Source: Ginglymostoma cirratum (lineage: Eukaryota). Taken from it: a stretch of DNA of 64,000 nt. Of this stretch, positions 1-64,000 are shown piece after piece. Location of the stretch: the NCBI GenBank assembly GCA_024137785.1, contig JAHRHZ010000085.1, positions 2,046,279 to 2,110,278 of the forward strand. Reading direction: 5' to 3'. The first letter of the stretch is position 1. Every line of letters starts with the position of its first letter. The notes below the pieces were generated by a model. That model searched no databases. It saw only the letters and a list, made by a program, of their open reading frames with translations, and was not told where the DNA came from. Both the position numbers and the translations under genes were made by a program.

Positions 1-200
1 CCCCGACTCTCCTTAATTGTTGGGATATTACTCATGTCTTCCACTGTGAAGACTGACGCAAAATACTTCTTAAGGTCTTCAGCTATTTCCTTATCTCCCT
101 TCACTAGCCTTCCAGCATCAGTTTGGAACGGCCCAACGTCTACTTTTGCCTCTCGTTTGTTTCTTATGTATTGAAAGAAACTTTTACTATCATTTCTAAT
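1..200 (-). mobile_element. CR1-type LINE ORF2 fragment
   Basis: Antisense similarity to the CR1 endonuclease-RT linker region seen in other copies. Confidence 0.55.
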
Positions 201-1715
201 CTCACTGAACAATTTCTCCTTTAATTCATCTCACTTCTGCCAAGTCAAAGGAGTGGCTATGGGCACCCGCATGGGTCTCAGTCATGCTTGTTTTTTTGTG
301 GGGTATGTGAAATGATTCTTGTTCCCGTCTTACACTGACCCTCTCCCATTTCTCTTTTCCCAGTGCATCGATGACTGTTTCGGTGTCACTTCATGTTCCC
401 ACCAGAACCTTGAAAACTTCATTCAATTTGCCTCCAATTTCCAACCCCCTATAACTTCCACATTGTCCATTTCCAACACACTGCTTTCTTTCCTTGACTC
501 GCTGTCTCCATTTCAGGGAATAAACTGTACTTTGCTATCCATTAAAAAGCCACTGACTCCTGTAGCTACCTTCACTACAGCACGTCACACCCCACATCCT
601 GCAAGGACTCCATCCCATTCTCCCGGTTCCTCCGCCTGCATCGCATCTGTTTGGATAATGCCACCTTCCAAAACAGCACTGTTGACATGTGTTGCTTCTT
701 CCATGACCTTGATTTCCACCCATTGTGACTGACAGGGCCCTTAACTGCATCCAGCCTATTACCCATGCTTCCAGTGTTGCTCCTTCCCATCACGCACAAC
801 AGCGTGATTGGGTTCCCTTTGTCTTCACATTTCATCCCACCAGCCTCCACATTCAAAGTATCATTCTCCTCCTTTTCAGACAACTCCAGTGGAATGCCAC
901 CGCCAAATACATCTTCCCCTCACTCCCCCATCTGCATTTCACAGGGATCGTTCCTTGTGAGACACCCTAGTCCATTCCACAACTGCCAACACCAGTGCCC
1001 TCCACAGCACCTTGCCATGTAACCACAGAAGGTGCAACACCTGCTCCTTCACCTCGTCCCTGCTCACCATCCAATGGTCTAAGCAGTCTTTGCAGATAAA
1101 GCAGCATTTCGCCTGTACCTCCTCCAATCTTGTGTATTGTATTCGCTGCACCCAATATGGCCTACTCAACATTGGAGAAACCAAATGCAGACTGGGTGAC
1201 CGCTTTGCAGAACACCTCCAGTCTGAGCACAAACAGGACCCTGACCTTCTCGTAGACAGTTATTTTAATACAGCGTCCTGCTCACGCACCCACATGTCTG
1301 TCCTCGGCACGCTGCAGTTTTCCAGTGAAACACAGTGTAAACTAGAAGAACAACATCTTGTCTTCAGACTAGGCACTTTAAACCTTCCAGACTTAATATT
1401 GAGTTCAACACCTTCAAATTGTAAACCACTTCTTCCTTTTATCTTGTCCTGCCCTCCCCGCATCCCAGTTACTATCCTTCCAAGTCTGGCAGGGGACACA
1501 CCATTTTTCTGCCATTCTCACATTCCAATTACTTAACCTGGACTATCAACACATTTTCTCCACCAGCACCCTCCATGCCTTCCAAAGTATAACACGAATG
1601 TTGTCCCCTCCACACTTCATTTCAGTTCTGATGAAGTGTCATGTAGACGCAAAATGTTAGCTTGCTTTCTCTCCGTGGATGCTGTCTAATCCGTTATGAT
1701 CTACAGCATTGGTTG
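201..1715 (+). mobile_element. Penelope-like element, 5'-truncated and degenerate (RT C-terminus, GIY-YIG, pLTR)
   Basis: LTLNNFSFN, GVAMGTRMG, CIDD; CxxxxCxxC zinc motif and VYCIRC...IGETK..LGDRFAEH; degenerate hammerhead at about 1628-1660. Confidence 0.9.
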
Positions 1716-1892
1716 GTTTAAGTCAAGGAGTAGATAAAAAAAAACTGTCTACAAGAATGAATAGCTGTCAATGGGAATTATTAGTAGTTGACAATTGGAT
1801 GGCAGTGGTAGCAGCGCAGGTATCAGCCTATCATTTACTCTTCCCCCTCAAACTGTCATTTACCCCTACCCTTCCCTCACCTTACCAAAGGA

Positions 1893-3650
1893 CCAAAGTG
1901 GACATGTGTGTGTGGAACTGCAGGAGATGGGTGAGGTTCTCAATGAATATTTCTCCTCTGTGTTTACCGTGGAGATAGACACGAAGACGTGGGTACTTGG
2001 GGAAGTTAGTGGCAATATCTTGGGGACAGTCCATATCACAGAAGAGGAGGTATTGGAAATATCAGAATGTATGAAGAGTAAATAAATTGCCTGGTCCTGA
2101 TCAGATATATCTAAGACATCTGCGGGAGGATAGAGAAGAAATGTAGGGGCCCTGGCTGATATATTTGCATCATCATTAGCCATGGGTGAGGTCCTGGAAT
2201 ACTGGAGGGTAGTGAATGTTTTTGGCCTTACTAGAGAAGGGCTGTAAAGAAAAAACTGGGGATTATAGACGTGTAAGCTTAACATCTGTGGTAGGTAAGT
2301 TACTTGAGAAAGTTCTGAGGGATAAGATATACATGCATTTGGAAAGACAGAGTTTGATTAGGAGTAGTCAGCATGGCTTCGTGCATGGAAGATCATTCCT
2401 TACTAAAATGTAAGACTTCTTTGATGAAATGACCAAGAAGGTTGATAAGTGCAGGGCGGCAGACATAGTCTAAATGGATTTTAGTAAGGCCTTTGATCAG
2501 GTTGTATATGGTAGGCCACTCTGTAAGGTTAGATTGTATAGAATCCAGGGAGAGCTGGCAAATTGGATACATAATTGGCTTGATGATAGGAAGCAGAAAG
2601 TAATTGTGGAAGCATGCTTGTTGGACTGGAGGCCTGTGACTAGTGCTGTGCCTCAGGAATCGGTGCTGGGTCCATTGCTGTTTGTTATCTATATCAATGG
2701 TTTGGATGAGAATGTACGATTAATAATTAGTAAGCTTGCAGATGACACTAAAATAGCTGGCATCATGGACAGTGAGGAAGGTTATCAGAAATTGCAGCAG
2801 GATCTTGATCAGCTGGGGAAGTGGGCCGAAAAATACCAAATGGATTTTAATATAGATAAGTGTGAGTGTTGCATTTTGGAAAGTCAAATCAAGGTCGGAA
2901 GTTCATGGTGAATGGTGGGGCCTTAAGGAGTGTACTGGAACAGAAGGACCTTGAAGTTTAGGTGCACAGTTATCTGAAAATAGAGTCACAAGTAGACAGG
3001 GCAATGAAGAAGGTGTTTGGCACACTGGCCTTCATCAATCAGGCCATTGAGTATAGAAGTTGGGAAGTTGTGTTGCAGTTGTACAGGACATTGGTGGGGC
3101 TGCACTTGAAATATTGTGCTCAGTTTTGGTCACCTTGCTATTGGAAGGATATCATTAAACTGGAAAGAGTGCAAAAGAAATTCACAAGCATGTTGCCAGA
3201 ATTCAAGCAACTGAGTTATAGAGAGAGATTGAACAAGCTAGGACTTTTTTCTTTCAAGCAAAGAAAAATGAGGGAGGATCTTATTGAAGTGTGTAAGGTC
3301 ATGAGAGGCATGGATAGGGTGAAAGCACTCAGTCTTTTTCCCAGGGTTGGGGAATCGAGGACTAGAGGGCAACAGTTTAAGGTATGAGGGAAAAGAATAC
3401 ATGGGAACCTGAGGGGCAACGTTTTTACACTGAGGGTCCTACGCATATGGAATGAGCTACCAGCAGAAGTGGTTGAGGCGGGTACATTAACAACATTTAA
3501 AAGGCATTTGGATGAATATATGGGTAAGAAAGGTTTAGAAGGATATGGGCCAGGTGCAGGGAAATGGGGTTAGCGTGGATGGGCATTTTGGTCACCATGG
3601 ACCCGTTTGGGCTGAAGAGCCTGGCTCTGTTCTGTAGGACACTATGACTC
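1893..3650 (+). mobile_element. CR1 LINE, degenerate RT and 3' end
   Basis: QHGF, DFSKAFD, VPQESVLGPLLFVIYIN, ADDTK, CAQFWSP motifs with frameshifts. Confidence 0.92.
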
Positions 3651-3795
3651 TTATCTTCGACATAAAAACCATCCTTCTTCTAGCTACCATGAATTCTGAA
3701 GAAGGATCACTGGACCCAAAACATTAACTCTGATTTCTCTCCACGGATACTGCCCTTCTGCTGAGGTTTTCCACCAATTTCTGTTTTTGTTTCAG
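3651..3795 (+). mobile_element. PLE family B pLTR fragment with degenerate hammerhead
   Basis: ctgaagaaggatcactggacccaaaacatt...; matches 19224, 34903, 39860 and 44024 copies. Confidence 0.7.
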
Positions 3796-4477
3796 AACTT
3801 GGGGTGCAAGTCCATAGTTGCCTAAACGTGGCCACACAAGTGGATAGGGCGGTATGCTTGCCTTTACTGGTCAGGAAATTGAGTACAAGAGTCAAGACGT
3901 CATTTTTTTTTATAAGGCTTTGATCAGGCCACACTTACAGCATTGCCTTTAGATCTGGTCACCTCATTACAGGAAGGATGTAGAGGCTTTGGAGAGGGTG
4001 CAGAAGAGATTTACCAAAGTGCTGCCTGGATTAGATGGTATGACCTATAAGAAGACGCTGGAAAAACTCAAGTTGCTTCCTGTGGAGTGGTGGAGAATGA
4101 GGGGAGACTAGATAGAAGTTTATAAAATCATGAGATGCATAAATAGCATTGACAGTCAGAATCTTTTTCCCACAGTGCAAATGTCTAATACACGGGGTGG
4201 GGGGGGGGTTGTTTAAGGTGGGGGGGGGAGTTCAAAGGAAATGTGAGGGGCACGTTTTTACACGGAGAGTGGTAGGAGTCTGGAATGTGCTGCTGGGGTG
4301 CTGGTGATAGAGGCCTTTAAGCAACTTTTAGATAAACTTATGAATATGCAAGGAATGGAGAGATACAGACTGAGGGCAGACAGAAAGGGTTAGTTTAATT
4401 TGGTTTCTTGTTTGGCATAACATCATAGGCCAAAGCGGCAATTCCTATGCTGAACCATTAAATGTTCTATGTTCTAT
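3796..4477 (+). mobile_element. CR1 3' fragment
   Basis: ERVQKRFT-like coding remnant, 3' UTR and (gttctat)n tail. Confidence 0.85.
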
Positions 4478-4479
4478 CC

Positions 4480-5180
4480 AATTAGTTTTCCTGATTACCT
4501 GCTGTAACTATGTCCTAGCTTTCTGTGTTTCATCCACAAGTACCACCAAGTCCCTTTGTGTTGCAGATTTCTGCAGGTTTTTTCCATTTAAATCACACTC
4601 CATTCTTTTGTTTTCCCTTTCAAAAATAAATAACTCCACATTTTCCCACATTTTAGTCCATTTGCCAATTTTTGACTACTTGCTTAACAAATCAATATAT
4701 CTATGTAAACTGTTTATTCCATTTGCAATTTGTCTTTCCACTTATTTTTGTGTCATCTGCAAATTTGGCTATAGTATATTCATTCCCTTCCCTACAGTCA
4801 TTAAACTGTGTAAAATATTAAACATTGTGAACAGCTGCACCCCAGCACTGATCGCTGTGGACGCCCACGGGTCACCAACCTGAAAAAGAATCTCTTGTCC
4901 CCACTCACTGTCTCCTGCCCATTAGCCAGTTCTCTATCCATAACAATATACTCCCGCTTCCTAGTATTATGAACTAACCTTTGTAAGGTACCTTGTGAAT
5001 GCCATCTGAAGTCTGAATACAACACATCTAATGGTTCCCCTATCCAGTCTGGCTGAAAATTTCTTGAAAACTCAAATACATAAGTCAGACACAGATTCCC
5101 TTTCATGAAGCCATGCTAACTCTGCTTGATCAGGTTATGATTTTCCAAATCTGCTGCTATTAATTCCTTGATAATTGAGG
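4480..5180 (-). mobile_element. Degenerate CR1 RT fragment
   Basis: Antisense remnants of KFADDTK and SVLG motifs. Confidence 0.7.
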
Positions 5181-5523
5181 ACCACTGACTAATAGAACTA
5201 TTGGAGGCACAAAGGGAAAAAAGATCTCCTCTGCTGTAACAATTCAACGATTCTGTCACCTTGTTCGCATTTCTATTGCTTGTATGTGCATCTTTGCATT
5301 GGTCACAGCACCTTTATGCTGTGCCACAATTACCCACAACGTTTCTCGATCATGTTCATGATGCAGCCTGCTCACAATTTTACAGAAGCTGAGTTGGTTG
5401 CAAGAGTGAGATGTGAATTTATTCCATCACCTTTCCTGTTCAAAATGCATCACTGCAGTTGTAATTATGTCAAAGTAGTAAAATTTAAAACAAAAACTGC
5501 AAACAAATCATTTCACTCTGATT

Positions 5524-5694
5524 GCTGATGTTTCGGGCCTAGACCCTTCTTCAGACATTTCTGAAGAAGGGTCTAGGCCTGAAATGTCAGCTTTCCTGCT
5601 CCTATGATGCTGCTTGGCCTGCTGTGTTCATCCAGCTCAACACTTTGTTATCTCAGATTCTCCAGCATCTGCAGTTCCTACCATCTCCGAAACA
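5524..5694. mobile_element. Short palindromic PLE family A insertion
   Basis: Head-to-head hammerhead copies; 14-bp TSD atttcactctgatt at 5510-5523 and 5695-5708. Confidence 0.85.
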
Positions 5695-6222
5695 ATTTCA
5701 CTCTGATTTCCTTTTTTCAACTGTTATAGACGAGACCAGAGCCACCCCACACCCCCAAAAGTATATCATGAAGATAGCCTAGATCCTAACTTTTATGTTT
5801 TTTAAAGGAAAATGTAAGACATTTATTTCCAGATGAATACAGTTGGTCCACCACGAACCTTTAATCAAAGCACATTTTATTCTTACAGCAGTTAAAATAC
5901 AACAAAAAGAATTGGCATGATTTTATTGAAACACTGAAGAAGGTAATATAATATTAACCCTAATCATCAATTGTTCCAATATAAGCAGCATCCCATAAAC
6001 ATACCCTTGGTAAAGGCAATTCAGCAACACAGCTATTATTCTCACATGCTCTCTCTCTCCCCAGTCCAGCAGAAAGAAACACCAAAGGAGACAACGACCC
6101 CTTTTGATTTTCAAGAGACAGCCGAACTAAGATTTTACTCCAGCAGTAAAGAACGCAAGCTTTAAGTTCTAGCAGCCTGCAAAAAACCCACCCCACTAAC
6201 AGCAAGCAAAACTGAAGTCTTA

Positions 6223-6397
6223 GAGATAATAGGAACTGCAGATGCTCGAGAATCCGAGATAACAAGGTATGGAGCTGCACGAACACAGCAGGCCAAGCTT
6301 CTGATGAAGGGTCTAGGCCCGAAACGTCAAGCTTTCCTGCTCCTGTGATGCTGCTTGCCCTGCTGTGTTCATCCAGCTCCACACCTTGTTGTTTCAT
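6223..6397. mobile_element. Short palindromic PLE family A insertion
   Basis: Inverted arms; 13-bp TSD aact(g/a)aagtctta at 6210-6222 and 6398-6410. Confidence 0.85.
6295..6334 (+). ncRNA. Minimal hammerhead ribozyme motif (PLE family A)
   Basis: aagctt CTGATGA a GGG-tctagg-CCC GAAAC GTC aagctt: conserved core, stem II, palindromic ACGT stem III, GUC cleavage triplet. Confidence 0.78.
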
Positions 6398-7514
6398 AAC
6401 TAAAGTCTTATGGGTCTGCATAAGCCCACCTCTCATGATTCTGTTGTCATACTTTAAAAGAGACCTTCGAGGGAGAATTCCAAAGCTGTTTACCAACTGC
6501 CTGCTTGAAGGAGATATTTTGACAACATCCCTCTGCAAGAGAAACAGGACAGAACATATCTCTTAAAGGCACAGTATAATCACACAACTCAGAAAGGGTA
6601 ATGCAATTTATAAGTACAGTGTCGAAAATATAAATTAAATTCAAATGTCACTGTTCTCTGTGTCATGTTTGGTGTTCTTCTAAAAAGTCAGATTATAATG
6701 ATTTGACAATCAGACCCAGGCATCATGTCATATAAGCCACTATTTAAAGATGCAGAATTGGTTAGTTTGGGAGGTGTGCGAGGAATGATATGTGAGCTAC
6801 TCGTCACAACTTGGCCATTCAACCACCGCATTATTTTATGAGCTCAATGTATGTTTTTATGCATGGATCCATTTCTCATGAGACCGTGGAAGTTACGACA
6901 AGGGTCACGAATAAACATGTACGCACTCCAAGTTAAATTCACGCGGCTATGTTTGTCGAGTGCATTTTGTAACCTTTTATAATTTAAAGGTATGAAACTT
7001 CATGTTACACATGGTTGAGCAGAAATTTTCAATGCTCTTCTTGGACATCACGGCCGTGAAAAATAAGGCCTAGTCTGTCCCGTGTGTATTGCTCACACTC
7101 TATAAGAACATTAACTTCCTGCCTTGGATGCCAGAACAGTAGATGCAGAGCAAACTCCAAAACTTTTACAACTCCTAATTTCGATGAATATGCTCTGCGA
7201 AGAATATGTACACTAAAAATATCCGTGACTGAATATTCAGAATTAAGCAGTCAGTAGCACGAGCCCTATCAGACTGCTTGTGCCTGTCGGAATATGGGGG
7301 GAGTTAATTAGACAAACTGCTGACGATAATCAGGTAAGTGGAAGAACTTAACATCAAAGCATATTTTGCATCGTCAATGTTCTGTTGGTTCAGCTGTTCG
7401 TCGTACAAACTGTTCCTTCCCTGGTGTTTGTGGCTAAATTGCAATAGTGAAAAGTACTATCGTATATAATTTTGAATTCGAGAATGATTAGAGGTCTCAA
7501 AAATGAACAACTAA

Positions 7515-7657
7515 GATGGAGATAGTAGGAACTACCGATGCTGGAGTCTGAGATAACGAGATTTCTGAAGAAGGGTCCAGACCCGAAACGTCAGCTTTCC
7601 TGTTCCTCTGATGCTGTCTGTCCTGTTGTGTTCATCTAGCTCTACACCTTGTTTTCC
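7515..7657. mobile_element. Short palindromic PLE family A-related insertion with hammerhead at 7565-7592
   Basis: TSD atgaacaactaa at 7503-7514 and 7658-7669; CTGAAGA a GGGTC-ca-GACCC GAAAC GTC. Confidence 0.82.
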
Positions 7658-7694
7658 ATGAACAACTAACATTGCGTGTCAGTAAGTGCACATT

Positions 7695-7815
7695 ATATGG
7701 AGGTGCCGCTGATGGACTGGGGTGAACAAGGTCAAAAGTCACACGACACCAGGTTTCAGCCCACCAGATTTATCTGAGATGACAAGCTTTCTGAGCGCTG
7801 CTCCTTCGTCAGATG
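7695..7815 (-). mobile_element. PLE family C pLTR fragment with hammerhead at 7784-7812
   Basis: Minus strand reads CTGACGA AGGAGC-agc-GCTCA GAAAG CTT; matches the ends of the 33554-34535 element. Confidence 0.72.
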
Positions 7816-9561
7816 AAGTACATAGAGACACACCACTTTATCAAAATGACCATCTGTACTTTATCGTTTCATGTAATAAACCAATTTCTAACCAAGGGGG
7901 AATCCAAGACGCTCCATCCAGAGTAATTTTATAAGATCAATTTCAAGAGACGCTGGAGGCGCATCAGGAAGGGGCTACGCCTTATACATTTTTGCTTGCA
8001 TCTCATATCTATCTCGCAAAAGCCGTTACATTTTGATGAAAGTAAGTGTACACGGGCTGGGTCTCTGAATTTCGTCCTGTGACATACTGGAGCTGCTAAG
8101 TCTAATTCGTTTTGGTACCATATTAGATGGAGAAAATGGAACAATTCTAACTTAGTCAGGAAATGAGCCAGTATGTAATTAAAGAAAAAGCGAACATTTT
8201 GTTAAAACGCAAAACGTTCCGCGAATTTACAGTTGGTTATCTCGGCTAGCCAGTGTCAGTTATGTTAAGTAATAGACAACCGCGCTGTTCAGTCTCAAAC
8301 GTTTGATCAATGGAAAAAAAAAATGATACTATCTTGTGGTTTACGTGCAAATGCTAAAGCTGCGTCATCCAGTAGAAACTGTGAAATGACAGAAAAGCAA
8401 GCTATTGAAACATCTACTTTATAAGGAAAGAATTCACGAGTGATGAGAATACGTTAATGTTGGCGTGCATTTTCGAACGACTTGAGAGGAAATAACTGTT
8501 ATTCATTTAAATTGTTAGCAATTAAATACAATAAGTGGACATCATCAGATGCAATTTATTGAAAGACGCGAAATATATTCCAGACCTTGACAGCAAGCAA
8601 CGAAAGTTTGAGTCAACTGCTGGGGCTGATCATTGTCTAACCTACTAGGAGGCAGGAATCCAGATCAGATATGTCAATCAGTTAGAAGTTGCATATTCTA
8701 TCATTCGAGACAGGATGATGATTGTTCACATTGATAATTGTGACTTCCAGCATTTTTGCTGTCTGCTTTATTCATGTGACATTAACATTATCGCCGCAAC
8801 ATTGGAATAACACGTCTTTTTTTTGAAAGCATGTATATTAGGCACTTAACCTTTAATTGACATAACCGGATGATTTGCTGAAATGTTATTTATTTCCTCA
8901 TGCCAGCTATGCAACGGTAGTTGAAATGGTCATTTGAATTTGTCCAGTACCTGATGTGACAAGTTGTTCCTTCTCAATCAAATATCGATATGGGTATTCT
9001 CGATATGAGAAAGGCAATAATTCCCTTGACATCAAAGACTAAATATTTAATATCCAGTTTAATACAAAACTGGAAAATCAATAAGCCATAGTTCGACCGC
9101 AGATTTTCGGAATGTTTAGATCTACACGCATTTGAAGACCCGAACAATGAATGCTACAATAAAGGAATAGCCTTTTTGTTACCAGTTCTCAAAGTTCGTC
9201 ACAAAATGTTGCATTTGTCAATGTTTAAAAATAGATAGACTTTTTTGTAAATTCTGTATTTTGTTATCATATGTACTTTTTTTAACGGAACACAAGTAAA
9301 ATAAATTTTGACGGGACTACAGACAGATATTAGTAGGCTTCTGCCTCGCGCTAATGGTTTTGCTGACTAGTTTAGTTCAGACCAGAAGGAACTCAGAATA
9401 GATTGAATTACTACAGTGAAATAATGCAGGATGTAAAGAACTACTAGCACAGAGAATTGCATGATAACTGGCATTTGTTCCTGTTACTTATACGACAACT
9501 AACAATTTTCCCACAACTATTCCTCAAAAGTGTCCTCAAAAGTTCAGTGTACAAAAGCTCA

Positions 9562-9740
9562 ATAGAATCATAGAATCATAGAATCTCTACAGTGTGGAAA
9601 CAGGCCCTTCGGCCCAACAAGTCCACACCGACCCTTGGAGCATCCTCTTTGCAAGAGAATGCAATAAAAAAAACTCATCAGCTTCAGAATACAACATAGA
9701 ACATAGAACAATACAGCGCAGAACAGGCCCTTCGGCCTAA
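9562..9740 (-). mobile_element. 3' tails of a SINE and a CR1
   Basis: (atagaatc)n and (atagaac)n tails each followed by caggcccttcggcc. Confidence 0.75.
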
Positions 9741-9792
9741 TGTTAGACATAATCAATACCTCATAACCATTAGCAGTTCAATCTGAAAATAA

Positions 9793-10383
9793 ATTGTATA
9801 AGACTTTCGTTCGGCCACATTTAGAATACTGCGTACAGTTCTGGTCGCCACATTATCAAAAGGATGTGGATGCTTTGGAGAGGGTGCAGAGGAGGTTCAC
9901 CAGGATGTTGCCTGGTATTGAGGGCTCTAGCTATGAAGAAAGGTTGAGTAGATTAGGATTATTTTCATTAGAAAGACGGAGATTGAGGGGGGACCTGATT
10001 GATGTCTATAAAATCATGACAGGTATAGACAAGGTGGATAGCAGGAAGCTTTTTCCCAGAGTGTGGGACTCAGTTACTTGGGGTCATGAGTTCAAAGTGA
10101 GAGGAGGAAAGTTTATGGGAGTTATGCGTGGAAAGTTTTTTACGCAGAGGGTGTTGGGTGCCTGGAACACGTTGCTAGCGGAGGTGGTAGACGCAGACAC
10201 GTTAGTGCCTTTTAAGATGTATCTGGACAGGTACATGGATGGGCAAGGAACAAAGGGATACAGACCCTGAGAAAATAGATGACAGGTTTAGACAGGGGAT
10301 CTCGATCGGCGCAGGCTTGGAGGGCCGAAGGGCCTGTTCCTGTGCTGTAATTTTCTTTGTTCTTTGTTGTTTGTTCTTTGTTC
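9793..10383 (+). mobile_element. Young CR1 3' fragment
   Basis: Open 158-aa ORF (RPHLEYCVQFWSP...) and (ttctttg)n tail; close to the 27170 copy. Confidence 0.92.
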
Positions 10384-10623
10384 TAAAACTAACGGAATAG
10401 ACGCTCGATTTGAAATCCCAGAACAAGGGACAGTCAGAGCCACTGCGAAAGTAAAACGGAGAAATTGTAGTGGATGAAAACAGAACGTCGGTTGGTTTAG
10501 ATAAGGAAAAGCGAACTGAAATGCAATTCTCTTGTTAAATCAGTCTTCATCTCCATTTCCATTGAACAGAAGAAATTACAGAGGAAATTACCCTTCCATA
10601 GAATTGAGCAACAGCATTGTTTT

Positions 10624-10629
10624 TTTATT
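10624..10629 (-). terminator. Putative polyadenylation signal AATAAA of the receptor gene
   Basis: AATAAA on the minus strand about 200 nt after the stop codon. Confidence 0.5.
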
Positions 10630-10824
10630 AATAAACATTTCCACAAACCGACAGGCATCCTAATTTGTGATTAAATATGAACAACTGGTCTGCAGTTCCT
10701 TCTGAAGTGACAGGGAAAAAACATCACTGCAGGCGCTAAGTTCTTAATACCTGGACGCATCACACTTGAGAAAGAAATGAAATCGATGCACAACACTAAA
10801 ATACTACCTCTGAGATTAGCAATA

Positions 10825-10998
10825 TTATGCGACGCTGGTTTCTGCGCAGTCGACTTCAGTTGATTCAGTTTGCACTGCTGCTTTTAGCTGGGCATACTCT
10901 GTATCCTCGTCGTTTAGTTTCAGATTTCTTACTTTGCTGGTGCCATTCGGATCGAGAGTGGCATACGTCAACCCATCATCAGCATTCGATTGCTCCAT
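10825..10998 (-). CDS. Exon 7: terminal exon with ITIM LTYATL and ITSM-like TEYAQL
   Basis: MEQSNADDGLTYATLDPNGTSKVRNLKLNDEDTEYAQLKAAVQTESTEVDCAETSVA*; branch point ACTAAC and cttcgtag| acceptor. Confidence 0.9.
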   Translation of the reverse strand: MEQSNADDGLTYATLDPNGTSKVRNLKLNDEDTEYAQLKAAVQTESTEVDCAETSVA

Positions 10999-13900
10999 CT
11001 ACGAAGTCAAGTTAGTTAGTTCAGTGCTTTTGTCCGTGTGCTGTATGGTATTAAAGGCCATTTTGAAAAAGGAAAACAAAAATAACTAATTTAAAATGCC
11101 ACCGGCGAGCACATGAGAATAGGAACATTTGCCTCCCCAAGACTGCCCCACTATTGAATTAATGATTGCTATTCTTCACTGCATCTTCGCCTGCGCCCTT
11201 TTGTCCCAGATGCATTTGTTCTTTTTTAACCAGAAAACACTCGAATTCACTTCAGTTGCTGCTTTCCACGTTCAAAAAGCCTGACAAAATCTTTCGAAGT
11301 TCTACTGCTCATACCGTGCTTGCTGCATTGAAAATTTAGTTTAGTAGAACTCCGTAGAACTTTTAGCATGGTCTAACCCGCTGATAGAAAGTCCTCGAGA
11401 TAATGAAGTGAACATTAGAAACCATGGTGACTGCTACTTATTAGCTGAAAATTATGAAATGTCTCACTTTTTTGAATGGTGACATTGGACTAATTAGTCT
11501 GCAATTAGCTAACTTAACGGAGCTCTTGCGCCAAATATTGAACTTAGAGAGCGTTCAAACATCACTTTGTTATGTTTCCGAGCACACTTTACCATAAATC
11601 TCTTTTCATCATCTGTATAACGTGTAGATGTTTGGAAGCCCTTCGTATTTAAAGCAGCATACAGCATCCTGTTATCATCTATGAACCGAAAAGTCTATGG
11701 ATTTTTCATTGTCGAAATTATATAAAAGCTGAATAAAAAAATGCAGAAGGGAACTTTTTGTTGGATTAATGCAAAATATATCGTGACTTGTCAGAGCTGT
11801 TCAAGTTTATTACACACTCCAGTATTTATGTATACTTGCACAGTGTTTTCCAAGTTGACTGATTTTCCGGGTTCAATAAAATTAACGAGATATGACTTTT
11901 GGCCTGCATTGATATATCAAATAGTGTCTATTTCTCATATGAGATCATATCAAATATAATTTCGAGCGGGAAAATCTAGCCCATTGAGTTTGGACACATG
12001 CTTATAAAAAAAGCCCATTCATATTCACAAAGCTCATAGCAAGGTCAACTGGGCAACATTCTAACGATATTGCTGAAGTCTTAACATATGCACAGTCATC
12101 TCTCCAGTGCAGATTTTTATTTTTTAAAAAGAGGAAATGAAACCAAATTGCTTCTTTTCTTCACAATGCCTACAATTCCCCTGTGCTCAAGATGGTAGAT
12201 CCATGTGAATATTCAGGGGATAACATACAAATGTGAAACATATGTAACCAAAGTGGAGCTAAAACATAATGATTTAATTATGCATTTTCAGTATTGTCTT
12301 TTTAACACTACTACAGTATGTGACAAAGTGAATAACATTAACTTACCATTTCTTCACGATTCACGGAATTTTCCCCATTTTTCCGCAGTCCTAGAAACAA
12401 ATGATATTATTATTCCTCCATTTATGTTATATTAAGTCTTCTTTTAAAAAATGAGCAGTCCAGTCAAAGATCGTACTTCCGTCGATGTTATTTAGAAAAT
12501 AAATACTGCAATCCTAAAACTGCTAAACATTACTGCAGATTCCAACGGTATATTAACTTTCTCAAGTATGAGTACATATTTAATGCTTCCACAAATAGTT
12601 CCCAGTGCGCAACGCCAGTTTTAGGCCAACGTGGCTCGTGAGAGAACTACCCACTCATAATTGGGGTACAGAATTAATTACGTTAATTACGTTAGTCAAA
12701 CTGTAAAAACGACTGGCGTTTAAGAACAATACAGCAAATTAAACATACAGGCCAATTAAATAATTCTCTTATTCAAAAAGAAAACAAAGGTCAGAAGGGA
12801 AACTTATTATTTCAACAAAACCGATGCTATAATTGTGTTACTTTTTGCTTAGCTATCCTACTTCTCCATAACCATCGTGTTTCGGCTCTTAACTTCCGAC
12901 TTTTACCTTTGCGTTTCTTTCGCTGACACTGGCTCCCAATAATTATGATCAGCAGCAGAAAGATCAATGCTCCTCCCGTACTCCAATACATAACTGAATG
13001 GTTGAACGCACTGTCCTTACTAGCTGGAAAACAGATAATGATGACAAAATCTATTATATAAGTGTGGCGTGCTAACTCAGATATTTTATGATGAAAATGG
13101 CAGTGTAAAGCGGAAGTATAATGATTTGAGATAAAAGGTACTGCAGATGCTGGAGAATCCGAGATAACAAGCATGGGGCTGGATGAACACAGCAGGTCAA
13201 GCAGCATCATAGGAGCAGGAAAACTTGACGTTTCGGGCCTAAACCCTTCATCAGAAAGGTTTCTGATGAAGGGTTTANNNNNNNNNNNNNNNNNNNNNNN
13301 NNNNNNNNNNNNNNNNNNNNNNNNNNNNNNNNNNNNNNNNNNNNNNNNNNNNNNNNNNNNNNNNNNNNNNNNNNNNNNNNNNNNNNNNNNNNNNNNNNNN
13401 NNNNNNNNNNNNNNNNNNNNNNNNNNNNNNNNNNNNNNNNNNNNNNNNNNNNNNNNNNNNNNNNNNNNNNNNNNNNNNNNNNNNNNNNNNNNNNNNNNNN
13501 NNNNNNNNNNNNNNNNNNNNNNNNNNNNNNNNNNNNNNNNNNNNNNNNNNNNNNNNNNNNNNNNNNNNNNNNNNNNNNNNNNNNNNNNNNNNNNNNNNNN
13601 NNNNNNNNNNNNNNNNNNNNNNNNNNNNNNNNNNNNNNNNNNNNNNNNNNNNNNNNNNNNNNNNNNNNNNNNNNNNNTTTCTGATGAAGGGTTTAGGCCC
13701 GAAACGTCAAGTTTTCCTGCTCCTATGATGCTGCTTGACCTGCTGTGTTCATCCAGCCCCATGCTTGTTATCTCGTATAATGATTTGAGTTTTTAGAAGG
13801 CACAGACTATATGAATGTTCCTAGCGGCTAACTTCATATCCGGGAAAAACAGTGGTAAATGAAAACAAAATGCTGAGCAAAAAACTGTCAGAAAAAAAAA

Positions 13901-16900
13901 CAAAGGTTTAATAAAATTACTAGAGATAAGAATTTCAGCGAGAGGCGATCACTGAAATATTGCCCGAGGAAGACACGCGTCAAACTAATTACAACATGGT
14001 AAATGCCTTCGATAAGAGGTGGGAAAACGGAAAGCAGAAGATGGAGAAGCCACATATGATAAAAGTATACATGAACATAGCAAGAAGAATGCTTACTAAC
14101 CCAGAAAAAAAATGAGAATGTATATGCAGTGTGAATCGAACAAAGAGACCGGTAGAAATTTTAATCCTGTGCTACTTTAGGTATAACTGCGAAAGTGGAA
14201 TATAGCAGGTAATTTTAAAAGGGTACAATGAACGTAACAAAACCGGGAGATAGGAGGGTTTATCTAAACAGAGACTTGACAAAATAAATCTCTAGAAGCT
14301 AGTTTGCAAACAGAGATCAATTAATTCAATTGAAAAAGAAACTTCCACAATGATATATGAATGGAGCATGTTGGAAACAGTCAATTTTAGATTTAACACT
14401 GTGTAATGAACTAAAATTATGTCCCTTGGGAAATAAGTGATCATCAATGGTAACATTAAGATCTTTAAGACTGGCAGAGTTGTGCATAAGTTCAAAATGT
14501 GGCTGTGAAATATAAAGAAATCCACCGTCTGAAGTTGAGTGAGTGAGTTGGCTGAAGCAGATTTGAAAATAGATTTAATAATACAAAGTTAGGGAATCAA
14601 TAGCAATCATTAATTTCAACAAATCCATTTCATTAATGAAAACATTGTTTGCTGGAATATGATAAAACTGTAGCCAAGGGGAGGAGTTAAGAAATAGGAT
14701 GTCAGCACTCTATCTTAGTGCAAATTTGGAATAATAAACACCACATTAGCTGTGTTTAAATGAAGAAATTGACGATGTTGCTAATAGGAAGCAGTGAGCC
14801 GAAAGGCTGGGATTATTTTAAAATCAGTAAATAGATGGTGGCTCAGTAGTTAGCACTGCTGCCTCACAGCACCAGGAACCCAGGTTCATTTCCACCCTTG
14901 GGCAACTGAGTGTGTGGAATTTGCACATTCTCCCCATGTCTGCTTCGGTTTCCTCCGGGTGCTCCAGTTTCCTCCCACAATCCAAAAGATGTGCAAGCTA
15001 GGTGGATTTGACATGCTAAATTACCCCATAGTGTTCAGGAATGTGTAGCTTAGGTGGGTTATGGGGGAATGGGTCTGGGTGGGACGCTCTGATGGTGGGT
15101 GTGGACTTGTTGGGCCGAAGGGCCTGTTTCCGTACTGTAGGGATTCTATGATATACTTTGATCTTCCAAAATACTCCAGGATGCAGATTCGCTCTTATGC
15201 ATAGACAGGCGGCAAATACTAGATTGCTTCTCAACAAGGAAAACATAAACCAAATGTGAACTAGATGCAAGTGAGTCTATAAAATGGCAAGGAAATGCTA
15301 AAATCTATTACTAGCAGCAACAGAATAAGATATTTATAAAATGTCATTTTGAATGTGTATTAACAAGTAAGCTTTGTTATAGAATATCATATCTGACAAA
15401 TGTGTTTGAACATTTTGTTAGTTAAAAACAGATGAATAGACATTCAGAAATTACCAGGATCTTTGTCAAAGCTGTTTTGAAGGTAACTTTGTGTAAGTTT
15501 TTGAAGCCCACAGAAATCGATAGTGGTCTTGGTGCTGCAAAGCTACATCAATGACACAGAATCATGGATAGGCAGCTCTTGTGATGCAGTGGGAGTGTTC
15601 CTACCTCTGAATCAAGAGGCCTGGTGTCAGGTCCCACCTGCTCCAAGGGTGTGAAATGACATTTCTGGACAGGTTGATTACAAAATATCTTTGTGTATGG
15701 ATAAAGGCCTCTTGAGGCACTGTGGTGATGTCCCTATCTCTAGGCTAGAAAAACTGGATTCACATCCCACCTGGTCCAAAGGTAAAGTTATAACATGTCT
15801 GAACCTTGTAAGTCAAAATATTAGCAAAGTACTGGGCTTGCAGAGAGAGTGCAAATGCTCAGAACACCAAGCTGGCTTGACAGAATCCAAGATATGCTAG
15901 CAAGTAAAATCAAATGTTTAAAATCTTCCAAATCCAGCCATCAAACTGATTTCCCCTTTTGTTACCACTGAATGGTTGATAATATTTTCACAGACATTGA
16001 TTTTTATTTTGTAAGTAACTATCTCATAAAATTGTGCAGCGTTTCTGCACTGAAAATACAATTGCACTTTACCAAGGGTTTAATTACAAAGCATCTTTCC
16101 AAAAAGATGCACACCACAACATGTTATGCTCCATGGAGAGTGAAAGAGTGGCAGTGAGCATTGGATTGAGCTTCACTCCAGATCTGTCAGGATTGTGTAC
16201 TGACTCTGCATCCACTTCTACATATTTATTCTTCCTCTCATTCAAGCGATGGTCGACCGAAGATTGAAATAAAATGCAAATGCACATTGATATACCACCA
16301 GCTCATTATTTTGGAAAGGATGTCAGCAATCTACCTTGGTGTAAATTCGGAACAATAAATGTCACGTTAGCTGGAAATGGCAGGGTGACATGAGATACTT
16401 GACAAGTATAAACAACTCCACTCTGGACAGACTTCAAAAGGCTGGAAACTTTGTAAAGTCCATCTATGTTCAATTCTTTGGTTGTCTCTGGGTGAATTGT
16501 AATTTCAATTCCATTTTTGTACCATTTCAGAATGAACGCCTCTGGATAAAAATCATTTGTTTCACATATGAGATCCAAAAGAGTGGAATTCAAGAAAGGC
16601 ACGTTGGACAAAATTCTCAGTGGTGTTGGTGGAACTGCAAGAGGGGTAAAAGGCATACCAATTACATTCATTTTATAAGGAAAGATTAGATAAAAAGATT
16701 AAATAAACTGTCAATAATCAACAGACCATTGAATAATTGTAACTAAGTGGTATCCAGTGCATAAGAATAATCAATAAGACTATCTCTTGCTCTAATCTAA
16801 GTGACATTCAACCCAACATTGAAATGTAATGTAAATGCAATTAAGTGATTTGAGGAAAGTACAGAAATTTAAGAATAATGGACACGGCTTTGAAAGGGGG

Positions 16901-19198
16901 ACATAAGAATATGTTGGCTTGAATGCAAAACTGTGCTGTTATGATGATTTGAAAATGAACAATCAATTCAAATATTTTAATAAATCAGATCAGCATTTAT
17001 TAGGGCAGAACACCAGGGTCAGTGCATCATTGTTCCTGAATTGTAATTCAGCCCCAAAAAGAAAGCACCATTTCATTTCAATAACTGTAAAATTCTATTG
17101 ATATTAAGCACTGAGGTGGAAATACTTTTTTGTTTCTTTCAAGGACATGTTTATTAGTTAACATACCAAACTTTATGACATTGAACTTGAAGAATAGAAG
17201 ACAGGCGTTTTGGAACATAACTAATAAAATGAACTACATATATTGTGATTTGATGAATTTCTGTAAATGACAACCATGCATATTGGACAGTGGAGGAGTG
17301 TCTAGGGGTTGCCAAATCCAAAACATAGGAACAGGAATAGGCCATTCAACCCCACTATACTGCACTGTCATTCAACCAGATCACAGCAGATCTTTGGCCC
17401 AACTCCATTTGCCTGACTTTGGCCCATATTGCATGATAACCTTGCTTAATAATAAAAAAAGCTTAGCTCAGATTTAAATTTTACAGTTGAGTTGGCATCC
17501 ACCACAGTTTGAGGAAAAGTGTTCCAATACTCCACTACTCTCTACATGTAGAAGCACTTTCTAATATGCCTCCTGAATTGCCCTGCCCTAATTCTTAGAC
17601 TGTGTCCCAGTGCAAATAATTTATAATAATAATTTATAATCGACCCTGTTTCTCCCTGTCAATATCCTGAAAACTTCAATTAGATTCCCTCCCCCCCACT
17701 TAACCTTCTAAATTCGAGAGAATAAAGGTCTAATTTGTCTAATCTCTCTTCAGAACTTAACCCCTGAAGCACAGGTATCATCTTTGTAAGCCTGTGATGA
17801 ACTCTTTCCAGGGCCAAAAATCTTTCCTTAAGTGTGGTGCCCAGACCTGCTCACAGCACTCCACGGTGATTCTAAGTTTTTGTATAACTGCGGCATAACG
17901 TCTGCATCCCTATACCCCAGCGCTTTCGATATGAAGGCCATGTAACCTTTTAAACTATTTTCTGCACCTGTCCATGGCATTTCAAAGAGCTATGCACCCA
18001 AACCCCAGATTTGGTTGGACACCCATTGCATTTAACTTTGTGCTTTCTTAAAAATACACTGATGTATCCTTTTTCAGTGGAGGGCTTTTCAAAATCACTC
18101 GAGAGCACCCTTACATACAGTGTCCTACATGGATTCAAAGTTTATTTGCACACAGGCCTCATAGGATATTAAAGAAATTTGCGTGACAGTGCTACATTCC
18201 AGACTCTTTGTCTCAGGATTTATTCACAATTAAGATAAAGTCTCAAATATTTGAGGGAAAATACACAACATCATTTGATTTCTGACACTAAGCTAGAAAT
18301 ATGTACAGAAAAGCACTGAAGTTAAAAGAACACTTCAAGGATCTGCTGAGGGTCATTTAATTCAATTTAGGGGTACTGATGTTGGAACTAGCGTGCTATT
18401 TCAAATAAGTATAGAACAAACATCGAACAACCTTCTTCATATGTTGGCGTCAATGACTTTTATACAAATAAACAATTAAACAATGTTGAATTGGTGCGTG
18501 AATAACGGAGTGAGAAAGTGACATGTCTACCCCAAAAGTACGGTTCAATTCGACTGTGCGCTACATTCAGGATTGAGTCTGCACGTTGAGAAGAGAATTT
18601 TATTTTTGCACCTGACAAAAGTGCCACACATCATATGTGTGATGTTTCTTTATCTTTACCACCCGCCCCGAACCACATCTTCACTTACCGAATACTTTCA
18701 TCGTTGAGCCAGTTCCATTTACAATGCTGTTTCCCAGGGTTTTCACTCCACAGACGTATACCCCGGAATCCCGTGCACTGATGTTCTGGAGATGAAAGGA
18801 GCCGCCTCCTTGTTTAAAAAAGCGAAATACTTTCCTGCTCTCTGAGGTTCTTTGCAGAAATTTACTTTTGCCAAGTTTCCACCAATAAACCTCGACATCG
18901 GAGTTATCTTGAAAAATGGGAAATGTGCAATACAAGGTAACGTTTGAACCTACTCGGGCGTTCGTGCTTTCAGGCGCCTGGAAGACTTGGAAATGAGCCC
19001 GAATTGCAGCTATCAGAAAATAGAAGGGTAACTATGCGTTAGACGTGAAACAGGGGCAAGGACGCGACAGTTAACAGGTCGTTAAAGAAGCAAATTTCGG
19101 TTTGATTGTAAACATGGAAACAAAACAAAGGAATAGAAAATACCTGAGTAACAAATGACCAGAATCCACAGCAAAAGACGGACTTCGCGCAGACACAT
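10825..19198 (-). CDS. Spliced gene (7 coding exons, 370 aa): SIRP-like VJ-C1-TM inhibitory Ig-superfamily receptor with ITIM/ITSM-like tail
   Basis: Exons 19144-19198, 18689-19009, 16335-16634, 12907-13023, 12347-12390, 11593-11694 and 10825-10998 total 1113 nt. GT-AG introns have phases 1,1,1,1,0,0 and give one open frame from ATG to TAA. Confidence 0.88.
11593..11694 (-). CDS. Exon 6: cytoplasmic exon with ITIM-like MLYAAL
   Basis: TFRFIDDNRMLYAALNTKGFQTSTRYTDDEKRFM; 102 nt, phase 0-0; weak acceptor (ccatag|), donor |gtaaag. Confidence 0.62.
12347..12390 (-). CDS. Exon 5: short cytoplasmic exon GLRKNGENSVNREEM
   Basis: Acceptor tgtttctag|, consensus donor ATG|gtaagt, 44 nt, converts phase 1 to phase 0. 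Confidence 0.82.
12907..13023 (-). CDS. Exon 4: stalk, transmembrane segment and basic stop-transfer
   Basis: ASKDSAFNHSVMYWSTGGALIFLLLIIIIGSQCQRKKRK; acceptor gttttccag|, donor G|gtaaaa, 117 nt, phase 1-1. Confidence 0.9.
13131..13774. mobile_element. Palindromic PLE family A insertion in intron 3 of the receptor gene, spanning the assembly gap
   Basis: 15-bp TSD gtataatgatttgag at 13116-13130 and 13775-13789; intact hammerheads at 13227-13254 (-) and 13681-13708 (+). Confidence 0.88.
13278..13677. other. Assembly gap of 400 N
   Basis: Run of N. Confidence 1.
14836..15152 (+). mobile_element. tRNA-derived HE1-like SINE with CR1-type tail
   Basis: A box tggctcagtagttagc, B box ggttcatttcc, core tgcacattctcccc, tail ctgtagggattctatg. 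Confidence 0.88.
15570..15830 (+). mobile_element. Two tandem degenerate copies of a short tRNA-like SINE
   Basis: The two units resemble each other and a minus-strand copy near 21310-21430. Confidence 0.5.
16335..16634 (-). CDS. Exon 3: Ig C1-set domain
   Basis: LICETNDFYPEAFILKWYKNG...NIDGLYKVSS...YTCQVSHVTL has the FYP, WxxNG and YxCxVxH C1 motifs. Acceptor cccctcttgcag|, donor G|gtagat, 300 nt. Confidence 0.95.
17322..18030 (-). mobile_element. CR1 3' fragment in intron 2
   Basis: Antisense CR1 3' coding remnant and UTR (aacataggaacaggaataggccattc). Confidence 0.8.
18689..19009 (-). CDS. Exon 2: Ig V-set domain with germline-joined J-like segment
   Basis: AIRAHFQVFQAPESTNARVGSNVTLYC...VYWWK...FHLQNISARDSGVYVC...NGTGSTMKVF shows B-strand Cys, C-strand Trp, DxGxYxC and GxG. 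Acceptor ttttctgatag|, donor G|gtaagt, 321 nt, phase 1-1. Confidence 0.95.
19144..19198 (-). CDS. Exon 1: signal peptide MCLREVRLLLWILVICYS
   Basis: ATG at 19198, hydrophobic core, phase-1 donor CAG|gtatt that matches the V exon phase across a 134-bp intron. Confidence 0.85.
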
Positions 19199-19223
19199 GC
19201 TGAATAATAAATCTTCATAAATA

Positions 19224-19327
19224 GTTCTGAAGAAGGGTCAGTGGACTCCAAACGTTAGCTCTGCTTTATCGCTACAGATGCTGTTAAACCTCCACAGATC
19301 CTCCAGCAATTTCTTCTTTATTTTCTG
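19224..19327 (+). mobile_element. PLE family B pLTR remnant about 26 bp upstream of the receptor ATG
   Basis: ttctgaagaagggtcagtggactccaaacgtt...cagatgctg...ccagcaattt; hammerhead GAAA mutated. Confidence 0.72.
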
Positions 19328-19389
19328 TCATAAATATTCACCTCCTTCCTGCCAATTAACGTTTTTTTTAAACGGAACCCTATTCATAT

Positions 19390-19413
19390 CACCTGACGTG
19401 AGCAAGAGGAACT
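19390..19413. promoter_or_regulatory. Candidate promoter motifs: E-box CACCTG, CRE-like TGACGTGA, PU.1/Ets box AAGAGGAACT
   Basis: Motifs cluster about 200 bp upstream of the ATG; motif match only. Confidence 0.35.
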
Positions 19414-19455
19414 GGCATTCATCATCAACGAGCAGAATTGGAATTAGGAAAAGAT

Positions 19456-19768
19456 GGGGCGGCACGATGGCTCAGTGGTTAGCACTGCTGCCTCACAGCG
19501 TCAGGGACCCAGGTTCGATTCTAGCCTCCGGTGACTGTGGGTGCGGAGTTTGCACATTCTCCCCGTGTCTGCGCGGGTGTGCTCCGGTTTCCTCCCACAA
19601 TCCAAAGATGTGTAGGTTAGGTGGATTGGCCATGCTAAATTGCCTGTAGTGTTCAGGAGTGTGTAGATTCGGTGGGTTACAAGGGGACGGGTGTGGTTGG
19701 GGTACTCTAAGGTTCGGTGTGGACTTGTTGGGCCGAAGGGCCTGTTTCCACACTGTAGGGATTCTAGA
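19456..19768 (+). mobile_element. HE1-like tRNA SINE
   Basis: A and B boxes (tggctcagtggttagc, ggttcgattc) and CR1-like tail. Confidence 0.9.
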
Positions 19769-19789
19769 TACGTGCCTAGCATCGGAGAT

Positions 19790-20130
19790 ATAGATTCATA
19801 CTACACGGAAACAAAAACTTCAGTCCAAATCGTTCACTCCGGCTAAATATTTGCCAGCAGTTAACCAATATAGCTCCAATCCCTTCTTATTCATGTACTC
19901 AATCGGATGCCTCTTAAATGGTGCAATTGTACCCAGCTCCACCACTTCCTCTGGCATTTCGTTTCCACACACGCACCACCTTCTGCGTGAAAGAGTTAAC
20001 CCTCAGGTCCTTTTACATTTTCCCCCTCTCACTTTAAATGTATGCACTCTAGTTTTGAACTTCCCCATCATAAGAAAAAGATATTGGCTTATTCACCCTA
20101 TCCGTGCCTTTCATGATTTTGTGCACCTCT
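19790..20130 (-). mobile_element. CR1 3' fragment
   Basis: Antisense CR1 C-terminal remnant. Confidence 0.7.
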
Positions 20131-21769
20131 CTAACTCCTTAGCTTCTTCTTTTCCCCGAAGACTCCGGAAGGCTCAGTTCACACACCTGAAGTTTGTTTT
20201 AGGCTGTCTAATAACTCTCCTTATCACCCAAGTGAACTACTGAGAGAAAATTATTTATCTAATGAGCTTTAGTTTTCCTTTGACAACCTTTCAGCAACAC
20301 AGCATTGTCACGCTGATCGGACACGGCAGCAAGTCTCAAACAACAGCACCAAAAGTAAGTAGATGTAGGACTGAAATCATCATAGGTGCCATTATCAACT
20401 AAACATTCGCAAAATATTGAACAGTGCTCTGGTCGCAAACTCCCTGGCACACATAATGAGGAAGCGATCGTAGTGTGGGTAAGTCATTTTAACTTCATGA
20501 TTTAAAAAAAAATCCGTTATCAATAATCTGCTTTCTGTTGATTTGCTTATCATTGAATCATTTTACTGCTCCCCTGATAATTGCACATGCCTCAATTGTG
20601 CTGGCAAGGGACAAAAAAAGTCTTTGAATGTCGATTCAAATAAATCTAATTATCAAATAAATCAGGCAACTATATCAGACACGATTTGGTATTGAAATAT
20701 TCATGTTTACTGTTGTATCTGTGGCACGATCTTTTTCCAATTCAAAATATGTTTTGGCCCAGATTATGTTTCAAGCCAGCAGGCAGTCTACTGTTTTGTG
20801 GTTCCACACTCGATCGTCTGGCTATACGTGAACAAGAGCACAGCCTCAGCAATCCTCTAGGCCCCGATACCTACCCCGGTATGCAATCAGGATTAAGAGA
20901 TTCTGGTCAGAGTTTGCAACAGGATTCAGCTTCAGTTCCTTCTGTTGGTTTTCGACTCTGGGCACTGTTAATCGTTCACAACTTAGTATATATTTTTCTT
21001 GTCTAAAATTCTACACCATCCTTCCTGGCTGTGACGTTTGGGAAGTCATGACTATGTTGTTAATGTAGATACAATGTATTCATGTTATGCCTCCCCACAT
21101 CCAAAAGCATTTCTTTGCTCTGATTTAAAGCAGTCCACCTCCTTACTTGGCCAATGCAGTACACTTTTTAATGCTTGTAATTCAATTTCCGACCCCAGTT
21201 ACTTTATAAACCATTTCACACGCACTGCTTTTGCCTCTTTTATTTCCACTTTCCGCTCCCGCTGCATTTGATTTTATGAGAAACCTGCCACTTACCAGTA
21301 TAATCATTTGCAGCAGATACTTTGAATATTGTCTAAGCAACCTGTTCAGAGATGTTTTTACGCACCTCCGAATCCAGGCTCCTGGCTCAGAAGTAGACAC
21401 CCCCACCGCTGCACCTTTACAGTATTGCATCAGGAGATTATTTATGTTGTAACGTCCTTTACTTCGTGATGAATATAAGGTTTATTTTTATTGTGTAATT
21501 TATCGTCATGGTCCTTGTAATCACGTCAGATAACATATTCACTAGATTACCCAATAATCGCGACTGCATTCCGCCCAACCTATTTCTTCGTATCCGTCGA
21601 AGGTGCCCTCTTCAATAAGAAGGTGCTTGGGTTTGAATGATCATTGTTTGTAATTACTGAAGACCTAATAACATTGCGGTGAATATTTCATAAATGTTCT
21701 TCTGACTGACAGATGTTCACTACTCCGTATGTAATTGCACTAATCAGATCCCAACACACTGTCGCTTTA

Positions 21770-23650
21770 GAGATAATAGGATATGCAGATGCTGGAGAAT
21801 CCGAAATAACAGGGTGTAGAGCTGGATGAACACAGCAGGCCAAGCGGCATCATAGGAGCAGGAAATCTTGACGTTTCGGGCCGAGACCCTTCATCAGAAA
21901 TGGGGGAGGGGAAGAGGGTTCTGAAATAAATAGGGAGAGAGGGGGAGGCAGATGGAAGATGGATACAGGAGAGGATAGGTGGAGAGGAGACAGACAAGTC
22001 AAAGAGGTCTGAATGGAGCCAGTAAAGGTGGGTGTGTGGGGAGGTAGGGAGGAGATAGGTCAGTCCAGGGAGGATGGACAGGTCAAGGGGGCGGGATGAG
22101 GTTAGTAGGTAGGAAATGGAGGTGCGGCTTGAAGTGGGAGGAGGGGATAGGTGAGAGGAAGAACATGTTAGTGAAGCGGGGATGAGCTGGGCTGCTTTTG
22201 GGATGCGGTAGGGGGAGGGGGGATTTTGAAGCTTGTGAAATCCACATTGATACCATTGGGCTAACAAGCGTGGGACTGGATGAACACAGCAGGTCAAGCA
22301 GCATCATAGGAGCAGGAAACCTTGACGTTTTGGGCCTAGACCCTTCATCAGAAATGGGGGAAGGGAAGAGGGTTCTGAAATAAATAGGGAGAGAGGGGGA
22401 GGCGGATAGAGGATGGATAGAGGAGAGGATAGGTGGAGAGGAGGCAGACAAGTTGAAGAGGCGGGGATGGAACAAGTAAAGGTGAGTGTAGGTAGGGGGG
22501 TAGGGAGGAGATAGGTCAGTCCAGGGAGGATGGACAGGTCAAGGGGGCGGGATGATATTGGTAGATAGGAGATGGGGGTGGGGCTTGAGGTGGGAGGAGG
22601 GGATAGGTGAGATGAAAAACAGGTTAGGGAGGTGGAGATGAGCTGGGCTGGTTCTGGGATGTGGTTGGGGGAGGGGAGACTTTGAAGCTTGTGAAATCCA
22701 CATTGATGCCATTGGGCTGCAGGGTTCCCAGGCTGAATATGATTTGCTGTTCCTGCAGCCTTCGGGGGGGCATCACTGTGGCATTGCAGGAGGCCCAGGA
22801 TGGACATGTCCTATCTACCAACATCATCCCGCACCCCCCCCGCCCCCCGACCTGACCATCCTCCCTGGACTGACCTATCTCCTCCCTACTCCCCTACCTG
22901 CACTCACCTTTACTGGCTCCATCCCCGCCTCTTCAACTTGTCTGCCTCCTCTCCACCTATCCTCTTCTCTATCCATCCTCTATCCGCCTCCCCCTCTCTC
23001 CCTATTTATTTCAGAACCCTCTTCCCCTCCCCCATTTCTGATGAAGGGTCTAGGCCCGAAACATCAAGTTTTCCTGCTCCTATGATGCTGCTTGACCTGC
23101 TGTCTTCATCCAGCCCCACACTTGTTATCTCGGATTCTCCAGCATCTGCAGTACCTTTTATCTTTGATACCATTGGGCTGCAGGGTTCCCAAGCTGAATA
23201 TGAGTTGCGGTTCCTGCAGCCTTCAGGTGGCATCGTTGTGGCACTGCAGGAGGCCCAGGATGGACATGTCATCTGAGGAGTGGAAGGGGGAGTTGAAATG
23301 GTTCGCAACTGGGAGGTGCAGTTGTTTGTTGCAAACTGAGCGCAGGTGTTCTGCAAAGCGGTCCTCAAGCCTCCGCTTGGTTTCCCCAATGTAGAGGAGG
23401 CCACAACGGGTACAGAGGATGCAGTATACCACATTAGCAGATGTGCAGGTGAACATCTGCTTGATGTGGAAAGTCTTCTTGGGGCCTGGGCTGGGGATGA
23501 GTGGGGAGGCGTAGGGGCAGGTGTCGCACTTCCTGTGGTTGCAGGGAAAAGTGCCGGGTGTGGTGGGGCTGGAGGAGAGTGTGGAGTGGACAAGGGAGTC
23601 ACGGAAAGAGTGGTCCCTCCGGAAAGCAGACAAAGGTGAGCAGGGAAAAA
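21770..23650 (-). mobile_element. PLE family A copy (GIY-YIG and pLTR) interrupted by a nested family A insertion
   Basis: ORF 23223-23633 has CNHRKCDTC and VVYCILCTRCGLLYIGETKRRLEDRFAEH; hammerhead at 21870-21897. Confidence 0.9.
22263..23163. mobile_element. Nested palindromic PLE family A insertion
   Basis: 16-bp TSD ttgataccattgggct at 22247-22262 and 23164-23179; inverted arms. Confidence 0.88.
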
Positions 23651-24479
23651 TGTTGTTTTACTTGGGCATGAGACAGCAGTGAATAAAGTTCTACCTCCTA
23701 ATTTTGTGAATTTCTTCTTGCACGTCGGACATCAGACATCATTAACTGCATGTTTATCTTATACCAATTTTTATGTACCATTTTCACTTGTCCATTAGAT
23801 TCGTGTTCATGGTATTTAGGTATTTGATACAAAAACTCTGACGATTCCTGTCCAACACTTATTGATCTGCAACATAAACAGAAACTGCTCGATTATCACA
23901 GCAATTTTGATTTTGATTTGTATTTATTGTCACGTGTACGCAAGTGCAAAAAGTATAGGAGCACAGTGAAAACTGTATAACGTCGCCACACAAGGCACCA
24001 TCTTGGGTACCAGTATCTCGGTGCAAAATCTTAACAAGTTAGAAAGGAAAAAACAAAGCTAAAAGTTAAACATTGCAATAATTACAGCATAGCGTAAAAC
24101 ATGAAATAAGGTTCAAAGTTAAATATTGCAGATCTTCTTAGTTTTAAGTAGAAAATAAAGAAATAAAATGTTCAAACATTATGGTCTTTCTCAAGTGCTT
24201 AGCCACGGTGGAATGAAATGTCCATGTTGAGGCTATGCCAGGCTGAGAGACCATCACGTACTGTCAAAAGACCACCAGGCCTGGCTGAGTGGCTGCCACA
24301 CCAGGCCAAGAGTCTGTCATGCTGGGCCAAAAGTCAGTCACCTAGTCTGTCTTTGCTTATGATTTCCAGCATCTGTAGTTCTTTAATTTTTTTTTATCAA
24401 TTTAACTGCATTATGTGGCAACAATCAACAATTATTAGATGAATTGGAAAGTTTATTCAAAATGGAAATGACAAAAAAA

Positions 24480-25170
24480 GGTAATGAGAAGGCAGTTAGC
24501 TTGCCATTTATCAAGTTGCAAAATGCTTGTCCAGGATAAATGAGTGTCCAAACATTCGAAATAGGTAATGAAATGAAACAAGTTACCACAATATCATGAA
24601 AGAGAAATCATGCCTGGCAAATTTATTACAGTTTGTTGAAGAGGTAATAAGTAACAGAGATAAAGCAGAACCAAATGCAACACTTTTAGATTTCCCTAAA
24701 GAACTTAAAAGGCTCCTGCACATAAGGCTACTTAATAGGTAAAAGACCACAGTGCGTGTAGTATATCAAGATGGGTAAAGAATTGACTAACTGATGGCAG
24801 ACAAAGAGGCATTTTTAGGATGGAAACCTATAACTAGTGGAACACCACAGGGATAAACTCTGGGACCACAATTATTTACAATATTTGCTAATGTCTTAGA
24901 TGAAGGATGCGAATGTATTGTTGTCAATTATGAGGATGACACAAAAGGACGTGGGAAGGCAAGTACTGGTTGACATATGCGGTGCATAGAGATATATAAA
25001 CAGGTTAGTAAGTTGGCAGATATAATATTACACAGGAAAATGTCAGGTTATGCACATTTGCCAGAAGAATAGAGGAAAGCAATATTATTTAACTATTAAA
25101 AGAACGCAGGAAGCAACAGCATGGAAGGCTTTTGAATCTCTGTGCATGAATCACAGAAAGCTAGCATTTC
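24480..25170 (+). mobile_element. Old, degenerate CR1 RT fragment
   Basis: Remnants of the SCLxNL, PQG and DDTK regions. Confidence 0.6.
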
Positions 25171-25649
25171 AGCTTGCTACCTCAGGATCAATTCATGAAC
25201 CTCAATAGGTTGTTTGCAGAATAGATATAGACACTTCAGATGAGCATCCAGGTAGTGATATGGACCATGAACATTAGGTAAACTGCATATTGCTTTGACT
25301 TCTCACCTCAAGATCTAGAATATCACTGACACTCCTGTGCCATGAAACCAGCAGAATAATTTTATATTAATAACGTGTGGGAAAACATGCTAGTGATTGT
25401 ACCATTGATTCAGCTCAATGTAATTTACTGCATTCAGCCACAATTGCAAATGGTGCTCGGCTAATATGTAATAAATCAGAGGAGGGCATGCTCCTGAAAA
25501 TCCTAAACTGTGGGCTGTCCAGTGCCTTGGTGCAATGAGCGAGATAGATACATTTACAACAAGCTAAAGCCAGAATTGTCAACTGATAACCAAACTTGGC
25601 TTCCTCCTGAAGGTCGCTAAAATCCAGGATGTTGATTTTATAGCGTCCT

Positions 25650-25945
25650 AGATTCATACAGTAGTCCAGCATGGAAACAAACCCTTCAGTCCAACTCATC
25701 TGCGCTGACCAAGTATCCCAAATTGAACTAGTCCCATTTCCCTGCGTTCGGTTCATATCTGTCTACACCCTTCCATGTATCATTTAGATGCATTTTAAAT
25801 TTTATAATTCTACCCACCTCTAACAATTCTGCTGGCAGCTCATTCCATACACTCATCATCCACGGTGTGAAAAGGTTGCCCATCAGATCACTTTTAGATC
25901 TATTCCCTCTCACCTTCAAACTATGCTCTCTAGCTTTGGACAATA
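25650..25945 (-). mobile_element. CR1 3' end
   Basis: HSLKVRG...WNELPAE peptide. Confidence 0.8.
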
Positions 25946-27169
25946 GTCAGATCTCTTTTATTGTGGATTTTTTTTTTTGTCTGGCATTTGTGCGGAGCAA
26001 ATGTTACTTTCCAATTTTCTGACCAAGTCTGGATATTATCCAGGTCTTATTGCATTTGGACATGGCCTGCTTCAGTATCTGAAGATTCATGAATGAACAT
26101 TTTGAGCATTTTGTAAAGATCGATGAACATCCCAATTTCTGATCTTAAGATGATGGGAAGGTCATTGATGAAGCTGCTGAAGATGATTGGGCCTAAGGCA
26201 CTACCCTGAGGAATTTCAGCTGAGAAGTCCTGGATCTGAAATAACTCAGGTCCAACAACCACAACCACTTTCCCTTGTGCCAATTACAGCACCAACAAGT
26301 GGAGAGTTTACCCCCAATTCCCATTTACTCCAGTTTTGCTCTGGCTTCTCGATGCCACACTTGGTAAAATGCAGCTTCGATGTCAAGGGCTATCCCTCTC
26401 ACTTCACCTCTGGAGTTCAGCCCTTTTGTCAATGTTTGAACCAAAGCTGCAATGAGGTCAGGAGCTGGGTGACCCTGGCGGAACCTAAACTGGGTGTCAG
26501 TGAGCAGGTTATTGCTGAGCAGGGGCTGCTTGGTAGCATTGTAGCTGACGCCTTCCATCACATTACTGATGATTGAGGCATTTTGAAGTGACCCTTAGAT
26601 AGGTTGTATTTATCCAGCTCTTTATGCACAGGACAAACCTGGACAATATTTCATATTGTTGGGTATATGGAGCTGTGCTCAGAGAGCTTGGTCAAAATGC
26701 AGCAAGTTCTCAATTATACATCTTTAGCACTATTATTTAGTGTTGACAGGGCTTTTTCAGTATCCTCTAGTAATTTTTTGATATCCTGTGAATGAAATGA
26801 ATTAGTTGAAGACTGCTGTCTGTGATGCTGGGGACCTCTGAAGGAGGCCAAGACGGATCATCCACTCTGCAATTCTGGCAGAACATCACTGCAAATGCTT
26901 CGGCTATATCTTTTGCACTGGTGAATTGGGCTCCCCCACCATTGAGGATGGGTATTTTCATGGAGCCTCCTCCTCCGGTGAGTTTCTAATTGTCCACCAC
27001 CATTCACGACCAGATGTGGCAGGACTGCCCAGCTTAGATTTGATCTGTTGGTTGTGGAATCACTTAGCTCTGTCTATGACTCACTGCTTATGCTGTTTGG
27101 CACACATGTTTCGTTAACAGTTCTCTTATGGCTAGGCCGGGTGCTGTTCTTCTCATAGTTTCAGTGAAC

Positions 27170-28863
27170 TGAGGAGAGGGACATGATGAATGTTGAGATT
27201 AGAGATAGAAGTTTGTTTACTCTGGATCATGTTGACATAAGGAGGGAAGATGTGTTGGGTAGGCTAAAGGATATTAAGGTGGACAAATCCCCAGGACCGG
27301 ATGGGATCTATCCGAGGATGCTGAGGGAGGTGAGAGAGGAAATAGCTGGGGCCCTGACAGATATCTTTGTAGCATCCTTAAACACAGGTGAAGTGCCCGA
27401 GGACTGGAGAGTTGCTAATGTTGTCCCCCTGTACAAGAGGGGAGTAGGGATATTCCAAGTAACTACAGACCAGTAAGCCTGACGTCAGTGGTGGGAAAGT
27501 TGCTGGAGAAGGTACTGAGGGATAGAATCTATTTATATTTGGAAAATAATGGGCTTATCAGTGATCGGCAACATGGTTTTGTGCAGGGGAGATCATGCCT
27601 CACTAACTTAATAGAGTTCTTTGAGGAAGTGACCAAGTTGATAGATGAAGGAAGGGCTGTAGATGTCATCTACATGGACTTTAGTAAGGCGTTTGATAAG
27701 GTTCCCCATCGTAAACTAATGGAGAAAGTGAAGTCACATGGTGTGCAGGGTGTTCTAGCTAGGTGGATAAAGAACTGGTTGAGCAACAGGAGACAGAGAG
27801 TAGTAGTTGAAGGGAGTTTCTCGAAATGGAGAAAGGTGACCAGTGGTGTTCCACAGGGATCAGTGCTGGGGCCACTGTTGTTTGTGATATACATAAATGA
27901 TCTGGAAGAGGGCATAAGTGGTCTGATCAGTAAGTTTACAGATGACACGAAGATTGGGGGAGTAGCAGAAAGCATAGGGGATTGTCAAAGAATACAGGAG
28001 AATATAGATAGACTGGAGAGTTGGGCGGAGAAGTGGCAGATGGAGTTCAATCTGGGCAAGTGTGAGGTGATGCATTTTGGGAGGTCTAATTCTAGAGCAA
28101 ACTATACTGTAAACGGAAGAGCCTTGGGAAAAGTTGATGAGCAGAGAGATCTGGGAGTTCAGGTCCATTGTACCCTGAAGGTGGCTGCACAGGTGGATAG
28201 AGTGGTCAAGAAGGCATATGGTATGCTTGCCTTCATCGGACGGGGTATTGAGTATAAGAGCTGGCAGGTCATGTTAAAATTGTACAAGACTTTGGTTCGG
28301 CCGCATTTAGAATACTGTGTACAGTTCTGGTCGCCACATTACCAAAAGGATGTGGAAGCTTTGGAGAGGGTACAGAGAAGGTTTACGAGGATGTTGCCTG
28401 GTATGGAAGGTGCTAGCTATGAAGAGAGGTTGAGTAGGTTAGGATTGTTTTCATTAGAAAAAAGGAGATTGAGGGGGGACCAGATTGAGGTCTTCAAAAT
28501 CATGAAGGGTATAGACAGGGTTGATAGAGATAAGCTTTTTCCCAGGGTGAGGGATTCAATAATGAGGGGTCACGCATTCAAGGTGAGAGGAGAAAAGTTT
28601 AAGGGGGATACACGCTGAAAGTACTTTACACAGAGGGTGGTAGGTGCCTGGAACGCGTTGCCAGCAGAGGTAATAGAGGCAGGCACAGTAGATTCATTTA
28701 AGGTGCGTCTGGACAGATGCATGAGTAGGTGGGGAGCAGAGGGATACAGATCCTTAGGAATTGGGCGATAGGTTTCGACAGTGGATTTGGATCGGCACAG
28801 GCTTGGAGGGCCGAAGGGCCTGTTCCTGGGCTGTAAGTTTTCTTTGTTCTTTGTTCTTTGTTC
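27170..28863 (+). mobile_element. Young CR1 LINE with near-intact RT
   Basis: 376-aa ORF with QHGF, DFSKAFD, GVPQGSVLGP, YINDL and FTDDTK; KSPGPDG upstream; one frameshift and one nonsense codon; (ttctttg)n tail. Confidence 0.96.
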
Positions 28864-29633
28864 ATTTTCCATTGTATTAGGTTGATCCCCTGGCTTGGTG
28901 GTAACGGTTGAATGGGGAATATGCCAGGCTATGGAGGTTACAGATTGCACTGGAGTACAATTGTGCTGCTGTTGATGGCCCATAGCACATCATGGATGTC
29001 CAGACTTGAGTTGCTAGTCATGTTTGAAGTCTGTCCAATTTCGGACAACGATAGTGCCACAAAACACATTGGATAGTATTCTCAACATGAAGGCAAACCT
29101 TCGTCTCCTCAAGGACTGTGCAGTCATCCATCTCACTGATACTGTCATGACAGATGTATCTACAATGAGCAAATTGGGCAGGATCAGTTGAAAGGTTTTC
29201 CCCCTCTTTTTAGTTCCCTCACAATCTGCCGCAGACCCAGTCTAGCAGTTATGTCCTTTTGGACCAGATCAGCTTGATCAATAGTGCTGCTGCTGAGCCA
29301 CACTTGGAGATAGACATTGAACTCCCCCACCCAGAGTACATTTTGTGCCCTTGCCACCCTTTGTGTTCACCCAAATTTTTTTTTAACATGGAGTAATACT
29401 GATTCTTCAACTGAGGAAAAACGGTACATGGTAGTCAGCAGCAGATTTCCATGCCCATGTTTGACCTTGTGCCATGGAATGCCATGGTGTCTGGAGTCAA
29501 TGTTGAGGACTCTGGGGCAACTCCATGTCAACTGTGTACCACTGTGCTATCATCTCTGCTGGGTCCATCCAACTAGTTCTGGGATGGTGATGGTGGTGCC
29601 TCAGGACATCATCTGTAAGGTATGATTTCATGA

Positions 29634-30301
29634 GTGTGTGAGTCTGTAATTAAGAAAGTGAATGGAATGTTGTCATTTATCTCAAGAGGGTTGGAATATA
29701 AAAGCATTGATGTGCTTCTGAGACTTTATAAAGCTCTAGTTAGGCCCCATTTAGAATACTGTGTCCAATTTTGGGCCCCACACCTCAGGAAGGACACACT
29801 GGCACTGGAGCGTGTCCAGCGGAGATTCACACGGATGATCCCTGGAATGGTAGGCCTAACATACGATGAAAGGCTGAGGATCCCGGGATTGTCTTCATTA
29901 CAGTTTAGAAGGTTGAGGGAAGATCTAATAGAAACTTACAAGATAATGCATGGCTTAGAAAGGGTGGACGCTGGGAAGTTGTTTCCGTTAGGTGGGGATA
30001 CTAGGACCCGTGGGCACAGCCTTAGAATTAGAGGGGGTCAATTTAGAACGGAAATGAGGAGACAGTTCTTCAGCCAGAGAGTGGTGGGCCTGTGGAATTC
30101 ATTGCCATGGAGCGCAGTGGAAGCCGGGACGTTGAATGTCTTCAAGGCAGATTGATAAATTCTTGATCTCGCAAGGAATCAAGGGCTACGGGGAGAGTGC
30201 GGGTAAGTGGAGTTGAAATGCCCATCAGCCATGATTCAATGGTGGAGTGGACTCGATGGGCCGAATGGCCTTACTCCCACTCCTATGTCTTATGGTCTTA
30301 T
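29634..30301 (+). mobile_element. CR1 3' fragment of a second subfamily
   Basis: 173-aa ORF RPHLEYCVQFWAP...; (tatggtct)n-like tail. Confidence 0.92.
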
Positions 30302-30774
30302 GTCAGCATGTTGCTTGACCAATCTGTGAGACAACTTTCCCAATTTTGGCATTGGTCCCCAGATGTTAGTGAGGAGGATTTTGCAGAGTCAGCAGTTTGC
30401 TGTTGTTGTTTCTGATGCCTAGGATAATATCATGTGGTCCATCTGGTTTCCTTTCAATTTTGAGATTTTCAGGCAATTGTTACAACTGAGTATAGGTTAT
30501 TTCAGAGGGCACTTAAGAGCCACTACATTGCTGTGGATTTGAAGTCACATATAGGCCAGACCGTGTAAGGATGACAGATTTTTTTCCCTCATCAACATTA
30601 GTTAACCAGATGGGGTTTCAAACCAACAGTCAACAATGATTTCATGGTTATCATTAAATTCTTAATATTGAATTCAAATCCATCATTTGCCATGGCAGGA
30701 TTCAAACCCAGATCCTGGAAAATTTCCTGAGTTTCTGCATCAATAGTCTAACAATAATACTACTTGTCCAGCCA

Positions 30775-31085
30775 ATATCGTCAAAGATCCCTCCCACCCC
30801 AGTTATATCCTCTTCCATTCTCTTCCATCGGGCAGAAGATACAAAAGTTTGAAAACACATACCAACAGATTCAAGACCAGCTTCTTCCTTGCTGTTTTCA
30901 GACTTCTGAATGAACCTCTTATACATTAAAGTTAATCCCTCTCTCTGGCTTTTCTGTAGCTGTAATACAATATTCTGGATTTTGTTCTGTTACCCTGATA
31001 CACTAATGTAATGCGCAATTTGCCTGGATAGCACACAAAGTAGTGTTTGTTTATTGTATTTCAGCACATGTGAGAATAGTAAAAC
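30775..31085 (+). mobile_element. Rex1/Babar-type LINE 3' end
   Basis: Translates DPSHP...LPSGRRYKSLKTHTNRFKTSFF.AVFRLLN. Confidence 0.75.
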
Positions 31086-31104
31086 AGTAAAATAATAAAT
31101 TAAA

Positions 31105-31560
31105 ACAAATTACTCTCTCTCTCTTTTCCCTCTCACTCACAATTCTTTCTCTCTCGTTCTCTCTCTGCTTTGGCTTCACCTCTCTCTATCCCTCGCATTC
31201 TTTTTTCAATGCCATCAGTTTGCCTCTGGTGCATGCTCCTGCTCTGAGGAATTCAGTCTAAAGTTGGGATTTGATGTGAGGGTTGGAAAACAACTTGCCT
31301 TTCAGCCTTGGATTTTCTCCTCTCTTCGCTTGCTTTATGCATTGTGTTATAAGGAGAAGTGGAAAGGAATGTCTTTCCAGCTCGCAGTTAGCATCACACA
31401 CATCCCCTCTCCAGTACCCTCTCTCTCTCTCCATCTCCCATCCACACACATTCTCCTCCTCAGCACACTCTCTGTCCCTCTTTTCCTCTTGTATATACTC
31501 ACACTCTCTCCTTCCTACATAGTTTTCTTCATCATATGACACAATCTCACTCTTTTCTGT
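31105..31560. repeat. CT-rich low-complexity tract
   Basis: Degenerate (CT)n sequence. Confidence 0.7.
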
Positions 31561-31869
31561 TCCTCATGGCTTCCCTCCAGCCTCGTACCCAAAAACTAAA
31601 TGCTTGTGTTGAAGTCTTCATTGTGCTTTAATCCCACCTGCTCTCACTTCCAGATTCCATAGGATACTTGGGGAGGTGGGATGAAGAGGAATGTGGATTT
31701 GCCCAGAATGCTCTCTTGCTGCCTTTACTTTGCCTCATGGAATTCCTGGACCACACAGGCTATTGTCACAGAGTTATAGAGCATGGAATCAGACCTTTAG
31801 TCCAACTAATCATGCTGACCATGCTCCCAAACTAAACTTGTTGCAGTTGCCTGCATTTGGTCACATGTA

Positions 31870-32245
31870 TACGTTTTAAACTGAATGGCTGTAACACTAA
31901 ACATTTAAACAGCCCAGTATATTTACCTTTCCATTTTTCCAAAAACATTAATGGATCATGATCAGCATATGCAATTGTCTCAGATACATTACTGACAACA
32001 TAAATGTTGAAATGTTGCAATGCCAACACCAAATTCAATGTCTCCTTCTCAATTGTGGAATATTTCTGTTGATTATTTAACTTTCTGGAAAAATACCCAA
32101 TAGGTCCATTTATCTTCTTGTCATCTTCATGCAAGAGTACAGCTCTGATAGCCACATCACTCGCATCAAAAGCCACCTTGAATAGTTTTCCATAATTAGG
32201 TATATCTAACAATGGGGCAGTGGTTAACAGAGCTTTCAGTATCCT
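31870..32245 (-). mobile_element. Ty3/Gypsy pol RNase H fragment
   Basis: LLTTAPLLDIP..FKVAFDASDVAIRAVL...IGYFSRKL...YSTIEKETL...ADHDPL. Confidence 0.88.
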
Positions 32246-32278
32246 TTATTCATTCAGGAACTACATCCTATTTAATGT

Positions 32279-32680
32279 TGTATCAGAGATAAAAGGTACT
32301 GCAGATGCTGGAGAATCCGAGATAACAAGCATGGGGCTGGATGAACACAGCAGGTCAAGCAGCATCATAGGAGCAGGAAAACTTGACGTTTCGGGCCGCA
32401 ACCCTTCATCAGAAATGGGGGAGGGGAAGAGGGTTCTGAAATAAATAGGGAGAGAGGGGGAGGCGGATAGAGGAGAGGATAGGTGGAGAGGAGGCAGACA
32501 AGTTGAAGAGGCGGGGATGGAGCCAGTAAAGGTGAGTGTAGGTAGGGGGGTAGGAAGGAGATAGGTCAGTCCAGGGAGGATGGACAGGTCAAGGGGGCGG
32601 GATGATGTTAGTAGATAGGAGATGGGGGTGTGGCTTGAGGTGAGAGGAAAAACAGGTGTTCATCCAGCCCCATGCTTGTT
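32279..32680. mobile_element. PLE family A insertion with a short inverted terminus
   Basis: 14-bp TSD atcctatttaatgt at 32265-32278 and 32681-32694; hammerhead at 32385-32412 (-). Confidence 0.88.
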
Positions 32681-32771
32681 ATCCTATTTAATGTACCTGG
32701 TTGAAACAAAAGGTAAGTCACTCGATGGCACAGCTTGTTTCCAGTCTGACCAATGGCATGTTTATCTAACA

Positions 32772-32935
32772 TAACACAGTGTGGAGCTGGAGGTACACAG
32801 CAGGCCAGGCACCATCAGAGGAACAGGAAAGCTGATGTTTTGGGTCGGGACCTTGTGCTGTCTGGTCTGCTGTGTACCTCCAGCTCCACACTGCATTATC
32901 TCAGACTTCAGCATCGGCAGTTCTTACTATCTCCG
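32772..32935. mobile_element. Older palindromic PLE family A-related insertion
   Basis: TSD tgtttatct(a/g)aca at 32759-32771 and 32936-32948; inverted arms. Confidence 0.75.
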
Positions 32936-33553
32936 TGTTTATCTGACACACTTGTTGCTTGTAGACTCCCTGCTGTGCCTACCAGAAGAAAATGTTAGGA
33001 GGAAACAGGCTGCGATTGGCTGAGGAGTTGTACAGCAATTTTCAAATTAACATCCTTTTTTGTTCATCTGTGTATCTTTGGCAGGAGCTCACATGCTACA
33101 TACCCACCCTAGACAGGTTGCATTGTCGCACTTGGGTTTCATGTTCTGGGTGACTGCCTTTCACCACAAGTCACCACTTGCATGAATCATTCTTCACCAA
33201 ACTGGAGAAAAGTTGAAGTTAATGGGTATCATGGGCCTTAATTTTCATATGCTCAGTTTGGTTTCCTTCATTTCAGTTACAGAGAAGTGAGCTGTTACTG
33301 TTTGATGCCGTTGAAAGTAACAATGCTCAGCCTTGTTTTAATTCACTCATATCACATTAATGAATGGATCCATGGAAATTTCATGGAGAGATATGAGGTA
33401 GCTATTCCACCATCAGTTATGTTCAATTTGTTATTCATTTGGAAAGGAAGATGAGAGAAAAAGAAAGAAACGTGATGTAATGCCTTCTCCTTTCTTTGCC
33501 TGAGCACCAGGTATTTTCACTCATTGCATCTGCTCTCTATTGTTCTTAAATTC

Positions 33554-34535
33554 AAAGTCAGAAAACACATGACACCAGGGTATAGTCCAACAGGATAATT
33601 GGAAAACACAAGTTTTTAGAGCCTCACTCCTTCTTCAGGTGTATATTGGTGAGACCATGCAGATGCTATGACGGATGAATGGACACCTGTCAACAATCGC
33701 TGGACAGAAATGTTCCCTCCCAGTGAGGGATAACTTCAGTGGTCAAGGCCTCGGATCTTTGGGTAAATGTCATCGAAGGTGGACTTCGAGATACACAACT
33801 GCGCAGAGTCACCAAGCAGAGCCAAGCTCGGTACCCATGAGGACAGCCTCAACCAGGATCTTGAGTTCATGTCACACTACAGGTGACCCCACCACACTGT
33901 ATACTCTCACATACACACACACTCTCTCTCTCTCTCTCTCTCTCTCACTCACACACACACACACACACACACACGCTGTCTCTGCCTCACACACACAAAT
34001 GTAAATCTGTGGGGTGAATTTGTATTTGCAGATACATTCTATTTTGTTTAAAAAGGACACAATCTATAGACAGTCAGTCAATGTGGCATTTTATAAATTC
34101 CTACTTTAGAAATGTAACCAGTCTGACTCCAAACCAAAACACAAACAGATCCTAAACAAGGCCTCACACCTAACATGCAATGTCTGACCTAAAATGTCAT
34201 CTCTTCGTAACACTGATAAAGCCTTTTGCTTTCTCAGGGCAGTGCCTTGAAAGGCATCTGGGGATTTACATATACATATTAATCAATTAAAACCTTCTAA
34301 CTGATTAATGATTTAACAACATGTGGGGTTTGTCTAATACATCCTCATCAGTGGTGTGACCCTTTGATCTTTTACTTATAAATTGTGTGTCTGATACAAC
34401 CTCTCTCACTAACACCTGAAGAAGGAGTGTGGCTCTGAAAGATTGTGTTTTCAACCAAACCTGTTGGACTATAACCTGTTGTCATGTGATTTCTGACCTT
34501 GTCCATCACAGTCCAACACTGGCACCTCCACATCA
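33554..34535 (+). mobile_element. PLE family C copy with inverted 5' pLTR, GIY-YIG remnant and microsatellite
   Basis: Inverted terminal segments; YIGET...RMNGH remnant; hammerhead-like motif at 34416-34444; TSD ttcttaaattc at 33543-33553 and 34536-34546. Confidence 0.78.
33905..33997. repeat. (CT)n(CA)n microsatellite
   Basis: Seen directly. Confidence 0.95.
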
Positions 34536-34902
34536 TTCTTAAATTCCAATCAAATATTATAAACTAATAGAAATTGTCAATGCTAAGTGACCTATTAACT
34601 TGTGAGAAAAATTCTCTTCAATCCATAGTTGGGTTCTGGTGTACAAGTTGCCCAATGTGAGATATTTGCATGAAATAATTCTTAATAGTGCACTCATTTC
34701 CATGAAAAACTGATACAGTTATATTGCATTTGTAAGAAAAGCGAAAAATGCTCCTGATCTATTGAAACATATTCTGCAGGTGGATTGTAGGTGTGACCTG
34801 TTTCACAGAATAGGTAACTTAATATTAATGCTTCCAATGAAATCCAGTCAATTAACATTTTATTTTTTCATTTGCCGAGCTGAAAAATAATTATTTATGA
34901 GG

Positions 34903-35005
34903 TTCTGAGGAAGGGTCACCGGAACCGAAACGTTAATTCTGATTTCTCTCCACAGATGCTGCCAGACCTACTGAGCTTTCCCAGCAATTTTTGTTTTTGT
35001 TTGTG
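34903..35005 (+). mobile_element. PLE family B pLTR fragment with hammerhead at 34905-34934
   Basis: CTGAGGA aGGGTC-accg-GAACC GAAAC GTT. Confidence 0.75.
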
Positions 35006-35739
35006 TTTTTAAGAAATAATATTTCCATCCATTTATCACTCAGCTTTAAGAATTAGAAACAAAATATAGGCAGAATTCTAACTTTCATTGAAGTGTATGA
35101 AGTTCCATCAAAACAAATTCTGCACGTTTTTCACTTTTCTTAAAACAAGCGACTGCAACAAAAAGCAAATTTGCATTTTTTTTGAAAAATAAGGAACTGT
35201 TTGATCAAATCACATGAAACAACATAACAATTAACCTTTACCATTATTTTTGAAAGTTTGCTTTAAATTTATCCTGAAAAACATTTGTTACTGAATGAAA
35301 TCTCAGGCAATGGGCATTATTGAATTTAAATTATTTCATATAGCAGCGCTCAAAGGAAACAGAAGAAAATTATCAAAAGGTCCATGAATTTTCAGCAGTG
35401 CCATAATCTTTGCACAGCAGGCCATATCTTCAAGGAACGAAAGGAACATGACAACATAGCAAGACTTACACCAGATCTGGTGTAATTACATGTGTTATCT
35501 GTATGAAATGCTGCAGTATGGAAACTGCTTGCATTACAGGCAGCACCTTGAAAAGATTGAGTCTTAACACATACATGACAAGTTGTTAAGATCAGTGAAG
35601 ATGTTCTCAGAAGAGTTGAACATGACAGCCACATCAAAAGTAATTGTAAGCACTTTGCTATCTAATTTGTAACTTCCAAAATGGTGCAATTATTTTGGGA
35701 AATTGAAACCAATATGACAAGTCACATCATATGATCTTT

Positions 35740-36620
35740 TTCTTTAAATTTTCTGCTGGAGCATGGACATTGCTGCTTGACGACCATTTATTGGCCAACC
35801 CAGTTGACCTCGAGAGGGTGGTATTGAGCTGCCTTCTGGAACTACTGCAGGTATATCCACAAGACTGTTTGGGAGGGAATTCCAGGATTTCGACCCAGTG
35901 ACAGCAAAGGAATGGTAGTATGCATCCAAGATGGAACAGTGCGTGGCTTGGAGGGGTGGGGTTTTCCAATGTATCTGCAGATGGAAATGATGGGGGTTTG
36001 GAAGCCACTGTCTGAACAACTTTGGTGAATGTCAGCACTGCACCTGGCAGATGGTACACACTGCTGTTACTGAGTGTTGGTGGCAGAGAAAGTGGATGCA
36101 GTGTTAATCAAGTGTCAGCTTTGTCAGGCTGCTGGAGTTGCACTGATCCAGGAAAATGGGGAGTATTCCACAACACTCCCGACTTGTGCCTTCTAAACGG
36201 TAGAAAGGCTTTGGGGAGTCAGGAGCTGGGTTACAAGCTGCAATATTCCTAGTCTCTGAGCTGATCTTGTAGCCAAGATTTATATGGCTAGTTCAGTACA
36301 GTTTCTGGTCAATGGTAACTCTGAGGACATTGATATTGGAGGTCTCAGTAATGGTAATGCCACTGAATGTCAACGGCCGGTGATTTGATTATCTCTTCTT
36401 GGAGATGTTCACAGCTTGTGTCATTTGTGCAGCACAAATGTTACTTGTCACTTTTCAGCCCAAGACTGGAAATTATCCAGGTCTTGTTGCATTTGGACAT
36501 AGATTGCTTCAGTATCTGAGGAGTTGTAAATGGTGCTGAACATTGTGCAGTCACTGGCAAATATCCCCACTTCTGACCTTATGATGGAAGGAAAGTCATT
36601 GGTGGAGCAACTGAAGACTT
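35740..36620 (-). mobile_element. Old CR1/L2-group LINE 3' fragment
   Basis: SKSWNSLPNS peptide; similar to 47800-48700. Confidence 0.7.
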
Positions 36621-37912
36621 TTGGACATTACAACTTTGCAAGCTATTGCCATTCTTTAATAGCCTTTCTTCTCCAATGAAATGTATTCCCAATTGCTGAA
36701 ACAGAAACTTTTAAATCCACCCTAATTAACATTCCTTCCCTTGCTCCTTCCACAGGTTCAAAACAGCTCTTTATCCAAGTTACATATGAAATTACATATG
36801 ACTGTGCCAAGTTTCATATTCTCAGCAACATACTTAACAATCTTATTCTTGTTAACAGTTCTAATTTGTTGTCCAGTTGGTAATGATATCCATCAAGTTG
36901 TTGCACTATTACTTAGAAAAAAACACTTACTTTTATGCAGGCCTGTGCAAAACAGCACACTTCAATGAGATTTACAGTTATTGAAGTATTTTGTTAGATA
37001 GCCACTTTAGTAATGGATGACATATAATAGTTATGTTTTATTGAACAATTCCTGCAAATCAAGCTGAGGTAATGCCGAGATGTTGTTTCTGTATGCATTG
37101 AGGTGCAGGTACTCTCCAGGCCACTGATGATAATTACACTGCTCTTCTTAGAAAAGAAATTGCCAAGGCATAGTTTTAAGCCAACCAAGGTGGCCCATGG
37201 GTCAACAGCTCAAGAGACTGCATCTCCAATCATGCAAGTCACCCTCAATCATGCACAAATGAAGATAACAAAGAAAAAGGGAATTTGAAGCAATCAGAAT
37301 TACTAGAGAATAAATATTTGGAAAACAAATTTTAAAAAAGAAGACCAAAATATTGCCTGGACCAGAAGGCCTAAATCAATGCTGCTCAAAGGATTGGCTG
37401 CAGTGATAATGGTTGCATGGGTTGAAAACTTTCAACTTTGACAGAGGAACAGGCCAGATGGATTAGAAAAATGCAAGGTAACATTGCTTTAGAGAAGGAG
37501 AAAGGCAAGTGAAGTAACCCATAGGTTACCAGGTTGTCTGAAATGCAAGACTGGTGAAGTCTCAAATCCAGTTGAAATGAGGTCGGAGCAGGACATTTAG
37601 AAATTTGTATTCAAATCAGGCAGTGTTAACATGTCTGTGAATGTCTAGTGCTTGATAAACTTATTATATTAACTTCATTATATTAAATGTAATGAGTAAG
37701 TGGATCAAAGAGAATGAATAGATGCAGTGTACCTGGAAATCCAAAATGGCATCTGTGCGGAATCACAGAAAATATTCAGGCACAAGGTAAGAGCTCATAG
37801 TAACAGGGGTATTGTGTACATGTGCATAATTGACTGTCTTACCTGCAGGACTCCATACACAGGAATAGAGTTTATTTTTGTTTGACAGTGTCTCCAATTA
37901 AATGTAGCAGTC

Positions 37913-38240
37913 CGGTAGCATGGTGGCTCAGTGGTTAGCGCTGCTGCCTCACAGCGCCAAGGACCTGGGTTTGATTCCACACTCAGCTGATTGTGTGGAG
38001 TTTGCACATTCTCTCCATGTCTGCGTGGGTTTGTTCCAGTTTCAATGATGTGTAGATAAGATGGATTGGCCATGCTAAATTGCTCACCGTGTTCAGGGAT
38101 GTGCAGGCTATGTGCATTAGCCATGAGAAATGCAGGGATAAGGTAAGGGGATGGATCTGGGTAGGATGCTTTTCAGAGGTTTGGTCAGTATGGACCTGTT
38201 GGGCTGAATGGCCTTTATTCCACACTGTAGGGGTTCTATG
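37913..38240 (+). mobile_element. HE1-like SINE
   Basis: A and B boxes, core and tail as in 19456-19768. Confidence 0.88.
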
Positions 38241-39654
38241 GTAACCTGTAACTAGCAGAGTACTGGTTTGTTTATGACGCATTTCACTGGCTTCAATCAA
38301 ACAGACTTCTGGATGCATTAAGCAACATTATGTTCCTTAATCTCTGCGGAAACCGTTAAAATGATCCAGTCTTGTCTGTATTCAATTCTAGGCCGACAAT
38401 GTTATTGGCTTTAAAGTACACTTTAAAATACTCAAGTCTGACAATCAGTTGTACAATCCACAACAGTAAAGTCAAAAAGGTACAAAACTAGATGGGTTCC
38501 CTGCAGACATAAATGGTTTCAAAGCAAATAGCAGCCGTGGAGATCAGAAGTAGTCTGTCAACTATTCACCAATTACCTGTATGTCGTGACTAAATGCATC
38601 ATAACCCAATTTCCCGAGGATATGTAGGTGGTTAGACTGTCAGTGGAATATAACAACTGAGGGAAACAGATAAATTAAGAGAGTTAGCTAACGTTTAATG
38701 GTTAGTTTCTAATTATGAAAATGTTCTGATGCTAGGAAACGGCAAAAGAATTTGTAAAATGAAGTAAAAAGAAGAATCCGGTGGGACAGATATTTCTGAA
38801 TATCTTTCTACATTAATCACATAAAAAGTTTATATTTCTTCCCTTTCAAGAAGTTAGCATGCAATAACAGCTAACTACAAAGGCAAAAGGACGTTGATCT
38901 CTACTGGATAAGATGGAGTATTAAATATGTAATACTTGCCACAATTCTACAAGGCCATTGTATGACCACATCTAATATACAGCATATAAATGCAATATCC
39001 AAATTAAAAAAAAGAGATATACTTGGATTTCAAAGGATTGTGTGGCAGTTGATTCAGTTGATAAATTAGGTGATGAAGTTGTCTTATTATCATTTATTAG
39101 ATTTTTAAAAAATGATATGCTTATTGAATCAAAAGATTCTGAGTGTGGTTTACTCTTAATTGCCGTCTGGACAACTAGGTATGGGCAATAACTGCTGATG
39201 TAGCAAATGATGCCTTTATGCTATGAATGAATAGGAAAACCAAGATTTGTGGAATTTTAATAGGTGTAAATAGAAATTAGAACATACAAAATAAAAACAC
39301 AAGCTCATGGAGAAGATTTACATGGACAAGGCCAGAAATATGCTGGTTTCCCTAAAAACAATATATTCATGGCCTAACTCTTCACACATTTAGAAAAAGA
39401 CATTAGGGTGGACTGTCAATGTTTTTTTTTTAAATTGTGGAAGTTCTTATCGAATGAACAGGAAGAGAATGTTTCCTTATGGAGAAGAACATAAAGAGAA
39501 GCCTGGCCAACATTTACTGTCTAGACCGCAATTAAGAGTCAATTACATTAATCTGGATCAGAGCCACATGTAGGCCTGCTCATGATGCCACCTCCTCTAA
39601 TTTAGGAGAAAATTCAAAAAGCTTAAGGAGAGTCAAGTAGAGGTTTACCATGTA

Positions 39655-39995
39655 AAATCCAAAAGAACAGTGGATGCTGTAAATCAGAAACAAATGTCAG
39701 TGGACAAGAAAGATGATTGGAATGGAACGTGCTGACAGTCTCTATTAACAGCTATTCACCCTCCTAGCCAGATCGTTAACCACTCCTTTGTCTGTCTAAC
39801 TGCCCTTCTCTCTCTTTGGGGTCTATCCCCAACTACTCCTATCCCCTCCCCCCTCACCCTATCTTCTGCGTACAAACCAACATTTTTTCTAGCTACCATC
39901 AGTTTTGAGGAAGGGTCACCAGACATGAAACATTAACTCTGATTTTTCTTCACAGATGCTGCCAGAACTGCTGTGCTTTTCCAGCAACTTGTGCA
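39655..39995 (+). mobile_element. PLE family B pLTR
   Basis: Matches the reverse complement of 44024-44290. Confidence 0.72.
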
Positions 39996-41134
39996 GAGGT
40001 TTGCCATGATAGATGGATAATAGTTAAATAGCTACATGACAGATTAAGAAGAAGAAATCTTTTATGAGCCTTAGTGGAGCATTAATGATATTTGCAGTTG
40101 CTTAGACTGAATAGTTTCTGCTGTATCTCATATTTCATACCATGTAATTCATGGAAATATTAATTCCTCTCTTCTTCCACAACATGAATGAGAGTCTTCA
40201 CACATTCATAAACCTTTGCTTATGTTGCTTGCTAAAGTTTCAGAAATGTTCACTGATTCTGTCTCTACATCCATCTGGGGAAGTGGATTCCACAGATCTA
40301 GCACACAGGAGAAGAGATAAGAATAATTAATCATGCTAAATTCAGGACTGTTTATTTTCAAACTGTGTCTGACAGTTCTAGTCTCTCCTATAAAGGGAAA
40401 CATTGACTCAGTATTTATTTGTCGCAAAAATGTTTTTGTACACATTCTAAGACATCAGAGTATAATTGCTGATGTGATTTATGTTGATCAAATTCAGCCT
40501 TGATTATTGTAGAACCCTTGCTGTACTCATCAACAATTTGCTATTTAATACCATTCCCCACTCTGTGGTGGTCTATAGACAACTCCACGATTGCCTTCCT
40601 ACCCTCATTACTTCTTAACTCTGCCAAGACCAATTTTGCACAGATTTTCTGTGCCAAGGTTCTTTTTCACTGTTGCAGATATCATCTTTAACTGACAATA
40701 CCACCACGCTCTGTTATCCTTTTTGTCTGTCCCACGTAAATACTGAATGCCAATGGGTACTCAGTTCACAGCCTTCATCACCTGGCAAACTTACCTTTGC
40801 AATCAGAATCATATCATGCTAAAGAATCTAAACCCCCTACCTTCTACATGTTCCCTCCAGCTAAGTAATCGACTGGTCTGTTCTCCTACTTCTGATCTCA
40901 AGAGCCATGGGACTGGCAGTAACCTGATTTCACCTTATTTGGTAACCTACTTTTCAAATTTATTTCCTAGCTCCTTACATCCTGCTCCCAGGGCTTCATT
41001 CCTCTTTTACCCACGTCATTAGCATCAAAACAGTCATGCAGCTTTTCAGCTCCTGGCGTCTGGACAGGTTTTCAACTTCTGGTTCCCTAACAGTTGAGGA
41101 TGCAGAAAGAAAAGAGAGATAAAAAACATTCCCT

Positions 41135-44022
41135 GATCATCTGGTGCAGGATGTCCTGAAGAAGGAGGGTGACCATTCAGAGTTTGTGGTCCATATTGGT
41201 AAGAACAAAATAGGCAGATAAAAAGATGAGGCCCTGGAAAGGGAGCTGAGGATGTTAGGTAGGAAAGTAGAAAGCAGGATCTCTAGGGTCATAACCTCTG
41301 GATTACTTCCTGTGCCACATGCCAGTGAGGATAGGATGAGAAATATGGTACAGTTAAATATTTGGCTAAAGAGCTGGTATAGGACGGAGGGCATAGGTGC
41401 ATGGATCATTGGGATGTCTTCTGGGGCAGGTGGGAATTGTACAAGAAGGACAAGTTGCACCTAAACTGGACAGGCAAAAACATGCTGGCAGGGAGGTTTG
41501 CTGGTACCACGCAGGAGGGTTTAAACTAGTATGGCAGGGGTGGGAACAAGAGGAGTGCATCAGCAAGTTAAATGACCAAAGAGGAGTCTGAGACGAGGAC
41601 CAGTAAAACTAAGAGGAAGAACGGACAAGGAGAGATTACTGAACATGGTGGGACTTGTAGTCTGAGGTGTATTATTTTGATGCGAGGAGTATGACAGGGA
41701 AGGAAGATGAACTTCGAGCATGCTTTAATGTATACAACCACGATGTTACAGCTATTACAGAGACTTGATTAAGAGAGGGTCTTGACTAGCAGCTTAACAT
41801 TCCAGGATTTAGATATTTCAGGTGACATACAGAGGGATGTAAAAGAGGTGGGGGAGCTGTGTTACAGGTAAGGGAGAATATCATCACTGTACTGAGGGTG
41901 GACACCTTGGAGGGTTCATCCAGCGAGACCAAATGGATAGAGTTTAGGAATAGGAAGGGTACAATCACTTCGATGGGACTGTACGACAGGCCTCCCAACA
42001 GCCAGTGAGTGATAGAGAAACAGGTTTGTGGGTAGGTTATGGAAGAGTGTGAAAACAAAAGGTTGTTTTGGGGAGTGAATTTAACTTCCCCAATATTGAC
42101 TGGGACTTGTTTAGTGCCCGGGCTTGGATATGGAAGAATTTGTTAGATTTGTCCAGGACAGTTTTGAAATAATGTACACATAGTCCAATTAGGGAAGGGA
42201 CCATACTAGGCCTAGTATTGGTGAATGAGCCTGGCCAGGTGATTGAAGGTTCACTGGGGAAGCATTTAGGGAACAGTGCAATAATTCTGCAAGTTTTATG
42301 TTCCTTCTTAAGGGTAGGAATAACAATAATCCTCAGATGAAAGTATGAATCTGGGGGAAGGCTAACTGCCACAATATTAGGCAGGAACTGTGGAATGTAG
42401 ACTGGGGGTAGCTGTTTGAAGGTAACTCCACATCTGGCATCTGGAAACCTTTCAAAAGGCCAGTTGATTAGAGCTCAGGACCAGTATGTTCCTGTGAAAG
42501 TGAAAAATGAGGATGGCAAGATTTGGGAACCTTGAAGAGAAGAGAAATTGAGCACTTAGCCAGGAAGAAAAATGAGACATAAGTGAGCTTGACGAAAGTG
42601 AAGTCAGACGAAGCCCTTGAAGAATACAAAGTTAGCAGGAAAGAAGTTAAACAGGAATTAGGAGGGATAAAAGGGGCCAATAAATATATTTGGCAAACAG
42701 GATTAAGGATGGTCCAAAGGCATTTATACATAAGTAAGGAGAAACAGGTAGCTGGAAAAGGGTAGGTCCACTTAAGGACAAAAGAGGACAAAAGAGTGTC
42801 AAGCTAGAGGAAGTGGCTGAGGTCCTTAATGAATACTATGCATCAGTATCCACAAAGGAGAGTTAAACATATCGAATGAGTCTCAGGAGGGGCATGTCAT
42901 TATTCTGGGGCATGACAACATAGCAAGGACATATTGGGCATTTTGAAAAGCATTAAGACAGACAAGTCCACAGGACCTGATGGAAACTTTCCCAGAATGC
43001 TGAGAATGGGGGGGTGTGGTGGGGGGTTGGGCGGTGGCGGTGGGATAGTCAGGTGAGGAAATTGCTGGGGCCTAGTATGAAATATTTGTATCCTCTTTTG
43101 TCACAGGTGAGGTCCCAGAAGATTGGAGAATAGCCAACTTTGTTCCTTTGTTTAAAGGAGGGCACAGGGATAATCTGAGACATTGCAGGCCTGTGAGTCT
43201 TACATCAGTTGTCGGGAAATTACCAGAGAAGGTTCTTAGGGATAGGATTTACTTACATTGGAAAATATGAATTTATGAACTATTGGCAGCATGGCTTTGT
43301 GCGGAGAAGTCCCATCTTAAAAACTTGCTTGAGTTTTTTGAGGAATTGACAAAGATGATTAAGAGGGCAGAGCATTAGATATTGTCTGTGTGGACTTTAG
43401 TAAAGCCTTTGACAAGGTCAGTTTTGGCAGGCTGATACCAATGGTGAAGTTACATGGGATCTGTGGTGAGCTGGTAAGATGGATACAGAACTAGCTGAGT
43501 CATGAAAGAGGGACAGAAGTGATGGAAGGGTTTTTTTCTCTCTGACTGGAGATCTGTGACCAGTGGTGTTCCACAGGGATCAGTGTTGGAACCTTTGTTG
43601 TTTGTAATATGTGTAAATGATTTGGAGGAGAAAGTAGGTGCCTTGACCAGTAAGTTTTCAGATGACACAAAGAATGGGGACTTGTAGATAGTGAGGAGGA
43701 TTGGCAGAGGATACAGCAGGACTATATGTAGGCTGGAGATGGGTGGGGAAAAGGCAGATGAAGTTTAATCCAGGCAAGTGTGAGATGATGCATTTTGGAA
43801 GATCTAATGCAGGACAGAAAAGTATATAATAAATGGCAGAACCCTTAGTAGTATCAACATATAGAGGGATCTGTGAATTCAGATCCATTGTTCTCTGAAA
43901 TTGGCAAAATGTGGATAAGATGGTCAAGAAGGCATATAGCATGCTAGCCTTCATTGGCCAGGGAATAAAATCTAAAAATTGGCAAATCATGTTGCAGCTT
44001 TATAGAACTTTAGTTCGGCCAC
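41135..44022 (+). mobile_element. Long degenerate CR1 (ORF1 SGNH-esterase remnant, APE endonuclease, RT), cut off at its 3' end by a PLE
   Basis: VVHIG, ITSGLLPVP, LHLN (ORF1); FNFPNIDW (endonuclease); DFSKAFD, GVPQGSVLEP, FSDDTK (RT). Confidence 0.88.
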
Positions 44023-46120
44023 AAAAACAGAAGTTGCTGGAAAAGCTCAGTAGGTCTGGCAGCATCTGTGAAGAAAAAAAATCAGAGTTAATGTTTTGGG
44101 TTCTTCCTCAGAACTGATGGTATCTGAGAAAACGTCGGCTTATACGCAGAAATTAGGGAGGGGGATGGAGTAGGGTGTAAACGACAGGATAGAGCCTGAA
44201 GAGACAGAAGAGCAGTTGGACAGACAAAGGAGTTGATAACGATCTGGCTGGGACAGTGAATATTTGTTAATGGGGGCTGTTAGTGACTAACAGTAGGTAG
44301 TGTGTAATGGCAGGCTATGTGATAACAGGGCCTGGGGAGTAGGGTTGGGGGCTGGGAATGGGAGAGTTTAGGCCCTAAAATTATTGAACTTGATATTGAG
44401 CCTGGAGGGTTGCAGGGTCCCCAAGCCGAAAATGAGATGTTGTTCTTCCAGCTTGCGTTGAGCTTCACTGGAACGCTGCAGCAAGCTAGAGACAAAGATG
44501 TTGGCCAGGGAACAGGGTGGTGTGTTAAAGTGGCAGGCAACAAGTAGCTCAGGTCCTTTTTTTTTGCAAGCAGAATGTAGATGTTCTGTGAAGCGGTCAC
44601 CCAGTCTATGCTTTGTTACCCCAATGTAGAGGAGACCACATTGTGAGCAACGAATGCAGTAGACTAGATTCTGGGAAGTGCAGGTGAAGTGTTGCTTCAC
44701 CTGGAAGGTATGTTTGGCTACTGGGGAGGGAGGTGGTAAATGGGTAGGTGTTGCACCTTCGTCGGTTGCAGGGGAAGGTGCCATAGGGTGGTGTGGAGGT
44801 GTTGGGGGTGAAGGAAGTGTGGACCAGGGTGTCCCGGAAGGAACAGTCCCTGCGGAAGGCGGACAAGGGAGGGGAGGGGAATAATTTCTGGTGGTGGCAT
44901 CTTGCTGGAGGTGGTAGAAATGGCTTCTGATGATCTTCTGGATGTGGATGCTGGTGGGATGGTAAGTAACTATTGTTATAGTGGGATGGGAGAGAAGGGG
45001 TGTGGGTGGAAGTGCGGGAGATGGGTCGGACCCAGTTGAGGGCCCTGTCGACAACAGTGCTGGGGAATCCTTAGTTGAGGAAGTAGGTAGACATGTCGGA
45101 GGGTCCCTTGTCAAAGTTGGCCTCATCTGAACATATGCAACAGAGATGGAGGAACTGAGAAAATGGGATGGAATCTTTACGGGATGCAGGGTGTGAGAAT
45201 GTATAGTCCAGGTAGCTGTGAGAGTCAATGGGTTTATAGTGGATATTAGTGAGCAGTCCATCCTCAGAAATGGAAACAGAGAAGTCGAGGAAGGGAAGGG
45301 AGGAGTCAGAGATAGACCAGTTGAAAGTGAGGGCAGGGTGGAAATTGGAAGCAAAATCAATGAACTTTTCCAGTTCTGGATGAGAGAGGGAAGCAGCACC
45401 AATGATGTGATCGATATATCAGACGAAGAGTTGTGGGTGGGGGCCGGAATAGGCTGGAACAAGGTAAGTTCCATGTAACCCAGGAAGAGACAGGCATAAC
45501 TGGGGCCCATGAGGGTACCCATGGTCACGCCTCTGACCTGAAGAAAATGAGAGGTGTTAAAAGAGAAGTTGTTGAGGGTGAGGATGGGCTCGGCCAAGCA
45601 GAGGAGGATGGTGGTAGGTGGGGATGGTTCTACATTGGAGAGGCTGAGCGCCAGCTCTCAGATTCTTCCTCCTATTTTCCCTTGGTCCATGACCCCACCA
45701 TGACGCATCAGGCCTTTGTAACTACTACGGTAACTGATCTCATTCCATCTGTTGACTATCACCCACTGCTTCCAAGCTGATAGTAACCCAGCCCCACACA
45801 GTTTGCTTCTACCTCCTTCCAAAGATTCACAAAGAGGACTGTTCAGGCAAACCCATTGTTTCAGACTGGTCCTGCCCCACAGAACTTATCTCTTCTGACC
45901 TTGACTCCTCTCCCCCGGTCCAGTCCTTGCCCATGTACATCCGTGATTCCTCTGACGCTTTCCACTGGTTTCAAAACTTCCAGTTTGCAGGTTCCAGCTG
46001 CCTCCTCTTCACCATGGATATGCAATCCCTTTATATGTCCATCCCCTACCAGGAAGGTCTTAGGGCTCTCCGATTCCTCCCGGAGAAAGGACCTGTACCG
46101 TCCCCATCTACCACCATCCT
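44023..46120 (-). mobile_element. PLE family B copy (RT, GIY-YIG, pLTR) with an inverted 5' segment at 45628-46120
   Basis: ILTLNNFSFN, GVTMGTLMGPSYACLF and VYCIRCSQCGLLYIG on minus; PKIHK and FTMDMQSLYMSIP on plus. Confidence 0.92.
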
Positions 46121-46370
46121 ACCATTGTCTCTCTTTCAAATTACTGGGAACCAACTCATTCATATGACAGGAAATTACAAAACAAACAATTAAACCACCC
46201 TCATATTTGGCTGATCATATCTGCTCTGCAGCACATACTTGGATTTGCTTGATTGGCCCAAGATCTGGGCCTCTAAGGGGGTCTTGACTTAAAACAGTAA
46301 ATTCAGGTAAAATGCTAAATGTCAGACAAGCGGGCCTAGATTTTATACTAGATTACCTTTAAATCTTTTA

Positions 46371-46371
<1 letters not shown>

Positions 46372-46409
<38 letters not shown>
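46372..46409. repeat. (CA)n microsatellite
   Basis: Seen directly. Confidence 0.95.
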
Positions 46410-46412
<3 letters not shown>

Positions 46413-46490
46413 AACTCTGAAGCAAAGTATATGACAGGCAATCATAAGAAAAATTAAGCTAGTTACTTCATTGCTGATTTCAATTTCTTT

Positions 46491-46630
46491 CATAGAATTT
46501 CATAGAATCCCTACAGCGTGGAAACAGGCCCTACAGCGTGGAAACAGGCCCTTCGGCCCAACAAGTCCACACTGACCCTCAGAGCATCCCATCCCCCATC
46601 CCCCACCTAACCTAAACATCCCTGAACATT
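46491..46630 (-). mobile_element. SINE 3' fragment with a 20-bp tandem duplication
   Basis: ccctacagcgtggaaacagg occurs twice, followed by the SINE tail. Confidence 0.8.
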
Positions 46631-46846
46631 GCTTCACCACAAGTCCTAACTTTAAGTAAAGTACTTAAACACAGGTAAGCAGTCCAATGACAAACAGATG
46701 ACATGATTGGTTGTTTTATTCACAACTTTCACTATGGTATGCAACATTGGACACTCCTTTCTCAGGTGTTTCTCCTTTTACATCTTCTTGGTTAGTCTCA
46801 TATTTTGATCCTTTTTCTTTATTTTGGTGGTGCTTTCTTCGTTGAT

Positions 46847-47073
46847 TGTAACAAGGTCAGCCAAGTGGATTGCATGGAATATGAGTTCCCTAATTGCGGC
46901 TGTTAGTCTGGTCCAGTCAGGGAGCCCTGGCTGTCAGATATAAACAGGAGGGTCAGAGGTTTTGTTCACTCCGAGAGCTTCCTCTGAGGATGCCGCACCA
47001 TTGTCAAGCACAATGCACATGTAAATAAAGGGTGACTTCGTGACTGGATACTGGCCTCTGTGGAGTTAATTCA
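46847..47073 (+). mobile_element. Probable short solo LTR
   Basis: TGTAAC...TTCA termini, TATA-like gatataaac and AATAAA; no TSD seen. Confidence 0.5.
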
Positions 47074-47799
47074 CTTCCCTTTCTTCCTTTGCAACAGTTT
47101 TTTTTTAAGCCGGTGCCTTCATTTGTTTTGAGCTTGTTTTTGATGGTGCAGGTTTCACAGACATTCTTGTAGACTTCTTTTCTGGCTCCTCTCTTGACAC
47201 TCCAGCATTCTTGCACGTGAGTGGCATGGTGACTCAATGGACCAAAACAAACTAAAGATGGAAGGAAGAAAAAAAAACTAAAAGGGGTAGTTTAATCATA
47301 CCATAACTTAGTTACAATCATATCATAACTTAGTAGCTTGAGTACTCAAAATATTGTTTAATTGGATAGAGGCTGAACAGATCTTGCAACTCAATGTTGA
47401 GCCTTTGGGAATCATTGTGCAAAATAATCAAGAAAGAATCGTCTGATAATCTACAACTGTAAAGTCTACATACAGTTCATTATCTTCCTGGCTCCTCCAA
47501 CATCATCAAACAAGGGATAACATCTGGGTCAACTAGTAGGCCTGGAGAACATAGCTGGAATAATACCAATTAACACTGGTATTACTCTATCTAATGTATC
47601 TATAAAATAGACACCCAAACAAGTCAAGGTAAAACACCTAACTACATCCATCCTAACCAGTACGAGCAACATTCGATAAACAGATCATACAATAACCAAT
47701 GTATAAGGTCACTGCTCAGCAATGTTGTCAAAGATGATTAAGAAAGATAATGGACAATGAGCAACTGATTGTCAGAGAACGATGCCGAAACATATTCTT

Positions 47800-48700
47800 C
47801 TTTTAAAATTTACTCGTGGGACATAGGCATCGCTGACTGGCCAGCATTTATTGCCCATCCCTAGGTGCCCTTGAGAGGTGGTGGTGATTTGCCTTTTGAA
47901 TTGCTGGAGTCCATGTTCCGTTGCTTGACACACAATGTTCTTAGGAAGGGAATTCCAGGATTTTGAGCCAGTAACAGAGAAGGAACGTGATATATTTCCA
48001 GGTCAGGATTGTGAGTGGCTTGGAGGGAAACTTGCATGTGGTGGTATTCCCATGTATCTGCTACCCATGTCCTTCTAGATGGAAGTGGTCATGAGTGTGT
48101 AAGGTGCTGTCTAAGGATCTTTGGTGAATTTCTGCAGTGGATCTTGTAGATTGTACACACCGCTGCTACTGAACATTGGTTGTGGATGGAGGGGATGCTT
48201 GCGGAAATTGTGCCAACCAAACAGGCTGCTTTGTTCTGGATGATGTCAAGCTTATTGAGAGTTGTTGGAGCTGCACCCATCCAGGCAAGTGGGGAGTATT
48301 CCATCATGTTCCTGACTTCTACCTTGTAGACGCTGGCTGATTTTGGGGAGTCAGGAGGTGAGTTACTTGCCACAGTTTTCCTAACCTCTGACCTGCTCTT
48401 GTAGCCATTTTTTTGTGTCAAGATAGTGACTGTTTCAGTGTTGGTAGCGCCATTGAATGTCAAGGAGTTGTGGTTAGATTGTCTCTTATTGGAGATGGTC
48501 ATTGTTTAGCATCCATGTGATGTGAATGTTACTTGCCACTTGTCAGTTAAAGTTTGGGTATTGTCCAGACTTTGTTTCAATTGAACATGGACTGCTTCAG
48601 CATTTCAGGAGTCGTGAATGGTGCTGAACATTGTGCAATTACCAGCAAACAACCCCACTTCTGACCTGATAATGAAGGGAAGGTCAATGATAAAGCGATC
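47800..48700 (-). mobile_element. Old CR1/L2-group LINE 3' fragment
   Basis: YKVEVRNMMEYSPLAWMGAAPTTLNKLDIIQNKAACL. Confidence 0.8.
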
Positions 48701-50159
48701 TTAGCATGGTAACAGATGTAGGGAGACTAAAAATTTGCAAACCCTGAAGCTAGTGATTTTCAATTCTGGCCATATTAAATGGACTCTGCCATCATAGCTC
48801 CATCCTTCAGGAATTTGGTGCATGCCACTTGATATCAAGAAATCACTAAAGTTACTGGCTGCTGTGAATCATAATAGCACTGGGGATAAATCCAGCTGTA
48901 GGAGTGTAGATGCTTGCTCCAGAACTCTCAATACTTCTAGTCAAGCTATTTTGGCACAAGTACAGTAAAACAAGCCTTTCTTTGGCCACAACATTTTCAA
49001 CGACAAATTAGCAACTCTCTAACTTCTTCTCAGCCACAGAAAAGAAAAACTGAGAAAAGGAGTCAATCTATGTAACAGACTTCAACAGTCTGCTCAGTGA
49101 TACTTAGTTTGGGATGCACAAGTGGCCATTGCAATTTTAACTTCAGTACATACATAGCCCCAGCACAGAAAAAAAAAATAGACAAGACTTGAAAACAGGA
49201 ACAAAAACAAAGTTGCTGGAAAAGCTCAGCAGGTCTAGCAGCATCTGTCCAGTAACCCTTCCTCAGGAAGGAGGAATAAGACTTAAGATAAAACTCAGAT
49301 ATGACTTAAGACTGACTTCTCTTGACATCAAGGCAACATTTTAGCAATTCATGCATCAAAGAATCCTAGCTTATTTGACTTCAATGGACAACAGGTAGAA
49401 CATTCCATTTAGTCTTTGCACTTATACTTCAGGACAAAGTAATCTGGTTCGAGATGTTAAAGGTCAATCATATAGATCCCAAGTTACTACTGCAGAAATA
49501 TCTCAATGGAATATTCTAGACCCAACAAATTTTAGCCGCTTCACGTAGGACCTTCAATCCCTCTGAAAGTTAGAAATGGCGATATTCATTAACAACAACA
49601 ACATCATTGCCCCTGAGATACTGAGGAGTTCTCTGTTCTCACAAAGAAATGGCTGGAAATTGTTTGATTTTCGGGTGATAAGGGTTTGGTAACATGACAT
49701 TCAGAAAAGTGCAAGGCAATGGCAAAATACAACAAAAAAATAAAACAGTCTCCAATAAATTGTTGAACATTACTACAATTGTTGAATTCTCAGGTGAGCA
49801 CAGTGAGGTTACCAGTGAATGGAAGCTGACCTGTAATGCACAAAGCTTGGCTAGAAAAAAGTCAGAAAGTAAGAATTTTACAATGGCTGCGCTTATGTCA
49901 TAACTTTCCAAGGACTGACCTTTGCTGAGTTGGAGAGGCTTGAGTGTTCCACTGATCTTGAGATTGATGCTATCAGTAGTTCTCAACTCATAATGGTAAG
50001 GTTGGAGGTGACAATGTGCAATCCGAAATAAGTCCTCAACAGTGAATCAGGTGATAATATTTGTAAGTCAACCCCCTCCCCAAACACATGCACACACACT
50101 GACCACATGCTCCACCCACACACACATACACCACACAGACAGAACACATAGTCAACGCA

Positions 50160-50228
50160 CACACACGCACTCATCTATCTCTCTCTCTGTTTCTTTCTCT
50201 CTCTCACACACACACACACGCACACACC
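50160..50228. repeat. (CA)/(CT) compound microsatellite
   Basis: Seen directly. Confidence 0.85.
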
Positions 50229-50399
50229 CTGTGGTGAGTGGACATGTCTGGGGCAGGATTGAGAGACCTGGAAGTACTGAGGTTCAGACTATGGAGTTTT
50301 TCTCTTGTAATAGGAACAGGGCAAGATTTTGGCAGTTTTCTTCTTATTCTTCTTATCCTGCCCTCTTAAAGATCCACTCTGCCCACAGTACATGAGGAA

Positions 50400-51505
50400 A
50401 GGGCTAGAAAAGGCACTCTAAAAAATATTCTGTTCATCAGCACCTTGGCTGGGAAACCACATCCAGCAGGCTCAGCCACCGGTGGTCTGAAAACTAAAGT
50501 CAAATTCACATTCTCAAAACCTGGAATGTACAAACCCTCATAAAGGACAAGTGAATCAGTCAGTCAAGCCTTTCTCTACGTCTTTGCAGAAGCATACCGA
50601 AGAATTGGCCTCAGCCTCAACCCCAAGGAGACTCAATTCATTGACTAACCCATTCCAGGATCAGTTCTGGTCCATCCCTCCATTAAGGTCAGTGAAGAAA
50701 TCCACCAAAATGTGAAACATTTTCCCTACCTGGGCAGGTCCTTCTCACCTAAAGCTGACATTGATGCAGAGATCCAACACCACCTTCAGTCTGTGAATAC
50801 TGCCTTCAGATGCCTAAGGATGGGAATCTTCAACAACCATAACATTCGTGCTGATACAAAGATCCTTGTGTATAAGGCAGTAATCCATTTTATTCTCTTA
50901 TTTGGCTCCAAAACTTGGACTACACAGTGATACTACCTCAAGACCCTCGAGAACAGCCATCAATGTTTTTTCAGAAGGATTCACCACATCACCCAGAAGA
51001 ACAGACACATTAACATCAACATCCTTAAAGTAGCCAATAGCACCGGCATCAAGGCTGTAATCATCAGAAGCCAACTCTGCTATGTGCTTAGAATACCATG
51101 GAGTTCCAACTGTGAAAGCAAATCTTCACCCAGCTCAAGGAATGCACCTGAGCAAAAGAAGGACAAAAGATGCATTTCAAAGACTCCCTGGAGGGTTCCC
51201 TCAAGAAATGCAACATAGATGTCTATGTGTGGGAAACCCTCATTCAGAAAAAAAACAAACGTGATGGAATACTTTGAGAGGATCTGTCAGCAAGAGGAAA
51301 TATGGAAAAGGAACGGACAAAGGAATGCCAATGATCTCAAGGCCAAGGACCAATTCCACTTCCTGGAATCACCTTCCAACTGCGTGTTTGGAGATGTGGC
51401 TTTAGGAACGGGCTCATTGGCCATGTAAGGACCATCCAACCCATGATCAGGGATATGGAATTTCCTAGGCAGACAATCATACTCATTGGAGAGTGATTAC
51501 TGATG
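50400..51505 (+). mobile_element. RTE-clade LINE, internally deleted and degenerate
   Basis: TWNVQTL endonuclease start, then FAEAY.RIGLSLN, HFPYLG...IDAEIQH, TKILVYKAV...LLFGSKTW. Confidence 0.82.
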
Positions 51506-52699
51506 ACCTTATAACTCCCCAGAGTATGCTCCACATCTGACAGTATCGACTCATGTGTGAGATAAAATATTCTCCACGTGTGGATGTTGGCAGCTGCGGC
51601 TTTTCTCCAAAAAGTTCAACACCATGCCGGAAAAATATCGCCTAGTTGACGAGTTCCTCCCCCACCACAAAAAACATTTACTGCCTCATGCAGTGATGCA
51701 CAGAGACAGCAAAACACGCCAACTCTATGATGCATTACACAAACTTGCCAATGCTCCATTGAAGCACCTCTAAAGGTTGCTACATCTGAAGGAAAATGAC
51801 ACAAGGAAATTGACAGAAGGTACATGGAAACGTCTTCCTCAGATAACCTTGGCTGTCCTGCTGCCATATGGCTTGTATCCATTCAATAAAACAACTCATC
51901 ACCACCTTTTCTATGTCAATAGGATAGAAAAAAGTTGTTGGTTTTGGCAACAAAATTCACATGCTGTATGGCTGTAATTTTATGCTCACCAATCGTTTTA
52001 TTTTCATTTGTCTTTCATGAGATGTGAGTGGTGTAAGAGAAGCCCTTACTTCGTCCTCCTTTATCTTGCATTCCTTGCTGTGCAACTGGAATGCATGTAT
52101 GGCCCTCTCTTCTGTATGGTCAAACAATATTCGTGTTTCAGCCTCCAAAAGTTCCTCTTTGTGCAATTTTCAAATTTCACATTACCTTCATAAGTATGAG
52201 GCTACATGCTTAGCTGTTTTATCAAGCATCATCAAATCAGAAGCCTCTATAGAGGCTCTTCTTAATGGCCTAACTGCTCAATTAAAAAAAAAAGCAGAAC
52301 TGCCAGTGTTGGGAAATCAGTGGTAATTATAGTGGTCATATCTTTTATCCCAAATACAAAGGAATTTACCAGTTAAGTGTCATGATTAGATAGAATACAA
52401 TCAAATGAAATGTGTTCACTCATTGAATTAACTTAACATGAAATGCCTGATTTGATCATTGAGTAGATTTGGGGATCCATATTAAACTAGGAAATACAGT
52501 CTTTTGAGAATTGTCACTGAGAAGTTGATGACCAGTGACTTTCTTAAATACAATTGTGAGGACGACTGGGGAATTTCACAAGCCAGTTTATTCTCTAATA
52601 TGTAAATCTGGTCTGAAGTAACACACTAATTCTTGGCTGGAATTACTTGTACTAGCTTTTAAATTCAGACTTGTTTAACTAAATACATTTTAATCCATG

Positions 52700-54431
52700 A
52701 TAACAAGCATGGGGCTGGATGAACACAGCAGTCAAGCAACATCATAGGAGCAGGAAAACTTGACGTTTCAGGCCTAGACCCTTCATCAGAAATGGGGGAG
52801 AGGAAGAGGGTTCTGAAATAAATAGGGAGAGAGGGGAGGCGGATAGAGGATGGAGAGAGGAGAGGCTAGGTGGAGAGGAGGCTGACAAGTCGAAGAGGCG
52901 GGGATGGAGCCAGTAAAGGTGAGTGTAGGTAGGGGGGGTGGGGAGGAGATAGGTCAGTCCCGGGAGGAAGGACAGGTCAAGGGGGCAGGATGATGTTAGT
53001 AGATAGGAGATGGGGGTGTGGCTTGAGGTGGGAGGAGGGGATAGGTGAGAGGAAAAACAGGTTAGGGAGGTGGAGATGAGCTGGGCTGGTTTTGGGATGC
53101 GGTTGGGGGAGGGGAGATTTTGAAGCTTGTGAAATCCACATTGATGCCATTGGGCTGCAGGGTTCCCAGGCTGAATATGGTTTGTTGTTCCTGCAGCCTT
53201 CGGGTGGCATCACTGAGGCATTGCAGGAGGCGCCGGATGGACATGTCATCTGAGGAATGGGAGGGGGAGTTGAAATGGTTCGCGACTGGGAGGTGCAGTT
53301 GTTTGTTGCGAACTGAGCGCAGGTGTTCTGCAAAGCAGTCCCCAAGCCTCTGCTTGGTTTCCCCGATGTAGAGGAAGCCACAAGGGGTACAGCGGATGCA
53401 GTATACCACATTGGCAGATGCGCAGGTGAACATCTGCCTGATGTGGAAAGTCTGCGATAGGGTTAGACCTTTCAAACCCCACCAACAAAGACATTTTAAC
53501 CTCCCCACCCTTATCTGCCTTTCGGAGGGACCACTCCCTCCGCGACTCCCTTGTCCGCTCCACACTCCCCTCCAGCCCCACCACACCTGGCACTTTTCCC
53601 TGTAACCGCAGGAAGTGCTACACCTGCCCCCACACTTCCTCCCTCACCCCAATCCAGGCCCCAAGAAGACTTTCCACATCAGGCAGATGTTCACCTGCAC
53701 ATCTGCCAATGTGGTATACTGCATCCGCTGTACCCGTTGTGGCTTCCTCTACATCGGGGAAACCAAGCGGAGGCTTGGGGACCGCTTTGCAGATCACCTG
53801 CGCTCGGTTCACAACAAACAACTGCACCTCCCAGTCGCGAACCATTTCAACTCCCCCTCCCATTCCTCAGATGACATGTCCATCCGGGGCCTCCTGCAAT
53901 GCCACAGTGATGCCACCCGAAGGCTGCAGGAACAGCTAATCATATTCAGCCTGGGAACCCTGCAGCCCAATGGCATCAATGTGGATTTCACAAGCTTCAA
54001 AATCTCCCCTCCCCCAACCGCATCCCAAAACCAGCCCAGCTCATCTCCACCTCCCTAACCCGTTATTCCTCTCACCTATCCCCTCCTCCAACCTCAAGCC
54101 ACACCCCCATCTCCTATCTACTAACATCATCCCGCCCCCTTGACCTGTCCGTCCTCCCTGGACTGACCTATCTCCTCCCTACCCCCACCTTTACTGGCTC
54201 CATCCCCGCCTCTTCGACTTGTCTGCCTCTCCTCTATCCATCCTCTATCCGCCTCCCCCTCTCTCCCTATTTATTTCAGAACCCTCTTCCCCTCCCCCAT
54301 TTCTGATGAAGGGTCTAGGCCCGAAACGTCAAGTTTTCCTGCTCCTAAGATGCTGCTTGACCTGCTGTGTTCATCCAGCCCCATGCTTGTTATCTCGGAT
54401 TCTCCAGCATCTGCAGTACCTTTTATCTCTG
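52700..54431. mobile_element. Large palindromic PLE family A insertion with two inverted GIY-YIG/pLTR arms
   Basis: 17-bp TSD atacattttaatccatg at 52683-52699 and 54432-54448; mirror ORFs 53062-53586 (-) and 53615-54058 (+); hammerhead at 54303-54330. Confidence 0.93.
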
Positions 54432-54704
54432 ATACATTTTAATCCATGGTTTGATTTCATGGAAATAATCTCATGTATCTGAATCATTAATACAGATTAT
54501 TCAGCCAGCAACAGAACTATTTCAACTAATTCTGCTGTAACACTTCACTTATATAATGCATTTTAATTCTCAAGCTGGACTGTTTCTCCTTTATCTATCG
54601 TTTTGATATTTCCCTGCATGACGATACTAACTACTTCATTATTTGGTGTCTATCTGGCATTAAAAAGCTTAATCCAACATATGATCACTGCGAAAGTGCT
54701 AGTG

Positions 54705-55250
54705 AAACATAGAAATAGGAGTAGGCCATTCAGATCCGAGCTGTTCCATTCAGTCAGATCATGGCTGATCTGTGGTCTAACTCTATATACCTGCCTTTGG
54801 CCCATATCCCTCAACACATTTGCTCAAAAAAAATTTACCAACTTCAGATTTAAACTCAACAACTGATTCAGCATCCACTGCCATTGGTGGAAACAAGTTC
54901 CAAACATCTCCCCTTTGCGTGTAAAAGCTTTTCCTAATATCTCTCCTGAATGGCCGGTCCTTAATTTTTAGGCCATGCTCCTAGTTTTACGATCCCTAAC
55001 CAGTGGAAATAGTTTTTTTTTTTCTTTTCTGTCTTTTCCTGTGAATATCTTGAAGAATTTGAACATATCATTCCTTAACCTACTAAATTCTAGAGAAAGC
55101 AGGCCTAATTTGTATAATCTCTCCTAGCAACTTAACCCCTGAAGTCCAGAATCATTCTTGTACCTATTTCGTACTCCCTCCAAAGCCAATATGTCCTTCC
55201 TAAGATGAAATGCCTAGATCTGCTCACTGTAAGGGCTTCAAGTGGGATCT
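54705..55250 (-). mobile_element. CR1 3' fragment
   Basis: Similar to 17322-18030. Confidence 0.75.
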
Positions 55251-56049
55251 ATACAAAGCTTCAACACAATTAAATATTATGCCACAGGTCTTCGTTCAAT
55301 AAGCCCATCATTCTTGACCGCACTGACAGATTGTATAATTAAACTTTATATTTCTTTCTCCCTGTCTCCTGTATGAGCTATACAATACACAAAATTATTT
55401 AATTATCACAATATGATTTATTTTGCATTCAGCAATGCAAATATTCAACCGTGGGCGTATGCAATAATGATGACCTTTCCATTATGTTTTTTTTTCTAGA
55501 AAGTTTGAAGGTCTTATTAAGTATTACACAACTTGTATACATATTATGAAGGAGGAAGTGGCTTATTTCCACCTCAGCTGACTTACCCCATCGCTTTAAA
55601 AATAACATTGTGGGTCAATGGAAACATCTGACATTGCTATTTCACAACATGAGATGGAACGCTAATAATGACCTACTTGCAAGTATTGTTGTGAACTTAT
55701 TGCAAATTTGAACACTGTTTCCATCATTTTTCGATCTATGAACAGTTCATTAATGGGAACATGTTCACCACACCATATGTTCATCTCCATCTTGTTGTCT
55801 GATTGGCTTGCATTTTATTTTCAAACAATTTATACCCAGTTTTAAGTAGGTATGTGAATTTTTTTACAATATAATGAAATGTCCAGTAATAATACTTCTG
55901 CAGATTACAGACCATATAATTGCTGTTGGTATCCATATTAAAGATATAAATTGTTAATAACTGGTGTTGAACTACACTTGAAATAACCAGAACATTTGAA
56001 CAATGGAATAATGACTCCTCTGGTATTCAATTATCATTTATTAGAATAA

Positions 56050-56820
56050 TAGAATCACAAAAAGAAGGAACAGTATTAGCCCATCTGACCATAGAACCTG
56101 CACACCTTGCAATATGATCACAACTGATCATCCAGATCAGTGCCCTATTTCTGCCTTCTCTCCATACTCTTTCATTCCTCTAAACAGATAAACTATATTT
56201 AACTCCTTCTTGAAAAGATTGAACTGATTGCCTTGAACTGCTTTCTGTGGCAGAGAATTCCACGTGCTCACTACTCCCTGGGTGACAAAATTTCTCTGCA
56301 GTTCAAACCTTAACGACCCACTCCATATCATAAGACTGTAACCCTTGGTTCTGGAGCCTTGGTCGTTGGGAACATCCTTCCTGCACTTACCCTATCCAGT
56401 CCTTATAGAATTTTGGTTTCTATGAGACCACCCTTTATTCTTCTAAACTTCAGTCAATGTAATCCAGCTAATCCAGCCTCTCTTGATACGTCAGCCCTAC
56501 TTTCACAGGAATGAATCTGGTAAACCTTCGCTGCATTCCCTCAGATAAGGAGACCAAAACTGCACACAATCCCCTACGGAGTGGTCTCATAAAGGACATG
56601 TAAGGTGAAGCAAGATCTCTGCACCTGCACTCAAAACTTCTCAATATGAAGGCCAACATACCATTTGTCTTCTTCACCACCTGAATCTTTACTTTCAAAG
56701 ACTAGTGTACAAGAATACAGAGATCTAGTTGCATCTCCCCTTTTCTAACTCTATCACCATTCAGATAATAATCCACCTTCCTGTTTTTGCAAACAAATTG
56801 GATAACCTCACAATTTTCCA
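56050..56820 (-). mobile_element. CR1 3' fragment
   Basis: NGMLAFI, QRRFTRFIP and WNSLPQKAV peptides. Confidence 0.8.
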
Positions 56821-57649
56821 CAGGCTTTGTCACAGAGAAAGCGATGTTCGAAAATATGAGGGCGTAAAGGTGGGTGAAAGGGGGAGGGGTCTGGGTGGGA
56901 CACTCTGATGATCGGTGTGGACTTGTTGGGCTGAAGGGCCTATTTCCACAATATAGGGATTCTATGAGTCATAAGGAAAATTGGTTCCACTGGTAAGGGC
57001 ATCAGCAATCAGCAGGCACAACTTAGGGAATGCAGAACTATAAAATCAAATAACAGTATTGGCACAGCAATCATTCAAATCGCCTTCCATGCCTGTGTTG
57101 ACCCTCTGGAGGGGAAGTGCAGCATTTTATTTTACAGTTTTGCCTTCGTCCTGCAACTTTTTTTGCTTGACAGGAATTGATCCAATTCCATTTTAAATTC
57201 ATAAATTTCCCTTCCTCCATTGTCTTCTCCGAAAACATATTCAATATCCTAAACATACACTGATAAAGATTTAGAGACATTATCAAATAAGAGTTATTGG
57301 TCTTCTGCTGAAAGTTTAATTTAAATGTATGTCTTCGCACCTGTCTGTAGCAGCTAGGACAATTCTACAATAACTCTGTGTTTTAACCCACTTTCTAAAA
57401 ATTATTGAGTATATATAGATTTAGAAGGCTGACTGAATTTTGTTCTCACCCAACTGCATTTCCAAATGCAACTATTTCTAATGTGAATGCTATGAATGGC
57501 TACTATACAGTTATAAGGCAAATATATTTGAGTCACCACAGAGAGGGCAGCAGTCATCAACATTTCATTGAGTACATTAGGTACAGCATGGATAGAAGCA
57601 TTGGAATGTAAAAATGTGGAACATAGAAATATAATGTTAAATTAGTATG

Positions 57650-59608
57650 ATATTGTAGGTATACAGAAACATAGTTCAGCGAAGGCAAGGCAGAAATCAG
57701 ACAAGGCTCCTTGAGGCATAAAAAGGAAGCAGGAAAGAACTAAATCAAGGGATTAGGAGAGTTAAAATGGGACTTGAAATGTCCTTACCAAGTAGGATTA
57801 AGGAGAATCACAAGGCAATTTATACATAAATTAAGAGCAAGAAGGTAGCTAAGAAAGAATAGGTCCACTCAAGGGTAAAGGAAGGAATTTTTATATAGAA
57901 CAAGAGGAAGTTGGTGAGGTCCTTAATGAGCACTTGGCCTTGGTATTCATCAAGGAGGAGGACACGGATAATGGGAAGATTACTGAGGGGTATGCTGATA
58001 TTCTTTGTCATATCAATATTAAGAAGGAGGAGGCATTGGGTGTCTTGAAAAATGTTAAGCTAGATAAGTCCCCAGGGCCTGATGGGATCTATCCCAGGAT
58101 ACTGAGGCAGGCAAGGGAATAGATTAATGACGCCTTGACAGAGAACTCTGTATCCTCTTTAGCCACAGGTGAGGCCCCAGAAGACTGGGGTAATAGCCAA
58201 TGTTGTTCCTTTGCTTAAGAAGGGCAACAGGGATAATCCAGGAAATTAAAGGCTGGTGAGCATTACATTTGTGGCAGAAGATTCTTGGGGACAGGATTTG
58301 CTCACATATGGAAAAAAAATGAACTTATTAGGGACAGCCAGCATGGCTATGTGAAGAGGAGATCTTATCTAAGAAATTTAATTGACTTTCTTGAGGAAGT
58401 AATGAAGATAATTGTTGAGGATGAGGCAGAAGATGCAGTCTACATGGTCTTTAATAATGCGTTTGACAAGGTCCTCCATTATAGGCTAGACCAGAAGATT
58501 ATGTCTCATGGGATCCAAGGTGAGTTGGTAAATTGTATACAAAATTAGTCATAGAAGACAGAGTATCTGTGTGGAGGGGTAGTCTTCTGAATGGAGTTCT
58601 GTGACCAGTGGAGTTCCATAAGGATCATCACTTGGACTTCTGTTGTTTGTCATAAATATATTCTAAAAAATGGATGAAAATGTAGGTGGTAAGATTAATA
58701 AATTTGTAAATGCCATGAAAATTGGTAGAAGATAGTGAGAAAGGTTATCAAAGGATACAGATCAATTGGTAAGTCGGGCAGAGAAATGGCAGATGGAGTT
58801 GAATCCAGGCAAGTTTGAGGTAATGCATTCTGTGAGGTCAAATGGAAGAGGAATATATGCAGTAAATGACAGGACCCTTCAGAGTATTTAAATAAAAAGG
58901 GATCTTGAGGTGCAAATTCATAGTTCCCTGAGATTGGCAACACAAAATAGATAAGGCAGTAAAGGTGGCCATGGCATGCTTGTTTTCATCATTTAGGACA
59001 CTGAGTATAAAAGTTGCCAATTAATTTTGCAGCTGTATAAAACATTAATTTGGTTACATTTGGAACATTTGGGAGCAGTTCTGTTCATCGCACAATAGGA
59101 AGTATGTGGTGGCTTTGGACAAGGTGCAAAAAAGGTTTACCAGGATGCTACCTGGATTGGAGTGAATTAGCCATAAGGAGACTTTGCCCAAATTTGGATT
59201 GTTTTCGCCAGAGCATTGGAACCTGAAGGAGCAATCTGATAGAAGTATACAAAATTATGAGAGATAGTAATAGGGTGAATAATTGGAATAATGTTTTCCA
59301 GGGTGGAAATGTCAAATACGAGGAGCTTAGCTTTCAGCTGAGATGGAAGATTTTAAAGGAAATTTGCAAGTTTTTTTTTTAGACAGAGACTGGTAGGTGT
59401 TTGAAATGTGCTGCCAGGAGAGGTGGTAGATGCAGATGTGATAGCAATGTCTAAGGGGCATTTCGACAGACCCATGAACATGCTAGGAATAGAGGGATAA
59501 AGACCATATGGGAAGGCAAATGGGATTAATTTAGAATGGCATCATGGTCAGCACAGAGATGGTGGGCTGAAGGGCCTGTTCCTGTACTGTACTGGGTTTT
59601 ATGTTCTA
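57650..59608 (+). mobile_element. Degenerate CR1 ORF2 and 3' UTR
   Basis: KSPGPDGIYPRIL, SQHGY, NAFDKV; 3' tail gggcctgttcctgtactgtac. Confidence 0.88.
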
Positions 59609-60660
59609 AGAACAGGAGTAGGCCATTTGACCTTTCAAACCTGATCCACCATTCAACATGATAATTGTTGATCCTCTATCTCAGTGCCATATTCCCACCT
59701 TCTCTTCAATGACCCTTAAAATCTAAAAGAAGATCCGGCTTTTCCTTGAATATATTCAGTGACTTAGCCTCCACAGCTTTCTGTCCAGAATTCCATAGGT
59801 TAATTACCCTGTGAGTTAGGAGAAGTTTCCTCATTTCAGTTCTAAATGATATGCAGAATCCCCTGGTTCTAGACTCCCCAAATAGCAAAAACATCCCCCT
59901 TGCTTCTAGTCTGTCCAGCTCTTTTGAATGTTACACATTTCAATCTGATACCCTTTCATCCTTCTAAACTCTGGTGAGTACGAGACCAGTTAACCCAATA
60001 TTTCTTCACAGGACAGTCCTGCCAAGCCTGGTATCAATGCATTGAACATCGACTGCACTTACTCTTTGGTAAGTATATCTTCTTTAAGATAGGGAGACCA
60101 AAATTGCACACAATACTGCAGGTGTGATCTCATCAAGGTCCCATATAACTGCAGTAAGGCATCCCTACTCCTGAACTCAAATTCTCTTACAATGAAAGCC
60201 AATCTTACTTTTTCCTTCATAATTGTTTGCTGCATCTACTTTTATTGACTGGTTTGCAAGGGCACCCAGACCATGTTTGGTCATTTGCATACCCAATATG
60301 TCACCATTTAAATAAGATACTTCCTCCCTGTTTTTCCAAATGAACTATGCAACTTCACATTTAGCCAAATTGTACTGCATCTGACCTGTGCTTGCCCACA
60401 CACTCAAATTGTCTAAATTACTTTGCAATCTCCATGCATCCTTCTTAGAACTCACAATCCCACCCAGGTTTTTTTTGTCATCAGCAAACTTGTTGCATTT
60501 GGTTCACTTGTTCAAATTATTTAAATATATCACAAACAGCAGGGGCCATGCATTGATTATTCTCTTGCCCCACTAGTCACTGCCTACCAGGTGGAAAAAT
60601 ATACATTTATTCCCTGTCTTTGTTTAGTGTATTGCAACCAATTTTTGATCCATGCCAATA
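59609..60660 (-). mobile_element. Degenerate CR1 3' portion
   Basis: GESRTRG...VINLWNS peptide. Confidence 0.78.
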
Positions 60661-61547
60661 TATTTAAGATGAAGCATGAATAAAGTAAAATCCATAAGAG
60701 ATTGCCAACTAGAAGTAGCAGAATAAGTTTTTCAATTACAATTTGAAAGTTTATGACCAAGTAATTGGGACACTCTACTGATACATGCAACTAATCTGAA
60801 TATTCCTAGTTCACTGTGGACAGATTAGATCATGTCAGGAGTCGCATCAGGCACAACTGAAAATGTGCTACTGAAATGGTGAAGCTCTAACATAAAATTA
60901 CATGCATCAATTGTTGTAGAGAGTACCAGACTTTCACCCAATGAATGGATTAAATCATAATATGCAGTGCAGCATTGGGCAAGAGTTAGTGATGGGGAAT
61001 GTTTGAAAATTCCCTTACAAGTGAAATAGGAGACTCATCAAAATTTCCATTATGAAAGCTAGTGGAGTCCTCCAAATGACCCTAAATAAGCAATGGGCAC
61101 AACAGCCAGTTCAAAAGAAGAGTCATACTGGACTTGAAATGTTGTTGCTGGTTCTGACTTTACGGATGCTGACAAACCTGTTCAGTTCCTATAGAATTTT
61201 GGGAAGTGTGGATGACTGAGGAAGCTTACAATATTCTGCTTAATCAAATGATCATGTAAGTGCAGTGATAGCCAGAGATAAGTTATTCTACGACCAAAGG
61301 ATTGATCTAAGACCACAGATACCAGTCTTCAGCTAGTTTGATTGACTCCAGGCGATATCAAGTAATGACTGAAGACACTGGCTACTGCAAAGTTTATGCT
61401 ACCTCACAATATTTTGGAAATTGGTCTGAAGACTTATGCCTGAGAGTTTGCTACACTCTTAGCCAAGTTGTCTCAGTACAGCCATAACATGGACAATATG
61501 GAATACTGCCTTGGTATATACTGTACACAGAAAGCAGGAGAAATCTG

Positions 61548-61635
61548 AGATAACAAGCATGGGGCTGGATGAACACAGCAGGTCAAGCAGCATCATAGGA
61601 GCAGGAATTCTCCTCTGCAGTACCTTTTATCTCTC
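61548..61635. mobile_element. Minimal 88-bp PLE family A insertion made of both termini only
   Basis: 14-bp TSD gcaggagaaatctg at 61534-61547 and 61636-61649. Confidence 0.85.
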
Positions 61636-62559
61636 GCAGGAGAAATCTGTCTTGGTCAATTACTGCTGTATTAAGCTACTCTCTATCATCAGTATCGTGA
61701 TGGAAGGGGTTATCAACAGTGCGATAAAGCTGTACCTGCTTAGCAATCATATTCTGTGTTGGTGGGGCAAAACTTGGAATTCACACCATAACAGCATTGT
61801 GGATATATTTACACCACATGGGCTGCAGTAGTGCAAGAAGACAGCTCATGCCAACCTCTCAAGGGCAATTAGGGCAAGTAATAAATGCTGGTCCAGCTAG
61901 CAAAACATAGTTCTCCTGAATTACACAAAATAAAATCAAATATTCCTTGTTTGTGTTCAAGATTTTAAAAGGGACAACATATAAGGAAAGGAACATTCTT
62001 ACCACAGAAGGGTAAGGCACCTATGATTTATCATGAAAGAGTACAACAATCTCTTTTCTTTGTTTAAATTTAGTAATAATACTGCACAGCCTGAGAACCA
62101 ATAACTTCTGGAATAATCACCACAGATAAACTTAACTTATCATTAACTGGGAAGTGAATTAAAGTGATAAGTACAAACCATGAGATTGGAACTCTGCTGT
62201 TATTAAATCACCTTGTGACTCCAATAAGATACAATATATATAAACATAAAGTACTTTACCTTTATCCGAACTCTTCTCCAAATTCTCGAGATCATCATCC
62301 TGATGTAACAACAAACAGCCTGTATGAGTAGAACTACATATATTCACAAAAAACATCCTCTTCCTCCATCATTGTTGCTGCAATGCACACCAGAGACACT
62401 GGATAATTGTCCTTTCAGAGCATTTTCCAAACCTGTAATCTCTATCAGCAAGGAAAAAATGTATTCAAGGCTTAATGTAGAACTAAAGGCAGCAAAGCCC
62501 CCTTCAGTAGACTGTCCTTTGCAATCTTTCTGTGGATCTGCCAAAATCAGATGGACTGC

Positions 62560-63930
62560 AAAACTTAACAAGATGACTCACTGCCACAAAGGAAACAACA
62601 CTGATGGGAGACCTCTTATTAGTAGTCAGAACATGGGGAAGAACAAAAAAAATCAGGAGATAGGAAAGGCATGGAAGGTCCTGTTACATAATCAGAGGGA
62701 CTTCAACATATGGTGGACTGGGAAAATCAGATTGGTAGCAGATCCCAAGAAAATGAATTTGTGGAATATCTATCAGATGTTTTTGGGAGCATCTTATGAT
62801 AAGGCCTAATAGTGAACAAGCAATTCTAGATTTGGTGATGTGTAATGTGGCAGACTTAATTAGGGAGCTGAATGTGAAGGAACCCCTTATGGGGAGAAAC
62901 CAAAATATGGTTCGTGTGTGGAATGAAGTATCAGAAAATGTTGTGGATGCAGGTACAGTCACGACATCGTAAAAACATTTGGATAAGTTCACGAATAGCA
63001 AAGGTTTGGAGTCATATGGGCCAAGTGCAAGCAGGTGGGACTAGAATTCACACTGCAACATGAGAGGGGGAAGCTGGAATTGAGTAAAAGTAACTATAAA
63101 GACATGAGGAGGAGATGGCCAGAGTTGATTGGAAGGGGAACCTACCAGAAAGGATGGCAGAGCAGTAATGGCAGGAGATTCTGGAGGTAATTCGGGAGGC
63201 ACAGCAGAAATTCATCCCAAGGAAGAAGAAGCATACTAAAAGGAAGACGAGGCAACCAAAGCTAACAAGGAAAATCAGGGACTACATAAAAACAAAAGAA
63301 TAATCATACAATGTGGTAAAGGTTAGTGGGAAAGCAGAGCATTGGGAAGCCTTTATAAACCAGCAGAGAATAATTAAAATGGCAATAAGGGGGGAGAAGA
63401 TGAAATATTATAATAAGCTAGCTAGTAATATAAAAGAAGACTGCAAGAGGTTTTTATAGATATGTAAAAAGTTAGAGAGAGACAATAGTGGACATTGGAC
63501 TGCTGGAAAATGAAGCTGGAACAGTTGGAACTGCTATGGTATTTTGCATCAGTCTTCAAGGTGGAACACACCAGCAGCATACCAGAACTTCAAGAGAGTA
63601 AGGGCAGAGGTGAGTGCAATGGTTATGATTCAGGAGAAGGTGCTGGGAATGTTGAAAGATTTGAAAATGGACAAATCACCCAAACTAGATTGACTACACC
63701 CTAATGTTCTGAAGGAGATAGCGCAGGAGATTTTGGAGGCATTAGTGGTGATCTTTCAGAAATAACTGAAGTCAGGGAGAGTCTCAGAGGACTGGAAAAT
63801 AGCTAATGTAACAACCCTATTTAAGAAGACAGAGGGGCAGAAGACAGGAAACTATACACCAGTTAGCCTGACCTCAGGCTTTTGTAAGATTTTAGAGTCC
63901 ATTCTTAAGGGTGAAATTGCAGAGTCGAGT
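62560..63930 (+). mobile_element. Degenerate CR1 ORF2 fragments
   Basis: Endonuclease remnant DFN, YFASVF, EDWKIANVT and NYTPVSLTS. Confidence 0.78.
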
Positions 63931-64000
63931 CATGGACTCATTCAGTATGGAAACAGATCCTTTGGCTCAACCAGTCCATGCCAACTATATTACCAAACTA

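Follow-up and report, generated by a model that had tools for sequence, protein, structure and literature searches.

Mirror-image insertions of a Penelope-like element in Ginglymostoma cirratum pair one long with one short end and were probably built in place at two nicks

The window analysed here, the whole stretch of 64,000 nucleotides, contains nine mirror-image insertions of one repeat family, which are listed in Table 1 with the other features. Element positions are numbered from the final base of the tail (0 = window position 54429, + strand). All nine insertions begin where a preliminary description of this DNA had placed them. Each lies between copies of a target-site duplication (TSD) of 12-17 bp and carries the tail at one outer end. 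The opposite outer end had been described as usually about 33 nt shorter, and it does lie near -33 in eight of the nine. The insertion at 5524 departs from this: its second end is not a short-site end but a non-canonical one, a hairpin at the long arm's 5′ end. As had been proposed, an empty orthologous site was sought; at 32279, the one young site checked, related organism A is empty with a single TSD copy. Both junctions of insertion 7 are also present in organism A.

Table 1. Features of the window. Arm positions refer to the tail's final base.
Feature	Position	Strand	Description
Insertion 1	5524..5694		left inverted piece -130..-98, right long arm -131..about +7; exact 14-bp TSD
Insertion 2	6223..6394		left long arm from -74, right short arm from -128; 16-bp TSD, 2 mismatches; older subfamily
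Insertion 3	7515..7657		left long arm from -43, right short arm from -130; exact 12-bp TSD; older
Insertion 4	13131..13774		left long arm -129..0, right short arm -129..-33; exact 15-bp TSD; young; 400-N assembly gap mid-insert (13278-13677)
Older family copy	21770..23653	-	tail at 21770, GIY-YIG frame 23223-23657; interrupted by insertion 5
Insertion 5	22263..23163		left short arm, right long arm; exact 16-bp TSD
Insertion 6	32279..32680		left long arm to +7, right 28-nt short arm; exact 14-bp TSD
Insertion 7	32772..32935		left short arm, right long arm; 13-bp TSD, 1 mismatch; diverged subfamily, 74-77% to young subfamily
Insertion 8	52700..54431		left short arm ~750 nt, right long arm ~980 nt with GIY-YIG frame (53606-54058); exact 17-bp TSD
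Candidate minimal hammerhead-like motif	54303..54330	+	in pLTR of insertion 8 right arm
33-nt tail	54397..54429	+	between two start regions, same heptamer preceding each
Insertion 9	61548..61635		left short arm -93..-34, right tail-only long arm -30..+1; exact 14-bp TSD

The attribution to a Penelope-like family was borne out by the reverse transcriptase (RT) and GIY-YIG domains, the pseudo-LTR (pLTR) and an inverted copy with a tail. Judged by sequence, the mirror-image insertions are 5′-truncated copies of a Neptune-type Penelope-like element. An intact copy elsewhere in the genome (L249) has an unbroken frame of 1,037 aa, a single ORF with RT and a C-terminal endonuclease (EN), whose RVT_1 and GIY-YIG Pfam matches exceed the cut-off. 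The L249 protein has the catalytic residues R, H, E and N of EN+ Penelope-like elements as well as the CCHH motif, with two Cys between GIY and YIG (alignment A1), in line with the criterion given for EN+ elements in the available text of PMC8557442. Between RT and EN, L249 and the window copies have C-x4-C-x2-C, which is conserved in alignment A1. The putative Neptune assignment rests on this CX2-5CxxC linker, the definition of the clade in the same source, and a form of the motif also occurs in Nematis. Pseudo-LTRs from partial tandems were found at L249, L247 and L131-L144. The copy number is very high, with 54,317 and 42,525 exact 26-mer matches, and the tail plus read-through has 753 exact matches.

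End and TSD statistics were taken from 117 TSD-defined insertions. Four of 106 TSD calls were dropped from the first set (two inside element sequence, one nested and one doubtful); of 22 calls in the second set, five duplicates, one false TSD and one nested insertion, itself long plus short, were dropped. The many anchored loci without a TSD call, at gaps and edges, were left out of the counts, and three of the six sampled 200-kb blocks were all N and contribute nothing. A long end was paired with a short end in all 78 insertions having two canonical outer ends (67 in the first set, with N gaps in 21, and 11 new ones). The 34 direct, one-ended insertions were split into 17 long and 17 short. 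TSD length was 13-16 bp in 99 of 117 insertions, with a mode of 14, and the 39 simple cases measured 62 to 2,188 bp. The outer ends, previously taken to be fixed, proved to be focused instead, with long ends within -2..+10 in 73 of 76 cases and short ends within -41..-30 in 65 of 66. Therefore, the heptamer said to finish both ends does not close every end. In 5 of 83 inverted insertions, the second end lies at -75 to -187.

A two-sided motif was found 3-8 bp outside the TSD, reading A, A, any base, C, A/C, A/G on one side, with the mirrored form on the other. Derived from 41 sites, it scored 3.1 at 45 held-out sites versus -1.5 (p 4e-20), and 3.9 versus -3.9 at 13 newly fetched sites (p 3e-9). 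Both halves exceeded zero at 29 of 48 sites, compared with 4.7% of random sites; the weaker half also exceeded random (p 7e-11), and the optimum spacing of the halves was 14-15. Half-sites were of similar strength on either side, long or short (1.59 versus 1.79, p 0.44, n=25), so the order of nicking cannot be read from it. The target ends also match the element RNA just past each start region by 1-4 nt. The mean overlap was 2.31 nt at long ends (n=45; 0.70 and 0.76 under two nulls) and 1.41 nt at short ends (n=44; 0.66 and 0.63), and it had no link with TSD length (rho 0.08, n=25). The outer ends shift along with the target sequence. This motif, the target/RNA matches, the strict pairing of long with short ends and the TSD peak at 14 are what this analysis adds.

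The inner junctions had been said to vary freely, which does not hold, as 41 of 160 arms end at -133..-127. The proposed check for recurring junctions did favour each insertion having been made afresh: of 741 junction pairs only 2 recur, and these two, located at the -129 hotspot, have different fillers. It is very improbable that the palindromes are true MITE-like units amplified whole, by a transposase or as RNA. Their terminal inverted arms, TSDs and abundance, and a few junctions nearly identical to that of 61548 (the best two at 93% with a length difference, among the best 40 candidates), speak for such units. However, two window junctions had no identical second copy among the best 40 candidates each, and the arms form a nested series of 3′ fragments of the retroelement, ranging in size from 25 nt up to full length, with outer ends that move with the target. 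MITE identity is thus largely refuted, since no internally fixed unit was amplified and the arms map wholly onto the retroelement 3′ end. MITEs, as defined in the available text of PMC8969392, are likewise short and numerous, with inverted ends and a TSD; they differ from the insertions here, which do not come from a transposase element, were not amplified as units and have individual inner junctions. Such hairpins should accordingly be regarded with caution, as retro-products rather than DNA transposons.

The combination of a long and a short end within a TSD of some 14 bases and the flanking symmetric motif points to a paired enzyme that likely cuts both strands. We therefore favour, with a probability of roughly 0.55, an on-the-spot build in which a paired RT-endonuclease would place a nick in each strand, the two being about 14 bp apart, and would make one cDNA per 3′ overhang, likely on one RNA. 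We infer the two nicks from the family identity, TSD mode, motif, pairing, RNA matches, junctions and empty site. Two protomers would each read one half-site of the motif, and the overhangs left by the paired nuclease would prime copying once a few of their bases had annealed to two start regions separated by about 33 nt. Location of both regions on the same RNA would force a long end to go with a short one. Both cDNAs would end early, often at -130, which is probably the 5′ end of the RNA, and would be joined head to head via microhomology or filler. Failure of one priming may give a direct insertion, and template switches may give tandem pieces and arms of different subfamilies. The preliminary proposal that both nicks prime reverse transcription at two fixed RNA positions fits the arm polarity and the long-plus-short pairing in 78 of 78 cases, but "fixed" was too strong.

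In an alternative proposed for head-to-head Penelope-like units (available text of PMC3846280), only one priming takes place and the product then folds back or primes itself, perhaps with an antisense template, so that the second arm is copied from the first and the tail is trimmed. The nearly symmetric junctions in 6 of 39 simple insertions agree with this, and 5524 and four other non-canonical cases resemble hairpins on the long arm. However, most junctions do not fit: the asymmetry exceeds 10 nt in 33 of 39. The short arm extends further 5′ than the long arm in 22 of the 39 and there holds sequence absent from the long arm; therefore, it was not copied from it. The 22 versus 11 split is not significant (p 0.08). 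Fold-back would also leave unexplained the two-sided target motif, the above-chance match of short ends to the target and their occurrence alone in 17 direct insertions, and we consider it improbable.

Somewhat less improbable, though still unlikely, is two-nick priming on two RNAs, one per protomer or sequentially, where an asymmetry of the complex assigns the tail end to one protomer and -33 to its partner. Judged by eye, linked subfamily sites differ in about 5 of 42 arm pairs even though both arms extend past -130 (L017, L239, L020, L152 and window 22263), which points to two templates. In most cases both arms span the region upstream of -33, and in many insertions both copy the same several hundred bases, which on one RNA would require strand displacement. 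Concordance in young pairs barely exceeds random pairing (0.123 versus 0.144, p 0.04, n=29). On the other hand, discordance over all 50 pairs was 0.147 versus 0.39 for random pairing, and an extra rule would be required for the strict pairing, as each site works alone (17:17). Private variants are common to both arms in some pairs (L013, L221), and, by eye, about 4-5 close inverted pairs share a rare variant among the 100 matches listed; such sharing could equally stem from gene conversion or a single source locus. A T-to-A variant in one arm was rejected as proof of two templates: A occurs in about 13 of the 100 listed non-T matches, which are mostly C, and it is therefore a recurrent mutation enriched by the query. 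Speaking against the favoured build are the haplotype-discordant pairs, the non-canonical second ends, the weakness of the pile-up of long-arm ends near -33 (7 at -26..-44 and 0 at -45..-61, n=56), the non-significant 22 versus 11 split and the report for Poseidon (PMC11167929, available text) of equal start sites on both strands without homology to the target.

In LINE-1 twin priming, both target strands prime on the element RNA, leaving an inversion inside one TSD; the first piece is primed at poly(A), the second priming site is internal and variable, and no sequence is shared by the two pieces. The insertions here share the inversion within one TSD and, on the favoured reading, would share both-strand priming, but they have no poly(A) at the outer ends, a second site focused near -33 and overlapping arms. 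A more specific form of the favoured reading, which we hold tentatively and at somewhat under even odds, is a concerted two-ended integration unlike that of LINEs. A dimer on a palindromic bipartite site would make cuts with a fixed 14-nt stagger, as a restriction enzyme or transposase might, and its two RT sites would engage a pair of repeated start motifs on one RNA, spaced by 33 nt, with the register set by a few bases of target-RNA pairing. The tail would then be the spacing between two active sites. A complex prediction with two copies of residues 1-172 was run (score 0.30, mark 0.32).

Inverted pLTRs with a one-sided tail (PMC8557442, PMC3846280) and two internal start sites have already been published, and the layout is ordinary for the class. 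According to the available texts, Pen2a_Av (PMC3846280) and D. virilis Penelope (PMC2377424) likewise have head-to-head 5′-truncated copies with a TSD and a 30-40 bp tail on one end, as found in this family, and EN+ units (PMC3846280, PMC8557442, PMC2377424) share partial tandems and 5′-junction microhomology. The available text of PMC3846280, by contrast, describes the tail as optional and gives single copies TSDs of 8-10 bp; the family here differs in its strict pairing (78 of 78), its TSD peak at 14 and its measurable two-sided motif and primer-RNA matches. For Poseidon of Anolis (PAc), a predicted dimer, the available text of PMC11167929 reports that both strands are cut and extended in vitro, with two adjacent internal start sites. 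PAc belongs to another clade than the family here with its Cys linker and is reported to prefer AT-rich targets, to have a start site non-homologous to the target and to show no start-site difference between strands, whereas here target ends match the RNA and long and short ends are paired; neither a dyad target nor such pairing is described in that text. Penelope-like integration and the origin of the inverted, tailed structures are called unresolved in the available texts of PMC8557442 and PMC11167929. These are the retroelements nearest telomerase, and the family has tens of thousands of young copies. An existing in vitro assay could directly test the symmetric motif, the 14-nt stagger, the use of a long and a short start in each event and the short primer-RNA pairing.

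PAc and this family have in common two adjacent start regions bounding the tail; PAc has a hammerhead in the pLTR, where this family has the candidate motif. The ORF starts inside the hammerhead in PAc but about 40 nt after the tail here (PMC11167929, available text). The candidate appears to have the conserved core, stem II and cleavage triplet of the minimal hammerhead type (PMC4209133), and stem II folds. The Rfam scan gave no hammerhead family match, and the palindromes themselves account for its weak miRNA hits. When folded, the tail region of five sequences was no more structured than shuffled versions (z -1.0 to +1.9). The tail motif itself occurred five times at up to three mismatches, compared with none in 100 shuffles.

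All nine insertions recognised from the sequence alone were found where the preliminary description had placed them, each with a TSD of 12-17 bp and with the tail at one outer end. In the numbering used here, 0 is the last tail base (window 54429, plus strand) and negative values run 5' along the element. A second outer end, usually about 33 nt shorter, had also been proposed, which held for eight insertions with an end near -33. In the ninth, insertion 5524, the second piece, spanning -130 to -98, makes a hairpin together with the long arm's 5' end. A 400-N assembly gap lies within insertion 13131. Insertion 22263 is young and sits within the EN/3' region of an older member of its own family. 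Another nested insertion, at L187/L188, occupies the inner junction of a different one.

The window arms encode a GIY-YIG domain, and a copy outside the window (L249) has an unbroken 1,037-aa frame flanked by two pLTR pieces, with a unit length of 3,533 nt. Its protein has matches to RT and GIY-YIG, a CCHH motif and a C-x4-C-x2-C linker, a type assigned to Neptune and Nematis in PMC8557442. The closest named proteins, from bamboo shark, match at 75-78%, which marks the host as shark-like. The family is very large: two 26-mers have 54,317 and 42,525 exact matches in the 4.36-Gb genome. The ORF begins about 40 nt past the tail, and therefore the RNA extends beyond both regions at which the outer ends start. 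Direct (one-ended) insertions at L131-L144 combine two pLTR pieces, the first of which reads through into the ORF start for 50-270 nt before the second begins; this structure suggests that template jumps, leading from the -130 end to positions in the ORF start, are frequent.

Further insertions were collected from contiguous blocks (594 kb without N), from loci around the listed pattern matches and from loci resembling the long arm or the ORF. The TSD caller gave 106 distinct calls in the first set (102 kept) and 22 in a later second set (15 kept); the counts cover TSD-called loci, and those left without one by gaps, edges or long inserts are excluded. Two canonical outer 3' ends were present in 78 of the 117 insertions, and every one of the 78 paired a long with a short end (67/67 in the first set, true of each of four sampling groups; 11/11 in the second). 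Another 34 were direct, split evenly into 17 long and 17 short; a 15-nt inverted tail piece accompanies one of the latter. The remaining five inverted insertions all had a long arm, with the second end at -75, -80, -88, -98 or -187. The outer ends, which had been described as fixed, proved to be focused instead, lying at -2 to +10 in 73/76 long and -41 to -30 in 65/66 short ends, 30 to 54 nt apart within one insertion (n=44). Independently of TSDs, three outward-facing pairs within 3 kb were seen by eye among the 100 tail matches listed: one nested, one with internal read-through and one representing separate insertions. At anchored loci L162-L245, 400-N gaps very often fall mid-palindrome (N in 21/67 two-ended insertions), and therefore the most symmetric junctions are under-sampled. 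L148 and L149, 46 kb apart on one contig, hold nearly the same long insertion, either a segmental duplication or an assembly duplicate.

TSD length has a mode of 14 bp (48/117) and is 13-16 bp in 99/117. The TSD is flanked on its outer sides by a mirror-symmetric motif, with base use off background at -8, -7, -5, -4, -3 and -2 after correction in 96 half-sites (e.g., 64 have A at -7 and 88 a purine at -3). With a matrix built on 41 sites, 45 held-out sites scored 3.1 vs -1.5 and 13 newly fetched sites 3.9 vs -3.9, with a spacing optimum of 14-15. Individual sites are themselves symmetric: both halves scored positive in 29/48 sites and neither in 3/48, compared with 4.7% both at random sites. 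The site of 32279 is empty, with a single TSD copy, in a related organism about 5% different, whose contigs connect window 32264 to 32681 fully in two studies; the other two runs cover one side only among the matches listed. Insertion 32772 is common to both organisms.

Where young ends are clean, the RNA sequence continues into the first bases of the TSD, by 2.31 nt at 45 long ends (0.70 at random sites, 0.76 with real sites permuted) and by 1.41 nt for the 44 short ends (0.66 and 0.63). All 2,000 permutations fell below the observed overlap, and the second set agreed (2.5, n=8; 2.7, n=3). No tracking of overlap with TSD length was found. Extra bases replace the overlap at about a quarter of ends (22/86 long, 22/83 short).

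A mechanism with two protomers, two nicks and two priming overhangs is likely as a whole. Two protomers, presumably a dimer, would each read one half-site and nick the strands about 14 bp apart. In the order that we infer, each 3' overhang would then anneal to one start region through a few bases and be extended, and the cDNAs would end early and be joined head to head; a direct insertion would result when one side fails. The strict long/short pairing, and a heptamer repeated before both start regions, favour priming on one RNA with occasional template switches. Discordant arm pairs favour two RNAs: about 5 of 42 pairs differ at linked sites. Overall, the two arms of one insertion share a subfamily far more often than random pairs do, with a discordance of 0.147 vs 0.39 (n=50), or 0.123 vs 0.144 in 29 young pairs. 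Long-arm stops cluster weakly near -33.

The 39 simple insertions (62-2,188 bp) have junctions that overlap by 1-7 nt in 18, are blunt in 5 and contain filler in 16, as BLAST overlaps without a control. Self-priming is proposed in PMC3846280. Simple fold-back of the long arm is excluded for most insertions because the short arm extends further 5' in 22 of the 39 (long arm further in 11, equal in 6). Inner junctions had been said to vary freely; 2/741 pairs recur, both at one hotspot; two window junctions had no identical second copy among the best 40 candidates, and a few near-copies of one of them exist. Arm stops concentrate at -133 to -127 (41/160, with 2 in the seven positions upstream), directly 5' of a predicted hammerhead core, and the RNA may have its 5' end there. 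Minimal hammerheads are present in fish Neptune elements, according to PMC4209133.

The insertion layout is ordinary for its known kind: inverted pLTRs with a one-sided tail are described as typical in PMC8557442, PMC3846280, PMC8969392 and PMC2377424. PMC11167929 describes two internal start sites delimiting the tail, with both strands cut and extended and a dimer predicted; the passages covered of PMC12910113 and bioRxiv 10.64898/2026.07.22.740005 add nothing on targets. Our searches brought up no publication that describes PLE targets as symmetric, or that reports a fixed stagger, strictly paired long and short ends or matches between primer and RNA; older reviews lay outside our coverage, and absence from print is unproven. 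Quantitative target and priming rules make the open PLE mechanism testable.

Features of the window
Feature	Window position	Strand	Remark
Immunoglobulin C1-set domain frame	16306-16698	-	E 5e-11
Insertion 22263	22263-23163
Older copy around 22263	21770-23653
Diverged Penelope-like family	44368-46200; 316-1536		RT pieces on both strands at 44368-46200
Inverted pair outside the studied family	33553-34501		90 bp, 86%
Inverted pair outside the studied family	9691-10370		48 bp, 88%
Non-LTR (LINE-type) RT frame fragments	27419-28618; 2474-3387; 29634-30155		longest matches RVT_1

The C1-set frame probably represents a host exon from an immune-type gene, with the insertions in its introns or surroundings. 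The second, more diverged Penelope-like family is about 70% identical to the young family over the EN region, and its RT pieces on both strands suggest an inverted unit. The 48-bp inverted pair flanks a LINE-like RT fragment.
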